From positions 68,329-132,328 of the forward strand of contig CAVVLX010000007.1 of the NCBI GenBank assembly GCA_963749195.1: 64,000 bases of DNA, written 5' to 3'. Shown here piece after piece: positions 1 to 64,000 of the stretch (positions are counted from its first letter, which is position 1; every line of letters starts with the position of its first letter). Made by a program: the position numbers and the translations under genes. The notes beneath the pieces are model-generated. The model had not been told where the DNA came from and ran no database searches. It worked only from the letters and a program-made list of their open reading frames with translations. Source of the stretch: an uncultured Thermoplasmata archaeon (GTDB lineage Archaea; Thermoplasmatota; Thermoplasmata; Lutacidiplasmatales; UBA184).

Positions 1-380
1 TTGGGTCCGTACGGAAGCACCGAATAGGCGGCGGGAAAGATCTTCGGAACAGCCACCGTTTGGCCGAACAGATGGAAGAGGACGATCGGTTGAGCGAAGA
101 ACCCGGTGAACGCCGGGACGAACCAGATGATGAATGCGCCGCCCGTGATGATGACGACCAGAATGAAGCCGATCAGCGACAGTATGTTCGCGCGAAGCAC
201 CTGGATCAGTCGGACGAATCCGCGGTAGGCCTGACGGGAAGCGGACCGTCGAACCGTTCTACGAGGGGCCGTTGGGTTCAACTCCGCCGGCGCGGGGGGG
301 CGACGGGTTCGTCGGTAGGGGTCAGCGTTGGATTGGGAGCTACCTGGGGGGGGACCTCCTCCTCGGCCATCTAGCGCCAC
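1..380 (-). CDS. ABC transporter permease, DppC/OppC type (N-terminal part; gene runs off the window start)
   Basis: The minus-strand frame reads ...LNPTAPRRTVRRSASRQAYRGFVRLIQVLRANILSLIGFILVVIITGGAFIIWFVPAFTGFF... This is the basic N-terminus plus first TM helix typical of the second Dpp/Opp permease. It lies directly downstream of the DppB-type permease. The start is ambiguous: in-frame GTG at 380 (overlaps the upstream stop) or TTG at 281. Confidence 0.7.
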   Translation of the reverse strand, partial: MALDGRGGGPPPGSSQSNADPYRRTRRPPAPAELNPTAPRRTVRRSASRQAYRGFVRLIQVLRANILSLIGFILVVIITGGAFIIWFVPAFTGFFAQPIVLFHLFGQTVAVPKIFPAAYSVLPYGP

Positions 381-1393
381 TCCACCCGAGGGTCGATGAT
401 CCCGTAGAGAATATCCGCGATGAGATTCGCGACGACGACGGCGATCGAAAAGACGATGACGACGCCAATCGTGCCCGCAAAATTGTAATTGATGATCGCG
501 TTGTAGGCATACTGTCCGATCCCCGGCCACGAAAAGATCTCCTCAACCACAACGGTCCCCGACAGCAGGCCGCTCGCCGTGAACCCGAGCACCGTCGTGG
601 TCGTGATCAACGAGTTTCGGAGCGCATGCTTGAAGAGCACGACCTCCTGCGAGAGTCCTTTCATTTTCGCGCTTTTCACATATTCGAGCGGGAGCACCTC
701 GAGCATGGACGAGCGGGTCATGCGCGTGATGATCCCCAAGTTCAGAAACGCGAGCGCGCTCGCGGGCAAGATCAGATGGACGATGGCCTCGCCCGTGAAC
801 GCCAGATTGCCGGCTAATAGGGCGTCGATCACCGACATATGCGTCGGTTGCGGAAACGGCGGCGGATTGGTCGTGAAATCGCCCCCACTCGGCAGTCCTA
901 AAACTGGACCCACGGCGATGGCCAGCACGATCGCCGCGAGATAGGTCGGAGCCGCCCACCCACTGAGGTAGAAGATGCGGACGAGGTGGTCTGGCCACCG
1001 CCCGGAGAAGTGGGCGGCGATGACGCCGAGCGTGATCCCAAAGACGATCATCAAGAACAGGGAGGCAAGGACGAGTTCGATCGTTTCCGGCAGCGCGGCC
1101 TGGATCGCCGGGAGGACCGGGCCGGTTCCGTTGGGGTCGACCCCCCAGTTGCCCTGCGCCAGCTGAACGAGATATTTGTAGAATTGAACATAGATCGGCT
1201 GGTCCAAGCCAAAATACTTGGAGCACGCGGCCAGGGCGTCGGGCTTCGCTCGAGGGATCCATCGCGCGCAGGGGTCGGAAACTCCGATATGGATGAAGAT
1301 GAAGGTGATCAGAATCGCCCCGATCACGACGGGGATGAGCTCGAGGAACCGGATCGCGATGAAGATGGCCAGGTCGCGAAGGCTCCGTCCCAT
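371..1393 (-). CDS. ABC transporter permease, DppB/OppB type
   Basis: 340-aa multi-TM ORF (MGRSLRDLAIFIAIRFLELIPVVIGAILITF...). It has the binding-protein-dependent transport loop region (...ITRMTRSSMLEVLPLEYVKSAKMKGLS...) typical of peptide/nickel-family permeases. Confidence 0.9.
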   Translation of the reverse strand: MGRSLRDLAIFIAIRFLELIPVVIGAILITFIFIHIGVSDPCARWIPRAKPDALAACSKYFGLDQPIYVQFYKYLVQLAQGNWGVDPNGTGPVLPAIQAALPETIELVLASLFLMIVFGITLGVIAAHFSGRWPDHLVRIFYLSGWAAPTYLAAIVLAIAVGPVLGLPSGGDFTTNPPPFPQPTHMSVIDALLAGNLAFTGEAIVHLILPASALAFLNLGIITRMTRSSMLEVLPLEYVKSAKMKGLSQEVVLFKHALRNSLITTTTVLGFTASGLLSGTVVVEEIFSWPGIGQYAYNAIINYNFAGTIGVVIVFSIAVVVANLIADILYGIIDPRVEWR

Positions 1394-1529
1394 ACGGACC
1401 TACTCGACCTTCCCAACGGGAGGGTCGGGGTTGGACGATCCTTCGCGGCGACGCACGAGGCCCTCGGACTGTCCCCCGGCTAATAAATGCCACGGCGAAG
1501 CCGGTCCGGCGTGTGGATCTTGCGGGTCG

Positions 1530-1985
1530 TCACGGGGCGACGGGGGAAGCCGGCCCCTCGGACGAAAGGTGTTTTGTCAAAGAGGCCGCAAACGCTTCCG
1601 CGTCGCCCTGAACGCGGCGCTTGAGGTAGCCGTCGATCACGACCCGAAGTGGGCCAGCACCGGTCATCTTCAGCCGGAGCGTCACGGCGGTCGAGCGCTC
1701 CCCGTGCGGTGCTAAGTCGATCTGCCCCTCGATTACGGCGTCGGCGCCACGGGCCGCGAACCGGATTCGGGAGTCGCTCGCTTCGAGGAGCTCCCCCTGG
1801 AACTCCGACCGGCGCGTGAGCGGCCCGATCTTGATCTCTACGAGCCAGGTCGCGGTGGTCGGAGATTTCGGCTCCACTCCCACCACTTGGGGGATGTTGG
1901 ACGCCAGGAATCGGGGATCCTTGAGCATCGCCACGATCCGGTCGGGCGCGGCGGGTAAAGTGAAAGGGATCGTCGCAGTCGGCAC
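1530..1985 (-). CDS. SRPBCC-fold protein, CoxG-like (carbon monoxide dehydrogenase subunit G family)
   Basis: 151-aa ORF with a CoxG-like pattern (...FLASNIPQVVGVEPKSPTTATWLVEIKIGPL...GQIDLAP...TAVTLRLKMTGAGPL...IDGYLKRRV...). It starts 13 nt downstream of the PYROXD2-like gene on the same strand. Confidence 0.6.
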   Translation of the reverse strand: MPTATIPFTLPAAPDRIVAMLKDPRFLASNIPQVVGVEPKSPTTATWLVEIKIGPLTRRSEFQGELLEASDSRIRFAARGADAVIEGQIDLAPHGERSTAVTLRLKMTGAGPLRVVIDGYLKRRVQGDAEAFAASLTKHLSSEGPASPVAP

Positions 1986-1998
1986 GCTCGGGCTCTCC

Positions 1999-3561
1999 TT
2001 AGTTTGGAATGGTTCTCGCCGGTCCTTTCAGATCGTCGAGGATCACCTGAGCGGCGTTATGGCCAGGTGCCCCGATGACCCCACCCCCGGGATGCGTCGC
2101 AGAGCCGCACAAGTAGAGCCCCGGAACGGGCGTACGATAGTTGGCCCATCCCGGAAGGGGACGCATCGAGAAAATCTGGTCGGGAGTGATGTCTCCCTGG
2201 TCGATGTTGCCGCCCGGCATGCCCAAGATCCGTTCGATATCGGCCGGCGTGACCACTTGCCAGTGACGAACGAGCGACCGGATCCCCGGTGCATAGCCCT
2301 CGAGGGTCGTTAACACGGTGTCCGCGACCGATTCGCGGGCCTCATCCCAGCTCTGCCCCGCAAGTTCCGTCGGGGCGAATTGAACGAAACACGTCATCGT
2401 GTGCTTTCCCGGCGGCGCGGTGCTGGGGTCGGCCAGGGATTGAAAATATAGGTCAATGTACGGCGCTCGGGAGAAGTGGCCGAACTTGGCGTCGTCGTAC
2501 GCGTGTTCGATGTACTCCATCGAGGGCGCGATATCGATCGCCCCCGCGAGATACCCGGAATTCGGCGCGGCCTCAAATCGCGGGAGCCGCTCGAGGGCCG
2601 CGTTGAATTTGAGACACGCGCCCCGCGCCTTGATGCGCCGTATCTTCGACTCCACCGTCGGGTCGAGGGTATCCGGCGGCAGAAATTTGAGCAGCGTGGT
2701 TTGCGCATCCACCGAGGAGGCAACGACGCGGCTTCGGTGGATCGATCCCTCATCCGTCTCCACCGCCACCGCTCGACCATGCTCGAGAAGGATTCGCCGC
2801 ACGCCCGCTCCGGTCACGATCTCCGCTCCGTGTCGGCGAGCTGACTCCGCGATGGCCTGCGTAATCGCCCCCATCCCCCCCTTCATCTGACCCCAAACTC
2901 GTCGATATCCCTCCAACGTCCCGATGTTATGATGGCCGAGGATGTACGCGGTTCCCGGCGTGTACGGTCCCGCAAAGGTCCCGATGACTGCGGAGGAGGA
3001 GAGGGCCCCTTTCAGTTCCGGCGACTCGAACCAGTCGTCCAGGAAATCGCTCGCGCTCTTGAGAAACAGATCCCGCAGGAGCGGCTCGGCATCGCCGGAG
3101 GGCAGCGTCTGGAAGAAATCGGCGATCGGCATCGGCGGAGCCATCATCGCCGGTTCGATTACGTCCAGCACTCGATCCCAGTACTCGACATACTTGGGAT
3201 AGGCGCGGGCGTCCTTCTCGGAGAATTTAGCGATCTCTGCCTGCTCCTTCGCGTCATCGACCCAGAATGCGAGGTATCGTCCGTCCGGCTGGGGGGCGAA
3301 TCCTTGGGGATCGCAGAGAATCGGTTGATAGCCATAGCGCGCGAGTTCGAGATCCTGGATAATCTGGGGGCGCAGCAGCCCGCTGGCGTAGGCGAAGGTG
3401 TTGATTCGGTACCCCGGCCAAGGCTCCTCCGTCACGCACGCCCCTCCCACGATGGATCGACGCTCGAGTACGAGCACGCGAGCCCCCGCCTTCGCCAGAT
3501 ACGCGGCGGTGATCAGCCCGTTATGACCGGCGCCAATGATGATCGCATCATAGTCGGCCAT
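1999..3561 (-). CDS. PYROXD2-like / CrtI-family FAD-dependent oxidoreductase (paralogue 1)
   Basis: Track ORF 1999..3687 trimmed to the internal ATG at 3561 (MADYDAIIIGAGHNGL, an N-terminal FAD Rossmann GxGxxG). It shares blocks with COG1233 flavoproteins and, from memory, with animal PYROXD2: FSEKDARAYPKY, DDWFES, GHHNIG, DPSTAPPGKH, GGNIDQGDITPDQ, LYLCGSATHPGGGV. A TATA-like element at 3581..3590 lies ~25 nt upstream. Confidence 0.9.
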   Translation of the reverse strand: MADYDAIIIGAGHNGLITAAYLAKAGARVLVLERRSIVGGACVTEEPWPGYRINTFAYASGLLRPQIIQDLELARYGYQPILCDPQGFAPQPDGRYLAFWVDDAKEQAEIAKFSEKDARAYPKYVEYWDRVLDVIEPAMMAPPMPIADFFQTLPSGDAEPLLRDLFLKSASDFLDDWFESPELKGALSSSAVIGTFAGPYTPGTAYILGHHNIGTLEGYRRVWGQMKGGMGAITQAIAESARRHGAEIVTGAGVRRILLEHGRAVAVETDEGSIHRSRVVASSVDAQTTLLKFLPPDTLDPTVESKIRRIKARGACLKFNAALERLPRFEAAPNSGYLAGAIDIAPSMEYIEHAYDDAKFGHFSRAPYIDLYFQSLADPSTAPPGKHTMTCFVQFAPTELAGQSWDEARESVADTVLTTLEGYAPGIRSLVRHWQVVTPADIERILGMPGGNIDQGDITPDQIFSMRPLPGWANYRTPVPGLYLCGSATHPGGGVIGAPGHNAAQVILDDLKGPARTIPN

Positions 3562-3631
3562 AAGTTCCGGGAGGAGGGCCGATACAAAAGGCGATAGGTC
3601 GGCAAGATTCGGGGGGGGCGACCGGGCAAGA

Positions 3632-4882
3632 TTGACTTCGCGCCGCCGAGAGGAACCCGAACCGTTATCCCCGTTCTCGACTCCCAAGAGAAACCGACCC
3701 GCGAGGGAGTCCGTGACGAAGCATTCGGTGGGCTCGGATATCCCCGATCTGTTACGAGCCGGATCGCCCGAGTTTCGGGCCGTCGACCGCCCCTTGGAGC
3801 GAGCCTCGACCCTGCCGGGTCGAATGTTCAGCGATCAGGACGTCTACGCGGCCGAGATGGACCGGCTCTTCCGACGCGTCTGGCATTGCGTCGGACGCGC
3901 CGATGAAATCGCGAATCCCGGGGACTTTCGAACGTATGAGGTGGCGGGTTCCGGTGTCGTAGTGGTGCGCAACTCGGAAGGGGATCTGAAGGCGTACCAC
4001 AATGTCTGCCGTCATCGCGGAACCTGTCTGGTGGAGGCGCCCTCTGGCTCCGGGCTCAAGCGAATCCTGTGTCCCTACCATGCGTGGACCTACGATCTGA
4101 ATGGCCGCCTCCTCGGCGCCCCCCACATGTCCGAAGTGGAGGATTTCGAGCGAAGTGAGAATGGCCTGATCCCCGTCTCGCTCGACGAGTGGCGAGGGTT
4201 CCTCTTCCTCAACCTCAGTCCCCAGGCGGAATCGCTCAAACGAGCGCTTGGCGACCTCCCCCGACGCGCCCAACCGTACCCGTTAGAGCGACTTCGACTC
4301 GCGCATCGGGTAACCTACGACGTCCACGCCAACTGGAAGCTCATCGTCCAAAACGCCAACGAGTGTTACCATTGCCCCGGAGTCCACCCGCAACTGGTCT
4401 GTTTGACCCCCTATCGATCGGGCCAGGAAGACCTGCGCCAAGGGCCGGTCTTCGGCGGGTGGATGGATTTCGTCCCCGGGGTCTCCAGCCTCACGGCGAG
4501 TGGCCAAACGACGCGGCCCACCTTTTCAGAGCTCTCTCCCGAGGACTTGGCTCGGGTGTATTATTACGTGCTCTGGCCGGCGAATTTCCTCAGCTTCCTT
4601 CCCGACTACGTGACATTGGATTGGTTCATCCCGAAGGGCCCCGACCTCACGCAGCTGGTCTTCGACCTCTACGTGGAACGCAACGAACGAGATCCGGCGA
4701 ATGATGCGATGGAGTTTTGGGACATGACGAACCGCCAGGATTGGCATATCTGCGAGCTGGCCCACCGCGGATCAAAAACGCTCGGGTACACGCAGGGTCG
4801 GTACAGCGGAGAGGAGGAGGTCGTGCATCTGGTCGATCGGTACTACCTCCAACGGATGGGGCTGCTCAAGCGGGCTCGCTGA
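3632..4882 (+). CDS. Rieske [2Fe-2S] non-heme-iron oxygenase, alpha-subunit type (GbcA/CntA/choline-monooxygenase-like), paralogue 1
   Basis: Rieske motif CRHRGTCL...(17 aa)...CPYHAWTY. Mononuclear-iron region ANWKLIVQNANECYHCPGVHP. The start is uncertain: TTG at 3632 (track) or GTG at 3713. Confidence 0.88.
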   Translation: MTSRRREEPEPLSPFSTPKRNRPARESVTKHSVGSDIPDLLRAGSPEFRAVDRPLERASTLPGRMFSDQDVYAAEMDRLFRRVWHCVGRADEIANPGDFRTYEVAGSGVVVVRNSEGDLKAYHNVCRHRGTCLVEAPSGSGLKRILCPYHAWTYDLNGRLLGAPHMSEVEDFERSENGLIPVSLDEWRGFLFLNLSPQAESLKRALGDLPRRAQPYPLERLRLAHRVTYDVHANWKLIVQNANECYHCPGVHPQLVCLTPYRSGQEDLRQGPVFGGWMDFVPGVSSLTASGQTTRPTFSELSPEDLARVYYYVLWPANFLSFLPDYVTLDWFIPKGPDLTQLVFDLYVERNERDPANDAMEFWDMTNRQDWHICELAHRGSKTLGYTQGRYSGEEEVVHLVDRYYLQRMGLLKRAR

Positions 4883-4918
4883 TCCGAGCCTCCCCACGGC
4901 GGGGTCAATCAGGCGGGC

Positions 4919-6085
4919 CTACTTGTGGGCCTTCAGTTGCTCGTCGACGAACATATCGAAGTCGCAGACGAGGGTCTCTTGTTCGCTGTATCGGCCCCCA
5001 TGCCAGACCCGCGAGTGGGTTCCCTGCTGGCCGAGCTCACAAACGCGCCAGTCCTGGCGGTTGATCTCATCCCATAGACCGGCCGCGTCACTCGGGTCGA
5101 ACCCGGGGCTCTCGGCGGCCTCTCGAGTAAAGTAGAATTCGTTCTCCACGCGGGAATGCGAGGGCGATTGCGGTAAGATCCGGTGAATCATCACGTAATC
5201 CGGCTGGATACTGAAGAAGGTATTCGGAAAGAGCGTGTAGTAGTAGACCCGCTTCTTGTCCTCCTCCGTCATTCCGGGGATCAACGGGCGAGAGGTGTAT
5301 CCGGATCGAGTCATGGACTGGTAATCTTTCGCGAACGTCATGAACCCCCCCGAGAAACTCCCCATCCGACCGGCTTCGTGGAAAAAGGCGTCGTTATCAC
5401 CCGTCATGTAGGGCGTCAACCGATTGAGCTCGGGATGGATCGGGGCGCAGTGGTAGCATTCCGAGAAGTTCTCGACCAACAGCTTCCAATTTGCTTCGAT
5501 CTCGTAGGCGTGGCGCGCGCCGAGCTGTAGTTCGGAGATCGGAAACCGTTGAAACCGATCGAAAAATCGGCCTAGCTGATCCCGCAGCGAGGGACCGGTA
5601 GGCTCTAGGTTCGCAAAGAGGAACCCTCCCCAACGGTCCAATCGGACCGGAAAGAGCCCGTACTCCTTCCGATCGAAGTCGACCAGCTCCCGGGTATGCG
5701 ACGCCGCCGTCAGCTTCCCATCGAGGGAGTAGGTCCATGCATGATACGGGCAAACGATCGACTTCGATACCGATCCCTCGGTTTCCGACAGCAGCCGCGT
5801 GCCCCGGTGCCGACAGAGATTGTAGAAGCCGTGAACCTCGCCGGCTTGGTTCCGGATAAAAAAGACATTCTCCGGCCCCAATTGTCGAGTGAAGTAATCG
5901 CCCGGCCGGGGGATCTGGTCCTCCCGTCCCATCAACAGCCAACTCGGGAAGAAGAATTGTTCGAGTTCCGCCTGGAAAATAGCCGGGTCCCAGTAGTTTC
6001 GACCGTCGGGCGTGCGCTGGCTCAAGTGGGCTGTGGGCTCGCCCGGCTCGACTCGCGGCAGGGAAGATTCGACCCGAGAACTCAT
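4919..6085 (-). CDS. Rieske [2Fe-2S] non-heme-iron oxygenase, alpha-subunit type, paralogue 2
   Basis: Rieske motif CRHRGTRL...CPYHAWTY and iron motif ANWKLLVENFSECYHCAPIHP. Convergent with paralogue 1 across a 36-nt gap. TATA-like GTTTTATC (minus strand, 6110..6117) lies ~28 nt upstream of ATG 6085. Confidence 0.9.
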   Translation of the reverse strand: MSSRVESSLPRVEPGEPTAHLSQRTPDGRNYWDPAIFQAELEQFFFPSWLLMGREDQIPRPGDYFTRQLGPENVFFIRNQAGEVHGFYNLCRHRGTRLLSETEGSVSKSIVCPYHAWTYSLDGKLTAASHTRELVDFDRKEYGLFPVRLDRWGGFLFANLEPTGPSLRDQLGRFFDRFQRFPISELQLGARHAYEIEANWKLLVENFSECYHCAPIHPELNRLTPYMTGDNDAFFHEAGRMGSFSGGFMTFAKDYQSMTRSGYTSRPLIPGMTEEDKKRVYYYTLFPNTFFSIQPDYVMIHRILPQSPSHSRVENEFYFTREAAESPGFDPSDAAGLWDEINRQDWRVCELGQQGTHSRVWHGGRYSEQETLVCDFDMFVDEQLKAHK

Positions 6086-6257
6086 GCGAACAAGTGGGAC
6101 CTCCCCCGGGATAAAACCTTGCCGTTTTCGCCCGCTGCCCGCGCAAGTTGATTGGGAATGAAGCCGAGGGAAATCGGGCCCTAACGGGGCGTGGTCGACG
6201 GGGTATACGGGTCGGTTTGTCGGGCCAAAAACTCGGGCATGACAGAGTATATCAGGA

Positions 6258-8204
6258 ATGGAGGGTTCCAGATTTTCGGCTCCCGGGGTTTCTTTGAATC
6301 CGAAAACGGTTCAGATCGTCGCCGTCGTCGTCGTGGTAGCCTTGGTTCTCGCAGGGATCGGAATCTACTACACAGTGACCCACGCCAACACGGGATGCGG
6401 GCTGCAATCCACGAACCCCCTCATCGTGGACCAGGCCGAGCAGACCGACTCGGCAGACCCGCAGGTCGCTTCGTCCACTCCCGATTGGGGGCTCGTCCAG
6501 CAAGTCTACCAGACCCTAATCATGTACAATCAGTCCAGCCTCGTCGATTTTACCCCGGTTCTCGCCCAAAACTGGACCGCGTCGGGCTCGAGCCAGCCAG
6601 ACCCGCAGTCCGTGGCTTCCTTCAACTGGAATTTTACCCTACGCCAGGATGTCCATTTCTCAAATGGCGACCTCTTCAACGCGTATGTGATGTGGTTTAG
6701 CCTCTATCGATTGATCGCCCTCGAAGGAATCGACCAATACCTGCTCGCTCAGAACTTCTGGTTCCCCTTTACGAACTATTACTCTAACTGGAGCTCCTCG
6801 GCGACCAACTTGACCAACTGGCTGAATACGTGGAATTTCGAGAATCCGACCTCGAGCCAGATCGCCATCATGGAGGAGGGGAATCAGTCCTTCCAGGTCT
6901 TGGGACCGTACGAGATCGAGTTCAATCTCGGGTATGGCTACAATGGAGCGATTCCGTATGCCTACTTCCTTGCCGAGATGTCGACGCCTGGGGCGGCCGC
7001 GGTTGACCCGGGCTTCATCCAGGCCAATGGAGGAGTGCAGCCCGGGAACCCCAGCACCCCTCTCGCGACCACCGCCGTGGGGACCGGCCCTTACCTGATG
7101 ACCGCCTACAGTTCAACGGCGGGGTACACGCTCAAGCCCGACCCCAACTACTGGGGGTCCACGGCGGCGGCCCAAGAGCCGTGGAACAACAATCTTCAGC
7201 CGGCGAAGGTTTCCGTTCAAGTAAAATTCCAAGAGAGCCAAGAGATCACGATCAATGATCTCAAGACCAAGGCGGTGGCCGCCGCCTCCTTCGCGTACTT
7301 TGGTCCGTCCGCCATCAACCAGGTCAAGGGGACCCCCTGTGTGGACGTTCAGGAGCTCAACTCCGTGTTTAGCGGAGCGGGCGGATCCTGGTGGGTCTTC
7401 ATGGACCAGAATCAGTTCCCATTCAACAACCTGAGCGTCCGAGCGGCGGTCGCCCACGCGATCAACTATTCGCAAGTGATCCAATCGGCCTTCGGCGGCT
7501 ACTCCACCGAGTGGGTCGGTCCGGTCGCCCCCGGGCATCCATACTACAATCCGGCCAACCTGACCCCCTATCCGTACAATCTCGACCTCGCGAAACAAGA
7601 GATCGCGAACTCCCCGTGCGCGAACAACGCGTGCGCGGGCACGACCTTCAATTACGAGTATCTAACCAGCGGCTCGAATGACTGGGAGGATGCGGCCCTC
7701 ATCATCCAGAGCGATCTCGGCAAGATCGGAATCACGGTGAATCCCGTGGGGGTCGATCTCCCCACGTTCTACGCGCTGCAAGTCGTGCAGAACGGCGTCT
7801 GTACCTCCGACACGAGCCAGGACGGGGGTCCGTTCTACATCGGCCAGGACTTCTACTCCTCCGACTACATCTCTCCCGACGATTGGACGCAGAACGACTT
7901 CGCGAGCACGGGTAGCGCGAACATCTGCCAGTCCGAGTTCAACACGAACTCGAGCTACAGCGGTCCGTTGAATGTCAGTCTTGACAACCTGGTTTACAAC
8001 GCCGCTGGCGACACTAACGCTTCCGATCTGACGAACTACTACTCTCTCATGACCCAGATCATGTATCAGAACTACACCAACGCTTGGTTTGCCGTCCCGA
8101 CCCTCTTTGCCGTCTACAACCAGAATCTGGCGGGCTACTTTCAAACCCCCATGGGTAGCACCGAACTCGACACGATGAGCTGGAATACGATCCACTCCAC
8201 TTAG
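6258..8204 (+). CDS. ABC transporter solute-binding protein, family 5 (peptide/nickel/opine type), membrane-anchored
   Basis: 648 aa. It has an N-terminal hydrophobic anchor (KTVQIVAVVVVVALVLAGIGIYY) and then family-5 SBP-like blocks (GTGPYLMTAY..GYTLKPDPNYWG, NLSVRAAVAHAINY). I counted 13 N-x-S/T sequons. The start could instead be TTG at 6294. Confidence 0.85.
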   Translation: MEGSRFSAPGVSLNPKTVQIVAVVVVVALVLAGIGIYYTVTHANTGCGLQSTNPLIVDQAEQTDSADPQVASSTPDWGLVQQVYQTLIMYNQSSLVDFTPVLAQNWTASGSSQPDPQSVASFNWNFTLRQDVHFSNGDLFNAYVMWFSLYRLIALEGIDQYLLAQNFWFPFTNYYSNWSSSATNLTNWLNTWNFENPTSSQIAIMEEGNQSFQVLGPYEIEFNLGYGYNGAIPYAYFLAEMSTPGAAAVDPGFIQANGGVQPGNPSTPLATTAVGTGPYLMTAYSSTAGYTLKPDPNYWGSTAAAQEPWNNNLQPAKVSVQVKFQESQEITINDLKTKAVAAASFAYFGPSAINQVKGTPCVDVQELNSVFSGAGGSWWVFMDQNQFPFNNLSVRAAVAHAINYSQVIQSAFGGYSTEWVGPVAPGHPYYNPANLTPYPYNLDLAKQEIANSPCANNACAGTTFNYEYLTSGSNDWEDAALIIQSDLGKIGITVNPVGVDLPTFYALQVVQNGVCTSDTSQDGGPFYIGQDFYSSDYISPDDWTQNDFASTGSANICQSEFNTNSSYSGPLNVSLDNLVYNAAGDTNASDLTNYYSLMTQIMYQNYTNAWFAVPTLFAVYNQNLAGYFQTPMGSTELDTMSWNTIHST

Positions 8205-8322
8205 GGGGGAAACCGGCCCCGGAAGCGTTATCCCTCCGACCTTTTCCCCGCCGCCGAGAGGCGACCCCATTAGGGCCCAAAAGACGCGAATCCTGCTGAT
8301 CGGGTGCGGCGCCATCGGCTCC

Positions 8323-9435
8323 GTGATCGCTCGCCACTTGGCGGCGCATGCCGCGATCGACGAAGTCGTATTGGCCGACGTGGACCTTCGATGGGCCGAA
8401 CGGCTCCGCGCCGACATCGATCATCCGAAATTGACCCCGATCGCCCTAGATGCCAGCAACCCCTCCGCCGTCCAAACCGCGGCGCAAGATTCGTCGGTGG
8501 TCATCAATTCGAGCGTCCCCCGATTCAACCCGATCATCCAGCGCGCCGCGCTCCACGTGGGCTCGCATTACCTGGACCTCGCGAACGACTCCAGCGATCC
8601 GTTCGTCGGCGATCCGCCCTGGAAAGCCGCTGGGAAAACGGCGATCGTGGGGCTCGGAGAGGACCCGGGGCTGAGCAATCTCATGGTCCGGTACGCGACT
8701 GATTCGATGGACCGGGTGGATTCGATCAAGGTACGAGACGGCGATACCGGGACCTCGCCCGATTACCCCTTCATCTGTCTCTTCAGCCCGGAAACGTTTG
8801 TCGAGGAAACCCTCCACACGTCTCGCATCTGGGAAGGAGGCCGATATTCTGACGTTCCCCCGTTTGGACGAAAGGAGATCTACGAGTTTCCGGCTCCCGT
8901 GGGCCCCCAACCAGTCTACTCCGTCGATCACGAGGAGGTCGACACGCTTCCCCGGACGATCGGGAAGGGGGTCCAGTATGTCGATTTCAAGCTCGCCCTC
9001 GACGATAATGCAGTGCGGACCCTCACCCTCTTACGCGACCTCAAGCTCTTGGAACGCGGCCCGCCGGGAGGCCCGAACCCTCGGCAAGCCGTCTTCGCCA
9101 CGATCCCGAAACCGGCCGAACTGACCGGCAAGATCGAGGGCTCCGCCGCGCTCGTCGTCGAAGTCCGGGGCCAAGAAAACGGCGAAGCGAAAGAGCACAC
9201 GCTCTTCACCGTGCTCGACCATCGCGAGGCGAGCGCCAAGTACCACGCTACGGGTACCGCCTATCTGACCGGAAGCCCGGCGGCGGTGGGCGCGATCCTC
9301 CTTGCCACCGGCCAGATCCGGACTCCCGGCCTCTTTTCGCCGGAGTCGCTCGATCCCAAGCCGTTCCTCGCCCTGCTCCAGGAGCGCGGCATCGTCGTCC
9401 GAGAGCGGATCACCCGAGAGCGGGCGATCGGTTAG
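8323..9435 (+). CDS. Saccharopine-dehydrogenase-like NAD(P)-binding protein (paralogue 1)
   Basis: Saccharopine DH family blocks (GLGEDPGLSNLM, SPETFVEE, YEFPAPVG). Coordinates follow the first canonical start, GTG 8323. The Rossmann motif (KTRILLIGCGAIGS) is encoded in-frame upstream, from 8281. The real start is therefore probably near 8269 (see findings). Confidence 0.85.
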   Translation: MIARHLAAHAAIDEVVLADVDLRWAERLRADIDHPKLTPIALDASNPSAVQTAAQDSSVVINSSVPRFNPIIQRAALHVGSHYLDLANDSSDPFVGDPPWKAAGKTAIVGLGEDPGLSNLMVRYATDSMDRVDSIKVRDGDTGTSPDYPFICLFSPETFVEETLHTSRIWEGGRYSDVPPFGRKEIYEFPAPVGPQPVYSVDHEEVDTLPRTIGKGVQYVDFKLALDDNAVRTLTLLRDLKLLERGPPGGPNPRQAVFATIPKPAELTGKIEGSAALVVEVRGQENGEAKEHTLFTVLDHREASAKYHATGTAYLTGSPAAVGAILLATGQIRTPGLFSPESLDPKPFLALLQERGIVVRERITRERAIG

Positions 9436-9447
9436 CGGTGGATCCGG

Positions 9448-10812
9448 TCAGCGAGCTTGCCGTCGGATCGCGGCTTCCAGCGTATCGAGCGATTCATCGA
9501 ACGTCGCTTCGGGAATCGTGAGCGGCGGCTGGATGCGCAGGAAGTTGTCCCCATAGTTCCATAACGGGATCGTCCCGTGTTTCACGCAGTCGAAAAACAC
9601 CCGTCGGGCGAGTTTGGGATCCGGCGCACGGGTCGAGGATCTCTGAACGAGTTCGACGGCCAACGCTAGGCCGAGCCCGCGCGTATCCCCGACCGCATCG
9701 AAACGCTCCCATTCGTGGATACGTCGGAGGGCTCGAGCCCCCAACTGGGCGGATCGTTCGGGGAGTCGATCCCGACGCAAGATCTCGAGCGTGACCGTGG
9801 CGGCGACGCACGCGGCGGGATGGCCCCCGAACGTTGTTCCAGCCGCGACGGTCGAGTTGCCCATGATCGATTCCGTTCCCATGACGGCCGCGATGGGCAT
9901 GAGGCCCCCACTGATTCCCTTGCCGATCGCGAGGAGGTCAGGGACGGCGTGGGAATGCTCGATCGCCCACATCCGGCCGGTGCGTCCTAGGCCTGCCTCG
10001 ACCTCGTCGTCGATGAAGATCCACCCATAGGCACGACACATTTTCTGAAGTTTGTTCGCAAACCCAGGGGGAGGAATCCACGTACCGGCTTCCAACGCGA
10101 TCGGCTCAAAGATCACCCCCGCGATTCGATCTGGGGCGGCGATGTGTTTCAACAGCTTTTCCTCGATGTAGTCGAGGACCCACCCGCCGTATTCGGCTTC
10201 GGACATTCCGCGCGGACGATTCAGCGCGAAGGGGTACGGGGCGTGAACCGCCCCGCCTTGGAACGCCTCCCAGTACCGTCGCTCCTGGGCGCTCAACGAA
10301 CCCACCACCCCGGTCCCGATGCTCAGGCCGTGATACTGTCCCATGAAGCTGAGGATCAGGGGCCGATGACTTGTTTCGACCGCGTATTTCACGGCGCCTT
10401 CGGCGGCGCCGGTGCCCGAGAGTTCAAGGAAAACGCGACTTAGGTTGGGCGACGGTCGGACTTCGACCAGCTTCTCCGCGAGCTGGATCATCGGGATATG
10501 CGGATTCATGAAGTAAATCAGAAATCCATACTGCCGGAGCGCCTCCACCGTCGCTTCGAGGACTTCGGGAGGTACGTTCCCGAGATTGTTCGTCCCCCAC
10601 TGGCTCGTGAGGTCGATGTACGACTTTCCCTCCGCGTCGAACAGTTGGGACCCCTTCGCTCCGGCGACGATGAGGCTCGACAGCCGATGCTCTTCGTCCC
10701 AGAAGTACCGCGGCATCAAACGTCGGTACCGCCGCCAGTACTCCGCGGACCCGACGGACTTTCGAGAGGCCCCGTCCCGTCGCCGATTCACGGATCGTCG
10801 TCCTTGGCCCAT
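9448..10812 (-). CDS. Class-III (omega / acetylornithine-GABA type) PLP-dependent aminotransferase
   Basis: Class-III blocks: SGTGAAEGAVKYA, IFIDDEVEAGLGRTGRMWAIEH, PDLLAIGKGISGG (PLP lysine), TFGGHP. The start may be the internal ATG (MPRYFWDEE, about 10716). Confidence 0.9.
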   Translation of the reverse strand: MGQGRRSVNRRRDGASRKSVGSAEYWRRYRRLMPRYFWDEEHRLSSLIVAGAKGSQLFDAEGKSYIDLTSQWGTNNLGNVPPEVLEATVEALRQYGFLIYFMNPHIPMIQLAEKLVEVRPSPNLSRVFLELSGTGAAEGAVKYAVETSHRPLILSFMGQYHGLSIGTGVVGSLSAQERRYWEAFQGGAVHAPYPFALNRPRGMSEAEYGGWVLDYIEEKLLKHIAAPDRIAGVIFEPIALEAGTWIPPPGFANKLQKMCRAYGWIFIDDEVEAGLGRTGRMWAIEHSHAVPDLLAIGKGISGGLMPIAAVMGTESIMGNSTVAAGTTFGGHPAACVAATVTLEILRRDRLPERSAQLGARALRRIHEWERFDAVGDTRGLGLALAVELVQRSSTRAPDPKLARRVFFDCVKHGTIPLWNYGDNFLRIQPPLTIPEATFDESLDTLEAAIRRQAR

Positions 10813-10883
10813 TCAAGCACTCCCGGATGACTCCGCGATTCGGAAGCGTGCGATCGGACTCCTACGACCGGTTCCTTCCGCAA

Positions 10884-12449
10884 TTAGGTGGAGCCCGCGC
10901 TCTGATGCAGATCCTCGATGACGACTTGGGCGGCGTTGTGGCCGGGGGCTCCCATGACGCCCCCCCCCGGATGCGCGGTCGATCCACAGAAGTACAGTCC
11001 CGGCAGGGGCGTTCGATACTGCGCCCAGCCCAGCATCGGGCGGAATCCGAAGATTTGATCGGGCGTGATATCGCCTTGGAAGATGTTCCCGCCCGTCAGC
11101 CCCAAGATTTGCTCGATATCCTGAGGGGAAATGATCTGCCAGTGCTCGATGCACGCTCGGATGTCGGGCATGTATTCCTCGAGCGTGTTCAGAACGATCT
11201 CGGCGGCTTCCGGCTTGAACTCCTCCCAGCTCTGCCCATTCCGAAGTTCGTAGGGGGCGTACTGCACGAAACAAGTCATCGTGTGTTTTCCGGGCGGGGC
11301 TACGGTGGGATCGGACGCGCTCTGAAAGACGCAGTCGGCGAACGGGTGGTCGGAAAATCTCCCGTACTTTCCCTGATCATAGGCGTGCTCCAAATAATCC
11401 ATGGACGGCGCGATCTCCACGGCTCCCCGGTGATGGGGTCCCGGGGTCTCGGGCGCGGCCCGGAACGTGGGCAACTTGCTCAGAGCGGCATTGAATTTGA
11501 GCGCCGCTCCTCGACTGCGGAATTTGCGCACCTCGCTCAGGACTTCCGGACCGACCGCGTCCGGTGGCAGGAGGTGCAAGATCGTGTGCTTCGCCTCGAG
11601 ACCAGAGAGAATCGCTCTCGCGTAGATGGTCTCCCCTTCCGCGGTCTCGACCCCCACGGCGCGGCCGTTTTGGATGAGTATCTGGCGAACCGTGACTTGG
11701 GTCCGGATCGTCGCCCCGAAGTGTCGAGCGGCTTGTGCGATCGACTCGGAGATGCGTCCCATTCCCCCGACCGAAAATCCCCAGACCTTGCGCTGGCCGT
11801 CCAGAATGCCGACGTTATGATGCGCGAGCACGTACGCCGTGCCCGGGGTCCGTGGACCCACCATCTCCCCGATCACCGCGTTGGTCGCGAAGGAGATCTT
11901 GACCTGATCGGACTCGAACCAATCGTCGAGGAAATCTTGCGCACTCATCAAGAACAGGTCCCGGACCAACTCCTCGGCCTCCGGTCCGCGGAACATTCCG
12001 ACCAGATCGGCGAGTGGGACGGGCGGGGCAAGCAGCAGGGGCTCGACGAGGTCGAGAACGTTGTCCCAATACTTGTCGAACTTCGGGTACGCCTGCGCAT
12101 CCTTCTTCGAAAATTTGGAGATCTCTCGAACGGACTTTTGCTCGTCATTCCAAATGCTCAGGCTGCGTCCGTCCGGGAACGGAACGAACGCTTGCGGATC
12201 GTAGAGGATCGTAGCATACCCAAACTTTTTCAGCTCGAGGTCGTCGACGATTTGTGGGCGAAAGAGTCCCGCGACGTAGGAGAACGTATTGATGTGAAAT
12301 CCGGGCCAGGTCTCCTCGGTCACCGCAGCTCCGCCGACGATCGGGCGGCGTTCCAGCACGAGCACTTTCGCTCCTGCTTTCGCGAGGTACGCCGCGGCAA
12401 CGAGCCCGTTATGCCCTCCGCCGATGATGATCGCGTCGTAACTGGCCAT
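10884..12449 (-). CDS. PYROXD2-like / CrtI-family FAD-dependent oxidoreductase (paralogue 2)
   Basis: MASYDAIIIGGGHNGLVAAAYLAKAGAKVLVLERR... Collinear with paralogue 1 over its full length, roughly 55-60% identical by eye. Same conserved blocks: DDWFES, AHHNVG, DPTVAPPGKH, GGNIFQGDITPDQ, LYFCGSTAHPGGGV. Confidence 0.92.
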   Translation of the reverse strand: MASYDAIIIGGGHNGLVAAAYLAKAGAKVLVLERRPIVGGAAVTEETWPGFHINTFSYVAGLFRPQIVDDLELKKFGYATILYDPQAFVPFPDGRSLSIWNDEQKSVREISKFSKKDAQAYPKFDKYWDNVLDLVEPLLLAPPVPLADLVGMFRGPEAEELVRDLFLMSAQDFLDDWFESDQVKISFATNAVIGEMVGPRTPGTAYVLAHHNVGILDGQRKVWGFSVGGMGRISESIAQAARHFGATIRTQVTVRQILIQNGRAVGVETAEGETIYARAILSGLEAKHTILHLLPPDAVGPEVLSEVRKFRSRGAALKFNAALSKLPTFRAAPETPGPHHRGAVEIAPSMDYLEHAYDQGKYGRFSDHPFADCVFQSASDPTVAPPGKHTMTCFVQYAPYELRNGQSWEEFKPEAAEIVLNTLEEYMPDIRACIEHWQIISPQDIEQILGLTGGNIFQGDITPDQIFGFRPMLGWAQYRTPLPGLYFCGSTAHPGGGVMGAPGHNAAQVVIEDLHQSAGST

Positions 12450-12583
12450 CGATACGCTCCGAGACCGCGGCTGCCAGCCTCCACCCCCATTTAAAAGTCG
12501 TTACGAGACGGGGATCGCGCTGGTCCAAATCGGACGCCGACGCCCGAAGAGAGGGACGGTTTCTCCCCTTCCCGAGACCGATC

Positions 12584-13777
12584 CTATGACCCTGCGAACG
12601 GGGGCAACGGAGGCTCGAGAGGAACGATCGTCGTCCGAATTCCGCGTGTGGCCAATGCCGCCCGGAACGGGGCTGCGGGAACCGAAAGCTCGGGAGGAAT
12701 GACGCCCACCCCGCGCATTTGTTTCTCCAAGAACATTTCCGCCCCTACCGCGCCACACACTCCCACGACGTACTCCGTCGCCGACGCTCCCCATTCGGGT
12801 TTCGGGGGAAAAAGACCATACGCGTGCCGGGTCACTGGGGCTCCATTCCGCGTGCCGTGCACCTCGAGGTCAACGATCTCCCAGTCGTTGATCACGACTC
12901 CCGCGGGAACCCCGAGTAGTTTTTCCCGCTTCAATAGCGCCAGAAGAAATTCTCGCGGAGCGATGGAGGCCCCTCGTACGTCCAAAGGTTTCTCGGCGCC
13001 GAGTCCCAGCAGCGACAGCGTGCGAAGCAGGTCGATCCCCGGTCCTCCCTCGCGCCATTCACAGTGCTGCAGCTGCTTTTCCTTGAGACTCTCCGGCAAC
13101 GTCGCCGCCTCGGAGTGGAGGGTCCGATACAATCGAGTCCGACCCACCGGCGGGGGGAAATCGTACTCCTCGGCGCCGCTCATCGCAGGGTAGTTGCGGT
13201 ACGCGCCGTCCTCCCAGACGACGGCGTCCAAGATCATCTCGTCGAGGAACGTGCTCGGCGACCACGTGAACGAGATTTCCGAGCCCCCCACCGTGAGGTC
13301 GCGCCAACCGTCCCGGATCAGAATGGACTCGACCCGTTCGAGATCGTTCGTCGATTGCGCCGCGAGCACATTCGAAACGCCCGGAACTTGGCCCATTCCG
13401 GGGATCGCGAGCAACCCGGCATCCCGGTAACGACGATCGAGTTCCAACTGTCGCCGTGTCATGTGAAAGAGCCCGCCGAAATCCAGGTAGGAAACTCCCG
13501 CCGACAAGCACCCTTCCATCACGTGGAGATTGAACGTGTACTGGACGGCATTGACACACACATCGGCATGCTGGAGCACGTTTCGAAGCGATGCGGCGTC
13601 CCGGACATCCACCTGGGCCGCCGTCACTCGATCGTCCCCCGTCGCGCGCGCGGCGGAGCGCGCGAGTTCGAGATCGAGGTCCGCGACGTGAATCGACTCA
13701 AACCGCCGCGTTCGCGCGAGATCCCGGACGGTGGAGCGGCCCGTCAATCCTCCTCCACCTAGGACGACTGCGCGCAA
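12584..13777 (-). CDS. Saccharopine-dehydrogenase-like NAD(P)-binding protein (paralogue 2)
   Basis: MRAVVLGGGGLTGRSTVRDLA (Rossmann fold), GMGQVPGVSNVL, SPSTFLDE, YDFPPPVG. A distant paralogue of 8323..9435. Confidence 0.85.
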   Translation of the reverse strand: MRAVVLGGGGLTGRSTVRDLARTRRFESIHVADLDLELARSAARATGDDRVTAAQVDVRDAASLRNVLQHADVCVNAVQYTFNLHVMEGCLSAGVSYLDFGGLFHMTRRQLELDRRYRDAGLLAIPGMGQVPGVSNVLAAQSTNDLERVESILIRDGWRDLTVGGSEISFTWSPSTFLDEMILDAVVWEDGAYRNYPAMSGAEEYDFPPPVGRTRLYRTLHSEAATLPESLKEKQLQHCEWREGGPGIDLLRTLSLLGLGAEKPLDVRGASIAPREFLLALLKREKLLGVPAGVVINDWEIVDLEVHGTRNGAPVTRHAYGLFPPKPEWGASATEYVVGVCGAVGAEMFLEKQMRGVGVIPPELSVPAAPFRAALATRGIRTTIVPLEPPLPPFAGS

Positions 13778-13882
13778 CTCCCGCCTCGTGGACGCTGGGG
13801 TTCGCTACCGTCCCGGCCTATTCTATCTTTGTGAAGTCGGGAACCCGTCAAGCTCGGGGTCCATTCGCCGGACCCAACCCCT

Positions 13883-14395
13883 ATGCGGGGAGAAGTGCTG
13901 GCGTTCGAGATGAATCGATGGCCCGTCAGCCGCGACCTCTCGCTCCTTCGACAGGGCCTCTCGATCGGGTCGGTGTATGGCCCTCACTCTCTGCTCATGC
14001 TGGCGCGCGTGGCGGAGATCGTCGAGGCTTCTGTCTACGAACCGAAATCGCTTGGGCGTATCCCGAGCGGGGTCCGTTTCGTCCTGCGAAACCCGCCGCT
14101 GCGGATCGGAACCTTCTCGTCCATCCGGGCGTACGTGAATGGTACCGAGATCGCGCCGGACCGCGCCCGCCTTCGGGTGGAGCCGACGGTGGGGCTCCGA
14201 ACGTTTCAATCCGTGGATCGGGGAAATCCGATCGCCTTGATTCCCGGTCGACGCGTTACGATTGAACTGGACGTTGCGGGCCCCCTTCCCCCTCGAGGCC
14301 TTACGATCCTCCTCAAATTTCATTGCATGGCCATTCCGCCGCAGATTTGGTTCGAGTTTACCGATGCGATTCAGGAACCCGAGGGTGGGTCATGA
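13883..14395 (+). CDS. Hypothetical protein (170 aa), translationally coupled to the downstream GDE-like gene
   Basis: ORF with no motif I recognise. Its stop overlaps the next gene's ATG (ATGA at 14392..14395). The amino-acid composition looks protein-like. Confidence 0.5.
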   Translation: MRGEVLAFEMNRWPVSRDLSLLRQGLSIGSVYGPHSLLMLARVAEIVEASVYEPKSLGRIPSGVRFVLRNPPLRIGTFSSIRAYVNGTEIAPDRARLRVEPTVGLRTFQSVDRGNPIALIPGRRVTIELDVAGPLPPRGLTILLKFHCMAIPPQIWFEFTDAIQEPEGGS

Positions 14396-16611
14396 ACCGT
14401 ACGGAGTCGTCCCCCTCGTTTTCACCGACGGCCCCCGACCATTCGAAGAGGTCGGAAACCCCCGTTCTGCTGCCGAGTCTGGCCTCTGCGATCCTCATGA
14501 ATCGAGTCGGGGAGATCACGCTGCCTCGAGAGACCCGTGGGGCGGTGATGGATTGGGGGGGCGTGTACGCTCAATGCGTTCGGCTAACGGGGGCTTGGCC
14601 CGTCACCATCCTTCGCGAGAGTTCGGTGACCTCGCTCGGCTCGAGCCTCCAATCGGTCGAGGTACTTCCGTGGAAGCTGGGAAGCCACCACTCGGACGGC
14701 CCTCTTGACATCGAACAGGAGGTGGTTCCGGTCGGTCAACCCCCCGGGGCGCTTCGGACGCTTCGGCTCCGCAGTACCGAGGCGCAACCGATTCCGGTTC
14801 GCGTAGAAACCGAGATCCTGCCGTTTCTGATGCCGGTGCTCGTTGAAGGGATTCGACCGACCCGATTCTTGGTCGAGACCACGCATTCGGGTCTCGTCGT
14901 CTCGCAACACGGGTTCGGCTTCCAAGTCGACGCCGACCCATTGCCGAGTCACCTCTACGTGAATCGAGCCTCGTGGATTGGTGGACGATACGAGGGGGAA
15001 GTCGACACTCTCGGTTTCGACCTAGACTTCGTCGTTCACCCGAACTTCCCAACGACCCTTCGGTGGATGGTCTGGGGGGGACTCCATCGGACGATTACGG
15101 ACGCCCCTCATGCCGGCGGGCAGTTCCTCGCTGGCGGCGGAGATCCGTCGGCCTCGCTTCGAGCGGCGTGGAGCGAGTGGCGATCTCGGATCCCCCTGCT
15201 GCGATTCCCGGAGGCTCCGAAACTAGAAACCGGTTACCGCTTCGCCGCGGACGCGTTACGACTCTTGTATTCGAATCCCGAACCCGAACTTTACGGGCTC
15301 GTGGCCGGCTTTCCCTGGTACTCCGCCCTCTGGGGGCGCGATCTGGCATGGATGCTGCCGGCTGTCCTATGGATGGGCGACTCCCCGTGGACCGAGCGAT
15401 CGCTGGCCACCATCTTCCGCTTCCAGGCGACGCAGTCGATCCCCGTACTGGGAGCCGAAGTCGGAGAGCTCCCGATGCAGATCTCTCCCGGGCCGATCTT
15501 CTTGTACGGGACCCCCGATACGACGCTGTACTATCCGGAGATCGTGCGGCGATTGCTCCGCCATCGGGGATTTCTGAACGAACTGCCGAAAATCCGCTCT
15601 GCGCTTCAAGAGATCGCCCGGTGGGGATATCGAAAATGCGACTCGAAGTCCGGCCTTCTGACCCACGGAGGGGAAGCGGAGGAAATCGCCCTCGCGACGC
15701 GGCCGTTTGGAACCATCCATTACGGGTTCGACGCGGTCGATACCACGATTTGGGATTCCGCCGATCGGCGGGATCACGCGATTGATGTCCAAGTCCTGTG
15801 GATTCAGGCGCTTCGGGCGATGGCCGAGATGGCTCCACTTCTGGGACTCCCCGGGGGGCCACGGTACGCGAGGGATGCGGAGAGAGTGGCCGACGAGATC
15901 CGGTCACGATACCCTTGGGCGGAAGAGGAGTATCTCGTCGACTCGCTGCGAGCGGATCAACCCGTCCGTCACGTTCGGCCCAATGCATTGCGGGCCGTCA
16001 GCGCCGGCCTCTTTCCACCGACCGAGGCCCGAGCGATGGTTCGGCGAGCCGCTCGAAGCGACCTGACGACTGGGTGGGGAATCCGCACGCTCGCCTCGAG
16101 CGACGCGCAGTACGACCCCGCCACCTACCACGACGGACAAGTGTGGTCGATCGCCACCGCCTGGGGCGCGGACGCGGCGCTCACGGTAGGCGATCCCGAC
16201 CTCGGGGTTCGCTACTTGGAGATTCTCTCCGACCGATACATCGCGGAGCGGGGTTTCGCGAACGAATGCTATCGAGGCGATCGGCCCGAGCCATTCAACT
16301 CTTGTTTTCTGTTGGGATTCAGCGTCGCCCCGTTCTTGACCACCCTTTTCGAACGTCTTTGGGGTCTCGAAGTGGATGCGCAGGCGCCGTCGCTGAAAAT
16401 CGATCCTCGCTTCCCGGCTCACTGGAAAACCGCTTCGATGGATCGCCTCGCGATCGGGGGCGGCATGGTGAAAATCGAGTGGACGCCCCGGAACGCCGCC
16501 GTCACGTGGAGCGGGTCGAAACCTTTGGTGGTCATCTCTTCTGTCGCTCGAATCCAGGTCGCACCGGGCAGCACGGCGCCGTTGCTGCTCCCCGGCGAAG
16601 GGACGCCTTGA
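14392..16611 (+). CDS. Amylo-alpha-1,6-glucosidase / glycogen-debranching-enzyme-like (alpha/alpha)6-barrel glycoside hydrolase
   Basis: Track ORF 14323..16611 trimmed to ATG 14392, which overlaps the upstream stop. GDE_C-like blocks: GFPWYSALWGRDLAWMLPAVLW, DGQVWSIATAW, ANECYRGD. Confidence 0.8.
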   Translation: MNRTESSPSFSPTAPDHSKRSETPVLLPSLASAILMNRVGEITLPRETRGAVMDWGGVYAQCVRLTGAWPVTILRESSVTSLGSSLQSVEVLPWKLGSHHSDGPLDIEQEVVPVGQPPGALRTLRLRSTEAQPIPVRVETEILPFLMPVLVEGIRPTRFLVETTHSGLVVSQHGFGFQVDADPLPSHLYVNRASWIGGRYEGEVDTLGFDLDFVVHPNFPTTLRWMVWGGLHRTITDAPHAGGQFLAGGGDPSASLRAAWSEWRSRIPLLRFPEAPKLETGYRFAADALRLLYSNPEPELYGLVAGFPWYSALWGRDLAWMLPAVLWMGDSPWTERSLATIFRFQATQSIPVLGAEVGELPMQISPGPIFLYGTPDTTLYYPEIVRRLLRHRGFLNELPKIRSALQEIARWGYRKCDSKSGLLTHGGEAEEIALATRPFGTIHYGFDAVDTTIWDSADRRDHAIDVQVLWIQALRAMAEMAPLLGLPGGPRYARDAERVADEIRSRYPWAEEEYLVDSLRADQPVRHVRPNALRAVSAGLFPPTEARAMVRRAARSDLTTGWGIRTLASSDAQYDPATYHDGQVWSIATAWGADAALTVGDPDLGVRYLEILSDRYIAERGFANECYRGDRPEPFNSCFLLGFSVAPFLTTLFERLWGLEVDAQAPSLKIDPRFPAHWKTASMDRLAIGGGMVKIEWTPRNAAVTWSGSKPLVVISSVARIQVAPGSTAPLLLPGEGTP

Positions 16612-16640
16612 TAAGTCCCGAAGAGTCAGCCTCGGAACCC

Positions 16641-17573
16641 ATGGCCTCTGCGATCGAAGTTCACGGCGTTGCGAAGCATTACGGCGCGGTGAAGGCCGTC
16701 GACGGCATTGATTTTAGTGTCGCCGCGGGGCAGGTATTCGCTTTTCTAGGACCGAATGGGGCCGGAAAGACGACGACGGTCGAGATCCTGGAGGGTTTGC
16801 GGAATCGGACGGCGGGCGAGGTTTCCGTGCTCGGACTGGACCCGTGGACCCAGGGAAGGGAATTGCATCGGCAGATCGGCGTCATCCCGCAGGATTTTCG
16901 TTTCTTCGATAAGATTACGCCCAAAGAGGCCGTCGAGTACTATGGCGCCCTCTTTGGCACGCACCCGGACCCTTCGGTGTTCTTGGAAAAAGTGCAACTG
17001 ACGGACAAAGCGAACGCGCACTTCGACACTCTATCGGGGGGTCAGAAACAAAAATTGGGTCTCGCCCTCTCGTTGGTGAACGACCCCAAACTCTGCTTCC
17101 TCGACGAACCGACCACGGGACTGGATCCCCAAGCCCGACGCGTCATTTGGGATGTGATCCGGCAACTCAAGGCAGATGGCCGGGGGGTCTTTCTGACGAC
17201 TCATTATCTCGAAGAGGCGGAACTCCTCGCCGATCAGGTGGCGATCATCAACCACGGGAAGATCATCGCCTCCGGGACCCCTGCCGGAATCATCCAACAG
17301 TTCGGCGGACCCGATCGGGTTCGCGTCCTCGCTTCCTCGGCGCTCGCCGATTACCTTCGTTCCCACCTTTCGTTGCCGGTGCGCGCGACCGATTCGACGG
17401 TCGAGATCGAGGTCCCGCTCCAGACCGATCTACAGAAAGTCCTCGCGGCGATCGAAGCGAGCGGCGTACCTTGGAAATCGTTCACGACCCGGCAGGATAC
17501 GTTGGAGGATGTCTTCATTCACCTCGTGGGCCGGATGGATGAGGGGACGCTAAAATCGGAGGCCTCGTCATGA
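16641..17573 (+). CDS. ABC transporter ATP-binding protein (ABC-2 / DrrA-like exporter)
   Basis: True start is ATG 16641 (MASAIEVHGVAKHYG...). Walker A GPNGAGKTT, signature LSGGQKQKL, Walker B LCFLDEPTTGLD. The longer track ORF from 15798 overlaps the GDE-like gene out of frame. Confidence 0.92.
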   Translation: MASAIEVHGVAKHYGAVKAVDGIDFSVAAGQVFAFLGPNGAGKTTTVEILEGLRNRTAGEVSVLGLDPWTQGRELHRQIGVIPQDFRFFDKITPKEAVEYYGALFGTHPDPSVFLEKVQLTDKANAHFDTLSGGQKQKLGLALSLVNDPKLCFLDEPTTGLDPQARRVIWDVIRQLKADGRGVFLTTHYLEEAELLADQVAIINHGKIIASGTPAGIIQQFGGPDRVRVLASSALADYLRSHLSLPVRATDSTVEIEVPLQTDLQKVLAAIEASGVPWKSFTTRQDTLEDVFIHLVGRMDEGTLKSEASS

Positions 17574-18682
17574 ACGGTCGGCGCATCTTCGCCGACTTTC
17601 TGGTGACGGCGCGCGGCTATTTCCGGAACTCGGCCGCACTCTTCTTCTCCCTCATCTTTCCGATCATTCTGATCCTCCTATTTGGATTGATTTTCTCGAG
17701 TACCGGAACTTCGGCGGTCACCCTCTATGTGCAGAACTTCGATCACGATTCGCCGGCGAGCGTCGCCTTCTTGGACGCTCTCAACAACACGACCGTCGTG
17801 CAAGTACAGGTCATCTCGAACTCCTACAACCTGTCCAATTACCTGGGACAGAACGGGGATCCGGTCGGGTTAGAGATTCCTACCGGATTTAATGCGAGCT
17901 ACGGTGCGGCCAAACCGGTGAACGTGACGTTGATCACCGACACGCTGGATGCCAGCTCCGCGGGAATCGCGCAAGGGGCCGTGAGCGGGGTCGTCAGCGA
18001 CTTCAATCTGCATCGCGCGTGTCCCACCGGCTCCGCCTGCTACCCGGTCATCGGAATTCAGTTCGGACAGGTCGGCTCGGCCGTGTTCAAGTACATCGAT
18101 TACCTCGTGCCCGGCTTGATTGGGTTTTCGATCCTCACGAGCCCCATGTTCGCCATGGTCGAGGTGACGGCCACGTATCGCAAAGAAGGGATCTTCCGTC
18201 AGCTCTCCTTGACGCCGCTCTCGCGAGCGGAGTGGCTCTCTTCTCGGATCCTCTGGTACGTGGTCCTCTCGTTCTTCGCCGCGGCGCTGATGATCGGGTT
18301 CGGTTCCTTTGTGTTCGGTGCCCACGTCACCCTCACGCTCGGGATGCTGCCGTTCTTGATCATCGGGCCGTTTTTCTTCGTCGCGCTCGGAATGCTCGCG
18401 GGTTCGGCGGCGAAAACGATCGAAAGTGCGGCGGTGATCGGGAACATCATCACGTTCCCCATGATGTTCCTCTCGGGCACGTTCTTCCCGGTCTCGTCGT
18501 TTCCCCCCTATCTGCAGACGTTCGCTCACGTGCTCCCATTGTACTACGTGATCGATGGCCTGAACCAAGTGATGCTCTTCCACAATTCGAGCCGCGCCGT
18601 CGGCGACCTCGCCGTGCTCGTCGTGATTGCGGTCGTCATCTTCGTGCTCGCCGTTCTAACGTTCCGGTGGCGAGACGAGTGA
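17570..18682 (+). CDS. ABC-2 type transporter permease
   Basis: 370-aa polytopic membrane protein with a large first extracytoplasmic loop and six C-terminal TM segments. ATGA overlap with the ATPase gene. Confidence 0.85.
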   Translation: MNGRRIFADFLVTARGYFRNSAALFFSLIFPIILILLFGLIFSSTGTSAVTLYVQNFDHDSPASVAFLDALNNTTVVQVQVISNSYNLSNYLGQNGDPVGLEIPTGFNASYGAAKPVNVTLITDTLDASSAGIAQGAVSGVVSDFNLHRACPTGSACYPVIGIQFGQVGSAVFKYIDYLVPGLIGFSILTSPMFAMVEVTATYRKEGIFRQLSLTPLSRAEWLSSRILWYVVLSFFAAALMIGFGSFVFGAHVTLTLGMLPFLIIGPFFFVALGMLAGSAAKTIESAAVIGNIITFPMMFLSGTFFPVSSFPPYLQTFAHVLPLYYVIDGLNQVMLFHNSSRAVGDLAVLVVIAVVIFVLAVLTFRWRDE

Positions 18683-19194
18683 GCGTCGATTCGACCCGGT
18701 TCCGACGCGTGATGGCGCGATGGGCCACGGGGGTCAGCGTCGTCACAGCGCACGAGAATCGGCTCGACTTTGGGCTGACCGTGAACGCGTTCCTGTCCGT
18801 TTCGTTGCACCCTCCGTCCGTGCTGATCTCCCTCGGGACCGAAGCGGAAACGACCCCGGTGGTCGAGCGGACGCATCGATTCACGGTGAACGTACTATCC
18901 GAGCGGCAACGGGACGTGAGCGTTCGATTTGCCGGAACGGGTCCCTCGGAGGAGAAATTCCGAGCGTTGCCGATGCGCCGGGGACTGGGCGATGTTCCCC
19001 TCCTCGATGGTGCGGTCGCGGTCCTGGAATGTGCGGTGCGATCGACGTGGAAGGTGTCGGACCACCTCCTGTTCGTCGGCGAGGTCATCGAGCTGAGCGT
19101 CGGGCCGGACGAATCCCCGTTGGTCTACTATCAGAGTGATTACGCCAGCCTGGCCCCCGACGCCTCGCGAAGCCGTACGCATTCGGGCGGCTGA
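18679..19194 (+). CDS. Flavin reductase-like FMN-binding split-barrel protein
   Basis: The C-terminal part of track ORF 18019..19194 reads VSVDSTRFRRVMARWATGVSVVTA...GLTVNAFLSVSLHPPSVLISL...DHLLFVGEV, typical of HpaC/NADH:flavin reductases. The GTG start at 18679 overlaps the permease stop (GTGA). The alternative start is ATG 18712. Confidence 0.8.
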   Translation: MSVDSTRFRRVMARWATGVSVVTAHENRLDFGLTVNAFLSVSLHPPSVLISLGTEAETTPVVERTHRFTVNVLSERQRDVSVRFAGTGPSEEKFRALPMRRGLGDVPLLDGAVAVLECAVRSTWKVSDHLLFVGEVIELSVGPDESPLVYYQSDYASLAPDASRSRTHSGG

Positions 19195-19240
19195 GTCCCA
19201 CGCGCCCTGTTTTAACGACCCGCCGACCTAGGGAAGCATC

Positions 19241-20206
19241 ATGGGGGGCCCCGCGCGTTCCGTTCGAGTCGCGATCGTCGGGAGCGGGCCTGCCGGCCTC
19301 ACCGCGGCCCTCTACTGCGCTCGGGCGAATCTGAAACCACTCGTGATCGGCGGCGTGCCCGCCGGGGGTCAGTTGATGCTCACGACCGACGTGGAGAATT
19401 ATCCCGGATTCCCCGAAGGAATCCAGGGACCCGAATTGATCCAGCGATTCCGCGATCAGGCAAAGCGTTTTGGGACGGAATTCTTGGACGAGAACGTCTC
19501 GAAGGTCGATCTCCGTCATCGCCCGTTCTCGCTCCAAGTCGGCGCGGACGGCGTCGTCCACGCCGAGGCGGTGATCGTCGCGACCGGGGCGAATGCCCGC
19601 TGGCTCGAGCTACCTTCCGAACAACGATTGCGCGGCCACGGCGTGTCGGCCTGCGCCACGTGCGATGGGTTCTTCTTCAAGGGCAAAGCGCTCGCCTGTA
19701 TCGGCGGCGGAGACTCGGCGATGGAGGAAGCCACCTTTCTTACGAAGTTCGCCAGCCACGTGACGGTCATCCACCGACGCCACGAGCTTCGCGCCAGCCA
19801 GATCATGCAGGATCGGGCTCGGGCGAACCCGAAGATCTCCTTTCTTTTTGATTCCGAGGTCATCGAGGTGCTGGGCAAGGAGTCGGTCGAGGGCGTGCGC
19901 GTCCGTCACGTCGGGAACGGGAAGGAGTCCACGCTGCCGGTGGGCGGTCTCTTTTTGGCGATCGGCCATGTGCCCGCGACCGAAACGTTCCGGGGAGCGC
20001 TCGAGCTCGACGAGAAGGGATACATTCGAACGCATGATGTGACCCGCACGTCAGTACCCGGCGTCTTCGCCGCAGGCGATGTACACGACCATCGGTATCG
20101 CCAGGCCGTCAGCGCGGCGGGGTTGGGATGCATGGCCGCGCTCGATGTCGAGCATTATCTCGCCGAGCACGGTTTGGCGCCGCTACCTCCGGCCTCCCAC
20201 TCCTAA
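19241..20206 (+). CDS. trxB: Thioredoxin-disulfide reductase
   Basis: VAIVGSGPAGLTAALY (FAD site), redox-active CATCDG, GGGDSAMEEA (NADPH site), VFAAGDV. Confidence 0.93.
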   Translation: MGGPARSVRVAIVGSGPAGLTAALYCARANLKPLVIGGVPAGGQLMLTTDVENYPGFPEGIQGPELIQRFRDQAKRFGTEFLDENVSKVDLRHRPFSLQVGADGVVHAEAVIVATGANARWLELPSEQRLRGHGVSACATCDGFFFKGKALACIGGGDSAMEEATFLTKFASHVTVIHRRHELRASQIMQDRARANPKISFLFDSEVIEVLGKESVEGVRVRHVGNGKESTLPVGGLFLAIGHVPATETFRGALELDEKGYIRTHDVTRTSVPGVFAAGDVHDHRYRQAVSAAGLGCMAALDVEHYLAEHGLAPLPPASHS

Positions 20207-20276
20207 CGAGCATGCGCCCTCACCTTCATCAACAGCCTTTAATAGCGACCGGCCCGGTGCCACGCGAGGCCCGATC

Positions 20277-20468
20277 GTGCCGAACAAAAAGAGCCTCCAC
20301 ATCGAGTCGAGTGGGCAGCTCTGCATCTATTGCGGCGCCTGCGTGGGCGTCTGTCCGCTCAACTGCATCTACCTCGACGAAACGCGCATCACCTTCGACG
20401 AACGCATCTGTACGCGCTGTGAGATCTGCGTCAAAGCCTGCCCCGTCGGCGCCATCGAGATCGGGTAA
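20277..20468 (+). CDS. 2x[4Fe-4S] ferredoxin (63 aa)
   Basis: VPNKKSLHIESSGQLCIYCGACVGVCPLNCIYLDETRITFDERICTRCEICVKACPVGAIEIG, with two CxxCxxCxxxCP motifs. GTG start at 20277. A TATA-like element at 20237..20244 lies upstream. Confidence 0.8.
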   Translation: MPNKKSLHIESSGQLCIYCGACVGVCPLNCIYLDETRITFDERICTRCEICVKACPVGAIEIG

Positions 20469-20498
20469 GACTCCCGGCAACTGAAGCGAGGAACCACG

Positions 20499-21689
20499 AT
20501 GACCCCCGACCGGAAGACCGACGTACTCGTGATCGGGGCCGGCCCCGCGGGCAGCATGACCGCCAAATGGGCGGCAAAGAATGGCGCCAACGTCCTCCTG
20601 CTCGAAAAGCGCCAAGAGATCGGTTCTCCGGTCCGATGTGGCGAAGGCATGAGCAAAGAGTGGCTGACAGAGGTCGGCATCCGACCCGGCAAATGGATCA
20701 ACGTCGAGGTCGAGGGGGCCCGGATCTACGCGCCGAACGAGAAATGTTTCGAGATCAACGAAAAGCATGCCGGGAACGAGGTCGGCTACGTCGTCGAGCG
20801 CGATGGATTCGACAAGGCGCTGGCGATCGATGCGGCCAATGCGGGGGCGGAGATCCTGCTCAAGACCGCCGCGGTCGACGTGTTGAAGGATCATGGTCGC
20901 ATCGTGGGGGCGAAGGTCAAGCAAGCTGGGGAAACGTTCGAAATCCGGGCGCCGGTGACGATCGCCGCGGACGGCTTCGAATCCCAGGTCGGCCGCTGGG
21001 CGGGAATCCCGACCAATCTCGCGCTGCGCGACATGGACTCCTGCTTGCAGTACCGGATGACGAACGTCGACTGCGATACCCGGTATTGCGATTTCTACCT
21101 GGGGAAGGTGGCTCCCGGGGGATACGTTTGGATCTTCCCCAAGGATGACGGACTCGCGAACGTCGGTATCGGGGTCCAGTTGAGTCAAATCAAGTCGCCG
21201 GCGGACGCCAAGACCTATCTGGACCGATGGATCGACCATCACCCCGCTTACGCGAAGGGCAAGAAGATCGACGTAGTCGGTGGCGGGGTATCGATCTCGG
21301 CTCCGCTCAAACAAACGGTCGGCGACGGCATCATGATCGTCGGCGATGCCGCGCGCATGATCGACCCATTAACAGGCGGAGGGATCGCCAATGGATGCAT
21401 CGCCGGGAAAATCTGCGGCGAAGTCGCCGCCGAGGCCGCGCGACTGGAGACGCCAACTAAGGACTTCTTCCAGCGGTACGAGAAAGGGTGGCGGGCGCGG
21501 TTCGAGGAGAAGCTGTACCGGAACTGGCTCGCCAAGGAGAAGCTGGTGAGCCTGTCTGACGAGACGTTCAACAAGGTCATTGACGCGCTCCAAGGGGTTC
21601 GGCTCGAGAAGCTCAACGTGCACAACATTCTCAAAGCGGTTCACGACAAATACCCCGAAGTGACCAAGGAGTTCGAGGCGTTCCTGTAG
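20499..21689 (+). CDS. Digeranylgeranylglycerophospholipid (geranylgeranyl) reductase
   Basis: 396 aa. DVLVIGAGPAGS...EKRQEIGSPVRCGEG...AGNEVGYVVERD.FDK...IAADGFES..GRWAG...FYLG..APGGY.W.FPK...ANVGIG...GDAAR.IDP.TGGGIAN. Collinear with the Thermoplasma acidophilum GGR sequence as I remember it. Confidence 0.93.
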   Translation: MTPDRKTDVLVIGAGPAGSMTAKWAAKNGANVLLLEKRQEIGSPVRCGEGMSKEWLTEVGIRPGKWINVEVEGARIYAPNEKCFEINEKHAGNEVGYVVERDGFDKALAIDAANAGAEILLKTAAVDVLKDHGRIVGAKVKQAGETFEIRAPVTIAADGFESQVGRWAGIPTNLALRDMDSCLQYRMTNVDCDTRYCDFYLGKVAPGGYVWIFPKDDGLANVGIGVQLSQIKSPADAKTYLDRWIDHHPAYAKGKKIDVVGGGVSISAPLKQTVGDGIMIVGDAARMIDPLTGGGIANGCIAGKICGEVAAEAARLETPTKDFFQRYEKGWRARFEEKLYRNWLAKEKLVSLSDETFNKVIDALQGVRLEKLNVHNILKAVHDKYPEVTKEFEAFL

Positions 21690-21764
21690 GACGTCTCCGA
21701 GCGTTATGCCTGGCGCCCCGAACCGGCCCCGGAACCGGTAGCCGAGACCCCTCCGAAAGTCGTC

Positions 21765-22343
21765 GTGGCCGATACGCCCCAGCAGAAGGCTTTGCGGAGG
21801 CTCGCCCCGGCCCGCGTCGCTCTGCTCTTGGACCTTTGGAAAGGATCTCCCCCGGCCGATATCGTCACCCCCTTCGACAAAGCGGAGGCCGCCTACCTCG
21901 CCGGTGATTTCCCCGGCGCGGTGAATGCACTGGATCAGCTCGCGATCCGATTTGCCGAACCTCGTTGGCCCACCATGCCAGTGCCATTTCGCGATCTCCG
22001 CGTGACGATCCCGGCGCCGATGCCGCCGCAATGGGATCCGGAGTTCTCGCTCCCCCCCGAAGAACGGGAGCTGCGTCGTCGGCGTCGCTTCGCTGATAGT
22101 CAGCTCGCGCTGGCCGAAGGAGTCCTCGCGTGGGCTCTGACGAAGGCCGTCGACCTCGGCGATGTGGTCAGCCATGTGGCTCAGGCGAAGGAGCTCCTCG
22201 CCACCACGGGCGCCGATGAGGCGTTTTTCGGTCATCTCGACCTCGTCTGGACCGTCGTACGCGAGCGCGTGCCCCGGCCGAAATCGGCGCCGCCTCGTTC
22301 TCCCGTGGCTCGACCCTCCGCCGCGGAGCCGGAAGAGGCGTGA
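21765..22343 (+). CDS. Hypothetical helical protein (192 aa)
   Basis: ORF with protein-like composition and a TPR-like half-repeat (KAEAAYLAGDFPGAVNALDQL). Its stop overlaps the next GTG (GTGA). Confidence 0.5.
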   Translation: MADTPQQKALRRLAPARVALLLDLWKGSPPADIVTPFDKAEAAYLAGDFPGAVNALDQLAIRFAEPRWPTMPVPFRDLRVTIPAPMPPQWDPEFSLPPEERELRRRRRFADSQLALAEGVLAWALTKAVDLGDVVSHVAQAKELLATTGADEAFFGHLDLVWTVVRERVPRPKSAPPRSPVARPSAAEPEEA

Positions 22344-22825
22344 ACGCCGCCCGCGCCGAGCGCGCGGAGCTGGAAGGTTTTGCTGCCGGGCTCCGGTGGC
22401 AGCTCGACCGGCTCCGCCAAGAAGATCGAGCCTTTCTCGACGGAGAAAAACTCTGGTCGGACGCGGACCGAGAGTTGGAGAAGGGACATCTCGCGGAGGC
22501 GCGAAGTCAGTTCTTGCAGCTGGACCGATGGCTAACCGAGGCGCAGGTTCCGCAGGAATTGACCGATCGTCCTCGAGGATTGGTCGCGTATCGGGCCCGG
22601 GGGTCGATTGGGGTCCCACCGCCTCGCGAAGAGGAGCCCGTGGCGAATCGGCTGTTGTTGGCGCAACGCCTCTGGGTGGTTCGGAGAAGTCAAGGTTACT
22701 CCGTAGAGTCGTTGCTCCCACAGCTGCGCGAGGCGGAACAGGCCTACCAGTCCGGCGACCGACCCCGGACTCGGGAAATCGTCAACGAGGTGCTGAGCGC
22801 GCTCGAAGCCATGGACCAAGTCTGA
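22340..22825 (+). CDS. Hypothetical helical protein (161 aa)
   Basis: Coupled to the previous ORF. It contains the related motifs ELEKGHLAEARSQFLQLDRWL and EAEQAYQSGDRPRTREIVNEVLSAL. Confidence 0.5.
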   Translation: MNAARAERAELEGFAAGLRWQLDRLRQEDRAFLDGEKLWSDADRELEKGHLAEARSQFLQLDRWLTEAQVPQELTDRPRGLVAYRARGSIGVPPPREEEPVANRLLLAQRLWVVRRSQGYSVESLLPQLREAEQAYQSGDRPRTREIVNEVLSALEAMDQV

Positions 22826-22888
22826 CGTAGAGTCGAAACGTCACAGGCTCCCGAAGAGGCTTAATTCGTCCTCCACTGCCGTCCGTCG

Positions 22889-23896
22889 ATGCGATCGCGT
22901 GTCGCCCGCTTCGGAACCTTTTCGATCGTGGCCCACGATCCGGAACGAGGAGAGTGGGGAGTCGCCGTTCAATCGAAGTTCATCTCGGTGGGGGCGGTCG
23001 TGCCGTGGGCGCAAGCCGGCGTGGGCGCCGTGGCCACCCAGGCATATGCGAACGTCCGGTATGGACCGGACGGACTGGATCTCCTGCGTCAGGGCCGATC
23101 CGCGGAGGAAGTGGTCCGCAAGTTGACGAATGACGATGCGAAGCGGGAGCATCGTCAATTAGGGGTCGTCGATGCGCAAGGTAAAGCCGCGGCCTTTACC
23201 GGCAAGGAGTGCCTCGATTGGGCAGGTCACGTCGTCGGGAAGAATTTCACGTGCCAAGGCAACATTCTGTTCGCGAAGGAAGTCGTCCAGGGTATGGCCC
23301 GGTCCTTTGAGAGCACGCCCGGCGACCTGCCCGAGCGCCTGCTGGCCGCGCTCGCCGCCGGCCAACGAGCCGGGGGCGACCGACGAGGAATGCAATCGGC
23401 CGCGATGTTGATCGTCCGAAAGGGAGGGGGCTACGACGAGGGCAACGATCGATGGATCGACCTCCGCGTCGACGAACATCTGTCACCGATCGAGGAGCTC
23501 AAGCGGATCTTCAAAATCTACGACCTGGTCATGTTGAGCCGCGAGGATCCCAGCACGCTCGTTCGGATCGATGCGGACCTCGCGCGAACGCTCCAACAGC
23601 AATTGACGGTGCTCGGATACTATGCCGGTCGGGTCACGGCCACCTGGGACAGCGCGACCGCGGCGGCCTTCTCCAAATTTCTGAGCGAGCACAACTTTGA
23701 GAACAAAGCTCGCACGGACGGTACGGTGTGGCCTTCGATCCTCGAGTACCTACGGGAGCGCTCCCAAGCCGAGGTCGCCCGACGAACGACGACGCAGCCG
23801 ATTGTGACCGGGGCCCTCGACCGCGGCCCTGGTGCCGCCAAAGGAGGCGCCCCATCTCCGAGCCGGGCGCACGGAAAGAGCGCAGATCACAAGTGA
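22889..23896 (+). CDS. DUF1028-family (Ntn-hydrolase-like) protein with C-terminal peptidoglycan-binding-like domain
   Basis: The N-terminus GTFSIVAHDPERGEWGVAVQSKFISVGAVVPWAQAGVGAVATQA is typical of DUF1028. The C-terminus LQQQLTVLGYYAGRVTATWDSATAAAFSKFL resembles PG_binding_1. TATA-like CTTAATT at 22860..22866 lies 26 nt upstream of the ATG. Confidence 0.7.
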   Translation: MRSRVARFGTFSIVAHDPERGEWGVAVQSKFISVGAVVPWAQAGVGAVATQAYANVRYGPDGLDLLRQGRSAEEVVRKLTNDDAKREHRQLGVVDAQGKAAAFTGKECLDWAGHVVGKNFTCQGNILFAKEVVQGMARSFESTPGDLPERLLAALAAGQRAGGDRRGMQSAAMLIVRKGGGYDEGNDRWIDLRVDEHLSPIEELKRIFKIYDLVMLSREDPSTLVRIDADLARTLQQQLTVLGYYAGRVTATWDSATAAAFSKFLSEHNFENKARTDGTVWPSILEYLRERSQAEVARRTTTQPIVTGALDRGPGAAKGGAPSPSRAHGKSADHK

Positions 23897-24147
23897 TCGT
23901 GGTCCTGCGTCGCACCTATTCCACGGCGGCGATCGCCGAGCAGGTCCGACGGGCGGTCGCAGCGGACGATCCCTCCTACGTTCGCAGCTCCGTTCTCGGC
24001 GCCGTGCTCGAGTATCGTATCGAGGCGCCGCACGCGGCGAGCGCCCGCGCCACGCTGGACGACCTCCTAGCCTGTGTGAACGCCGCCGAGCACTCTCTAT
24101 CCCTCACGGAGTCGTCCCACCGCTCGACGCCGGAAATCGGCCGCTGA
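23893..24147 (+). CDS. KEOPS subunit Pcc1-like protein (84 aa)
   Basis: VIVVLRRTYSTAAIAEQVRRAVAADDPSYVRSSVLGAVLEYRIEAPHAASARATLDDLLACVNAAEHSL fits the Pcc1 pattern (A..v..a....rS.v....L...ieA.d..alRatl...L..i.aae). The GTG start overlaps the upstream stop. Confidence 0.5.
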   Translation: MIVVLRRTYSTAAIAEQVRRAVAADDPSYVRSSVLGAVLEYRIEAPHAASARATLDDLLACVNAAEHSLSLTESSHRSTPEIGR

Positions 24148-25939
24148 GGGCTCCCAGTAACGGCGGTAGAATGTCCTCCCATCTCCCGACGAGGCCCACG
24201 TCCACGTGAGCGAAAATCGGCGCCTTCGGATCTGAATTTACGGCGACCATGATTCGCGCGCGTCGCCATCCGACAAGGTGGTTTCCCGCCCCGCCCACTC
24301 CGGCGAATACGACGAGCTCAGGACCTAAGGATCGTCCCGTCAGTCCTACCTGCAACTGCCGGGGAACCCAGCCGGCGTCGACGACACGGCGGGTGGCCGC
24401 GAGTGCGAAGGGCGTTCCTTCGAGCCGCGCCCGGACGGTCTCAATTTGTTCGGGCCCGCCGAGTCCCATCCCGACACTCACGACCGCGCGCGCCGTTTCC
24501 AGATCTCCCCACCTCGGATCTCGCTCGACCCCCCGGTCGAGGAACTCAATCTCGCCATCTGGAAGACCCGCTTCGACTCGTTCCACGTCGAACGTACCGC
24601 CGGGCGTTGACTGGTCCGGCACGAACGATCCGGGACGCATCGTGACGAGGCTCGGCTGGGTTCGCGAGAAGATCTCTGCGATGATGCCTCCGCCGAACGC
24701 CGGTTTGAGCCACCGAAGCGATCCGTCCTCGCCGGCCTTCATGCCCACGGCATCACCGGTGAGTCCCAACCCCCGTTGGGCCGCCACCTGCCCGGCTACT
24801 TCGCGGCCGAAGGGATCCGCCGAGAAGACGGCTCCCGCGGCCTGAGGTCTCCGTTCCAGAAGTCGTCCGAATCCGGCGGCCGCTACTCGGGAAGCGACAA
24901 AGTCACTCGATACCGGAACGTGGAATCCCCGTTCGGCCCCCGACCTCTGCGCTTGGCGGCGGTCGAGGTCGTTCGGATTGGCGCCGATCCATACGGCGGA
25001 CGGCGCGAACTTTGGAAGGGCACGCCGGATCTCGGCCAAGAAGTGCAACGCGACGGGATCCGTGTGTCCGTCCGGCCCGCTCACGAGGACCAAGATCTCC
25101 TCCGCATTCTCGCCGCTAGAAGATCGGCCCGGGGTGAGGGGGGCCAACGTCGTCTCCGCTCGCAGCAGTCGTTCGACCACCTCGACCGCTCGATCGACGC
25201 GCTCCGCCGTCGTGCCGTTCGAGATGATCACAGGCGTTCGTGTCGGCTCTTCGTTCGTGAGCGTCACCACCACCGTCGGCGAGCCGGACAGCCCGATCGT
25301 CTCGGGATCGAGACCTACGTCCGCCGCGCTCAATCGTTCGACCGATTTGGAGCGGGAGGCCGCCATTTCGGCCTGGGAGGGTTTACGGATTTTCGTGATC
25401 TTCTCCGAAACGGAAATCACGAGGGGGGCTCGAGCCCGTAACCGGATCCACCCGCTGGGCGTATCGGTGGTAATGACCCAGCCGTCGGCTTGAGGCGCTC
25501 GCTCCAGTTTGCGTGCGCCGCCGACGAAGGTGACCCCGAGAAGTCCAGCCACTTCCGGTCCCACTTGACCGGTCTCTGAATCCGTCGTCCAAGTTCCCGT
25601 CAGCACCACGTCGTGACCCACTCGTGTCAGGACCTTCACGAGAGCCCGGGCTGTCACCAACGTGTCCGATCCGGCGAGTTGACGATCCGTGAGCAAGACC
25701 GCGCGGTCGGCGCCCAACGCGAGCGTTTCCTGGAGCGCGGCCTCGGCCGAGGGGGGCCCCATCGACACGACGGTCACGAGCTCGCCGGGTCGGCGCGCAT
25801 CGAGGGCGACGCGGACGGCTCGCTGATCAAAAGGATTGATGAACAGCTCGCTGCCCTCTCGGATCATCGTCTTCCGATCGGGGTCATACCGCATCTTTTC
25901 GACATCCGGGACGACTTTGATCAAGACGGCGAAATCCAT
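24104..25939 (-). CDS. Electron-transfer flavoprotein, fused beta-alpha subunits
   Basis: Track ORF trimmed to ATG 25939. The N-terminal half looks like EtfB (MDFAVLIKVVPDVEKMRYDPDRKTMIREGSELFINPFDQRAVRVAL). The C-terminal half looks like EtfA, including the FAD-binding tail (ELVVFAGVGGAGNHLVGWRRARIMVAVNSDPKAPIF). Confidence 0.88.
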   Translation of the reverse strand: MDFAVLIKVVPDVEKMRYDPDRKTMIREGSELFINPFDQRAVRVALDARRPGELVTVVSMGPPSAEAALQETLALGADRAVLLTDRQLAGSDTLVTARALVKVLTRVGHDVVLTGTWTTDSETGQVGPEVAGLLGVTFVGGARKLERAPQADGWVITTDTPSGWIRLRARAPLVISVSEKITKIRKPSQAEMAASRSKSVERLSAADVGLDPETIGLSGSPTVVVTLTNEEPTRTPVIISNGTTAERVDRAVEVVERLLRAETTLAPLTPGRSSSGENAEEILVLVSGPDGHTDPVALHFLAEIRRALPKFAPSAVWIGANPNDLDRRQAQRSGAERGFHVPVSSDFVASRVAAAGFGRLLERRPQAAGAVFSADPFGREVAGQVAAQRGLGLTGDAVGMKAGEDGSLRWLKPAFGGGIIAEIFSRTQPSLVTMRPGSFVPDQSTPGGTFDVERVEAGLPDGEIEFLDRGVERDPRWGDLETARAVVSVGMGLGGPEQIETVRARLEGTPFALAATRRVVDAGWVPRQLQVGLTGRSLGPELVVFAGVGGAGNHLVGWRRARIMVAVNSDPKAPIFAHVDVGLVGRWEDILPPLLGALSGRFPASSGGTTP

Positions 25940-26011
25940 CGATCTCACTCGAATCCGGAAACGCTCCACGACGATCGAATTGATAAGTAACTGCGACCGC
26001 TCCTATCCCCG

Positions 26012-27025
26012 ATGAACGGCCGCGGGGGTCCGTCGTCCACCCCCGGAAGGATTTCCCCGGCCCCAGGAATCTCGTCGTCCCCCGACGATCTGGCGCGCTA
26101 CGCGGGCTGCGTAGCCATCACCGTCTTCGTGATCGCGAGCCAGTACTTCCTTCCGCAATCGTTTCCGGTCCTCTATGCCCTGTACGGAAATCTACTCGGA
26201 GATTTCTTCGTCGTCTACGGGATCCCGGTCCTCGCGTTTGCAGTACTGATTGGCGGCCGACCTCTTCGAGGATGGGCATCGAACCTGGGGACCGCCACCC
26301 GGGAAGGGCTTCGATGGTTCGGGCTCACTTCGTTGTTGGCCCTGCTCCTCGCCATTGTCCTCGAAGTGGTCTACGCAGTCGTGGACCCCGCGGCGCTCCA
26401 GCTTCTCCAAAGGCCCAATCCCGAGCTCCAGCAAGCGGCGTCGAATCCGTGGTTCTACATCGGACTCTCGTTTGTAGTCGGCGTCTTCGAGGAAACGATC
26501 TTCCGGGGCTGGATCTTCGGCTACTGGCTCAAGCGGCCCAACGCCTCGTGGGTCGTCGCGGCGACCTGGACAAGCATTCTCTTCGCCGGGGTCCACCTCT
26601 ACTACGGTACCACCTACGGGCCGGCGTACCCGATCCTCTTCGTGCCGCTGTTCTTTCTCGGCTTCTCCTTCGCGGCGACCGTCAAGTTTTCTGGCGGTAA
26701 CCTGGTGGTCGTCGCTCTTCTGCACGGCGGATACGATGCGATCTCGTTCTATTACCTGATCAATCCGAACGTATCGGAGCTGCTCCACGTGCTCCTCATC
26801 GTCGTCGGCCTGGTGGTCGCGCTGGTGGTCTATCTGAGCTCTCGGACCCCGGCCCCGCCGTTCTCCTCGGAGCCGCCGCCATCGGGCGTCATCCCTCCGA
26901 CCGATCCGTACGCGTGGCGAACTTCGCCCGTACCACCCCCTCCTCCTCGGCCGCCCGGGTCGAACGACGTCCCCGGCCCCTCCGAACTACACCTCTCCGA
27001 TGATCGAGTGTGGTCCGGGCGTTGA
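26012..27025 (+). CDS. CPBP-family (CAAX/Abi) intramembrane metalloprotease
   Basis: Multi-TM protein with the CPBP motifs VFEETIFRGW, FAGVHLYY and LLHGGYD. It has a proline-rich C-terminal tail (PVPPPPPRPPG). Confidence 0.8.
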   Translation: MNGRGGPSSTPGRISPAPGISSSPDDLARYAGCVAITVFVIASQYFLPQSFPVLYALYGNLLGDFFVVYGIPVLAFAVLIGGRPLRGWASNLGTATREGLRWFGLTSLLALLLAIVLEVVYAVVDPAALQLLQRPNPELQQAASNPWFYIGLSFVVGVFEETIFRGWIFGYWLKRPNASWVVAATWTSILFAGVHLYYGTTYGPAYPILFVPLFFLGFSFAATVKFSGGNLVVVALLHGGYDAISFYYLINPNVSELLHVLLIVVGLVVALVVYLSSRTPAPPFSSEPPPSGVIPPTDPYAWRTSPVPPPPPRPPGSNDVPGPSELHLSDDRVWSGR

Positions 27026-27072
27026 ACGTCAGGGTTATGGAGCCGAACTAGCCATCCTCGATCAACGCGACT

Positions 27073-27591
27073 ATGGCGAATGCTGGAGATCGAACCCCCG
27101 CTCCTCCGCCGGCGGAGAGCGTCCAGTGGACCGAGCGAGAACAGCCCCGTTACCTGACCCTCCTCGTCGTGGTCGGCGTATGGGCGCTGGCGGTCGTGGA
27201 ACTGACGCTGATCGAGATCTATCTCGTGGACCGCACGGACCAACAACTCCCGCTCGCCGTGCTTGTCTTCGGCCCGATCTTCGTGCTGGTCGGTGCGGCC
27301 GTGATCTGGCGGAGCTACCGGAGCGAGCCGAAACGCGTCGGGGTCTCGGCGAACGGTTTCCACTTGGATTGGGGCTATGGACCGACCACGGTGCCCTGGG
27401 AGTTCGTGACACCGGCATTTCTGCGGTCCCGCGGTTCGAGCTATCCGATCTTCTATCGAGTACCCGGGTCTCGGTTTCTGAATCACGTCTTCCTGACCCC
27501 TATTCAAGCCCGCGCCCTCCTCTCGCACCCCGACCGACCGGCTTGGCCGATTGACGAGCGGATCGCGCTACGACTGCAGCTCGCAGGCTAA
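27073..27591 (+). CDS. Hypothetical membrane protein (2 TM plus a soluble C-terminal domain)
   Basis: 172-aa ORF with two clear hydrophobic helices (YLTLLVVVGVWALAVVELTLI, LAVLVFGPIFVLVGAAVIW). I recognise no family. Confidence 0.5.
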   Translation: MANAGDRTPAPPPAESVQWTEREQPRYLTLLVVVGVWALAVVELTLIEIYLVDRTDQQLPLAVLVFGPIFVLVGAAVIWRSYRSEPKRVGVSANGFHLDWGYGPTTVPWEFVTPAFLRSRGSSYPIFYRVPGSRFLNHVFLTPIQARALLSHPDRPAWPIDERIALRLQLAG

Positions 27592-27642
27592 CGATCGGCT
27601 CGGGCCGCCAGCGTCATGTAACGGCATTCTGTCGCCCTGCCT

Positions 27643-28068
27643 GTGTCCGTCCCCGACAGCGAATTACGCGAGATTCTGACCCACGCCAAGACGATCGCGG
27701 TCGTCGGGTTATCGGACAAGCCTGAACGGGACTCCAATGAGGTCAGTCGGTACCTCCAGTCCCAAGGGTATCGGATCATTCCCGTCAATCCGATGCTGGA
27801 GGAGGTGCTCGGAGAAAAATCGTATCCTTCTGTCTCGGCGATTCCTTCCGGCACCCGGATCGACATTGTCGATGTCTTCCGCCGAAGCGACCAGGTCCCT
27901 CCCGTGGCGACCGAGTCGATCGCGCGCGGGGTCCCGGTCCTCTGGATGCAGCTGGGCGTCGAGCACCCGGAAGCCGCGGCACGCGCTCGGGCCAACGGTC
28001 TCACCGTCTTCGAGAACCTTTGTATCATGCAGGTTCATCGCCGCCTCGGGATCGGGGTTCGATCGTAG
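27643..28068 (+). CDS. CoA-binding domain protein (YccU/YneT-like)
   Basis: ILTHAKTIAVVGLSDKPERDSNEVSRYLQSQGYRIIPVNP...VDVFR...VLWMQLG is typical of the small CoA-binding fold. Confidence 0.8.
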   Translation: MSVPDSELREILTHAKTIAVVGLSDKPERDSNEVSRYLQSQGYRIIPVNPMLEEVLGEKSYPSVSAIPSGTRIDIVDVFRRSDQVPPVATESIARGVPVLWMQLGVEHPEAAARARANGLTVFENLCIMQVHRRLGIGVRS

Positions 28069-28083
28069 GAGGAGGAAGCGTCC

Positions 28084-28929
28084 GTGGCCGTCGCATCGAG
28101 TCCGGTCGCCCCCGAGGGGCGCTCGGTTTCGTCTCCTACTCCCTCCGCCAAACCAACGGCCCCCTCCGCCGCTCCACCGATACGAAAGGGGCGGATTTGG
28201 GATCGCGGCGTCGTGCAGCGCCCGGAGATTCATGCCCTGGTCTGGCGCTGCGACGGGACCGCGAGAATCCTGGGCGACCTGGACGCAGGCACGGCGATCA
28301 TTCGTGGAACCGCGTCCGTCATTGGGAAGGTCCTCGCCGATCGATTGGACGTCCGAGGTACATTGGAAGCGCTCCAGCCGATCGAAGTGAAGGGGACGAT
28401 GTTCATTCGAGGCCCCCTTCGTTTCGAAGGACCCTTGACGGCGGGCACGATCTCCCATCGTGGACCGGCCCGCGGAGGAGGCCCGATCGTGGCGCGTCAG
28501 CTGCTCGAATCGAACGGATCGCTGGAACTCCGCACCGGCGGCATCACGGCACCGCACGTGGCGTTCACGGGATCCTTCGAGGTGGCCGGTCCCATCCGAG
28601 CGAAGAGCGTGATCGCCCGCGTCTTGGCACCCTCCCGAGCCGCGGCAGTCGAGGCGGATACCGTCGTGTTCGATCGTCCGACGCGGATCCCTCGGCTGCT
28701 CGAACAGTTTGGACTTCTGGCCTCCGAGCCGTCCGTTCGAGTCGACCGGATCGAGGCGCGCGATGTCTATCTGGACGGCGTCGACTGCGAGTACGTCCGA
28801 TCGGAACACTTGCTCTTAGGACCGGGGTGTCATGTCACTCGGCTCGACGGGACGGTGGTTCGGAAACATCGGAGCTCGACGATCGGCCCGCGATCGCATA
28901 GCCCTCCGCCGCACGGGCTGAGTCGCTAG
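28084..28929 (+). CDS. Bactofilin-like / beta-helix repeat protein (hypothetical)
   Basis: The core shows degenerate G-x-hydrophobic beta-helix repeats (ILGDLDAGTAIIRGTASVIGKVLADRLDVRGTLEALQPIEVKGTMFIRGPLRFEGPLTAGTI...). These resemble polymer-forming bactofilin (DUF583) windings. The N- and C-terminal tails are Pro/Ser-rich. Confidence 0.35.
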   Translation: MAVASSPVAPEGRSVSSPTPSAKPTAPSAAPPIRKGRIWDRGVVQRPEIHALVWRCDGTARILGDLDAGTAIIRGTASVIGKVLADRLDVRGTLEALQPIEVKGTMFIRGPLRFEGPLTAGTISHRGPARGGGPIVARQLLESNGSLELRTGGITAPHVAFTGSFEVAGPIRAKSVIARVLAPSRAAAVEADTVVFDRPTRIPRLLEQFGLLASEPSVRVDRIEARDVYLDGVDCEYVRSEHLLLGPGCHVTRLDGTVVRKHRSSTIGPRSHSPPPHGLSR

Positions 28930-28944
28930 CCCGTCCCACACGGA

Positions 28945-28952
28945 CTTTATTT
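28945..28952 (+). promoter_or_regulatory. TATA-box-like element upstream of ileS
   Basis: CTTTATTT centred ~28 nt upstream of ATG 28977, which implies a leaderless or near-leaderless mRNA. Confidence 0.45.
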
Positions 28953-28976
28953 CCCGGGGACCCGTCGCATCCGTCC

Positions 28977-31946
28977 ATGACGATCGAGGAGGACGCCGCG
29001 ACCGGCCCTCGCTCGCTGATGGCGCTCCATCAGAAGGTCCTCGCCTATTGGGAGGGTACCGGAGTACCCGTCCGAGCGCTCGCCGCGCATCCTTCGGGCC
29101 CGGTGTTTCGATTTACGGAGGGCCCGCCGACCGCCAACGGCGCCCCGCACATCGGACACGTCGTCGGTCGAGCGCTGAAGGATCTCCAGCTCCGGTATCG
29201 CCGAATGAGAGGATTTCGGATCGTCTCGTCCATGGCGGGATGGGATTGCCACGGACTCCCGGTCGAGCTCGAGATCGAACGTCGCCACGGATTTCGATCC
29301 AAGCTTCAGATCGAGGAGTTCGGCGTCGAACGATTTTGCGAGGAGTGCCGGGCGAGCACGCTCGAGGTCGCCGACGTGTGGAAGGAGATGAGCCGGCGAC
29401 TCGGCTATTGGCTCGACTACGAGCATCCGTATCTCACGATGTCGGCCCCGTACATCGAGAGCGTCTGGTGGTCGCTGAAAACCCTCTTCGACCGAGGACT
29501 GCTGGAGAAAGGATACTATGTGTTACCCTATTGTCCGCGGTGCGAGACGCCCCTGTCGTCGCACGAGGTCGCTCAAGGGTATCGAGAGACGACGGATCCG
29601 TCGGTGACCATCCGATTTCCGATGGTCGACCCTCCTTCCGGCTCTCGCTCGCTGCTCGTGTGGACCACGACGCCGTGGACCCTTCCCGCCAATTTGCTGG
29701 TCGCCGTCAAGGCCGATCTTTCGTACGTGGTCGTTCGAGCCGACGATGGGTCGGAGGAGGTCTTGGCCGAAGACGCGCTCCCCCGGTACTACCCGGCGGG
29801 AGCGCAAGTTCTGCACCGGCTGCTCGGCCGGGATCTCGAAGGGGAGAGCTATCGGCCGCCGTTCGCCTTCGCTCCTGAAGGATCGGGTCGGTTCCGGATC
29901 GTCCTGGACGACATGGTGTCGTCCCAAGAAGGTTCCGGATTCGTTCACATCGCCCCAAGTTACGGATTGGACGATCAACGCATCGGAGCTCGCGAAGCCG
30001 TGGGAATGTTCGACCCGCTGGACAGCCGGGGTCACTTTACGGAGAAAGTCCCCTTAGTCGCGGGGAAGCAATTCAAAGCGGCCGACCCGATCCTGATCCA
30101 GGACCTGAAGGAACGGGAACTCCTTCGTCAAGAGACGACCGTCAAACACACCTATCCGTTCTGCTGGCGCTGTTCGAACCCCCTGATCTATCGGGCGGTC
30201 GACTCTTGGTTCGTTCGCACGTCTCGATTCGTCCGGGAACTCCAAGCGAACAATGCTCAAGTCCAGTGGGTTCCGAGCCATCTGCGCGACGGGCGGTTCG
30301 GCAATTTTCTCGAGGAGGCCAAGGATTGGGCGCTCTCGCGAAATCGATACTGGGGGACCCCGCTGCCCGTGTGGCGCTGCCCGTCGGGCCATTTCACGTG
30401 CATCGGGAGTTACGAGGAGCTCGCGGAGCGGAGTGGCGGCCCGCTTCCGTCGCCGTTCGATCCCCACCGAGTCACCGTCGACCGAATCGCGTTGACCTGC
30501 TCGACCTGCGGTCTCGAGAGCCGTCGCGAGCCGTACACGATCGATGGGTGGTACGATAGCGGCGCCGCGCCGTTCGCGCAGTATCACTATCCGTTTGAGC
30601 CGGGACCGTTCGATCCGAGCGCGCCGCTCGATTACGTCGCGGAAGGGCTCGATCAAACCCGGGGTTGGTTCTACACGATGCTCGTCCTCGCCACCGGACT
30701 TTTTCATCGTCCGGCGACACGCGTGAGTGTCGCGAACGGAATGGTGCTAGACTCCGGCGGACAAAAAATGTCGAAGTCAAAAGGGAACGCGATCGAGCCG
30801 ATGACGCTCCTGGGCCGACTCGGGGGAGATCCCGTTCGTTGGGGCTTCCTGACCATCGATTATACGGAGCCGCTCCGGCCTTCCGAGACCGTCTTTCAGC
30901 AGAGCGCCGGTCGAACGCTGGGCACGCTCCTGCACGTCGTCGAGTTCTACCTACAGAATGCGCGCGCCGACGGATTTTCTGCCCACACCGAGTGTCCCTC
31001 CTCCGTCGGAGTGCTGGATCGGTGGCTCCTTTCGCGCCTGGAGGGGACCCGCGCCGATGTGGATGCGGCGCTCGCGTCCTTCGATCCCCGAGCCGGGGCG
31101 CTCGCCCTACGATCATTCGTGGATGACCTGAGCACCTGGTATTTGCGTCGCTCCCGGCCGCGGTTCTGGTCTGCCGAGGATCCGGCCGATCGGAAATCGG
31201 CGCACGACACGTTGTCGTTCACGCTCCTCTCCCTCGCCCCCCTGTTCGCCCCCTACACCCCGTTCGTGGCGGAGCATGTCTATCAGGAGGTCTCTCAGTC
31301 GGATTTCACGGATTCCGATCGATCGGTCCATCTGCAGCGATGGCCCGAGCCGCTCGCTACGCGAGACCCTCCCCTGGAAGCAGGCATGGCGGAGCTCCGT
31401 ACCTGGGTCGAGATCGGCCGCGAGCTCCGTCAGCGCGCCCATGTGAAATCCCGGATTCCGCTCGCCGAATTCGTCTTATTCGGAGAGCCGGCGCCCGAGC
31501 TCTCGACCCTCGGGCCGGAAGCAATGCGGCTGCTCGAGGATGAATTGAACGTGCGTCGGATTACTTGGGCGCCCGTCCCGACCGCGGCCCAATATCCCGA
31601 GATGGAGTGGATGCTCCGCGTGGAAGCCGATCGCCCGATCGCGGCGCTCTCCCGCCACCCCACCCCCGAGCTCTTCGAGGAAGGCTGGGTGCGCGAACTG
31701 CTCCGGCATCTGCAAATGACCCGGAAGGAACTCCAACTGGCGTTCACGGAATCGATTGGCGTTACGATCTTCGTGCGCGGCCCGAGGTTTGGCGCGCTCG
31801 AACGGCGTCGCGAGCAGCTCATCCAAGAACTGATCGCCGATCCCCTGGCGATCTTCGACACCGACCCTCCGGACTCCGCGGACGTCCGACGATGGGAGAT
31901 CGAGGGGACTACGGTCGGTGCCCGGATCGAGCGGCACGCTTCGTAG
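28977..31946 (+). CDS. ileS: Isoleucine--tRNA ligase
   Basis: 989 aa. HIGH motif (PHIGHVVG), KMSKS motif (QKMSKSKGN), CP1 editing region (WTTTPWTLPAN), and zinc-ribbon-like CPRCETPL and CSTCG. Confidence 0.95.
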   Translation: MTIEEDAATGPRSLMALHQKVLAYWEGTGVPVRALAAHPSGPVFRFTEGPPTANGAPHIGHVVGRALKDLQLRYRRMRGFRIVSSMAGWDCHGLPVELEIERRHGFRSKLQIEEFGVERFCEECRASTLEVADVWKEMSRRLGYWLDYEHPYLTMSAPYIESVWWSLKTLFDRGLLEKGYYVLPYCPRCETPLSSHEVAQGYRETTDPSVTIRFPMVDPPSGSRSLLVWTTTPWTLPANLLVAVKADLSYVVVRADDGSEEVLAEDALPRYYPAGAQVLHRLLGRDLEGESYRPPFAFAPEGSGRFRIVLDDMVSSQEGSGFVHIAPSYGLDDQRIGAREAVGMFDPLDSRGHFTEKVPLVAGKQFKAADPILIQDLKERELLRQETTVKHTYPFCWRCSNPLIYRAVDSWFVRTSRFVRELQANNAQVQWVPSHLRDGRFGNFLEEAKDWALSRNRYWGTPLPVWRCPSGHFTCIGSYEELAERSGGPLPSPFDPHRVTVDRIALTCSTCGLESRREPYTIDGWYDSGAAPFAQYHYPFEPGPFDPSAPLDYVAEGLDQTRGWFYTMLVLATGLFHRPATRVSVANGMVLDSGGQKMSKSKGNAIEPMTLLGRLGGDPVRWGFLTIDYTEPLRPSETVFQQSAGRTLGTLLHVVEFYLQNARADGFSAHTECPSSVGVLDRWLLSRLEGTRADVDAALASFDPRAGALALRSFVDDLSTWYLRRSRPRFWSAEDPADRKSAHDTLSFTLLSLAPLFAPYTPFVAEHVYQEVSQSDFTDSDRSVHLQRWPEPLATRDPPLEAGMAELRTWVEIGRELRQRAHVKSRIPLAEFVLFGEPAPELSTLGPEAMRLLEDELNVRRITWAPVPTAAQYPEMEWMLRVEADRPIAALSRHPTPELFEEGWVRELLRHLQMTRKELQLAFTESIGVTIFVRGPRFGALERRREQLIQELIADPLAIFDTDPPDSADVRRWEIEGTTVGARIERHAS

Positions 31947-32568
31947 CCGCCGCGGAACGGGCCACGACCGCGCCGCGCGGGGCCGACTCGCCGAAGATCT
32001 CGGCTTGGAATCGATACACGCGCACCTCCAAGGATTTCCAGGACGCTCCGTCGAGTCCCGCTTTATGACACGTCTCTTCGAGAAACTGTTCGCCGTTCCA
32101 CTGCTGCTCGGGCGCGACCTGCGGAAGTAACAACCCACTCAGCCCGAAGCCTTCGACGATCAGGCCGTCGATTCCGACGTGGAGGGAATCCGCAGTACCG
32201 CGATCTCGTGGAGAAGGCAGCAGCTCCGGCTCCGTGAGCAGCGACACTTCCACGGTCAGTTGGCCGAGCTCTCCGGGTCGGACGCGGGGAAATCGTGGAT
32301 CTTCCGTCGCCGCCGCTTGGGCGGCGCGCGGGATGGCCACGCGAAGCGGATAGACGGCTCGGGGGAATCCGATACATCCCCGCAACGCTCCCGAGGGGTG
32401 CTCGGATAACGTTACGAAAACCCCTCCGGGCCGATCGAAGTGAGAGGGCAGCCGTTGATCGCGCAATCGATCCGAAACATCGTCCGCGCCCGAATCGACG
32501 ACGCTAAGCTCGAGGGCCTGCCGGGCAAGCCGGACCGCCGCCGCGCCGTCGTCAAAAGAAACCCTCAT
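31909..32568 (-). CDS. AMMECR1 domain protein
   Basis: Track ORF trimmed to ATG 32568 ([20 protein letters not shown]...). It carries the hallmark LRGCIG motif ([10 protein letters not shown]). Its 3' end overlaps ileS by 38 nt, convergently. Confidence 0.85.
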
Positions 32569-32622
32569 CTTAGGGAACGGGACCCGCCGCCGGTTCAAGG
32601 GGGTTGCGCCGCCTCCCACATG

Positions 32623-32630
32623 CTTTATAC
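32623..32630 (+). promoter_or_regulatory. TATA-box-like element upstream of rpl40e
   Basis: CTTTATAC centred ~30 nt upstream of ATG 32657. It is preceded by TCCCACA, as at ileS. Confidence 0.45.
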
Positions 32631-32656
32631 CGCTCCGCAGGTGCGGCGGCGCACCA

Positions 32657-32809
32657 ATGCCGTTCCCGGAAGCAGTCAACCGATTGTTGAACAAGAAAAT
32701 CTGCATGAACTGTTCGGCTCGGAACCCTCCCAAAGCGCTCCAATGCCGCAAGTGCGGCTACAAAGGGCTGCGAGTCAAATCCCGCGAACGGGCGGGGAAA
32801 ACCCAGTAA
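32657..32809 (+). CDS. rpl40e: 50S ribosomal protein L40e (50 aa; absent from the ORF track)
   Basis: My own translation: [50 protein letters not shown]. This matches the archaeal L40e pattern (FPEA..R.L..KIC..C.ARNP..A..CRKCGY..LR.K) with a CxxC...CxxC zinc ribbon. TATA-like CTTTATAC at 32623..32630. Confidence 0.85.
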
Positions 32810-32814
32810 CCCCG

Positions 32815-33603
32815 TTACCGCACTTCGGGCGATCCGCTCTGGTTGAGCGTCACCGCCGCGGGCTGGCGACGCTCCCGAGCGACCGCGAGGCGCTTCTCGA
32901 GCAGGAACGTGAGATTTTTTTGGCCATCGCGCCAGCTCGAGAGCTTCGGCGCCCCCCAGCGCTCGGAGTAGGGAATCGGAACTTCTTCGAGTCGGAATCC
33001 GCGGAGCAGCACCTCGAGTTTGATCTCCTCGCTCAGCGGCATGCCATCCTGGGATAACTGGAGCCGAGGAAGGATGGCGCGTCGAAACACCCACATGCCG
33101 CTCTGGCTGTCTTGCAGGGTCGGGCCCCGGACACCCTGGAGCCAGTGGTGATAAGCGATTCCGACCACCAGGTTGAGGATGCGGTTCCCGATGCGGTGCT
33201 CGGTCGTCATGGCCCGACGATCGAGGAAGGCGAGTCGGTTGCACGTGATGAAATCGAGCCTCTCGGAGAGCAGCTTGTCGACAAATTCGGGAATCCGCTC
33301 GACGGGATAAGTGGCATCTCCGTCCGCGGTCGCAATGATCTCCCCGGTCGCCTCGGCGAACCCCGTTCGGTAGGCGCGACCGTATCCTTTGCGGGGCTCG
33401 ACGATCACGCGCGCTCCTTCGGTCCGCGCTTTCTCTGCGGTACCGTCCGAGGAGGCCCCGTCGACGACCAATAGTTCCCATTCGATCGGTTGGGCCGCGA
33501 ACCGAGTTTGATTCGCCGCTTCGGTGGCGGCCCGAAACGAACGAAGGACATGGCCAATCGAACCGGCCTCGTTGAGCGTCGGAACAACGAGGGAGCCGCG
33601 CAT
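32815..33603 (-). CDS. Family-2 glycosyltransferase (dolichyl-phosphate sugar synthase-like)
   Basis: MRGSLVVPTLNEAGSIGHVL...LLVVDGASSDGT...TADGDATYP is a typical GT2 / DPM-synthase-like N-terminal domain. Confidence 0.85.
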   Translation of the reverse strand: MRGSLVVPTLNEAGSIGHVLRSFRAATEAANQTRFAAQPIEWELLVVDGASSDGTAEKARTEGARVIVEPRKGYGRAYRTGFAEATGEIIATADGDATYPVERIPEFVDKLLSERLDFITCNRLAFLDRRAMTTEHRIGNRILNLVVGIAYHHWLQGVRGPTLQDSQSGMWVFRRAILPRLQLSQDGMPLSEEIKLEVLLRGFRLEEVPIPYSERWGAPKLSSWRDGQKNLTFLLEKRLAVARERRQPAAVTLNQSGSPEVR

Positions 33604-33648
33604 AGCCAGTTAAGACGGTCGACAATCCCTTAACCTCTCCGTTCCGTA

Positions 33649-34107
33649 GTGCGCCGATACGGAGGAGCGAGGTTGACCCGTCCCGCTCGGAGTCGGCGAT
33701 GGGGGAGCTTTCCGACCACGGCCGATGTCGGCATTTGGGCGACCGGGGCGACGGTCGCGGAGTTGTTCGAAGCGTTGGGCCTCGGGCTCTTCGCGCTCAT
33801 CACCGACCTCAAGAAAGTTCGAGCCCGGCAGACTCGATTGATCTCCGCCTCCGGCGCCGACCTGCCCGCCCTGGTCGTTGCCTACCTGACGCAACTCCTC
33901 CTCCTCCAGCAGACCGAAGGATTCGTGGCCCGGCAGATCGAAGCGCGGCCGATCGGAACCCCTCCGACCGCCGTGCTGGCGACCGTCTCCGGAGAGCTCT
34001 TCGACCCTCGGATTCACACGGCCCGGGTCGAAGTCAAGGCGGCGACCTGGCACACGCTTTCGTTCGACCTGGTCCAACGTCGCGCGCGAGTGATCGTCGA
34101 TATTTGA
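33649..34107 (+). CDS. Archease
   Basis: WGSFPTTADVGIWATGATVAELFEA...VKAATWHTLSFD...ARVIVDI matches archease hallmarks. The start is uncertain (GTG 33649 or TTG 33673). Confidence 0.8.
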   Translation: MRRYGGARLTRPARSRRWGSFPTTADVGIWATGATVAELFEALGLGLFALITDLKKVRARQTRLISASGADLPALVVAYLTQLLLLQQTEGFVARQIEARPIGTPPTAVLATVSGELFDPRIHTARVEVKAATWHTLSFDLVQRRARVIVDI

Positions 34108-34119
34108 TCGACGAGTACG

Positions 34120-35256
34120 TTAGGGCATCCGCTCGGCGACGGCGGCGAGCGCGGCGCCCGGGTGCGAAAATCGACCGGCTCGCCCCAGAATCCGCTCGAG
34201 CCCGGCAACGGTGACCAACAGGTCGGGCCAACTGGCAATCCCCATATGACCGATCCGGAAGATCTTGCCTGTGAGCGCTCCTTGTCCCCCTTGCACGAGT
34301 ACGTTGTACGTTTGCTGGAGGACCTTGCGCACCTGCGCGTCGTCCATTCCGGAGGGATTCTTGATCGCCGTCACCGTGTCGGAGGCGTGCTTCCGCTCCG
34401 GGAATAGTTCCAAACCGAGAAGGTCCGCCGCGGCTCGGGTGGCTTCGGCGAGCTCATGGGTGTGCCGGAGCCGCCCCTCCAACGTCTCCTCCCGGAGGAG
34501 GAGGAGCGCTTCGCGCAATGCGAGGAAGAGGGGAACGGCCGGCGTCCAAGGGGTGTCGTTCTTCTCGAGCGATTTTAGATGCGCCGCCAGGTCGAGGTAG
34601 AAGGAGCCCGGATGGAGCGACGCCACTGCCCGATCGGAGAGATGCACCATCGAGAGTCCGGCGGGGGCCGCCAATCCTTTTTGGCTCCCGGCGACCACGG
34701 CGTCGATTCCCCACCGCTCAACCGGAAGGGGGACTCCGGCGACCGCCGAGATACCGTCTACGAGAAAAAGCGCCCCCGACTTCCGGACCGCCGGTGCGAT
34801 CGACTCGAGGTCGTTCAACAGTCCAACGCTCGTCTCGTTCTGAACGACGCAGATCGCACGGACGTCTCCCTTTTCGAGCTCGGCGATCGCTGCTCCGACC
34901 GGGATATGCATCCCCCACGGCGCCGAGAGCGTCGTGACCTGTCGCGAGTATCGGCGAACGATCAGATCCGTGCGTTCCCCAAAATTGCCGTTGGTGAGAA
35001 CGAGCGTACGGCCCGTAGTAGGTACGAGCGCGGAGTACATGGCCTCGAGGCCGGCGGTTCCTGATCCCGAGAGAACGACCTGATGCCCGGGCGTGCCGAA
35101 CAGCACCGGTAGCATCGCGCGAATTTCCTCGACGATCGAATGAAAATAATCGCCTCGATGGTTCAACGACGGCGTGCTCATCGCCCGCAGCACGCGCGGA
35201 TGAATGCGGACGGGGCCGGCGATCAGGAACGTCGCCGTTTCGGGGTCGAATGTCAT
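34120..35256 (-). CDS. Class-V aminotransferase (serine-pyruvate / phosphoserine aminotransferase-like)
   Basis: VVLSGSGTAGLEAM, LFLVDGISA, and AGSQKGLAAPAG (SQK PLP lysine) are typical of the AGXT family. ATGA overlap with the upstream dehydrogenase gene. Confidence 0.85.
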   Translation of the reverse strand: MTFDPETATFLIAGPVRIHPRVLRAMSTPSLNHRGDYFHSIVEEIRAMLPVLFGTPGHQVVLSGSGTAGLEAMYSALVPTTGRTLVLTNGNFGERTDLIVRRYSRQVTTLSAPWGMHIPVGAAIAELEKGDVRAICVVQNETSVGLLNDLESIAPAVRKSGALFLVDGISAVAGVPLPVERWGIDAVVAGSQKGLAAPAGLSMVHLSDRAVASLHPGSFYLDLAAHLKSLEKNDTPWTPAVPLFLALREALLLLREETLEGRLRHTHELAEATRAAADLLGLELFPERKHASDTVTAIKNPSGMDDAQVRKVLQQTYNVLVQGGQGALTGKIFRIGHMGIASWPDLLVTVAGLERILGRAGRFSHPGAALAAVAERMP

Positions 35257-36209
35257 ACGTCGACTCCGACCTCAGGGTTGACCAGCGCCCGAAGCGGTTC
35301 GCCTTTGAGCGCCCGGACCACCTCTTCTACGACCTGCATGCCGGCCCGTCGCTGAGCCTCCCGCGTCGACGCGCCTAGGTGAGGAGTTGGAATCACTCGA
35401 GGATGTTGGAGAAGCTCGGCATTTGCCGGTGGCTCCGTTTCAAAGACATCGAGCGCCGCGCCCCCGAGATGCCCCGATCGAAGCGCCTCGATCAGGGCCT
35501 TCTCGTCGATCAACGGCCCTCGGGCGACATTGACCAGGAAGGCCCCGGGCTTCATCTGGGCCAGCCGTTCGGCGTTGATCAGGTGGCGATTCTCGTCGGT
35601 CAGTGCTGCGTGCAGACTTACGTAGTCGGATTGGGCCAAAAGCTCCTCCAACGAAACCAGAGCGGTCCGGTCGACCGGAGTCGGGACGTAGGGGTCGAAG
35701 GCGATCGTCCGGACCCAGAACGGTTCGAGACGGCGAGCGACCTCGCGAGCGATCCGCCCATAGCCGACGAACCCCACGGTTTTCTGCGCGAGCTCGCCGC
35801 GATTCTGTCCACGGATCCACTCTCCCTGTTTCGTGGAGGCGATCTGCGGAACGAGGTCTCGGGCTAGGAGTAGATAGAATCCGATCGTCAGTTCGGCCAC
35901 GCTGGTAGTGGCTGCGGTGGGAGCGTTCACGACCCGGATGTGGCGCGCGCTGGCCGCCTTGACATCGATGTTGTCTACGCCCACGCCGGCCCGGGCCACG
36001 AGATGAAGCACGGGAGCCCGTCCCATCATTTCAGCGGATACTTTGGTCCGGCTCCGTACGATGAGCGCCCACGCCTTCGGCAGCGCAGGCTGGAGTTGGG
36101 CGCTGCCCGCCGTCGCATCGACCACCTGACACGGAGCATCGGAGAGGACTTCGACGGCCTCGGCATCGATCGGATCGGCCACGACCACGACTGGCTCCCC
36201 TTCCGCCAC
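35253..36209 (-). CDS. serA: D-3-phosphoglycerate dehydrogenase / D-isomer-specific 2-hydroxyacid dehydrogenase (short form, no ACT domain)
   Basis: VGFVGYGRIAREVARRL (NAD site), FLVNVARG, and PHLGAST with the catalytic His. Coupled to the class-V aminotransferase, which fits serine biosynthesis. Confidence 0.8.
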   Translation of the reverse strand: MAEGEPVVVVADPIDAEAVEVLSDAPCQVVDATAGSAQLQPALPKAWALIVRSRTKVSAEMMGRAPVLHLVARAGVGVDNIDVKAASARHIRVVNAPTAATTSVAELTIGFYLLLARDLVPQIASTKQGEWIRGQNRGELAQKTVGFVGYGRIAREVARRLEPFWVRTIAFDPYVPTPVDRTALVSLEELLAQSDYVSLHAALTDENRHLINAERLAQMKPGAFLVNVARGPLIDEKALIEALRSGHLGGAALDVFETEPPANAELLQHPRVIPTPHLGASTREAQRRAGMQVVEEVVRALKGEPLRALVNPEVGVDV

Positions 36210-36287
36210 GACCGCCGCGACCGAGACCGCCCTGAAAACTCTTTGCCACGGTCGGAGCCGTCCGACGGGCCAACCGAGGGATCCGGA

Positions 36288-37238
36288 TCAGGGAACCTTC
36301 GGAACCGCCGTCCGCGAGAGCGCGGTACGTACGATCTCCTCGCCGCGAATCCCGCGGATCCAGGGCTCGGGCTTGACGATCACGCGGTGAGCGAGCGCGG
36401 GGACGGCGAGCGCTTTGACGTCATCGGGAAGAACAAAGTCGCGCCCTTGGAGCAGCGCCCAGGCTCGAGCGAGCTTGTTCAAGGCAAGGGACCCGCGGGG
36501 AGAAGCACCGACCTCGACGCGGGCGTCCGATCGGGTGGATCCGACGAGGCTGACCACGTACGTCTCGATCGCGGGATCGACCGCCACTTCTTCGACCGTG
36601 TGTTGCATCGCGAGAAATTCCTCGAGCGACGTGACTTGCGGAACATCCACCCGATCTTGCTTGCGAACCCGTCGCCGCTCGAGGATCGCTTGTTCCTCTT
36701 CAGGAGTAGGGTAGCCGACCCGCAGTCGCATCAAGAACCGATCGACTTGCGCTTCGGGGAGCGGATAGGTTCCCTCGAGCTCGAGAGGGTTTTGGGTCGC
36801 CAAGACCAGAAACGGTTGGTCGAGCGGGTAGGTCGCCCGCTCGCTCGTGACCTGCCGCTCTTGCATGGCTTCCAAGAGCGCCGATTGCACCTTCGGCGGC
36901 GCCCGATTGATTTCATCGGCGAGCAGTAGATTGGTGAACAGCGGCCCTTGCCGGAAGCTGAACTCATTACGGCGCGCGTCAAAAATCTCTCCTCCGGTGA
37001 TATCGTGCGGCAGTAGATCCGCCGTGAATTGGATCCGTTGGAATTTGAGCCCCAAGGCTTGAGCGAACGATTTGGCCATCAGGGTCTTTCCGAGACCCGG
37101 TAGGTCCTCGAGCAAGATGTGCCCATCCGCGAGCAGACCGGTGACGAGCAGCGAGAGGGCTTCTTCGCGCCCGACGATCGCGGTATGGACGGCGTCCCGG
37201 ATCCGGACGATCGTCGACCTGACCTCGGAAGCTTCCAA
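36288..37238 (-). CDS. MoxR-family AAA+ ATPase
   Basis: GHILLEDLPGLGKT (Walker A), LLADEINRAPPKVQSALLEAMQE (Walker B / sensor), VLATQNP. TTG start. TATA-like TTATAGATATAG (minus strand, about 37275..37290) upstream. Confidence 0.92.
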   Translation of the reverse strand: MEASEVRSTIVRIRDAVHTAIVGREEALSLLVTGLLADGHILLEDLPGLGKTLMAKSFAQALGLKFQRIQFTADLLPHDITGGEIFDARRNEFSFRQGPLFTNLLLADEINRAPPKVQSALLEAMQERQVTSERATYPLDQPFLVLATQNPLELEGTYPLPEAQVDRFLMRLRVGYPTPEEEQAILERRRVRKQDRVDVPQVTSLEEFLAMQHTVEEVAVDPAIETYVVSLVGSTRSDARVEVGASPRGSLALNKLARAWALLQGRDFVLPDDVKALAVPALAHRVIVKPEPWIRGIRGEEIVRTALSRTAVPKVP

Positions 37239-37498
37239 TCCCGAACCTCGTCGAAGTCGGTAGACGGCTCGAGCTATATCTATAACTTTGAAACGTCGGT
37301 ATCCCCCGGCCGTAACGGTAGCGCGTCACGGTAGGCCAAAGCCCTCTCCGCGTCCTGACCCCGGCCGGGGCTGTCGGATACCGGGGTTGTCCTCACTTCA
37401 CTCCCAACGGACGACACGTCCGTATCGGGTCAAGAGGGACCCTTCGTCGGTACCCGGGGGGACTTGACATCCCTCCGACCGCGGCACCGTCTCAGAGA

Positions 37499-38032
37499 CT
37501 ATGAGTCTAGCGCTCGGCCGCGCAACGCCTCGGGATGGTCGAACAGCCAGGCGACGCCGAGGATGAGCGCCACCAGGATACCCGCGGTCGCGCCGATCAA
37601 TAACGAGGTGACGGGGACGATCAGACTGCTCGTCACGGCGATTCCGAGGGCGAGAGCCGGGAGCGCAAGCGCCTCGGTGACATTGCGGGTCGATTCGGGA
37701 GCGGGGGGAGCATCATCCGCCAGCCAGAGGAGGTAGAGTAACCCGGCCGCGCCGGCCAACAGCTCGGTCAGGACTGAGATCCGCGTCCAACCGCTCGCGA
37801 TCGCGAGACCCACGAGGGGGAGCTCTAGCCCAAAGAGCCGGAAGGCGCCTCCGCGATGGCGGAGAAACGTTCCGATCCCCACCGTCGCGACGGCCAACGC
37901 GATCCCGAACACCAGTCCAAAGGAGCTCTGGCTGCCCAGGGCGAAGGCGCCCAGCGCTAACAGGAGGCTGCTCGGGATCCTCCGGTACGTGGGCCGCGGT
38001 GTGCGGGAGGGCGAAGAGGCCGAAACACTCAT
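37499..38032 (-). CDS. Hypothetical polytopic membrane protein (177 aa)
   Basis: Track ORF 37499..38368 trimmed to ATG 38032 (MSVSASSPSR...), which overlaps the DUF58 stop (ATGA). It has 4-5 hydrophobic helices. Confidence 0.55.
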   Translation of the reverse strand: MSVSASSPSRTPRPTYRRIPSSLLLALGAFALGSQSSFGLVFGIALAVATVGIGTFLRHRGGAFRLFGLELPLVGLAIASGWTRISVLTELLAGAAGLLYLLWLADDAPPAPESTRNVTEALALPALALGIAVTSSLIVPVTSLLIGATAGILVALILGVAWLFDHPEALRGRALDS

Positions 38033-39324
38033 CGAATTCCTCGATGACGCACCGGCGCGCTCATCAAATCGACGAACCCCGTCAGCGACCAATAATTGTC
38101 CCAGTCGACGACGGGGGCATCCTGCCAGACCTCTCCGATCCGACTCCGGCGGACGAGCCGCATCAGACGCGCCGCGATCGGATCGATCGGCGCGGAGCGG
38201 CCGTCCCGCTCGAAGAGAATGGGCAGCGGGCTCGGACTGAGCACGATGACCGGGAATCCTCGGAGCCGCAGGTGCGGAATGAGATTCGCCGCCGCCTCGT
38301 CCGCTAACGGAGAAAGGAGGATCGTCATCACGCCCGGGGGGAAGTAGCGACGTAAGCTGATCGCGCATCGCTCCTCGGGCCCCCCCGAAATTCCGGGATG
38401 CGCGCGACGCAAGGCTTCGCGAATTCGGTATCGCTGCGTGCGCCCGGAGGCGAGCGGTAGCGCCGTGACGAATTCATCGAAAAAGGCGAGCCCTACCCGC
38501 GCTTTCTCATCGAGGAACGCTTCCGCAATCCCGTAGGCGGCCGCCGCGGCGAGCGAAACGAGGGGGCTGTCGCGCTCCGGGCCGAGCGGGGAAGGCCGCA
38601 GATCCAAAAGCAAAAGCACGTCGCCGGTACGTTCGAGATAGAACTCGTTCGCGAGCAAACGCCCCCGTCGAGCCGTGGCGCGCCAGTTGATCTGTCGCGG
38701 AGTATCCGTCGGCGCCGCGGTCCGAATGGAGAAGAAATCTCCGGCACGCCCGGTCGCTCGAGAACGGACCTCTCCCGGTACCAAGATCGTCCGGCGAAGG
38801 GGAGGGCTTCCGATACGCATCAGCTCCGGGGGAAAACGCTCCACCGAGAGGGGGCTTCCCTCCAAACGGCCCGGCCGATCGACGAGTCCGATCGGGTCCC
38901 GCCAAGTGATCTGCGGAATCGGAACGCGTAGTAGGCAGGGTCGGGTCGTTTCCCAGAATAGGTCGAAGGAGATTCCCGACGCGTCGTAGCGCAGCTCCGG
39001 TGCGCGCTGTTCGACCAACGAGGGAGGCCGCTGAAACTCCGGAATGATCTCTCCGGAAGGGAGGTGCGGACCCGGCGTCACCCGGCCGCGGATGTGAACC
39101 TCGCCTCCCACCCCATCCGAAATCCAGGTGAGCGTCGCGGTGGGCGTGTGCTTCGGTTGCGCCAGCGCCGAAGAGATGGGGGTCAGGAGCAGTGGAAGGC
39201 CGAGGAAGAGCGGGACAGGGTTCTTGAGTACGATACCCAAGGCAAAGAGGATCGCCGCGGCGGCGAAGAGCGCATAGGTGGCGGGTCGCCAGTGGATCGG
39301 GTCCTCCTCGATGCGCTCGCTCAC
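38029..39324 (-). CDS. DUF58 domain protein (vWA-like partner of MoxR)
   Basis: N-terminal TM pair, then GDFFSIRTAAPTDTPRQINWRATARRGRLLANEFYLERTGDVLLLLD, the DUF58 signature region. Confidence 0.85.
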   Translation of the reverse strand: MSERIEEDPIHWRPATYALFAAAAILFALGIVLKNPVPLFLGLPLLLTPISSALAQPKHTPTATLTWISDGVGGEVHIRGRVTPGPHLPSGEIIPEFQRPPSLVEQRAPELRYDASGISFDLFWETTRPCLLRVPIPQITWRDPIGLVDRPGRLEGSPLSVERFPPELMRIGSPPLRRTILVPGEVRSRATGRAGDFFSIRTAAPTDTPRQINWRATARRGRLLANEFYLERTGDVLLLLDLRPSPLGPERDSPLVSLAAAAAYGIAEAFLDEKARVGLAFFDEFVTALPLASGRTQRYRIREALRRAHPGISGGPEERCAISLRRYFPPGVMTILLSPLADEAAANLIPHLRLRGFPVIVLSPSPLPILFERDGRSAPIDPIAARLMRLVRRSRIGEVWQDAPVVDWDNYWSLTGFVDLMSAPVRHRGIR

Positions 39325-39728
39325 GACTCGAGCTCCAATTCAGCCAACCGTTTCTCGACGAAGGCGCGGAACACCGGGTCCGGGCTCCGGAGCAGTCGCT
39401 GACGCTCGGCGGCCGCTCGGACGGGTGCATTCCGGTCCCGTAATTTGCGTTCCAGTCCGTCCATCAGTTCGAGCACGTACGCCCGACCCAACGGCCCGCT
39501 CGTGAGCGCTTTCTCGAGGACCACCAGCGAGGTCGTTTCCGGAATCTCGACTCGGACGGGCTCCGCTACCGGGACTCCCACCACTCGGGAGACGCCGACC
39601 ACCACTCCCATCGCGATCGCTAGGACCGCGGCGGGCACGGCCACGGCGAGATTGGGTCCGGCCCAGACCGCCACGCCGGACCCGACGCCGGCGAGGACGA
39701 GGGCCAGGATCCAGATCGAATCTCTCAC
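39321..39728 (-). CDS. Hypothetical small membrane protein (135 aa)
   Basis: Two N-terminal TM helices plus a helical C-terminus. GTGA overlaps with both neighbouring genes. Confidence 0.55.
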   Translation of the reverse strand: MRDSIWILALVLAGVGSGVAVWAGPNLAVAVPAAVLAIAMGVVVGVSRVVGVPVAEPVRVEIPETTSLVVLEKALTSGPLGRAYVLELMDGLERKLRDRNAPVRAAAERQRLLRSPDPVFRAFVEKRLAELELES

Positions 39729-40657
39729 GCCCCACCGGCTCCGTGGTCCAAATCTGCGAGCGCTTGGCGAAACACTTCGCGCGCTTTCTCGCCTTCCTGC
39801 GGGCCGAACAGATGGTAGGAGTAGCGCGCTTCTTCGAACAGGCGCGTCAATCTCTCTGCCGTGCCCCGGCGGATCCCCAGTCGAACCAGGTGGTCGCGAT
39901 AGATCTCGCTCGGGGTTTGAGCCTCCACGGTTCCCACTTTACGTTCGACCTGCTCGAGGAGACGGCTATAGCAGGCAATGATCAGCGCCCGCGGATCCGC
40001 CGAGCTCGACGACTCGAGTTCCTCGAGGGCTGCCGTCAAGGTTCGTCGGACGCGGTCGCGGGAAGAGGGGGTCTCGGGGCTCTCTGCGACCGACGCGCGT
40101 CGGGAGACGAGGTAGGGAACGATCAGGACGAGCAAGATCACGACCACGACGATCGGAATAAGAATGAACCCCCAGGGCGGTAAATGGAAAGGGATCAGGG
40201 GCGTTGCAACCGATCCGTTGCCGGTACCGTTCGCCGTTCCGGTTCCGTTACCGGGAGAGGTCAGGTTCCCTCCCGGCCCGGCGCCATTGGTCGAAAGGGC
40301 TCCTCCCGTGTCGAGGGCTTTGAAGAGCGCGGCAATGCCGGTCAAGAGCAACAAGACCACGAGCGAAAGGACCACGATACGGGTCGGAATTCGGGCGGAA
40401 CTTTGCGTGAGCCGGTAGATGACCATGAACCCGATGATCGTGGCGAAAATGCTCGTCAGGATGATTCCTAGGATCTCGGCGTTATCCGACGGACTTCCCG
40501 ACACTCCGGCGGGGTGAAAGGGGACAATCGGCGCGGCGAGGAACGCCGCGGCGGCTCCAAATGCGAGCGAGGCTAGGAGAAATAGGACAAGGGCCGGGGG
40601 ATACGCGGGGCGACGTTTGCGGGGAATCGCCACGCACATTAAACCCGCTCGTCCCAT
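39725..40657 (-). CDS. DUF4129-like membrane protein
   Basis: Polytopic N-terminal half and an extracytoplasmic loop with NGT repeats. The C-terminus TPSEIYRDHLVRLGIRRGTAERLTRLFEEARYSYH fits the DUF4129 pattern. Confidence 0.65.
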   Translation of the reverse strand: MGRAGLMCVAIPRKRRPAYPPALVLFLLASLAFGAAAAFLAAPIVPFHPAGVSGSPSDNAEILGIILTSIFATIIGFMVIYRLTQSSARIPTRIVVLSLVVLLLLTGIAALFKALDTGGALSTNGAGPGGNLTSPGNGTGTANGTGNGSVATPLIPFHLPPWGFILIPIVVVVILLVLIVPYLVSRRASVAESPETPSSRDRVRRTLTAALEELESSSSADPRALIIACYSRLLEQVERKVGTVEAQTPSEIYRDHLVRLGIRRGTAERLTRLFEEARYSYHLFGPQEGEKAREVFRQALADLDHGAGGA

Positions 40658-40713
40658 ATCTCCCTTTCAGCGAACGTCGGACTTCGCCGGAGGGCGGTCC
40701 GACGCGTTCGAGG

Positions 40714-41622
40714 CTAACGGATCGGTTCCGCAGGCGCCGCCCTCGTCTCGTCCGGAGCGGGGGCCCGAAGGAAGTAGCAGCTGCGGCGCTCGTGGTCCAA
40801 CGAAAGGACGGCGAAATCCTCGATGCGATATCGTAGGTCAAAGGCCGCCCGGAACGCATCCCGAGTGGCGTGTCGCCACCGCCGCAACGACTCCGGCTCG
40901 TGCGACCGAACGAGGTCGACATCGAACGGGATCTCCAGCTGGGCGGTAGCGGCGCTCGGTTCCTGCACCGCCGTCGGGACCCGAAGTCCGCTCTCCCCTG
41001 GTTCGGTCTCGACGATCGGTTGCGCCGACCGCCAGTACGCCACATCCTGGTCTCGCTCGGGCTGAGCGCCGGAAAGTCGCTCCAAGACCTTCGGGGCGGT
41101 GAGATCCCAGACCCATCGGATGCGGTCGGTCTCGAGGCCGCGGTTCACCGCATCGGCGAGCTGACCGTAGTAATGCGGGTAATACTGGTCCGGAATCCCT
41201 CCTAGCCTACGCACGAACAGCATCGCGTTCTTGCTCGAGAGCGGGTCGAAGAGACCTCGGATCTGCGCGAGCCCCTGACGTAGTACCTCCTCGCGCTGCA
41301 GGGCTTGCAACTGGAACCCGACCCGGTGATTCTGATATTCGGGACGGACCGCGGTCTCAAGGGCCTGGTGGTACAGTAGGGACCCATCCCAACCCAGAAA
41401 TCCCATGGTGAATCCGGCCAGGTGGATATCGACGAAAGCGCCGAGCACGAGACCGCCGTTGTCCTGGACGATGCGTTGCCACGCCGGGGAAATCGTCGGG
41501 GCGTCGGGCGAAAGGCCCCACGCCGCCCGCTGGACTTCCTCGACCGCCCGGAACTCCTCGGGTTTCCCTAATCGCCGAAATCGGAACCGATCGGTCGTCG
41601 AGGGGGGCGGTTCGGCCGTCAC
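40714..41622 (-). CDS. GNAT-superfamily protein (COG3375-like predicted acetyltransferase)
   Basis: FRAVEEVQRAAWG...LVLGAF...LAGFTMGF...YHQALETAVRPEYQNHRVGFQLQALQRE...LFDPLSSKNAMLFVRRLGG fits the COG3375 pattern. GTG start. Confidence 0.6.
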   Translation of the reverse strand: MTAEPPPSTTDRFRFRRLGKPEEFRAVEEVQRAAWGLSPDAPTISPAWQRIVQDNGGLVLGAFVDIHLAGFTMGFLGWDGSLLYHQALETAVRPEYQNHRVGFQLQALQREEVLRQGLAQIRGLFDPLSSKNAMLFVRRLGGIPDQYYPHYYGQLADAVNRGLETDRIRWVWDLTAPKVLERLSGAQPERDQDVAYWRSAQPIVETEPGESGLRVPTAVQEPSAATAQLEIPFDVDLVRSHEPESLRRWRHATRDAFRAAFDLRYRIEDFAVLSLDHERRSCYFLRAPAPDETRAAPAEPIR

Positions 41623-41694
41623 CTTGACCGCGCATCGTGGGACGCTACTTAACCGAACCGAGCGGAATCGCCCCGCCCGCGAGCTCTCCAGAGA

Positions 41695-42123
41695 TTATCG
41701 GCGGATCCGCAGCTCGACCTTGCGGCGCTCGTATCGGATCTCGTCGGAGGGGGTTAGGTCCCAGAGCAGATCTTCCAGGTCCGGAATGTTCCGCAAGAAT
41801 TCGGCCTTACTCTTGGTCAGCATCAGGTGTTCGAACTTCCGTCGGGCGACGTAATAGGCCCCGGTCAGATAGGCGCCAACGATGAAGACGATCGGTCCGA
41901 CGATTGCGAAGACGAGGTTGTAGTTGGCGGTGGGAGTCGCCGTATACGAATTGATCGTCGAAAAAAGTCCGGCGTTCCCGAGTGGAGTGAAGTAACCGAT
42001 CGCAAGCACGGACAAGAAAATTCCGATCGCGAAGACCGCGATCGAAATCGCAGCTCGGTGCGTTCGCATTCCTTGCCGAAATCGACGCTCGAGGGGGATC
42101 GGGGTCGCCTCCTCCGACGGCAT
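41695..42123 (-). CDS. Hypothetical membrane protein (2 TM)
   Basis: Track ORF 41695..42153 (TTG start). I prefer ATG 42123 (MPSEEATP...) because a CTTGATAAG TATA-like element (42146..42154, minus strand) lies 27 nt upstream of it. Confidence 0.5.
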   Translation of the reverse strand: MPSEEATPIPLERRFRQGMRTHRAAISIAVFAIGIFLSVLAIGYFTPLGNAGLFSTINSYTATPTANYNLVFAIVGPIVFIVGAYLTGAYYVARRKFEHLMLTKSKAEFLRNIPDLEDLLWDLTPSDEIRYERRKVELRIRR

Positions 42124-42244
42124 CGGTCGCTCCGAAGCCGCTCGACTTATCAAGCTATGGTCGGACGATCGCCATCGCTCCGTCCTGCTTTCAGGAACTC
42201 GTGCGTCTGAAAACCATTAAGAACTCGAAGGAGGACTCGGGGGC

Positions 42245-42766
42245 ATGCCTCCCGGAGCTTCCAAAACGCAACCGATGGCCGAATCCCCTCCGCCTCCTCC
42301 TCCCCCCGATACCATGGTCTACGCCCCCCCGGCTCCCCCTCCCCCCGCCTCCAGCGGCATGAAGATGATGATGCCGAAGCTCCCGTTTACCTCCCTCGAG
42401 TTTTTGGCAAAGGCCGGCGGGTTTCTTTTGATCTTTATCGGGACGTTGATCGCGGTCCTCTTCGTCTCCATCCCCGCGTCGTGCGTGGGAGCGGGCGGCT
42501 GTGGCATGAGCACCTATCAATCGCTGCTGAACGCCTTCATTGCGGCCCGAGTTCTCTGGACGATCGGTGTCTTCGGGATCGGCATCGGCGCTGGCCTCAA
42601 ACTGCTCCAGATCAACCAGATGGCCGAATCGGGCTCCTACCCAGAAGACAAGATGTCGTGGTTCATGCGCCAACGCCGGTCGAACGGCGTCTTGTTCATC
42701 CTGTCACTGCTCCTCTTCGCGTTCCTCCTCTGGACCGTGACGGCCGTACCCGTCGTGATCCCCTGA
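42245..42766 (+). CDS. Hypothetical membrane protein with proline-rich N-terminus
   Basis: MPPGASKTQPMAESPPPPPPPDTMVYAPPAPPPPASSG followed by 4 TM helices. A TATA-like ATTAAG at 42216..42221 lies ~26 nt upstream of the ATG. Confidence 0.5.
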   Translation: MPPGASKTQPMAESPPPPPPPDTMVYAPPAPPPPASSGMKMMMPKLPFTSLEFLAKAGGFLLIFIGTLIAVLFVSIPASCVGAGGCGMSTYQSLLNAFIAARVLWTIGVFGIGIGAGLKLLQINQMAESGSYPEDKMSWFMRQRRSNGVLFILSLLLFAFLLWTVTAVPVVIP

Positions 42767-42813
42767 ACTCGCTCGGCTCCGGCTTCTCCCGCAAGGATGC
42801 GGGAAAGGCGACG

Positions 42814-43587
42814 CTACGGCTTCAGCTGGCCGGATACGGACTTGTCGTTCGTCCGCCCGTAGGCCGTCGATGGTAGAGGCGCCTTCGGTCCGCCGGAGCC
42901 TCCCGGTGGGGGAATCGTTCGGAGGATCCCTCGCAGACGGGAGTAGACCCAGTAGGCGCCCACGATCGCGATCAGGGCGGCAGCCGTTCCGTAGAGAATC
43001 CCTAGTAGAGCGCCGAATCCGACCAAGAAAAACCCGACGACCTGGATCAGTCCTCCCGAAATAGGGCCGCCCCCGGTACGGCCGCTGCCCGCCGGTGCTC
43101 GGAGGGAGAGCAGGGTCCCCGCGACCTCCAGCAGTACGATGGCCAGCGACTCGAGTAGGATGACTCCAATCCCCAGGACGGTGATGGAAGGGCCGGAGAG
43201 GTATTGGGTGACGAGGGCGAGGACCAGCACTCCTCCGATGCCGGCCCGGAAACCAAGGGCGTAGAACGGGCTCGGCGGACTCCGGCCGAAGTAGATCGTC
43301 CGAAGCAATCCCCATTGGGCGAGTTCGGTGCCGATGACGAGGAGCGCCAGAAACAGGGCGGCTCCGGGAAGCGCCGTGTTGCTCAACGCGACGATGTAGA
43401 AGAGGAGCGGCAAGGCAAGGGGAACTCCCACGAACAGTCCGGCGGTGTACGCGAAGACCACCTTGCGCTCTTCGAAGAGCGTTTCCGGGACCTGGGGGGT
43501 CGCATACTGGCCGATCTCCCAGTAGATGAATCCCCCCGAGAGCAGGATGCCTACGAGAGCACCGAGCGATAGGGAGGCTACGACCAC
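42814..43587 (-). CDS. Hypothetical polytopic membrane protein (257 aa, ~7 TM)
   Basis: The GTG start lies 2 nt after the trmI stop. The protein is strongly hydrophobic throughout. I recognise no catalytic motif. Confidence 0.55.
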   Translation of the reverse strand: MVVASLSLGALVGILLSGGFIYWEIGQYATPQVPETLFEERKVVFAYTAGLFVGVPLALPLLFYIVALSNTALPGAALFLALLVIGTELAQWGLLRTIYFGRSPPSPFYALGFRAGIGGVLVLALVTQYLSGPSITVLGIGVILLESLAIVLLEVAGTLLSLRAPAGSGRTGGGPISGGLIQVVGFFLVGFGALLGILYGTAAALIAIVGAYWVYSRLRGILRTIPPPGGSGGPKAPLPSTAYGRTNDKSVSGQLKP

Positions 43588-43589
43588 GG

Positions 43590-44363
43590 TCAGTCCACCC
43601 TTCGTCCGGCCGACAAGAACCCGGTGTGACCGAGCATCTCGAACTCGGGGCGTGTTCCGCCTTCTCCCACATGCAGAGCGCGTTCGATCAATTCGACACT
43701 TTGGACATCCTCGAACCCGTGCTCGCGAAGGGCCCGAACCGTCCGTTCGAGCTGATTGTAAGTCGGAGTATAGGTCCCGACTGATCCTCCGATCTTCAGG
43801 GCTAGGCGGGCCGATTCAAGCACGGTCCACGGTTCTGGTAGGTCCAGAAGGATCGCGTCGACTTCGTGAACATCGAGCCCGAGAGCAGCCACATCCCGCT
43901 CTCGAAACTCGACCCGCGATTCGAAGCCGGCCCGCGTAACGTTTTGGCGGGCCACCTCCAGAAAATCGGCACGACGATCGTAGGAGACCACCGACCCCAT
44001 GGGTCCCACGGCCCAAGCCAGCACCAGGGTCAGAGCTCCGCTCCCCGCCCCGGCCTCTACGACTCGAGACCCCGGGGACACGCCGGTCATGTAGAGCAGT
44101 TGCATCGCATCCTTCGGGGTGACGATCTGGGCACTGCGGCGAAGCTGGCTGAGCAGATCGGTAATCGTCGGTCGAAGGAGGGAGTACGGATCCCCCAACC
44201 ACGTGACCCGGCCCCCGGCCGGACGTCCAATCTGGTCGGCCAAATCGAGTACCCCTTCGCGTGCGACGCGTTGAGGCCCCGACTCCAATCGGATCAGCAG
44301 TGGAGGATGTCCGCGTCGTTTGAGGACGACAAGATCCCCCACCGCCCAGACGGGGTCCGTCAC
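43590..44363 (-). CDS. trmI: tRNA (adenine-N1)-methyltransferase TrmI (Gcd14 family)
   Basis: IVTPKDAMQLLYMTGVSPGSRVVEAGAGSGALTLVLAWAVGP.G.V.SYDRR.DF...A..NV and DAILLDLPEPW. Confidence 0.88.
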   Translation of the reverse strand: MTDPVWAVGDLVVLKRRGHPPLLIRLESGPQRVAREGVLDLADQIGRPAGGRVTWLGDPYSLLRPTITDLLSQLRRSAQIVTPKDAMQLLYMTGVSPGSRVVEAGAGSGALTLVLAWAVGPMGSVVSYDRRADFLEVARQNVTRAGFESRVEFRERDVAALGLDVHEVDAILLDLPEPWTVLESARLALKIGGSVGTYTPTYNQLERTVRALREHGFEDVQSVELIERALHVGEGGTRPEFEMLGHTGFLSAGRRVD

Positions 44364-44415
44364 ATCGGGGGAATCTAGGGCCGGTTAATAACCCGATAGC
44401 CGATGTGGGGGGTTG

Positions 44416-44862
44416 ATGTCGATACCGGATTTTGACTCGCGCGCGGAGTTGGAGCAGATCGACCGATACGAATTCGTCGTCCGTTTCCCGGGATCGTCGT
44501 ATGGACCGATCAACGTGGATGAAGCCCCGCCGATCGGTAAGGGCCGGGGCCCCTTCCCCATCGAGTCGCTCGCCATGGCGGTCGGACACTGTATGAGTTC
44601 AACCCTGTTCAATTCGCTTGAGAGAGCCCACGTTCCGGTGACCCCCTTGCGGACCACGGTGCGCGTCGAGGTCGGCCGCAACGAAAAGGGTCGGCAGAGG
44701 GTGCGCCGTTTGGGCGTTCAGATCGAAACGAGCCCGGTCAATGAGAGCGACCGTTCCCGATTCGTTCACTGCGTCGAGATCTTCGCGGACTACTGTACTG
44801 TTTCTGGAGCCGTTCGAGAAGGCATCCCGATTGAGCAGAACGTCGTCCCTTCGACCGGTTGA
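44416..44862 (+). CDS. OsmC/Ohr-family peroxiredoxin-like protein
   Basis: PIESLAMAVGHCMSSTLFNSLERAHV and FADYCTVSGAVREG carry the two conserved Cys regions of the OsmC family. ATG 44416 immediately follows the track's TTG at 44413. Confidence 0.75.
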   Translation: MSIPDFDSRAELEQIDRYEFVVRFPGSSYGPINVDEAPPIGKGRGPFPIESLAMAVGHCMSSTLFNSLERAHVPVTPLRTTVRVEVGRNEKGRQRVRRLGVQIETSPVNESDRSRFVHCVEIFADYCTVSGAVREGIPIEQNVVPSTG

Positions 44863-44982
44863 TCCGAACGATTCTCGGCAAGCCCGCTCCCCCGGCCGAG
44901 CGTCCGACAAGAACCGATGGAGCCGCTGGCCCGACCCCCGGTTGGGCAAGTTTAAAATGGAGGTCGAACGCAAGAATCCTCT

Positions 44983-45348
44983 ATGTCGGGTCCGGCGACC
45001 CCCTCGCGTTCCCAATTGATGGACCAGATCGAAACCACTCTGAACGCCGACCTCGATCGACCGTGTTGCATTCACCGCCTGTATGAGTCGGTCGCGGAAC
45101 CGTTCCGTCAGGGCGAAATCCTGGACTCCCTCTTATCCACGGTTGAAGGCGCCGCCGAAGAGCTCGCTCGTCGAGGACGCGCCCGTTCCGAGGCGATCTC
45201 GGCGGTCTCCATCGGGGTCCACTGCCAGGATACCGTCTATTGGTCGGTTCGTTCTCCGAACCAAACCCTTCGTGATTTCGGACCGGAGTACGATTCGCCG
45301 ATGATCCTCCGTCGACTTGCGTCGCACATCCGTTGCCACGGATTGTAG
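44983..45348 (+). CDS. Hypothetical protein (121 aa)
   Basis: No recognisable family. It is supported by a well-placed TTTAAAA element (44951..44957) 29 nt upstream of the ATG. Confidence 0.45.
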   Translation: MSGPATPSRSQLMDQIETTLNADLDRPCCIHRLYESVAEPFRQGEILDSLLSTVEGAAEELARRGRARSEAISAVSIGVHCQDTVYWSVRSPNQTLRDFGPEYDSPMILRRLASHIRCHGL

Positions 45349-45443
45349 CGATCGAAGATCCCGCTCGCGCTCGTGCAAACCGGCGTGAGGAATTCCCTGG
45401 GTTCTCCCCGACCTGAACTGGAGGGAGGTCCGGTCACCCGCGC

Positions 45444-45451
45444 ATTAAATA
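45444..45451 (+). promoter_or_regulatory. TATA-box-like element upstream of tRNA-Gly
   Basis: ATTAAATA in an otherwise GC-rich spacer, centred ~30 nt upstream of the mature tRNA 5' end. Confidence 0.5.
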
Positions 45452-45477
45452 CGACTGTCCGTACAGCGGGGGCTGTT

Positions 45478-45551
45478 GCGGGCATAGTGTAGTCTGGTTA
45501 TCACATAGGCTTGCCAAGCCTATAACTCGGGTTCAAATCCCGGTGCCCGCA
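45478..45551 (+). tRNA. tRNA-Gly (anticodon GCC)
   Basis: Hand-folded cloverleaf. Acceptor GCGGGCA/TGCCCGC, anticodon stem TAGGC/GCCTA with loop TTGCCAA, T arm TCGGG-TTCAAAT-CCCGG, discriminator A. No encoded CCA and no intron. Confidence 0.92.
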
Positions 45552-45574
45552 TCCCTCGACATGGGGTAGGTTTC

Positions 45575-46126
45575 GTGAAGGTCGCGGCCTCCGTTCGGAT
45601 CGTCGACCTGCCGAAGGATGCTCGGGAACGCGCGATCCCCATCCTCCTCCAATCCTTTGTTGGAATCTATCGGTGGCACGCCAAGCGGACCCTGCGCGAT
45701 ATTGTTCGAGTCCGCGGAGCCTATCAGGGTGCCGATTTGGCGGGCATTTCCATGCTGGACCGGCTAGCTCCGGAGGTAGGATACGTGTACCATCTCGCGG
45801 TAGGCGAGGCGTTTCGAGGTCGGGGAGTGGGCGGCGCGCTTCTGGACGACGCCATCGAGCTCTTTCGGAGGGAAGGTGCGCGCATTCTCTACGGAGCGGC
45901 CGAGGAGGAGAATACTCCCTCCCTGACCCTCTTTCGGTCGCGGGGCTTCCGCGAGATCGAGCGAGAGGAACTCGGATTCCGCGAGGGAGGCCTAGGGGCG
46001 TGGGGCCTCCGAAGCCGCATGAGGTTGGTTCATGGGGAGGTGCTCATGGGTCGCGCGCTCGAGCCCCCCCGCGGGGAATCCACCTCCGAGCTCTCATCGC
46101 TCGACCGGAACCGCGACCCGACTTAA
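45575..46126 (+). CDS. GNAT-family N-acetyltransferase (RimI-like)
   Basis: YHLAVGEAFRGRGVGGALLDDAIELFRREGARILYGAAEEENTPSLTLFRSRGF is the acetyl-CoA binding motif A. The GTG start lies 24 nt after the tRNA. Confidence 0.85.
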   Translation: MKVAASVRIVDLPKDARERAIPILLQSFVGIYRWHAKRTLRDIVRVRGAYQGADLAGISMLDRLAPEVGYVYHLAVGEAFRGRGVGGALLDDAIELFRREGARILYGAAEEENTPSLTLFRSRGFREIEREELGFREGGLGAWGLRSRMRLVHGEVLMGRALEPPRGESTSELSSLDRNRDPT

Positions 46127-46149
46127 CTCGGGAGCCGAATCCTCGAAGA

Positions 46150-47235
46150 TCACGAACGACGCGCCAGGAGGATCCAGCCTCCAACCCCTGAAGTGAAGAG
46201 GGGGAGCGCTTCTTCCGGCACTCCGCTCTCCCGAGCATACTTCCCGAGGTCGGGTACGACGACACGGACCTCGGCGAATCCGGCCGCTTGGGCCATCTCG
46301 CGGACTTCCTCGGGCTCGTAAAAGTTGACGCGCGAGGCCACCGGCTCCGGCGCGGCCGGAGTCCCCCGGAGCTCTTTGGAAGACCCAAAGACGACCAGTC
46401 GCCCTCGCGGTGCGAGCGTTCGATGGATTTCCCTCAGCGTCTCGACCGGCTTCGGAAGAAATCCAAAGACTCCCGTAGAGACCGCGCAACTGAAGGTGGC
46501 ATCCGGGAGCGGCAGCCGGTCCGCTTCCGACTCGAGGAGTCTCAATCGACCGTCGACGACGGCGTCACGATTGGATTCCGCCGCCAGTCGAATCATCTCC
46601 GGGCTATGGTCGATCGCCGTCGCGCGGCAACCACTTTGCAAGGCGTCGTGGAGAAACGCCCCTCCTCCGCAGCCGACTTCGAGGAGATTGTCGTCCGAGG
46701 TAAGCGACAATTCTTTCAGGATGGCCATAAAATTCGGCCGATGGTAGGTCGGGTCTCGGTACACCTCCCGCGAACGATTCCCCGTGGGACGGCGGGCGAC
46801 CCGATCCGTGATCCAATTTCCGAGCCCGTCCGGCGCCCAAGCTCGGAAGAGCGGGGCAACGACCTGACTCGCGAACCAGCCCGTCCGCTCTCCCCCGCCG
46901 TCTCCGAGAACGCCGCCCCACCCGCGATGTTCGAGAATGACTTCCGTGCCGCTTTCCGTGGGCAGAAACCGGAGTTCGACTTCCGTGACCTCTCCCGGTT
47001 TCCACGGCGCCGAGTGCCACTCGAGTCGAACCCGACGGCCGGGTTCCCACTCCACCACTCGTCCGATCTCGGCCGACTCGGTTCTCGTCCGTAACACCCC
47101 ATTTTTTCCTCCCTCGAAGGTCATTCCGAGGTCCGCTAAGGCGAGTTCAAGCTCGTGAGTGAGCGTCTCAAACGCGGCCTTCGGAGGAAGCGCAAGCTCG
47201 ATCTTGGTCTCCAGCGATGTCCGCGTCTCGCTCAT
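46150..47235 (-). CDS. Fusion protein: SRPBCC (Aha1/START-like) domain + class-I SAM-dependent methyltransferase
   Basis: Track ORF trimmed to ATG 47235 (MSETRTSLETKIELALPP...). The N-terminal ~150 aa look SRPBCC-like (VEWEPGRRVRLEWHS...EVELRF.PT..GTEVILEH.GW). The C-terminal half has SAM motif I LLEVGCGGGAF and a post-I acidic residue. Confidence 0.75.
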   Translation of the reverse strand: MSETRTSLETKIELALPPKAAFETLTHELELALADLGMTFEGGKNGVLRTRTESAEIGRVVEWEPGRRVRLEWHSAPWKPGEVTEVELRFLPTESGTEVILEHRGWGGVLGDGGGERTGWFASQVVAPLFRAWAPDGLGNWITDRVARRPTGNRSREVYRDPTYHRPNFMAILKELSLTSDDNLLEVGCGGGAFLHDALQSGCRATAIDHSPEMIRLAAESNRDAVVDGRLRLLESEADRLPLPDATFSCAVSTGVFGFLPKPVETLREIHRTLAPRGRLVVFGSSKELRGTPAAPEPVASRVNFYEPEEVREMAQAAGFAEVRVVVPDLGKYARESGVPEEALPLFTSGVGGWILLARRS

Positions 47236-47374
47236 CCTCGGCGTCACTCCGCGAAGGTGACTGCCGAGGAGGTTTAGGGTACGTCCCGGGAGGAGCAGGC
47301 CGAAGCCATGGGACAACCTCATACCCACTTCTCCGTGAGAGGTCTTCGAAGGACTGGGCGACCTGTCGATCGAT

Positions 47375-48976
47375 GTGCAAGGCCCCGCGGTGACGGGGAG
47401 GGGACCGGCGGCCGTCGAAACCGCAAAGGAGGCTACCCGGCGGACCGGCCTTCGGCGCCCGGAACTCGCGGGATTGGTGGTGGGCGGGATTCTCCTCTGT
47501 CTGCTGATGGGGGCCCTGGACAACTTCGTCGTTCTGACGGCGCTTTCCCAGATTCTGGGCAGCCTGCACTCGCCGCCCGGAGGTCAATCGTTCATCATCA
47601 GCGCCTATCTGATCACGTCGACGGTCGCCGTTCCGATCTTCGCCAAGCTTTCCGATATCTTCGATCGGAAGAAGGTGTTTCTGGCGGGCCTTTTCGTGTT
47701 TGTCGCGGGCTCGATCCTTTCCGGGGTCAGTCAGACGTTTGACGAGCTCGTCATCTTTCGAGCGATTCAAGGGTTCGGCGCGGGCGATTTCTTTCCGGTG
47801 GGTCTCGCCATCGTGGCGGTCATCTTCCCACCCGATACTCGGGCCCGAGTCACGGGCCTCCTCTCCGGCGTGTTCGGTATCGCCACGGTCGCGGGGCCGT
47901 TTCTGGGCGCGTTCATCGTCGACAATACCACCTGGCGATGGGTGTTCTACGTAAACATTCCCATCGGACTCCTGGGCCTCGCGATCCTGCTCATCGCCCT
48001 CGGTCCTATTCGCCCGGAGAAACAGGGGAAGTTCGACGTCGTCGGAGCGACCCTCCTCTCCGGTTGGGTCGGGGCGCTCATGTTTGCGCTGGTGCAATTG
48101 TCGTTCGGCGGCTGGGCGTGGAGCGACCCTCGGGTCCTCGGACTGCTGGTCAGCGCCGTGGTACTGGTCGGCGCCTTCACCGTGTGGGAACTTCGGTTTG
48201 ACGACCCGCTGGTCCCGCTGCGGTTACTCTCGCGTCGCGTGGTCGCGTCGTGTGGATCGACCACGTACCTCGTCGGGATGGTCGTATTTCCGCTCGCGAC
48301 GTTCCTAACCCTTTTCATCACGTACGTGACCTTGAACGGGGTGGGTAACCCTGCGAACACGGTTCGGGATGTCCTCTACTTCCTCGTGATTCCGCTGGTA
48401 ATCGGCGCGGCGCTCGGAGGGAATCTGATCACCCGGATCTCCTACCGACCCGTCGTGGTCTTCGGTGTGGCGATCGCGTGCATCGGACTCTATCTGCTGA
48501 CCCTCCTGTCGGCCTCCACGCCCGTTTGGACCTTCGCTTACGGGTTCCTTCCGGTCGGTGGCGTGGTGGCGCCCTTGATCCCAATCGGATTTGGCGTGGG
48601 ACTGACGTTTCCGGTATTCTTGATCGCGGTTCAAAATCAGGTGCCCGAAGCCGAGGTCGGCGCGGCCACCGGCCTCGTGCAGTTTCTTCAATCCCTGGGC
48701 GGCGCGATCGGCTTGACCTTACTGAATTCCGTCCAACAACTCCGATTTCAAGCGTTGCAGCCCTCGCTCCCGGCGGGAGGATGCGCGCCGTCGCCCACCC
48801 CCTCGGGGGCGTGCGTCGCCTATTTCCAAGCGTCGCAAACGGCGTTGGCTCAATCGTACGATCAGATCTTTACGATCATGTTCGGCCTCCTGCTCGTCGC
48901 CTTGCTGTTCTCGCTGCTGCTGCAGGGTCGGCTCCCCCGTGGATCGAAACCGGGGATTGGCGCCGTCGGAGGATAA
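47375..48976 (+). CDS. MFS transporter, DHA2 (14-TMS drug:H+ antiporter) type
   Basis: MGALDNFVVLTALSQI, LSDIFDRKKVFLAGL and IFRAIQGFGAG are typical EmrB/QacA-family motifs. About 14 hydrophobic segments. Confidence 0.88.
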   Translation: MQGPAVTGRGPAAVETAKEATRRTGLRRPELAGLVVGGILLCLLMGALDNFVVLTALSQILGSLHSPPGGQSFIISAYLITSTVAVPIFAKLSDIFDRKKVFLAGLFVFVAGSILSGVSQTFDELVIFRAIQGFGAGDFFPVGLAIVAVIFPPDTRARVTGLLSGVFGIATVAGPFLGAFIVDNTTWRWVFYVNIPIGLLGLAILLIALGPIRPEKQGKFDVVGATLLSGWVGALMFALVQLSFGGWAWSDPRVLGLLVSAVVLVGAFTVWELRFDDPLVPLRLLSRRVVASCGSTTYLVGMVVFPLATFLTLFITYVTLNGVGNPANTVRDVLYFLVIPLVIGAALGGNLITRISYRPVVVFGVAIACIGLYLLTLLSASTPVWTFAYGFLPVGGVVAPLIPIGFGVGLTFPVFLIAVQNQVPEAEVGAATGLVQFLQSLGGAIGLTLLNSVQQLRFQALQPSLPAGGCAPSPTPSGACVAYFQASQTALAQSYDQIFTIMFGLLLVALLFSLLLQGRLPRGSKPGIGAVGG

Positions 48977-49006
48977 CGCGTGACCCGCGAATCGGATGGA
49001 ATCCCG

Positions 49007-49597
49007 TCAGAGCCCGGCGGCCATCAGGGCGTTCATCGCCAGCGCCAGGGTCCGATCGGCCGTGCCGGAAGCGTCGATCCGTACCCACTTCGGTGGTTGG
49101 AACATCTGTTCGAATTTTCGTTTTACCTTATTCAGATAGGGCTCATCCTCAAAGGGGTCGAGTTCTCCGCGAGACTCCGCGCGTTTCATCGCCATATCGA
49201 TAGGCGCATCCAAGTAGAGGATCAGATCGGGATCCGCCGCGAGAGTGCGCTCGATCCGTTCGAGTTGTCGCCACGCCTCCTCGCTGAGTCCAGGATATTG
49301 GTACGCGAGGGTCGAGTAGAACGACCGATCTTGGATCACGACGTCACCGGACTCTAACGCTCGCTCTACCTCGGGGCGCAAAAGGCTCCGATCGACCGTC
49401 GAACAGAGCGCCGAGGCGAAGGAGTCGGTCATGGCGAGTCGGGCCGATTGTTCGCGTAGGAACTTGTCGCTCGGCTCCCGGAAGCTCGAGATCGAGTGGC
49501 CTCGCCCCAGGAGGGGCGGCACGAGCCGAGGACCGAGCTCGGTCTTCCCGGTACCGTCGATCCCTTCGATCACGACATAGGTTCCTCGTTCGCTCAC
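49007..49597 (-). CDS. tmk: dTMP (thymidylate) kinase
   Basis: YVVIEGIDGTGKTE P-loop and a DRSFYSTLAYQ-type region. GTG start. Confidence 0.88.
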   Translation of the reverse strand: MSERGTYVVIEGIDGTGKTELGPRLVPPLLGRGHSISSFREPSDKFLREQSARLAMTDSFASALCSTVDRSLLRPEVERALESGDVVIQDRSFYSTLAYQYPGLSEEAWRQLERIERTLAADPDLILYLDAPIDMAMKRAESRGELDPFEDEPYLNKVKRKFEQMFQPPKWVRIDASGTADRTLALAMNALMAAGL

Positions 49598-49830
49598 GAC
49601 CTTTCCTCCCGTTTGTCTTGGACTGGCGGCTCCGAATCCCTCAACGGTACTTTGCTTCCCTCATCCCCAGATTTCCGCCTATGAAATAAACCCTCAGGAG
49701 ACCTCCCCAGACCGACGGCGCCCCGTTTGAAGCGGCTTCGGCGAGTGGTCCCGAGTCTCGGGACGCCGCGGTCAATGCGGAGGCGACCTTCGTATCGTGA
49801 GGTTTATGGGCGAGGCGCGATACCGGGCCG

Positions 49831-50703
49831 ATGGCCCGCCTGCGTCGCGTGACGGTCCCGGGGGGACGGTCGTTTGAGTACGTTTCTCAAGGGAAAGGAC
49901 CCGCCACCCTGCTCGTGCATCCGGGAGGCCCGGGACTCACCTATCATTACCTTCGGGGATTGTTGAAACTCGCGAACGCGAACCTTCGAGTCGTGCTCTT
50001 CAACCCTCGGGGAGTCGGCCATAGCTGGACCCCGCGTCTTCCACGGGAATACACGATCCCGAAGATGGCGGCCGATGTCGAGGCGATCCGACGGGCGCTG
50101 CGAATCACCGAGCTCCACCTGCTAGGCTACTCCGCGGGGGGATTCGTGGCCCTCGAATATGCACACCGCTACGAACGCCGGTTGACCTCGTTGTCCCTCT
50201 GCGCGACGCTCGGGAGTGCGGAAGAGCTTCGACAGGCCAATCGGATGGTCTCCGCCGTGGCGTCGCCGCGACAGCGAGCCCGGCTCCGAGAGCTCACCAA
50301 GGCGAAGGCCTTCGCTTCGCGCGAGTACGAACAGCTGGTCGGGCACATGGAAGATCAGTTCAATTGGCGGTTTCTGAAAGAGCTCCCCCGGGATTGGAGG
50401 GCGACCAAGCACAACCCCAATGTGTACCGAGCCATGGTGAGCCGGAGCGGAGACGCCTTCGCCGTGGATGGGACGATGGCCCATTGGGATGGCCGTCGGT
50501 ACTACTCCAAGATCGAGGTTCCCGGATTGATCGTCGTGGGTCGGTACGACTATTGCCTCAATGCCTCGGTCGAGATGGCCGAGCGGATCGAGCCGGCGCA
50601 TCTGCGAGTCTTGCCGCGCAGTAGCCACATGGCCATCCTCGAGCAGCCGCGCGAATTTCTGGGCACGGTCCGGGAATTTCTGACGGACGTGACCGGGGAA
50701 TGA
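49831..50703 (+). CDS. Alpha/beta-fold hydrolase (proline iminopeptidase-like)
   Basis: LLVHPGGPG, nucleophile elbow LLGYSAGG, and a C-terminal SSHMAILEQP (catalytic His region). TATA-like TTTAT at 49803..49807. Confidence 0.82.
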   Translation: MARLRRVTVPGGRSFEYVSQGKGPATLLVHPGGPGLTYHYLRGLLKLANANLRVVLFNPRGVGHSWTPRLPREYTIPKMAADVEAIRRALRITELHLLGYSAGGFVALEYAHRYERRLTSLSLCATLGSAEELRQANRMVSAVASPRQRARLRELTKAKAFASREYEQLVGHMEDQFNWRFLKELPRDWRATKHNPNVYRAMVSRSGDAFAVDGTMAHWDGRRYYSKIEVPGLIVVGRYDYCLNASVEMAERIEPAHLRVLPRSSHMAILEQPREFLGTVREFLTDVTGE

Positions 50704-50801
50704 TCGGGGCGCGGACGAGCCCACCGCACCGGTAGGGCGGCACGAGCGGCCTAAGCCGTTCTAGTGAACGGTTACCGGAATCAGGCCCGACTCGGAGATC
50801 A

Positions 50802-51854
50802 CTAGCGCCCTTGGGGAACCCCAATCCACTTCTGCAGTTTCTGCATATTCGCGACGATCCCCAAGACCAGGATCGCGTCGCCCGGTTGGAACCGAAACGT
50901 TTCCGGTGGGTTGAGGACGGTCGTGAACTCGCCCGTGGAGGACGGGCGCGCATAGCCGATCACGATGCAGCCCGACGCGGATCGCACCAACTGCTCCGCT
51001 TCGGCGAGCGTTTGGTTCGACACGGGGGTGGTGGCCGTTAGGAGGAACTCCTCGATGTCCGCGCCCAAGGACGTCGACGTGAGGTCTTCCACCGCGTTCG
51101 CGACTTCGGGGCGAAACGCGGCGTCGGCGCAGAGTCGGCCGCCCATGTCGCCGGGGGAGGCGACGTAGGTTACCCCCGCCGACTGCAGGGTCTGCTTCAG
51201 CTCCGGGCGCGAGACCGAGACCACGATCCGGATCTGCGGGTTCAACGCGCGAACGTTGAGGGCGGCGATGAGGCTGGTCGTGTCGTCCTTCGTGCAGACA
51301 ATCACCGAATGCGCGGCCATGATGTTGACCCGCTTCAGGATCTCTTGCCCGCCGGGAGGCCCAAAGGTGGCGAAGATCTGCTTGTCGGTCGCGAGTGTTC
51401 GGACGTTCGCGACTTCGGTCGCCTCCTCGGTGACGATCGCCACCTTTTCCCCCTGAGCCAAGAGTTCTCGAACCGCCGCGCGACCGACGTCCGAGTAGCC
51501 AAGGACGATGATATGTTCGGAGAGATCGGTCCCGAGGGTTCCGAGTACCCGATGCTGAGAGGCTTCCGTCACCGTCGCACTGACCACCGTGATCAGGTAA
51601 CCCAACAGGAAAACTTGAGTGATGGCGACGCTGATCGTGAAATATTTCGCCAGCGGAATGGTGGGGACCACATCTCCGTAGCCGATGGTCGAAAGAGTGA
51701 TGATCGCCCAGTAGAAAGAGTTCAACAACGTGACCTGCGGTTCGATGAGATAGAACCCCACCGCCGCGAGGAGATAGACGCCGGTGAAGACGGCGATGAA
51801 CTTCCAGAGCCGAGTGAGGAGCAGAAGGGTGTAGCTGCGTCGCCAGGCCCGCAC
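50802..51854 (-). CDS. Potassium channel with RCK/TrkA domains
   Basis: Two TM segments plus a pore with selectivity filter TLSTIGYGD. These are followed by an RCK N-domain (HIIVLGYSDVGRA) and a TrkA-C-like domain. Confidence 0.9.
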   Translation of the reverse strand: MRAWRRSYTLLLLTRLWKFIAVFTGVYLLAAVGFYLIEPQVTLLNSFYWAIITLSTIGYGDVVPTIPLAKYFTISVAITQVFLLGYLITVVSATVTEASQHRVLGTLGTDLSEHIIVLGYSDVGRAAVRELLAQGEKVAIVTEEATEVANVRTLATDKQIFATFGPPGGQEILKRVNIMAAHSVIVCTKDDTTSLIAALNVRALNPQIRIVVSVSRPELKQTLQSAGVTYVASPGDMGGRLCADAAFRPEVANAVEDLTSTSLGADIEEFLLTATTPVSNQTLAEAEQLVRSASGCIVIGYARPSSTGEFTTVLNPPETFRFQPGDAILVLGIVANMQKLQKWIGVPQGR

Positions 51855-52064
51855 ACCGGCGGGACGGACATTCCCTCCAAATGGATTGTGCTCGGACCGG
51901 GAGATTAGGCCGGGAGCCCCGGGACCCCGAAGGCTCGGGTCAAGGCACGACTCTCTCAGGGGGTCGGGTACTCTTCCACGCTAACGACTCCCCGAAACGC
52001 ACGCGGTCGGATCGGCGGACGGGCCGAGCCTTGTCGCGCGCAAATGCTTAATACGACACCCTAA

Positions 52065-52337
52065 GTGAGCGACCCCTTGACGGCCGCAGCTTCATTGCCC
52101 GCGGCCCCGTTGGGTGCTCCAGTGAACGCACGGGTCGTGGGAACGCGACGGGGCTCCGATTCCTACACCCGATTCGAGCGGGCGCGCATCATTGGCGCCC
52201 GCGCGTTACAGGTTTCTCTCGGCGCTCCGATCCTGATCGACGTGCCCATGGACCTGATCGATCCGGTGGAGATCGCCGAGCGAGAGTTCGCGGCCGACCA
52301 AATCCCGATCACGGTCCGTCGGGGCCCCGGCCGCTAA
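52065..52337 (+). CDS. rpoK: DNA-directed RNA polymerase subunit K (Rpo6)
   Basis: [28 protein letters not shown]...[21 protein letters not shown] is the RpoK/omega core. The track start (GTG 52065) gives a ~30-aa N-terminal extension. The true start may be GTG 52122 or 52137. Confidence 0.88.
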
Positions 52338-52342
52338 CTCGG

Positions 52343-53107
52343 TCAGAGCCCGGCGTCGTCCAACGCCTGGGCGCAATGACAGGTCGGCGGAGTCGCGAGG
52401 CGAGGCACGAGTCGCCCCAGGAGCGCTTGCATCCGCGAGACGTTTTGCTCCATCACGCGCCCGATCTCCCCCGCTTCGACGGGGCGCTCGGCCCACACGT
52501 CGTAATCGGTCACCATCGCGAGACACACATAGCAGAGGGCCCGTTCCCGGGCCAGCGTGACTTCGGGAACGAGCGTCATGCCGATGATATCAGCGAACGA
52601 CCGGAAGAACTTCGACTCTGCGCGGGTCGAAAAACGGGGACCTTCGACGCACACATAGGTTCGACCTTCTTCGAAGGGGCTCCCGAGCTCTCGACCGGCC
52701 TCCGCCGCGAGATGAGAGAGTTGCGGACAGAACGGGTCGGCGAGCGACACGTGGAAGACGCGTCCGCCGTCGTAGAACGTCGTCGGCCGTTGCTTCGTGA
52801 AATCCACGAACTGCTGCGGCAGGACAAATTGACCGGGGGCGAGTTCCTCTTTGAGGGAGCCTACCGAACTCACGGTGACGATCGCGTCGGCGCCGAGTTC
52901 GGCGAGGGCGGCGATATTGGCCCGATAATTCACCCGGTGGGGAGGGATCGTGTGCCCTCGACCGTGTCGCGGAAGGAAGAGCACGCGGATGCCATCGACC
53001 TTCGTCTCCTCGATCGGGCCGGAGGGCGCCCCCCAGGGGGTGCTCACGCGGTGGGTCGTTCGATCGGCGGCCTGGAACACGTCGGTGACGCCCGAACCTC
53101 CGATCAC
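52343..53107 (-). CDS. S-methyl-5'-thioadenosine phosphorylase
   Basis: IGGSGV...FLPRHGRGHTIPPHRVNYRANI.AL..LG...I...SVGSL...GMT..PE..LARE. The GTG start leaves only MIGGSG. The residues TIAV expected before it are encoded in-frame upstream, but no canonical start precedes them. Confidence 0.88.
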   Translation of the reverse strand: MIGGSGVTDVFQAADRTTHRVSTPWGAPSGPIEETKVDGIRVLFLPRHGRGHTIPPHRVNYRANIAALAELGADAIVTVSSVGSLKEELAPGQFVLPQQFVDFTKQRPTTFYDGGRVFHVSLADPFCPQLSHLAAEAGRELGSPFEEGRTYVCVEGPRFSTRAESKFFRSFADIIGMTLVPEVTLARERALCYVCLAMVTDYDVWAERPVEAGEIGRVMEQNVSRMQALLGRLVPRLATPPTCHCAQALDDAGL

Positions 53108-53133
53108 CGCGATCGTCGAGCGAGCCGCTACCG

Positions 53134-53811
53134 TCAGGGAGATCCCTCCGGTACCGGGGTCCCTGGCAAATGAACGCGGGCCAACAGCCGCGCCATCACG
53201 ATTTCGCCGCGCGTTCGCTCGACCAATGCGCGCGCCGTATCCTGCTTCGGCTTGAGCGGCACGATGGCGCGAGTCGTGTCGAATCGCATCAGGGTATGAT
53301 AGAGCCCTTCCATCGTCGCGAGGTACGTTTCGGCCTGCGACAAACGGTCGTGCGCGAGACTTTCCAAGGCGAGCCTTCGGACTTCGCCGACCAGATCTCC
53401 CAGCCCGAGCAGATACGACTCGGGTTCGACGCCGAGATCCGCCGGACCCGGGAGCCGCTCGTTATGGACGACGGCCCCCAGTAACGTGGCCTCGACGCCC
53501 TCTTGGAGGGCATCGAGGGCCAGGCCTTCGTCTCCTCGACCCTCTCGCCGCACCCAATCCGCGAGTTCGGTCATCACCGATCGGATCTCCGCGAGCTCGG
53601 CCGGAACCTTCGCGCCCTCCTGAAGGCGGATCATCGTTCCTTGGGAGAGTCGTCGAAGCTTTCGCGCGCGCTGGTACAGCTCCTCCCGTCGGAGCTCTCG
53701 CTGACGGAGGTGGGCCTCGATCCCCGCGACCACCGTTTCTGGGATCCGTCCCCGAACCGGATCCGTCGAACTACCGGAAGGGGGTGAACCGGACGTCATC
53801 GTCGCCTCCAT
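53134..53811 (-). CDS. Translin-family protein
   Basis: RREELYQRARKLRRLSQGTMIRLQEG...ESYLLGLGDLVGEVRRLALESL...MEGLYHTLMRFD fits archaeal translin. The start is uncertain (53811, 53799 or GTG 53733). The first two overlap the DUF357 gene. Confidence 0.75.
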   Translation of the reverse strand: MEATMTSGSPPSGSSTDPVRGRIPETVVAGIEAHLRQRELRREELYQRARKLRRLSQGTMIRLQEGAKVPAELAEIRSVMTELADWVRREGRGDEGLALDALQEGVEATLLGAVVHNERLPGPADLGVEPESYLLGLGDLVGEVRRLALESLAHDRLSQAETYLATMEGLYHTLMRFDTTRAIVPLKPKQDTARALVERTRGEIVMARLLARVHLPGTPVPEGSP

Positions 53812-54055
53812 CCAAGAGTCCCAAACGGACGCCGGCGTCTAGCCATCCGTGCGCGTAACTCGCCGCCGCGAGGGCGCGATCGCGATCCCCCTGGGCTTTG
53901 AAATGCTCGGCGTCGGCCAGATACGCGCGGGCCATTTGGAGGAAATCTTCTGAAGCTCCGACGAGGAACGACCGCGCCGGTGGGGCGGGTCGCACGCGGT
54001 CGAGCGCCTCGCGGGTGAGCGCGAGGTACTTCTCGAGAAGGGGAGGGGCACTCAT
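53771..54055 (-). CDS. DUF357-family protein (94 aa)
   Basis: ARAYLADAEHFKAQGDRDRALAAASYAHGWLDAGVRLGLL matches the DUF357 pattern as I remember it. Confidence 0.55.
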   Translation of the reverse strand: MSAPPLLEKYLALTREALDRVRPAPPARSFLVGASEDFLQMARAYLADAEHFKAQGDRDRALAAASYAHGWLDAGVRLGLLDGGDDDVRFTPFR

Positions 54056-54106
54056 CGGGGTAGGCCGACGAGCCGGAGGTCCGATATAACCCGACGGGCC
54101 GCCGAA

Positions 54107-54754
54107 TCATCCCTTCGGCACTTTCTCCCAGTCTTTGAGGAATCGGGCGAGTCCCAAATCGGTCAGCGGATGCAGGGCGAGCTTTTCCATCACGGAAAAC
54201 GGCATCGTGGCGATGTCCGCGCCGATCCGGGCCGCTTCGAGCACGTGCACCGGGTGTCGAACGCTCGCGACCAACACTTGCGTGGGAAAGCGATAATTTC
54301 GGTAGATCGTCACGATATCGCGCACGAGATCCATTCCGACGTCGCCCTGATCATCGAGTCGACCGATGAACGGGCTGACATACGCTGCGCCGACCTTGGC
54401 GGCCAAGAGGGCTTGATTGGCCGAGAAGACAAGGGTCATGTTGATGCTCGTTCCCTCGGAAGCGAGAATCTTCGTGGCTTTGAGCCCCGCGGGCGTCATC
54501 GGGACCTTCACGTAGATCGAGGGATGAATCGCGCGCAAGTGTCGACCTTCGGTGAGCATTCCTTCGGTTTGCGTGGCGACGACCTCGGCCGAGACGGAGG
54601 GAACGCCGAGGGCGCAGATCTCTCGCAGAACGTCTTCGAATTTTCGACCTTCCTTCGCGACGAGGCTGGGGTTCGTCGTCACGCCATCGAGAATCCCAAT
54701 GTCCCACATCGTGCGGATTTCGTTGACGCTCGCGGTGTCGAGAAACAACTTCAT
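54107..54754 (-). CDS. Transaldolase, short type (fructose-6-phosphate aldolase family)
   Basis: [13 protein letters not shown]...[10 protein letters not shown]...YVKVPMT (Schiff-base Lys)...ASVR..HV..A...GADI.T.P. Confidence 0.92.
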
Positions 54755-54782
54755 CGAATCTTCCCTGCCTCCGCTCTACCGG

Positions 54783-55739
54783 CTACTGTACCTTTCCGCG
54801 CAATTGAAGAAGCTCCCAGGCTTCGTCCATCACGCGCTCCTTCGACAATCCATACTGGTCGAGGAGGAGCCAACCGTCGCCGCTTTCTCCAAACACGTCG
54901 GGGACGCCGACTCGTCGCACCGGCACCGGATAGTTCTCCGAGGTGGTCGACGCGACCAGCGCTCCGAGTCCGGTCAAGGTGGTGTGCTCTTCCATCGTCA
55001 GAATCGCTCCGGTCTCTCGCGCGGCCCGCAGCAAGGACTTAGCGTCAAACGGTTTGATGCTCGCGAAATCGAGGACGCGCGCTTCCACGCCTACGCGGTG
55101 GAGCTCCGTCGCGACGTCCAGGGCGCGAGCGACCATCGCGCCGCACGCGACCAGCGTCAGGTCGGCTCCCGACCGGAGCTCATTCGCCTGACCGAGTTGG
55201 AAATTTCCCTCCGAAACTGTCGGGAGATTCTCCCGCGTCAACCGGACGTAGGCGGGACCCTGGAACTCCGTGATCGCAAACGTGACGGTTCGGGCCGTGG
55301 GCGCATCCGCCGGCACGATCACCGTCATCCCGGGGAGCCCGCGCATGAGGCCGAGATCTTCGAGCATCTGGTGGGTCCCTCCGTCGGGGCCGACCAGTAG
55401 ACCTCCGTGGGTCGCGACGATCTTCACGTTGGCATGGTTGTAACACACGGACTGACGAATCATGTTGTATGAATGACCCGCGGCAAAAACCGCGAAGGTA
55501 CTCGCGAACGCCGTACGCCCGCTCAGGGCAAGACCGGACGCGATCGTGATCATCGTCGGCTCCATCACGCCCACGTTAAAGAATCGCTCCGGAAACTGCT
55601 TGCCGAAAAGGATCGTACGAGTGGAGCCGGAAAGATCCGCATCCAGGACCACGAGATTCGGATCTCGGCCGCCGAGCTCGACGAGCGCCGTTCCGTAGGC
55701 GTCCCGAAGACTTTCCTTTTTCCTCTCCGTCATCGCCAT
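54783..55739 (-). CDS. Transketolase, C-terminal (pyrimidine-binding) subunit
   Basis: RDAYGTALVELG...VLDADLSGST...FPERFFNVGVMEPTMI..A.GLA..G...F..TFA.F is a typical split-transketolase subunit B. Confidence 0.92.
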   Translation of the reverse strand: MAMTERKKESLRDAYGTALVELGGRDPNLVVLDADLSGSTRTILFGKQFPERFFNVGVMEPTMITIASGLALSGRTAFASTFAVFAAGHSYNMIRQSVCYNHANVKIVATHGGLLVGPDGGTHQMLEDLGLMRGLPGMTVIVPADAPTARTVTFAITEFQGPAYVRLTRENLPTVSEGNFQLGQANELRSGADLTLVACGAMVARALDVATELHRVGVEARVLDFASIKPFDAKSLLRAARETGAILTMEEHTTLTGLGALVASTTSENYPVPVRRVGVPDVFGESGDGWLLLDQYGLSKERVMDEAWELLQLRGKVQ

Positions 55740-55742
55740 CTC

Positions 55743-56582
55743 TTACGGCGTGTCTCCGAGCTCGATCAGCGCGCGATCCGCTTCTTCTCGAGAGGGCGCC
55801 TTTCCGTGCCAGACGTGCGTATTCTCCATGAAGGAGACGCCTTTTCCCTTCACCGTTCGCGCCACAATGGCGGTCGGCCGACCCTGCGTCGAGCGCGCTT
55901 GCTCGAAGGCCGCCAGAATCTGAGGGAAGTCATGACCGTCGATATCGAGCGTCTCGTACCGGAACGCGCGGAACTTGTCCGTGATCGGTTCGATGCCCAT
56001 GATCGACTCGGTATCGCCGTCCGTCTCGAACCGGTTCCGGTCGAGGATCACAACGAGGTTGTCCAGTGCATAGTGGCCCCCGGCCATCAGGGCCTCCCAC
56101 GTCGGGCCGGATTGACACTCGCCATCGCCGATGATGGTGAACACGCGGTTCGCGCGATGGGCGAGGCGGCTGTCCAACGCCATCCCGACCGCGATCCCAA
56201 TCCCCTGACCGAGGCATCCGGTCGCCGCCTCGATTGCGGGAAGCTTGTTCCGGTCCACATGGCCTTGGAGTCGGCTGCCAAACTGCCGCAACGAGAGCAG
56301 CTCCTCGACCGGGAGGAACCCGCGGTGCGCTAGCGCGGCATAGAGCGCCGGCGCGGCGTGGCCCTTGGACAGTATCAATCGATCCCGATCGGCCAGATTC
56401 GGGTGTTGCGGATCGATCTTCAGCTCGTGAAAGACGAGTGCGGTAACCAGATCCGCGACCGAAAGGCTCCCGCCGGGGTGGCCGCTCCCCGCGGCCATGG
56501 TCATTCGGATGATGTCGCGACGGATTAGCAGGGCCGTCCGCTGAAGAGACTCGACGAGTGCGGAAGAATCGTCAGAAGTCAT
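55743..56582 (-). CDS. Transketolase, N-terminal (TPP-binding) subunit
   Basis: AGSGHPGGSLS, DRLILSKGHAAPALYA, and IIGDGECQSGPTWEA (TPP GDG motif). Confidence 0.92.
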   Translation of the reverse strand: MTSDDSSALVESLQRTALLIRRDIIRMTMAAGSGHPGGSLSVADLVTALVFHELKIDPQHPNLADRDRLILSKGHAAPALYAALAHRGFLPVEELLSLRQFGSRLQGHVDRNKLPAIEAATGCLGQGIGIAVGMALDSRLAHRANRVFTIIGDGECQSGPTWEALMAGGHYALDNLVVILDRNRFETDGDTESIMGIEPITDKFRAFRYETLDIDGHDFPQILAAFEQARSTQGRPTAIVARTVKGKGVSFMENTHVWHGKAPSREEADRALIELGDTP

Positions 56583-56612
56583 GCGCGCGGCCGCCGAGGA
56601 AGGGCGGCGTAT

Positions 56613-57594
56613 TTAGGTGTTGGGCCGGGCGCGTCGGGTCAGAGGTTTCGTCGGACGCTTCGAGGGAGATTGTCTCGGGGTGGAGGCCCGTCGAGGCGAC
56701 CGGGCCGGCGCGACCGGGCCCCGGGATCGCCTCGTGGGTGCGACGCCGGATTCGATCGCTCGAAGCGTCACGAGGTCACGGGCGTACTGGCCATACCCAT
56801 CCTCGCCCAACGGCGTTTCGAGATATCCCGGAATCTCCTTCCATGTCGGGTCGAGCAGGAACCAGCGGAATCCCTCCCGCCCGATGGATCCTTTCCCGAT
56901 GTTCTCGTGCCGATCGAGGTGCGATCCGAGTTCTCCTTTGGCATCGTTCAAGTGAAACGCCAACACCCGGTTCGACCCAATCGTCGAGTTTAGCGTGTCG
57001 ATCATCGCTCGGTAGCCCGCCTCGGTCCGAAAGTCGTAGCCTGCGGCGAACAGATGGCATGTGTCCAAGGTCACTCCCACGCGGTCCGTCGCCGTCGACC
57101 TTTTGCAGCACCCGGGCGATCTCCTCAAACGACGAGCCGAGCGTAGTGCCTTGGCCGGCCATATTCTCGAGCAGCGCACGCACGTGGAACCCCTGCGTTC
57201 GGTCGAGCGCTTCGTTGAGGCTCTCGGCCAAGATTTGGATTCCCGCGTCGGATCCACTACCCAGGTGGGCTCCCGGATGAAAGATCAGGTACGAGGCGCC
57301 GACCGATTCGGCCCGACCCAGTTCGTCGAGAAATGCCGCGCGACTTTGGGCCAACATCGGGGGTTTCGGGCTCGCGAGATTGGGCAGATAGGAGTGGTGC
57401 ACCGCGGGCCAGCGCAGTCCCTCGCGGGTCACCGCTTCTCGAAACGCGGCCGCGGCTTCGGGAGCGATGGAAGGACCCTTCCACATCTGCGGACTCTTGG
57501 AAAAGATCTGCAGCGTTCCGCACCCGATTCCTCGGGCGGTCACGGGGGCTTCGGCGAGGCCCTCGGCGATGCCGATGTGAGCTCCGAGGATCAT
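56613..57594 (-). pseudogene. nfo: Endonuclease IV (nfo), reading frame interrupted by a 1-nt frameshift near 57084..57094
   Basis: Frame A (track ORF 56776..57594) carries the N-terminal motifs (HHSYLPNLASP, IFHPGAH, LLENMAGQG, GSSFEEIARVLQKV). The homologous C-terminal motifs (DRVGVTLDTCHLFAAGYD, AFHLNDAK, LDRHENIGKGSIG, PGYLETP) continue in frame B (track ORF 56613..57257). The switch lies within GTCGACGGCGACGGACC on the minus strand. Confidence 0.8.
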
Positions 57595-57617
57595 CGGCCG
57601 TCCACGACTCGGAGGAC

Positions 57618-57626
57618 GATTTAATC
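57618..57626 (-). promoter_or_regulatory. TATA-box-like element upstream of nfo
   Basis: The minus strand reads GATTAAATC, centred 28 nt upstream of ATG 57594. Confidence 0.4.
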
Positions 57627-57661
57627 TCTCGCCCGGTAACCAATCTCAGCGAACCAACGGA

Positions 57662-57784
57662 GGCTGACAGCTTTCCGCGGTTCCCGTAGGCTCGCGCACT
57701 TCAGTACCGCGCGGAACGCCAGTGGGCTTAACTGCCGGGTTCGGAATGAGACCGGGTGTTTCCCCACCGCTTTGGCCGTCAGCC
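57662..57784 (-). rRNA. rrf: 5S ribosomal RNA (free-standing)
   Basis: The minus strand reads GGCUGACGGCCAAAGCGGUGGGGAAACACCCGGUCUCAUUCCGAACCCGGCAGUUAAGCCCACUGGCGUUCCGCGCGGUACUGAAGUGCGCGAGCCUACGGGAACCGCGGAAAGCUGUCAGCC (123 nt). It has the universal 5S blocks (CCAUUCCGAAC-like, GUUAAGCC, GUACUG, GCGAG, GGGAA), and the termini pair (GGCUGAC/GUCAGCC). Confidence 0.92.
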
Positions 57785-57805
57785 AATTCGGGGGACTAAG
57801 GCGGG

Positions 57806-57813
57806 ATATTTAA
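57806..57813 (-). promoter_or_regulatory. TATA-box-like element upstream of 5S rRNA
   Basis: The minus strand reads TTAAATAT, centred ~26 nt upstream of the 5S 5' end at 57784. Confidence 0.55.
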
Positions 57814-57934
57814 CCTTGCTTTCCGGAACTCTTACGGATTTCTCTCGAGACGAAACCATCATCCCCTCGACCGGCTGAATCGCCGACGGCGACGATGGTC
57901 GGACCCCATCGCTGGCTCGAACTGAGGTCATCTC

Positions 57935-60376
57935 TTGGGACCAGACCACTCGATACCCCACGTTCGGGAATATCGGCTCGACGTTGACGTGGATTTTTCG
58001 GGGAACCGTTGGTCCGGAGCGGTCGCGATCGATCTCGATTCCGCCCCCGGTACGATCTCCCTCGATGCCGTCGATCTCGAAATTCAATCGGTCTTCGTGG
58101 GCGCCCAGGAGTACCCGTTCGTGCTGCGGCCCTCGGAAGGGCGGATCGAGATTCACTCGGAGACTGCGGGCCCGGTCACAGTAGTCGTGAAGTTCGCGGG
58201 ATCCGTCAAGCCTCGAGCATTGATCGGGTTGTACCGTTCTCGGTTCGGCGACGCGTCTATCCTCACGACGCAATGTGCGCCCACCGGAGCACGTCGGATA
58301 TTCCCGTGCATCGATCGGCCCGACCGGAAAGCTCCTCTTCGTCTCTCGGTGACCGCCGAGGACGCCCTCGAGGTCGTATCGAACGCGGCCCCCGAGGAAG
58401 TGCGTTCGGTCGGAGTCGAGCGTCGATGGACGTTTGGACCGACGCCTCCGATGTCGACGTACTTGTTCTATCTGGGAATCGGGAAGTTCGAGCGGCGCGA
58501 ACAGACGGTCGGGCCGGTCAAGATCTCCGTGCTGGCACCGCCAGGCCGTGGGTCGTCGGGTGAATTCCTCCTCAATCGCGCCGGGCCACTCCTGTCGTTT
58601 TACGAAGAATACTACTCCCTTCCCTACCCGCTCCGAAAACTCGACCTCATCGACGTTCCGGAGAGTGCCTTCGGCGGAATGGAGAACTGGGGAGCGATCG
58701 CGTTCTGCGAACAATGGTTCTTGGTGGACGAAACCACCAGCTCGCCGGATCGGCGGTCGGCGTTGCGGACGTTGGCACATGAGCTCGCCCACATGTGGTT
58801 CGGAAATCTCGTCACGATGCGTTGGTGGAATGATATCTGGTTAAACGAAAGCTTCGCGACCCTCATGGAGCAGAAAGTCCTAGACCTCCTCTTCCCGGAT
58901 TTTGAGGCGGGTTCGGAGTTCCTGCTGGATTGGACCGGACCGGCGCTGCTCGACGACTCGCTTCGTCACACGCACCCCGTGAGCACTCCGGTCGAGCGTC
59001 CGGAGGAGGTCGACGAGATCTTCGATGTCATCACCTACGGGAAAGGCGCGAGCGTCCTGCGGATGATGGATGCCTATCTCGGACCCGAACGATTCCGCGC
59101 CGGGGTACACGAGTACCTCGAACTATTTCGATACTCGAACGCAGGGACGGCGGATCTGTGGGAGGCGCTCGGCCGGGCCACCGGGCTTCCCGTGAGCGCG
59201 CTCCTCAGCCCCTGGATCGATCAATCCGGGGTTCCGGTGATCGGGGTTCGGACGCATCGCAATGGAATCTCCCTCGATCAGCGGCGCTTCTACCTCGATG
59301 GCCGACACGATTCCGCCCGCTGGCCGATCCCGGTGATCGGCGAGGTGAACGGGCATGCCCTGCGCCTTCTCTTCGATAGCGAGACCCAGGAGATACCCTG
59401 CGACCCGGTCCGATCGATCGGGTTGAATCGGGAGGCCTGCGGGTTCTATCGCGTGCTGTACGATCCTCCGCTGTACGAGCTGGTGGCCCGCACTTTTCCC
59501 GAACGACCGCCCCGCGAGCGATGGAGCCTCCTCCAAGACCTCCTCGCCTTCGTCTTCTCTGGGGACGTTCCCCTAGCGACCTATCTGAGATTCGTTAACG
59601 GAACTCGGCAAGAGACCGACCCCCTCGTCGCGCGTTCCGTGACCGCCGGCCTCACCTTACTGGGTAGCTGGATCGTCGAGAATGCCACGTTTTCAGAAAC
59701 CGCACGGAGTTTCCTGGCGGACCAATCGAACCGATTGGGCGATCGCGCGAGTGCCAGGGAACGGGAGTCCGAGAGCTCGCTCCGACATGAGGTCGCTCTC
59801 GCTCGTGCTTACCTCGATGACGGCTTCGCGCGACTCCTCGCGGAGCGATTCCCGAGCTACGAACGATTGGATCCGGACCTCCGAGCGGCCGTGGCGGTGG
59901 CGCGGGCACGCACCGGCGGTGAAGTCGCGCATCGCGAGCTGGTCCGCGCGCTCGAACGAGCGCCCCCCGCTGCGGAGTCGATTCGACTGGAAAGGGCCCT
60001 GGCGTCTGTTCCGGATGAGCATTTGCTGCAAGCCACGCTCGATTTGACTCGGACCGAGCTGATCAGTCGAAGCGACGTGCCTCTCGTGCTCGTCACGGCC
60101 GCTCGAAACCCGTCCGGACGCAGCCTCACGTGGCGATGGTTGCAGCTGCATCTCCCGGAACTGGAGATCGAGCTGCAAGGTACGCCCTTCATTTCGGATA
60201 TTCTCGAGCAGGGCCTTCCGTATGTCGGGCTCGGAAGATTGGACGAGGTGGATCGCTTCCTGCGCGATCATCCGCCACGCGGAGCGGACCGCGGGATCGC
60301 TCGCGGGCTCGAGAAACTCGCCATCGCCGAGCGGTTAGTCGCGCGGTATGGTCGAAGCGCGACGGAATCCCGCTAG
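57935..60376 (+). CDS. M1-family aminopeptidase (tricorn-interacting factor F3-like)
   Basis: GGMENWG (GAMEN-type exopeptidase motif) and HELAHMWFGNLVTMRWWNDIWLNESFA (HExxH-18-E zinc site). Collinear with the Thermoplasma TRI F3 sequence as I remember it. TTG start. Confidence 0.92.
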   Translation: MGPDHSIPHVREYRLDVDVDFSGNRWSGAVAIDLDSAPGTISLDAVDLEIQSVFVGAQEYPFVLRPSEGRIEIHSETAGPVTVVVKFAGSVKPRALIGLYRSRFGDASILTTQCAPTGARRIFPCIDRPDRKAPLRLSVTAEDALEVVSNAAPEEVRSVGVERRWTFGPTPPMSTYLFYLGIGKFERREQTVGPVKISVLAPPGRGSSGEFLLNRAGPLLSFYEEYYSLPYPLRKLDLIDVPESAFGGMENWGAIAFCEQWFLVDETTSSPDRRSALRTLAHELAHMWFGNLVTMRWWNDIWLNESFATLMEQKVLDLLFPDFEAGSEFLLDWTGPALLDDSLRHTHPVSTPVERPEEVDEIFDVITYGKGASVLRMMDAYLGPERFRAGVHEYLELFRYSNAGTADLWEALGRATGLPVSALLSPWIDQSGVPVIGVRTHRNGISLDQRRFYLDGRHDSARWPIPVIGEVNGHALRLLFDSETQEIPCDPVRSIGLNREACGFYRVLYDPPLYELVARTFPERPPRERWSLLQDLLAFVFSGDVPLATYLRFVNGTRQETDPLVARSVTAGLTLLGSWIVENATFSETARSFLADQSNRLGDRASARERESESSLRHEVALARAYLDDGFARLLAERFPSYERLDPDLRAAVAVARARTGGEVAHRELVRALERAPPAAESIRLERALASVPDEHLLQATLDLTRTELISRSDVPLVLVTAARNPSGRSLTWRWLQLHLPELEIELQGTPFISDILEQGLPYVGLGRLDEVDRFLRDHPPRGADRGIARGLEKLAIAERLVARYGRSATESR

Positions 60377-60858
60377 CGGCTCTTCTTGCGAGAGCGCCAG
60401 GTTCGATCCGCCGAAGACCAGATGTACCACGTCCCGTGGGCCTGACTCAAGAACGTTCCGTCCTCGTCCGAGAGCTGACCCTCCACGAAGGCGAGGTGCT
60501 GCCCGCGTCGTAGCACATCTCCGCGAGCGATCAGCTCCTGACCTTCTCGGGCCGGGCGAAGAAACTCGACGTAGAGAGACGTCGTGGCCGTCACTTCGTC
60601 CGACGCTAATCGGGTCATGACCGCGGCGCCCATCGCTGTATCCAAGATCGTCGCATAGACCCCGCCATGCACGACGCCGTTGATGTTGAGATGGCGCTTC
60701 TGCACGATACCTCGGACCGTACAGAAGCCGTCGCCGCTCTGCGTCGGGTCGATCGAGAACCCCACGTTGCGATGGAAGCCGCCCAGGCGGGCCGCCGACT
60801 TCCAATTCGATGGGGGACGCACCGGCCGGGGTTCGGGCGGAGAGCCACGAACCCGCAT
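60373..60858 (-). CDS. PaaI-family hotdog-fold thioesterase
   Basis: Track ORF trimmed to ATG 60858. HLNINGVVHGGVYATILDTAMGAAV...TTSLYVEFLRPA...G...A.G.V...G is typical of the PaaI/YbgC type. TATA-like GTACTTAT lies 28 nt upstream. Confidence 0.8.
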   Translation of the reverse strand: MRVRGSPPEPRPVRPPSNWKSAARLGGFHRNVGFSIDPTQSGDGFCTVRGIVQKRHLNINGVVHGGVYATILDTAMGAAVMTRLASDEVTATTSLYVEFLRPAREGQELIARGDVLRRGQHLAFVEGQLSDEDGTFLSQAHGTWYIWSSADRTWRSRKKSR

Positions 60859-60924
60859 GACGTCGTCCACCCTCCCACGGGCATAAGTACTCTGCTTCTC
60901 CGTGACGTCGTGGGGGGGTACACG

Positions 60925-61938
60925 ATGGAGATTCTCCCGAGGGGCGCCACCTACGAGGCGGCGCCCAATATTGCACTCGTCAAGTATTGGGGGGTCCGCG
61001 ATCCCGTCCGAGCCCTGCCCTACAACAGTTCGCTTTCCGTCACGCTCGATCGACTGCGAACTCGTACGACCGTCCGATTCGCCCCTGCACTCTTGGCCGA
61101 CCGGTTCATCCTCAATGGGACCCTTCAATCCGGTGGACCGCTCGACGGCGTCCATCGCTTCCTGGACCACATCCGAGAGCTCGCAGGGGTCGAACTCTAT
61201 GCCGACGTTCGATCCTCGAACAATTTCCAAACGGCCAGCGGCCTCGCGAGCAGCGCCAGCGGCTTCGCCGCCCTCGCGGGGGCTGCGACCGCGGCCGTGG
61301 GCCTTCGGGTATCGGAACAGCGGCTGAGTCAGCTCGCTCGGATGGGATCGGGAAGCGCCTGTCGATCGATCTTTGGAGGGTTCGTGGAATGGAAGGCAGG
61401 AGATCGTCCGGACGGGTCCGATTGTTACGCCCACCCGCTGTTCCCCCCGTCGCATTGGCCCTCCTTGACGGATGTAGTGGTGATGGTGGCCGGAGCTCCC
61501 TCCAAGGAAGTCCGGTCGGCCGTCGCGATGCAGTCAACGGTGCGTACGTCCCCGGAATACCGGGAACGACTGCGCGAAGTCCCGGGTCGTATTCAACGGA
61601 TCCGCCGCGCGATTGCCGCTCGCGAAGCGCTGCGATTGTTTCCGCTCATCATGGAAGAGTGCGACAGCTTCCGCAAGGTGTGCGAGACGACGACCCCTTC
61701 TCTCGACTACCTGACGGCCACGTCGCGCGCGATCCTGGGGCAAGTCCGGGCCATGAACGAGACCGCCGGCCGGCCCCTCGCGGCGTACACGCACGACGCG
61801 GGAGCTCACGTTCACGTGTTCACGTTGCGTCCCGACGTTTCCACGGTTCGGCGGTACCTCGCCAAGATCCCGGGCGTACGCGAGATTCGAACGTTACATC
61901 CCGGGCCCGGGGGTCGCCGGGTCCCTCGGGCTCGATGA
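60925..61938 (+). CDS. Diphosphomevalonate-decarboxylase-family enzyme (mevalonate-pathway decarboxylase; true substrate undetermined)
   Basis: Track ORF trimmed to ATG 60925 (MEILPRGATYEAAPNIALVKYWGVRDP...). GHMP-kinase-fold motifs ASGLASSASGFAALAGA, GSGSACRSIFGGFVEW and AYTHDAGAHVHVF. Confidence 0.88.
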   Translation: MEILPRGATYEAAPNIALVKYWGVRDPVRALPYNSSLSVTLDRLRTRTTVRFAPALLADRFILNGTLQSGGPLDGVHRFLDHIRELAGVELYADVRSSNNFQTASGLASSASGFAALAGAATAAVGLRVSEQRLSQLARMGSGSACRSIFGGFVEWKAGDRPDGSDCYAHPLFPPSHWPSLTDVVVMVAGAPSKEVRSAVAMQSTVRTSPEYRERLREVPGRIQRIRRAIAAREALRLFPLIMEECDSFRKVCETTTPSLDYLTATSRAILGQVRAMNETAGRPLAAYTHDAGAHVHVFTLRPDVSTVRRYLAKIPGVREIRTLHPGPGGRRVPRAR

Positions 61939-61945
61939 GCCGTTC

Positions 61946-62785
61946 TTACATTACGTGGCGATCGAATTCGCTCGGCGGGAGCTTGAGCCCGAGCGAATCC
62001 ATGAGCGGAGTCACCTCTTGGATGAACCGCGCTCGGGCTTCTTCGTTGGTCCACCGCTTGAGGCCATATTCGATCGCGCGGCGACTGGTCTCGGAGTTGG
62101 AGTGGCCGAACATATCCAAGGCCCGTGGGTACCACTTCGTCAAGGACTGCTGCGCCTCTTCTCGGTCCCCGTAGTAGTTCGGACCATCCTGCACCATTCG
62201 ACGGAGAACGCTCAACCCGAAGTTCAGGTGGAGTTGCTCCTCGGACAGCATCAGGGGCATGGCGCGCGCGAGCGGTCCGTACGAGCACTCCTGGAAGGCC
62301 CGCAACTGATAGACCCCGACGCGGTCGACGAAACAGGTAAACGCCCCGACATCGCTCCAGCGGTCGAACTTCATGTTGAACGCGTCGAGCTTGTGTTCCC
62401 CCTCCTTTTTCGTGAGCAGCTCGTCGATGTAGCGTTGACCCTCTTCGCCAAAGTCCCGCAGGATCCGACACGCCTGTAGGCCGTGCCGAGCTTCGTCGGC
62501 GACCACCCGGGCCTCGATCCATCGGTCCTCGAGCGTCGGGGCGCTATCCAGCCAAGGACGGTGCTGTTGGATCGACGCGAATTCGGTGTCCGCTTGGACG
62601 ACCATGAGTTTGATAATCAGTTTGCGCATATCCAACGGAAGTTCCTCCGCGGTCTCGTACTTGCGCACGCCGGCCGAGGAGCCCCAAAGAATCTCCCGAA
62701 TCGGCTCAATCGTTCCTCCGGCCTTGATGTTCTTCGGTACGGCGCCGGGCGACGGCGCGGCCACGGTCGATCGAGGAGCATTCAT
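61946..62785 (-). CDS. PaaA/PaaC-like ferritin-fold di-iron protein (phenylacetic-acid catabolic protein family)
   Basis: Two ExxH di-iron motifs (ADEARHG, SEEQLHL) in a PF05138-like context (QADTEFASIQQHRPWL..AP.LEDR...A.VV.DEARHG). Confidence 0.7.
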   Translation of the reverse strand: MNAPRSTVAAPSPGAVPKNIKAGGTIEPIREILWGSSAGVRKYETAEELPLDMRKLIIKLMVVQADTEFASIQQHRPWLDSAPTLEDRWIEARVVADEARHGLQACRILRDFGEEGQRYIDELLTKKEGEHKLDAFNMKFDRWSDVGAFTCFVDRVGVYQLRAFQECSYGPLARAMPLMLSEEQLHLNFGLSVLRRMVQDGPNYYGDREEAQQSLTKWYPRALDMFGHSNSETSRRAIEYGLKRWTNEEARARFIQEVTPLMDSLGLKLPPSEFDRHVM

Positions 62786-62810
62786 GGAGGCTCTCCGGAG
62801 TTCTTAGGTC

Positions 62811-63593
62811 TCAGCGGCCCTTAAAGCTGGGCTTTCGCTTTTCGGCAAAGGCGGTCAATCCTTCTTTGGCATCCTCGGTGATGAACAGTCGGTTTTGCAA
62901 CTCGCGTTCCAACGCCAGCCCAGCCGTGAGCGGCATCTCGATCCCTTCGACCACGGCCCGCTTGATCAGGCTCACCGCTCGACTCGGCCCGTGGGCGAGC
63001 GCGCCCGCATAGGCCGCCACGTCCTGGCCGAAGGACTCCTTCGGAAAGACGTAGTTCACGAGGCCGATGGCCAACGCCTCGTCTGGAGTGAGCCGCTTCC
63101 CGGTGATCATCATGTCGAGCGCCCGCGCAGTCCCGATCAATCGCGGTAGTCGCTGAGTTCCGCCCGTCCCGGGCAAGACGCCTAAGGTAACTTCGGGAAG
63201 TCCGATCGATCCCGAATCGCGGGCCATCATGCGGAGGTCGCAGGCGAGAGCGATCTCCAGGCCCCCCCCGACGCAGTGACCGTTGATCGCCGCGATCACG
63301 ACCTTCGGGGTCTTGGCGAATTTGTCCAATGTCTCCTGACAGTGGAGGCAAAACATCGCCTTGAAGTCGGGCTGGCTCTGTCGGAGCATGTCGATGTCGG
63401 CTCCCGCGCTGAAGAAGCCGGGAACCCCACTGGTCAGGATCACGACGCGTACGTTGTCGTCGAAGCGGAGCTCCTCGACGGCCTCGTCCAGCTCGCGCAT
63501 CATCGCGATGTCGTAGGTATTGGCTTTCCCCTTCGAAATTTCGATTGTGCCAACGTGGTCGTCAACGTGAGTTCGAATGTACTTTCCTTGCAT
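62811..63593 (-). CDS. Enoyl-CoA hydratase/isomerase (crotonase) family protein
   Basis: VVILTSGVPGFFSAGADIDML (oxyanion hole 1) and INGHCVGGGLEIALACDLRM (oxyanion hole 2). Confidence 0.9.
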   Translation of the reverse strand: MQGKYIRTHVDDHVGTIEISKGKANTYDIAMMRELDEAVEELRFDDNVRVVILTSGVPGFFSAGADIDMLRQSQPDFKAMFCLHCQETLDKFAKTPKVVIAAINGHCVGGGLEIALACDLRMMARDSGSIGLPEVTLGVLPGTGGTQRLPRLIGTARALDMMITGKRLTPDEALAIGLVNYVFPKESFGQDVAAYAGALAHGPSRAVSLIKRAVVEGIEMPLTAGLALERELQNRLFITEDAKEGLTAFAEKRKPSFKGR

Positions 63594-63692
63594 CCGCGGA
63601 TCCTCTGAGGTTCGACGGCCGCGAGAAACCGAGGGATTGATAAGCCGAACGCCGTGGGCATGCCAAAGCCCGGCCCACGCGTACGCGGAAAA

Positions 63693-64000
63693 TCACCGAA
63701 GGCCGGAACGGGTGCGTTCCTCGACTCGTCCGTCCGGCTGACCGATCAGCACGGTGCTCGCCATCTGGGCAAAGATGCCGGTCTCCACCACCCCCGTCGT
63801 CTCCTTTAGCTGGCGCGCGAACGCGCGGGGATCCGCCATCGGCTCCCCGGGTCGAAGGTCGAGAATCTCATTTCCGTTGTCGGTTCGATACACCCCGGCT
63901 CCGTCGTCCCGGCGTCGCAGCGTCACTCGGTGCCCCATCGATTCCCAGGCGTGGAGTAGCACGGGACGAGCGAAAGGGACGACCTCGATCGGAATCGGCG
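63693..64000 (-). CDS. rpiA: Ribose-5-phosphate isomerase A (C-terminal part; gene runs off the window end)
   Basis: The minus-strand frame reads ...PIPIEVVPFARPVLLHAWESMGHRVTLRRRDDGAGVYRTDNGNEILDL...TGVVETGIF. The homology extends upstream of the track's internal start at 63962 to the window edge. Confidence 0.85.
   Translation of the reverse strand, partial: PIPIEVVPFARPVLLHAWESMGHRVTLRRRDDGAGVYRTDNGNEILDLRPGEPMADPRAFARQLKETTGVVETGIFAQMASTVLIGQPDGRVEERTRSGLR

Follow-up and report, generated by a model that had tools for sequence, protein, structure and literature searches.

In the GbcAB, DgcAB and SoxBDAG pathway of glycine-betaine demethylation, a Rieske oxygenase deals with the quaternary nitrogen and flavoproteins then take the tertiary and secondary N-methyl groups, the one-carbon unit being accepted by the GcvT-type folate domain of SoxA. 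Similarly, a flavin amine dehydrogenase and a GcvT folate-binding module demethylate N-methyl amines in heterotetrameric sarcosine oxidase and in the dimethylglycine and sarcosine dehydrogenases (DMGDH/SARDH), where the one-carbon unit passes to the folate-dependent GcvT domain. Group V Rieske oxygenases, to which CntA of the carnitine monooxygenase CntAB, choline monooxygenase and OxyBAC (group Va) belong, are marked by a bridging Glu, two His and a Cys-x-x-Cys pair, with the signature E-C-Y-H-C (PMC7948474, PMC10952381). An aromatic residue at CntA position 203 makes a pi-cation contact with the trimethylammonium group, and Asn-203 marks the demethylase clade of GbcA and the stachydrine demethylase Stc2, group Vb (PMC7948474).

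Mammalian PYROXD2 is an orphan mitochondrial flavoprotein, and no report of biochemical activity for any member of its family was found in the literature searched. The human locus is associated with TMA and DMA (PMC3169529) and with N6-methyl- and N6,N6-dimethyl-lysine (PMC9730628, PMC13352909), which confirms and sharpens the link to methylamine-type metabolites that an earlier note on this DNA had mentioned. These metabolites fit an N-methyl-amine oxidising role.

Here we analysed 64,000 nucleotides (the window) of an uncultured Thermoplasmata archaeon, a soil organism; an initial guess of Thermoplasmatota as the source proved correct. Gene identities, family placement, gene-content conservation and the co-location of Rieske, GcvT and PYROXD2-like genes were computed. 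Judged from its genes, the first 13.8 kb is, on balance, probably an island conserved in Thermoplasmata that serves to break down an amine with an amino-alkyl backbone and either N-methyl groups or a quaternary ammonium.

Gene content and boundaries of the island

Pfam and NCBIfam searches of positions 1-13777 recovered every gene family that the earlier note had named, at or very near the place where it had put each. Most of its gene coordinates held, while the starts of Rieske-1 (3713, not 3632) and SDH-like 1 (upstream of 8323) were revised. The features are as follows.

1..371, minus strand: DppC-type ABC permease, N-terminal 123 aa, truncated by the window edge (similarity to L003)
371..1393, minus strand: DppB/NikB-type ABC permease, 340 aa (PF00528)
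1530..1985, minus strand: SRPBCC/CoxG-like small protein, 151 aa (PF10604 and PF06240)
1999..3561, minus strand: PYROXD2-family FAD oxidoreductase 1 (FAD1), CrtI/amine-oxidase fold, 520 aa
3665..3671, plus strand: TTATCCC element, promoter-like, about 45 nt upstream of Rieske-1
3713..4882 (longest ORF from 3632), plus strand: Rieske-1, putative group V Rieske oxygenase, 389 aa (Rieske and Ring_hydroxyl_A)
4919..6085, minus strand: Rieske-2, putative group V (Va-like) Rieske oxygenase, 388 aa (Rieske and Ring_hydroxyl_A)
6108..6114, minus strand: TTATCCC element, about 25 nt upstream of Rieske-2
6258..8204, plus strand: family-5 solute-binding protein, SBP_bac_5, 648 aa, N-terminal membrane anchor (PF00496, 150 bits)
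8228..8234, plus strand: TTATCCC element, about 40 nt upstream of the SDH-like 1 ATT start
8269..9435, probable ATT start, plus strand: saccharopine-dehydrogenase-fold protein 1 (SDH-like 1), about 388 aa (PF16653 and PF03435)
9448..10812, minus strand: class-III PLP enzyme, Aminotran_3, 454 aa (PF00202, 261 bits)
10884..12449, minus strand: PYROXD2-family FAD oxidoreductase 2 (FAD2), 521 aa (60% identity to FAD1)
12584..13777, minus strand: saccharopine-dehydrogenase-fold protein 2 (SDH-like 2), 397 aa (PF03435 and PF16653)

The most likely start of Rieske-1 is the GTG at 3713, which gives 389 aa as in the orthologue of a related locus, L003. In SDH-like 1 the Rossmann motif ILLIGCGAIGS (GxGxxG) precedes the first ATG, GTG or TTG of the ORF, so the true start lies upstream of 8323; it is likely the ATT at 8269, which is conserved in L003.

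On the left the window edge truncates the island. The DppC fragment is 83% identical to residues 42-117 of a 388-aa BPD_transp_1 protein that follows DppB in L003, where the continuation beyond this edge comprises the DppC remainder, a canonical flavin amine oxidase, a cupin, a HemL-like aminotransferase and DppD/F ATPases. The right edge is real, and from 13.8 kb onward there are a GDE_C glycosidase, an ABC-2 exporter and a thioredoxin-reductase-like gene. The remaining 50 kb contains no additional copy of any island gene, indicating that the clustering of these families is no background property of the region.

Conservation across Thermoplasmata

The island gene content recurs, in shuffled order, in six other loci from Thermoplasmata genomes and metagenomes (L001, L002, L003/L004, L005, L006 and L007), with 46-94% identity between counterpart proteins. 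The earlier note had made its reading depend on the neighbourhood being kept in related genomes, and this comparison found that it is. The core Rieske-2, Rieske-1 and FAD1 is contiguous in every one of these loci. Each paralogue has its own orthologue group there, so the duplications are old and retained; that of FAD2 is present in L001-L005. The relatives' loci also carry a canonical amine oxidase, a HemL-like aminotransferase, aminobutyraldehyde/betaine-aldehyde-type dehydrogenases (a BADH-like enzyme in L005) and an agmatinase-family gene, which are hints of a long-chain amine.

Rieske oxygenases of the island

Rieske-1 and Rieske-2 are 41% identical (E 5e-103). Their motif sequences are NWKLIVQNANECYHC and NWKLLVENFSECYHC, respectively; both proteins retain E-C-Y-H-C and have the full set of bridging Glu, two His and Cys-x-x-Cys pair. 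CntA was the best PDB match of both in phmmer, near full length (157 bits for Rieske-1; 162 bits for Rieske-2, with an alignment spanning residues 31-363), and Stc2 was also among the best solved relatives, while aromatic dioxygenases reached at most 118 bits. Judged by these sequence marks, both proteins belong to the quaternary-amine group V and lie outside the aromatic ring-hydroxylating enzymes; a place among the latter is what the earlier note had singled out as damaging to its reading.

The position of CntA Tyr203 is Phe in Rieske-2 and Ala in Rieske-1. It is Phe or Tyr in 120/120 Rieske-2 orthologues among the matches listed, and in 108 of the 141 Rieske-1 relatives with a readable motif (150 cluster representatives listed). 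The Rieske-1 clade is narrow, with just one full-length 50%-identity cluster above 45% identity. The GbcA/Stc2 demethylase type was ruled out for both proteins, as neither has Asn-203. The earlier grouping with choline monooxygenase, GbcA, CntA and Stc2 thus holds at the level of group V and is too coarse in naming GbcA and Stc2.

Like CntAB, the island has no beta-subunit gene. However, identity to CntA is low, judged by the phmmer scores, the island has two diverged oxygenases, one of them with Ala at 203, and no CntB-type reductase gene adjoins them. The neighbouring genes are also different: where CntAB is accompanied by a carnitine transporter and malic semialdehyde dehydrogenase, the island has PYROXD2-like flavoproteins, SDH-fold enzymes and an importer of Dpp type.

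Classical catabolism of small betaines (glycine betaine, choline, carnitine) would make the Rieske proteins GbcA or CMO, with the flavoproteins replacing the dimethylglycine and sarcosine demethylases. GbcA is the top NCBIfam model for both Rieske proteins, and many orthologues are named 'glycine betaine catabolism A' by JGI, an automatic label (K00479); enrichment of K00479 in Ca. Angelarchaeales has been interpreted as betaine catabolism (PMC9038741). The BADH-like enzyme of L005 and the GcvT and flavoprotein modules described below, which look like dimethylglycine/sarcosine oxidation, point the same way. However, the Rieske proteins reach only 195 and 215 bits with the GbcA model, whose cut-off is 670, and match over the N-terminal half alone, and Asn-203 of the Stc2/GbcA clade is absent (PMC7948474). 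Moreover, the importer belongs to the Dpp/Nik type and to neither BCCT nor ProU, and a C2 betaine leaves no role for two SDH-fold enzymes, one or two omega-aminotransferases, the amine oxidase and the aminoaldehyde dehydrogenases. We consider this explanation quite unlikely and favour a methylated amine with a longer, amino-alkyl backbone.

PYROXD2-like flavoproteins and their genomic neighbours

FAD1 and FAD2 are 60% identical over 518 aa, at the upper end of the 55-60% estimated by eye in the earlier note. Its proposal of PYROXD2 kinship was borne out against real PYROXD2 sequences: mouse PYROXD2 matched over the full length at 41% identity to FAD1 (E 9e-135, 391 bits) and 40% to FAD2, and the motifs GxGHNGL, TPG(T/S)xY(V/I)LxHH and HPGGGV are common to them. 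PYROXD2 differs in its mitochondrial presequence and internal insertions. The sole full-length solved relative of FAD1, and its best, is CrtI (4dgk, 71 bits); the FAD fold is shared and the CrtO model aligns end to end. However, the flavoproteins score 312-340 bits against the CrtO cut-off of 1000 and 120-135 against the crtI-family cut-off of 238, and no carotenoid genes lie nearby. The automatic label 'phytoene dehydrogenase-like', which stems from CrtI and CrtO, was rejected on these scores and on the closer match to PYROXD2.

We surveyed 84 loci anchored on the PYROXD2-like family. A GcvT aminomethyltransferase lay within 800 bp of the PYROXD2-like gene in 18 of them, all 18 with tandem FAD paralogues; a group-V-like Rieske gene was present in 19, and 53 had neither. 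An operon of amino-acid permease, Rieske, GcvT, FAD and FAD' recurs in Pyrinomonadaceae (L020) and in the cultured Lysobacter sp. 2RAF19 (L075). This association of PYROXD2-like genes with GcvT and group-V-like Rieske genes is a new result. The GcvT and flavoprotein pairing recalls SoxA, and the 18 tandem FAD-FAD'-GcvT modules look like a split, non-homologous analogue of DMGDH/SARDH, with the components on separate genes and a flavin domain that is PF01593/CrtI-like rather than PF01266 DAO. The island flavoproteins likewise have the CrtI/PYROXD2 fold, not the DAO/Sox fold or the DgcA type, and the island differs from the Gbc/Dgc/Sox pathway in its extra SDH-fold and omega-amine enzymes. GcvT genes, and with them the tandem module, are absent from the window and from L001-L007, and the case for N-demethylation by the flavoproteins therefore comes from paralogous loci.

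In a rough neighbour-joining tree without support values, mouse PYROXD2 grouped with a mostly unlinked bacterial sub-clade (45-50% identity), apart from the island and GcvT-linked clades, so function transfer from the island flavoproteins to PYROXD2 is indirect; even so, a Rieske gene lies within 8 kb in several members of the mouse PYROXD2 clade. The links to GcvT and Rieske genes strengthen the suggestion of the earlier note that gene neighbourhoods can shed light on the function of PYROXD2, and the archaeal and bacterial neighbours together offer a testable clue to that of the orphan human protein. The CoxG-like gene adjoins a PYROXD2-like gene in L002, L003 and L008, the last outside any island.

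The 55 larger window ORFs scanned, a set that did not systematically include small ferredoxin-sized ORFs, yielded no CntB/GbcB-type reductase or ferredoxin, and neither did the annotated genes of L001-L005; the annotated L020 and L075 operons have no conventional reductase gene. The electron supply of the Rieske proteins is therefore unexplained. This absence, together with the contiguity of FAD1 and the Rieske pair in all cases, would suit PYROXD2-like flavoproteins that are Rieske redox partners, drawing electrons from NAD(P)H or directly from the demethylated product as they oxidise it, and not independent amine oxidases. However, pyridine-nucleotide oxidoreductase models match the N-terminal FAD dinucleotide motif only, the fold is that of CrtI/amine oxidases with no second NAD(P) domain or Fe-S motif detected, and most family members, mammalian PYROXD2 included, have no Rieske partner. 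Such a role is very unlikely in our judgement, and we retain amine oxidation as the candidate activity.

Importer, saccharopine-dehydrogenase-fold and PLP enzymes

The DppB-like permease matched PF00528 at 125 bits, and its best NCBIfam matches were nickel/oligopeptide permeases (Opp2B, 219 bits), all under the cut-offs. The binding protein has the hydrophobic N-terminus VQIVAVVVVVALVLAGIGIYY and gave weak matches only to solved NikA, HbpA and AgaA; family-5 binding proteins carry peptides, nickel or opines more often than betaines. SDH-like 1 and SDH-like 2 are 29% identical (E 4e-35) and score far under every curated functional model, the best solved relatives of SDH-like 2 being saccharopine and carboxyspermidine dehydrogenases (61-70 bits). 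For the PLP enzyme, the class-III aminotransferase call of the earlier note agrees with the PF00202 match, while the solved structures nearest to it are Pyrococcus horikoshii 7vno and archaeal amino-acid racemases (PMC6047364); it would be an omega-aminotransferase, or possibly a racemase.

A non-methylated secondary amine (polyamine, opine or nicotianamine-like) could also be the substrate, in which case the flavoproteins would resemble polyamine or opine oxidases in activity, and C-N-C links would be cut by the SDH-fold enzymes. The SDH-like proteins come closest to carboxy(nor)spermidine and saccharopine dehydrogenases, the relatives' amine oxidase, aminobutyraldehyde-dehydrogenase-like and agmatinase-family genes would fit, and opine binders such as AgaA occur among family-5 binding proteins. 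However, polyamine importers are normally PotD/PotF-type, and the GcvT link at the family level indicates N-methyl groups. The strictly conserved aromatic residue 203 and the group V features of Rieske-2 indicate a quaternary ammonium (PMC7948474). This substrate is unlikely.

An island for taking up, and perhaps making, an opine-type metallophore or nickel complex would, like staphylopine systems, pair a Nik-like importer with a dehydrogenase and a PLP racemase. Nickel/metallophore transporters are the best NCBIfam matches of permease and binding protein, racemases occur among the PLP enzyme relatives, and SDH-fold enzymes can catalyse reductive amine condensation. However, every transporter score is far under its cut-off, no nicotianamine-synthase-like or opine-dehydrogenase (CntM-type) gene was seen, the aldehyde dehydrogenases of relatives indicate catabolism, and this reading does not account for two oxygenases and two to four flavin oxidases. 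We regard this as highly improbable.

Proposed route of methylated-amine catabolism

The interpretation in the earlier note is partly supported: gene conservation, group V and PYROXD2 kinship stand, while the catabolic role and direction, the step order and the substrate are still what we infer. Its 'opine' and 'small peptide' options found no specific support. Our best reading is that an imported long-chain methylated amine, possibly a methyl-lysine, loses its N-alkyl groups by stepwise oxidation; the preferred guess at the substrate class is N-epsilon-methylated lysine, ornithine-type or methylated polyamine-like compounds.

The membrane-anchored family-5 binding protein and a DppBCDF transporter would bring the compound in. 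Rieske-2, CntA-like and of group Va with its aromatic pi-cation residue, would hydroxylate the carbon adjoining the quaternary nitrogen, which to our knowledge is not open to attack by flavin, and Rieske-1, with Ala at position 203, may handle a related second substrate or step. The PYROXD2-family flavoproteins would then turn the resulting tertiary or secondary (methyl)amines into imines, which would hydrolyse to an aldehyde or formaldehyde and a less-substituted amine. Both SDH-fold enzymes may split secondary-amine C-N bonds with NAD(P), the class-III PLP enzyme would take off the terminal primary amine, and aldehyde dehydrogenases, which adjoin the island in relatives, would complete the oxidation.

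Promoter-like elements

The window contains six TTATCCC sites, a total not above chance, and three of them sit sense-oriented upstream of island genes. The SDH-like 1 orthologue in L003 has the same element upstream, GCGTTATCCCTCC.

Gene content and gene starts

The candidate catabolic island occupies positions 1-13777 of the window and runs past its left edge. The earlier note had proposed that it imports and degrades an N-alkylated amine, a basic amino acid, an opine-like compound or a small peptide, and its gene inventory was borne out by ORF listing and by Pfam and NCBIfam scans.

Genes of the island (window coordinates, strand, product and basis)
1-371 (-): DppC-type permease, first 123 codons; 83% identical to DppC of the syntenic locus L003
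371-1393 (-): DppB/NikB-type permease; Pfam/NCBIfam
1530-1985 (-): SRPBCC/CoxG-like protein; Pfam
1999-3561 (-): FAD oxidoreductase 1 (FAD1, PYROXD2-family); Pfam, match to mouse PYROXD2
about 3713-4882 (+): Rieske-1 oxygenase alpha subunit; PF00355 and PF00848, convergent with Rieske-2
4919-6085 (-): Rieske-2 oxygenase alpha subunit; PF00355 and PF00848, convergent with Rieske-1
6258-8204 (+): membrane-anchored family-5 binding protein; Pfam
about 8269-9435 (+): saccharopine-dehydrogenase (SDH)-fold protein 1; PF03435 and PF16653
9448-10812 (-): class-III PLP enzyme; Aminotran_3
10884-12449 (-): FAD oxidoreductase 2 (FAD2, PYROXD2-family); Pfam, match to mouse PYROXD2
12584-13777 (-): SDH-fold protein 2; PF03435 and PF16653

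The paralogues are 60% (FAD pair), 41% (Rieske pair) and 29% (SDH-fold pair) identical, and no extra copies of island genes were found across the remaining 50 kb of the window. The longest ORF of Rieske-1 begins at TTG 3632, which adds 81 bases overlapping the divergent promoter region common to Rieske-1 and FAD1. The L003 orthologue and N-terminal conservation favour GTG 3713, which is probably the start. For SDH-fold protein 1, a start upstream of 8323 is needed because the GxGxxG motif is otherwise left out, and no ATG, GTG or TTG lies upstream of the Rossmann motif ILLIGCGAIGS (window 8206-8330). The L003 orthologue (85% identical) shares the in-frame ATT found at 8269, and its NCBI annotation places a non-canonical start at this conserved codon. 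The rare ATT codon at 8269 is thus the likely start.

Conservation of the island in Thermoplasmata

The closest homologues of FAD1 and Rieske-2 were all found in Thermoplasmata metagenome-assembled genomes, the best being 88-90% identical, and the nearest relative is GCA_049300255 (~90% identity). We compared the neighbourhoods of five homologues and of two species representatives from a genome scan (L006 and L007). Rieske-2, Rieske-1 and FAD1 are contiguous in all of them, and the loci also carry the binding protein, SDH-fold protein 1, the PLP enzyme, FAD2 and DppB/C at identities of 46-94%. The earlier note had offered conservation of the neighbourhood as one check, and gene content was indeed kept in every one of these related loci. 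Gene order and orientation vary between lineages while the content stays, which argues for selection on clustering and not for recent common ancestry of one block. Moreover, the orthologues of every paralogue form a group of their own in these genomes, so the duplications are old and have been kept.

L003/L004 (GCA_049300255) is collinear with the window and reveals the genes past its left edge. DppC is completed there, and a canonical flavin amine oxidase (PF01593, 192 bits), a small cupin, a HemL-like class-III enzyme extended at its N-terminus and the DppD/F ATPases are also encoded. Elsewhere, relatives have additional PYROXD2-like copies, a gene of the agmatinase/formimidoylglutamase family, and aldehyde dehydrogenases of the aminobutyraldehyde/betaine-aldehyde type and of other types.

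The Rieske oxygenases are of the quaternary-amine group

Both Rieske proteins carry the CxH...CxxH [2Fe-2S] motif, with CRHRGT...CPYH visible, and the Ring_hydroxyl_A domain (PF00355, PF00848), and no beta-subunit gene is present. Against solved structures, Rieske-2 and Rieske-1 matched CntA over nearly the full length at 162 and 157 bits, Stc2 at 157 and 141 bits and the Ruegeria protein 3n0q at 145 and 143 bits; the best aromatic enzyme reached 118 and 110 bits. The C-terminal part of the CntA alignment is uncertain. Judged by these scores, both are nearer CntA/Stc2 than the aromatic ring-hydroxylating alpha subunits. A bridging Glu and a Cys-x-x-Cys pair flanking the first iron-binding His are a feature of group V, the quaternary-amine oxygenases (PMC10952381, PMC7948474), and Quareshy et al. 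described the Cys pair as peculiar to this group (PMC10952381). We found the corresponding E-C-Y-H-C-x3-H signature as ENFSECYHCAPIH in Rieske-2 and QNANECYHCPGVH in Rieske-1, together with the H-x4-H iron motif in both. By motif and score, both proteins are group V enzymes, and oxidation of a quaternary ammonium group is predicted for them.

Group V is divided by the residue at CntA position 203, according to the same authors (PMC7948474). Clade Va (CntA, choline monooxygenase and OxyBAC) has Tyr or Phe, which makes a pi-cation contact with the trimethylammonium group, and its enzymes hydroxylate the carbon adjoining the nitrogen; clade Vb, with Asn, comprises the N-demethylases Stc2 and GbcA (PMC7948474). 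Rieske-2 has Phe-203, and all 120 orthologues listed have Phe (72) or Tyr (48), as in clade Va. Rieske-1 and its orthologues have a conserved Ala-203 and thus lack the aromatic residue of clade Va. An exhaustive search of 1.84 billion cluster representatives indicated that the Rieske-1 clade is narrow, with a single full-length cluster above 45% identity. Among the best 150 relatives of Rieske-1, position 203 was Tyr in 74, Phe in 34, Ala in 12 and Asn in 3, and the Cys pair was present in 108. With Phe or Ala instead of Asn, membership of clade Vb was rejected for both proteins. GbcA identity was rejected as well, since the NCBIfam GbcA model scored 195 and 215 bits against a cut-off of 670, with only the N-terminal half aligned. 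The earlier note had grouped both proteins with choline monooxygenase, GbcA, CntA and Stc2; the CntA-type part of this grouping holds for Rieske-2 through Phe-203, and the GbcA/Stc2 demethylase part fell for lack of Asn-203.

The Rieske-2 family is publicly annotated as 'glycine betaine catabolism A' (K00479), and K00479 has been counted as betaine catabolism in Ca. Angelarchaeales (PMC9038741). Because Asn-203 is missing and the score is one third of the GbcA cut-off, this label is probably wrong for the Rieske-2 family. Use of plain glycine betaine, choline or carnitine is kept as a rival explanation of the island.

No gene for an FNR/Fer2-type reductase was found among the 55 window ORFs scanned, which were the larger ones, or in the annotated flanks of L001-L005, and this missing reductase is the main point left unexplained. 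The flavoproteins might serve as redox partners of the oxygenases, a rival that we keep; a hand-over of electrons from flavoprotein to Rieske protein would explain the missing reductase gene.

FAD1 and FAD2 as members of the PYROXD2 family

Automatic annotation names FAD1 and FAD2 phytoene-dehydrogenase-like, and their sole full-length solved relative is CrtI (71 bits). Identity as a carotenoid desaturase or ketolase was rejected, with CrtO scores of 340 and 312 bits against a cut-off of 1000 and crtI-family scores of 120 and 135 against 238. Family scores and context together ruled out both the aromatic-compound and the carotenoid readings. A human PYROXD2 sequence, used solely as a probe, matched authentic PYROXD2 entries from primates and mouse at 85-98% identity. 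FAD1 and FAD2 were 41% and 40% identical to mouse PYROXD2 (E = 9e-135 and 2e-132), with an alignment that runs end to end (residues 3-512 against 34-579) and takes in both the FAD motif at the N-terminus and HPGGGV at the C-terminus. On this alignment, FAD1 and FAD2 are true members of the PYROXD2 family. In a rough neighbour-joining tree without support values, FAD1 and FAD2 formed sister Thermoplasmata clades, the copies linked to GcvT genes formed two further clades, and mouse PYROXD2 fell into a mostly unlinked bacterial clade. Orthology to animal PYROXD2 in the sense of a shared sub-clade was rejected on the same rough tree.

The association of the human PYROXD2 locus with methylamine-type metabolites, named in the earlier note, proved correct for trimethylamine (TMA), dimethylamine (DMA) and methyl-lysines (PMC3169529, PMC9730628, PMC13352909). 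The locus controls urinary TMA and plasma DMA (PMC3169529) and, more strongly and repeatedly, N6-methyl-lysine, N6,N6-dimethyl-lysine and N2-acetyl-N6,N6-dimethyl-lysine (PMC9730628, PMC13352909), and biallelic PYROXD2 variants lead to a severe infantile disorder (PMC8777681). The literature searched reported no biochemical activity of PYROXD2, including demethylase activity, and described neither a Rieske-based trimethyllysine degradation nor a cluster of Rieske, saccharopine dehydrogenase and phytoene-type genes.

GcvT and Rieske genes neighbour PYROXD2-like genes in distant lineages

We scanned an alignment of the family against one genome per GTDB species. The best 80 loci (42-66% identity) came from Thermoplasmata and many bacterial phyla and, pooled with the earlier loci, gave 84 non-redundant loci, among which the full island occurs in Thermoplasmata alone. 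At least two PYROXD2-like genes are present in 27 of the 84, usually as a tandem of a 'standard' and a divergent copy. A GcvT-type aminomethyltransferase (PF01571 and PF08669, about 200 bits) lies within 800 bp of a PYROXD2-like gene in 18 of the 84 loci, and all 18 carry the tandem flavoprotein pair. A group-V-like Rieske gene is found in 19/84, within 3 kb in 15 of these, and neither neighbour is found in 53/84. By a rough reckoning, which is not a computed control and assumes that only a few of the thousands of genes in a genome encode GcvT or a group V Rieske protein, about 2% of loci would have such a gene within 10 kb by chance. The window itself contains no GcvT gene.

We identified the same order of genes, APC-type amino-acid permease, group-V-like Rieske, GcvT, FAD and FAD' (the divergent second copy), in two distant lineages. 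In a Pyrinomonadaceae MAG (L020) the operon spans 2626-10299 and is followed by a PLP aldolase; in the cultured Lysobacter sp. 2RAF19 (L075) it spans 6047-13083 and is preceded by an S58 peptidase. Neither operon contains a Rieske reductase gene. A second type of Thermoplasmata locus (L010, L011, L012, L017 and L022) combines GcvT with three PYROXD2-like genes. A Rieske-1 orthologue (67%) and a further family-5 binding protein are encoded in L022 as well, and L012 adds genes for an SDH-fold and a Rieske-2-like protein. In sarcosine oxidase, as in the dehydrogenases of dimethylglycine and sarcosine, the one-carbon unit is accepted by a folate-dependent GcvT domain. The tight linkage of GcvT to the PYROXD2-like pairs is the strongest indication here that these flavoproteins may oxidise N-methyl amines.

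A different arrangement was seen in Eremiobacterota and relatives (L066, L071, L074, L076 and L079), where a divergent group-V-like Rieske pair, both with Tyr-203, adjoins a DAO flavoprotein resembling monomeric sarcosine oxidase. A distance of 6.6-8 kb separates the pair from a PYROXD2-like gene whose sub-clade is the one nearest to the mammalian protein, with a BNR/sortilin-like protein and a TonB-type receptor encoded in between.

SDH-fold proteins, PLP enzyme, transporter and CoxG-like protein

Both SDH-fold proteins contain PF03435, PF16653 and the Rossmann GxGxxG, the last in copy 1 solely if translation starts at ATT 8269. They are of the LYS9/carboxyspermidine-dehydrogenase type, whose NAD(P)-dependent enzymes join an aldehyde to an amine through a secondary-amine C-N bond or break such a bond. 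Carboxynorspermidine synthase and true saccharopine dehydrogenase were rejected (113 and 51 bits against a cut-off of 800; PDB relatives at most 70 bits), and the proteins are far below every curated functional model. In the PLP enzyme, Aminotran_3 spans the protein (residues 46-449, 261 bits) and no specific equivalog cut-off was reached, the best score being 312 against 552. Its nearest relatives are Pyrococcus horikoshii 7vno and the archaeal broad-specificity, Ala/Ser and Ile racemases (PMC6047364), with transaminases of GABA, putrescine and polyamines coming next; its activity could be that of an omega-transaminase or of a racemase. Use of a non-methylated polyamine or an opine is kept as a rival.

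The family-5 binding protein, two permeases and two oligo_HPY ATPases make up a Dpp/Opp/Nik-type importer. The ATPases are visible solely in the syntenic loci L001, L002 and L003, beyond the window edge, and DppC is partial in the window. All scores for likeness to Nik, Opp or Dpp were below the cut-offs, and solved structures (matches of at most 55 bits) gave no ligand clue for the binding protein. A metallophore system is kept as a further rival.

The CoxG/SRPBCC gene directly adjoins a PYROXD2-like gene both in the window (1530-1985) and in L008 (9420-11554), which has the two genes without any other island gene. This suggests a specific pairing, in which the CoxG-like protein might tether its partner to the membrane or deliver a ligand. 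CoxG anchors CO dehydrogenase at the membrane, and by analogy the flavoprotein might conceivably be linked to the membrane or to quinones.

A proposed role in methylated-amine breakdown

The enzymes of the island fit every grade of nitrogen substitution. The quaternary nitrogen would be attacked by the group V Rieske oxygenases, tertiary and secondary nitrogen by the PYROXD2-like flavoproteins together with the canonical amine oxidase just outside the window, secondary-amine nitrogen by the SDH-fold enzymes as well, and the primary amine by the class-III PLP enzyme. The island also encodes an importer, and relatives have aminoaldehyde dehydrogenase genes close by. Import of a methylated or quaternary amine with an amino-alkyl backbone of several carbons, and its oxidative breakdown step by step, is the most economical reading, and one that we believe somewhat more readily than we doubt it. 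As for the substrate, our preferred guess is methylated lysine- or ornithine-type compounds, given the PYROXD2 metabolite associations, the lysine/polyamine relation of the SDH fold, the ornithine/lysine-type relatives of the PLP enzyme and the amino-acid permease of the bacterial operons; the guess is tentative and may well miss. Methylated polyamines or other betaines are also possible.

A wider proposal, about as doubtful as this guess at the substrate, is that the PYROXD2 family comprises N-methyl-amine demethylases, acting for example on N-epsilon-methyl-lysine or TMA/DMA, and in prokaryotes forms a three-part demethylation system, not recognised before, with group V Rieske proteins and GcvT. 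Such a system might be self-sufficient, in that oxidation of the tertiary amine by the flavoprotein would yield two electrons for the Rieske protein attacking the quaternary amine. The demethylase activity proposed for the family would be that of epsilon-alkyl-lysinase, which has long been known and, to our knowledge, has never been given a gene.

Group V Rieske oxygenases and the logic of a Rieske step followed by flavoprotein demethylation are already known. As far as the literature was searched, what appears to be new is the Thermoplasmata island itself, the recruitment of PYROXD2-family flavoproteins together with SDH-fold enzymes in the island and with GcvT in the relatives, and the Ala-203 Rieske clade. 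Human PYROXD2 is a mitochondrial flavoprotein without known reaction, and its locus is among the strongest and most replicated metabolite associations reported. Its prokaryotic relatives beside quaternary-amine Rieske and GcvT genes, in archaea and several bacterial phyla, offer a hypothesis for the bench, with a cultured Lysobacter that carries the Rieske-GcvT-FAD-FAD' operon, and the interest lies mostly in PYROXD2 function becoming directly testable. The results also suggest that abundant soil Thermoplasmata may use methylated amines derived from necromass, and that 'gbcA / betaine catabolism' annotations in these archaea should not be read at face value.

A promoter-like element and the remainder of the window

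The heptamer TTATCCC lies 25-45 nt upstream, in sense orientation, of Rieske-1 (3665-3671, +), Rieske-2 (6108-6114, -) and SDH-fold protein 1 (8228-8234, +). These are three of its six occurrences in 64 kb, a total not above chance. The exact 9-mer CGTTATCCC occurs only twice, upstream of Rieske-1 and SDH-fold protein 1, and the element is also present in L003; with one mismatch the 9-mer has 23 matches in the window, again not above chance. Since the window-wide counts do not exceed chance, we note TTATCCC merely as a promoter-like feature that could be a shared archaeal TATA-like or regulatory site. Rfam identified no riboswitch or other RNA in the island and, in the whole window, solely a 5S rRNA (57662-57783, -) and one tRNA (45478-45551, +).

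The other 50 kb encode unrelated functions, including a GDE_C glycosidase, an ABC-2 exporter, a TrxR-like protein, a geranylgeranyl reductase, a fused electron-transfer flavoprotein (ETF), a class-I tRNA synthetase, a MoxR/DUF58 pair, a split transketolase, an M1 peptidase and a mevalonate-pathway decarboxylase. The fused ETF is a single 621-aa ORF (24104-25969, -) about 10 kb from the island, joining ETF beta-type and alpha-type domains (two PF01012 stretches and PF00766); flavin amine dehydrogenases such as DMGDH/SARDH usually pass their electrons to ETF. At 36288-39324 (-), a MoxR-type AAA ATPase is followed by the DUF58 protein, and several adjacent ORFs of 250-430 aa at 37499-44589 have no Pfam match. 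The gene at 22889-23896 (+) joins DUF1028 with peptidoglycan-binding-type domains (PG_binding_2) in one protein, a fusion that is unexpected in an archaeon without murein.
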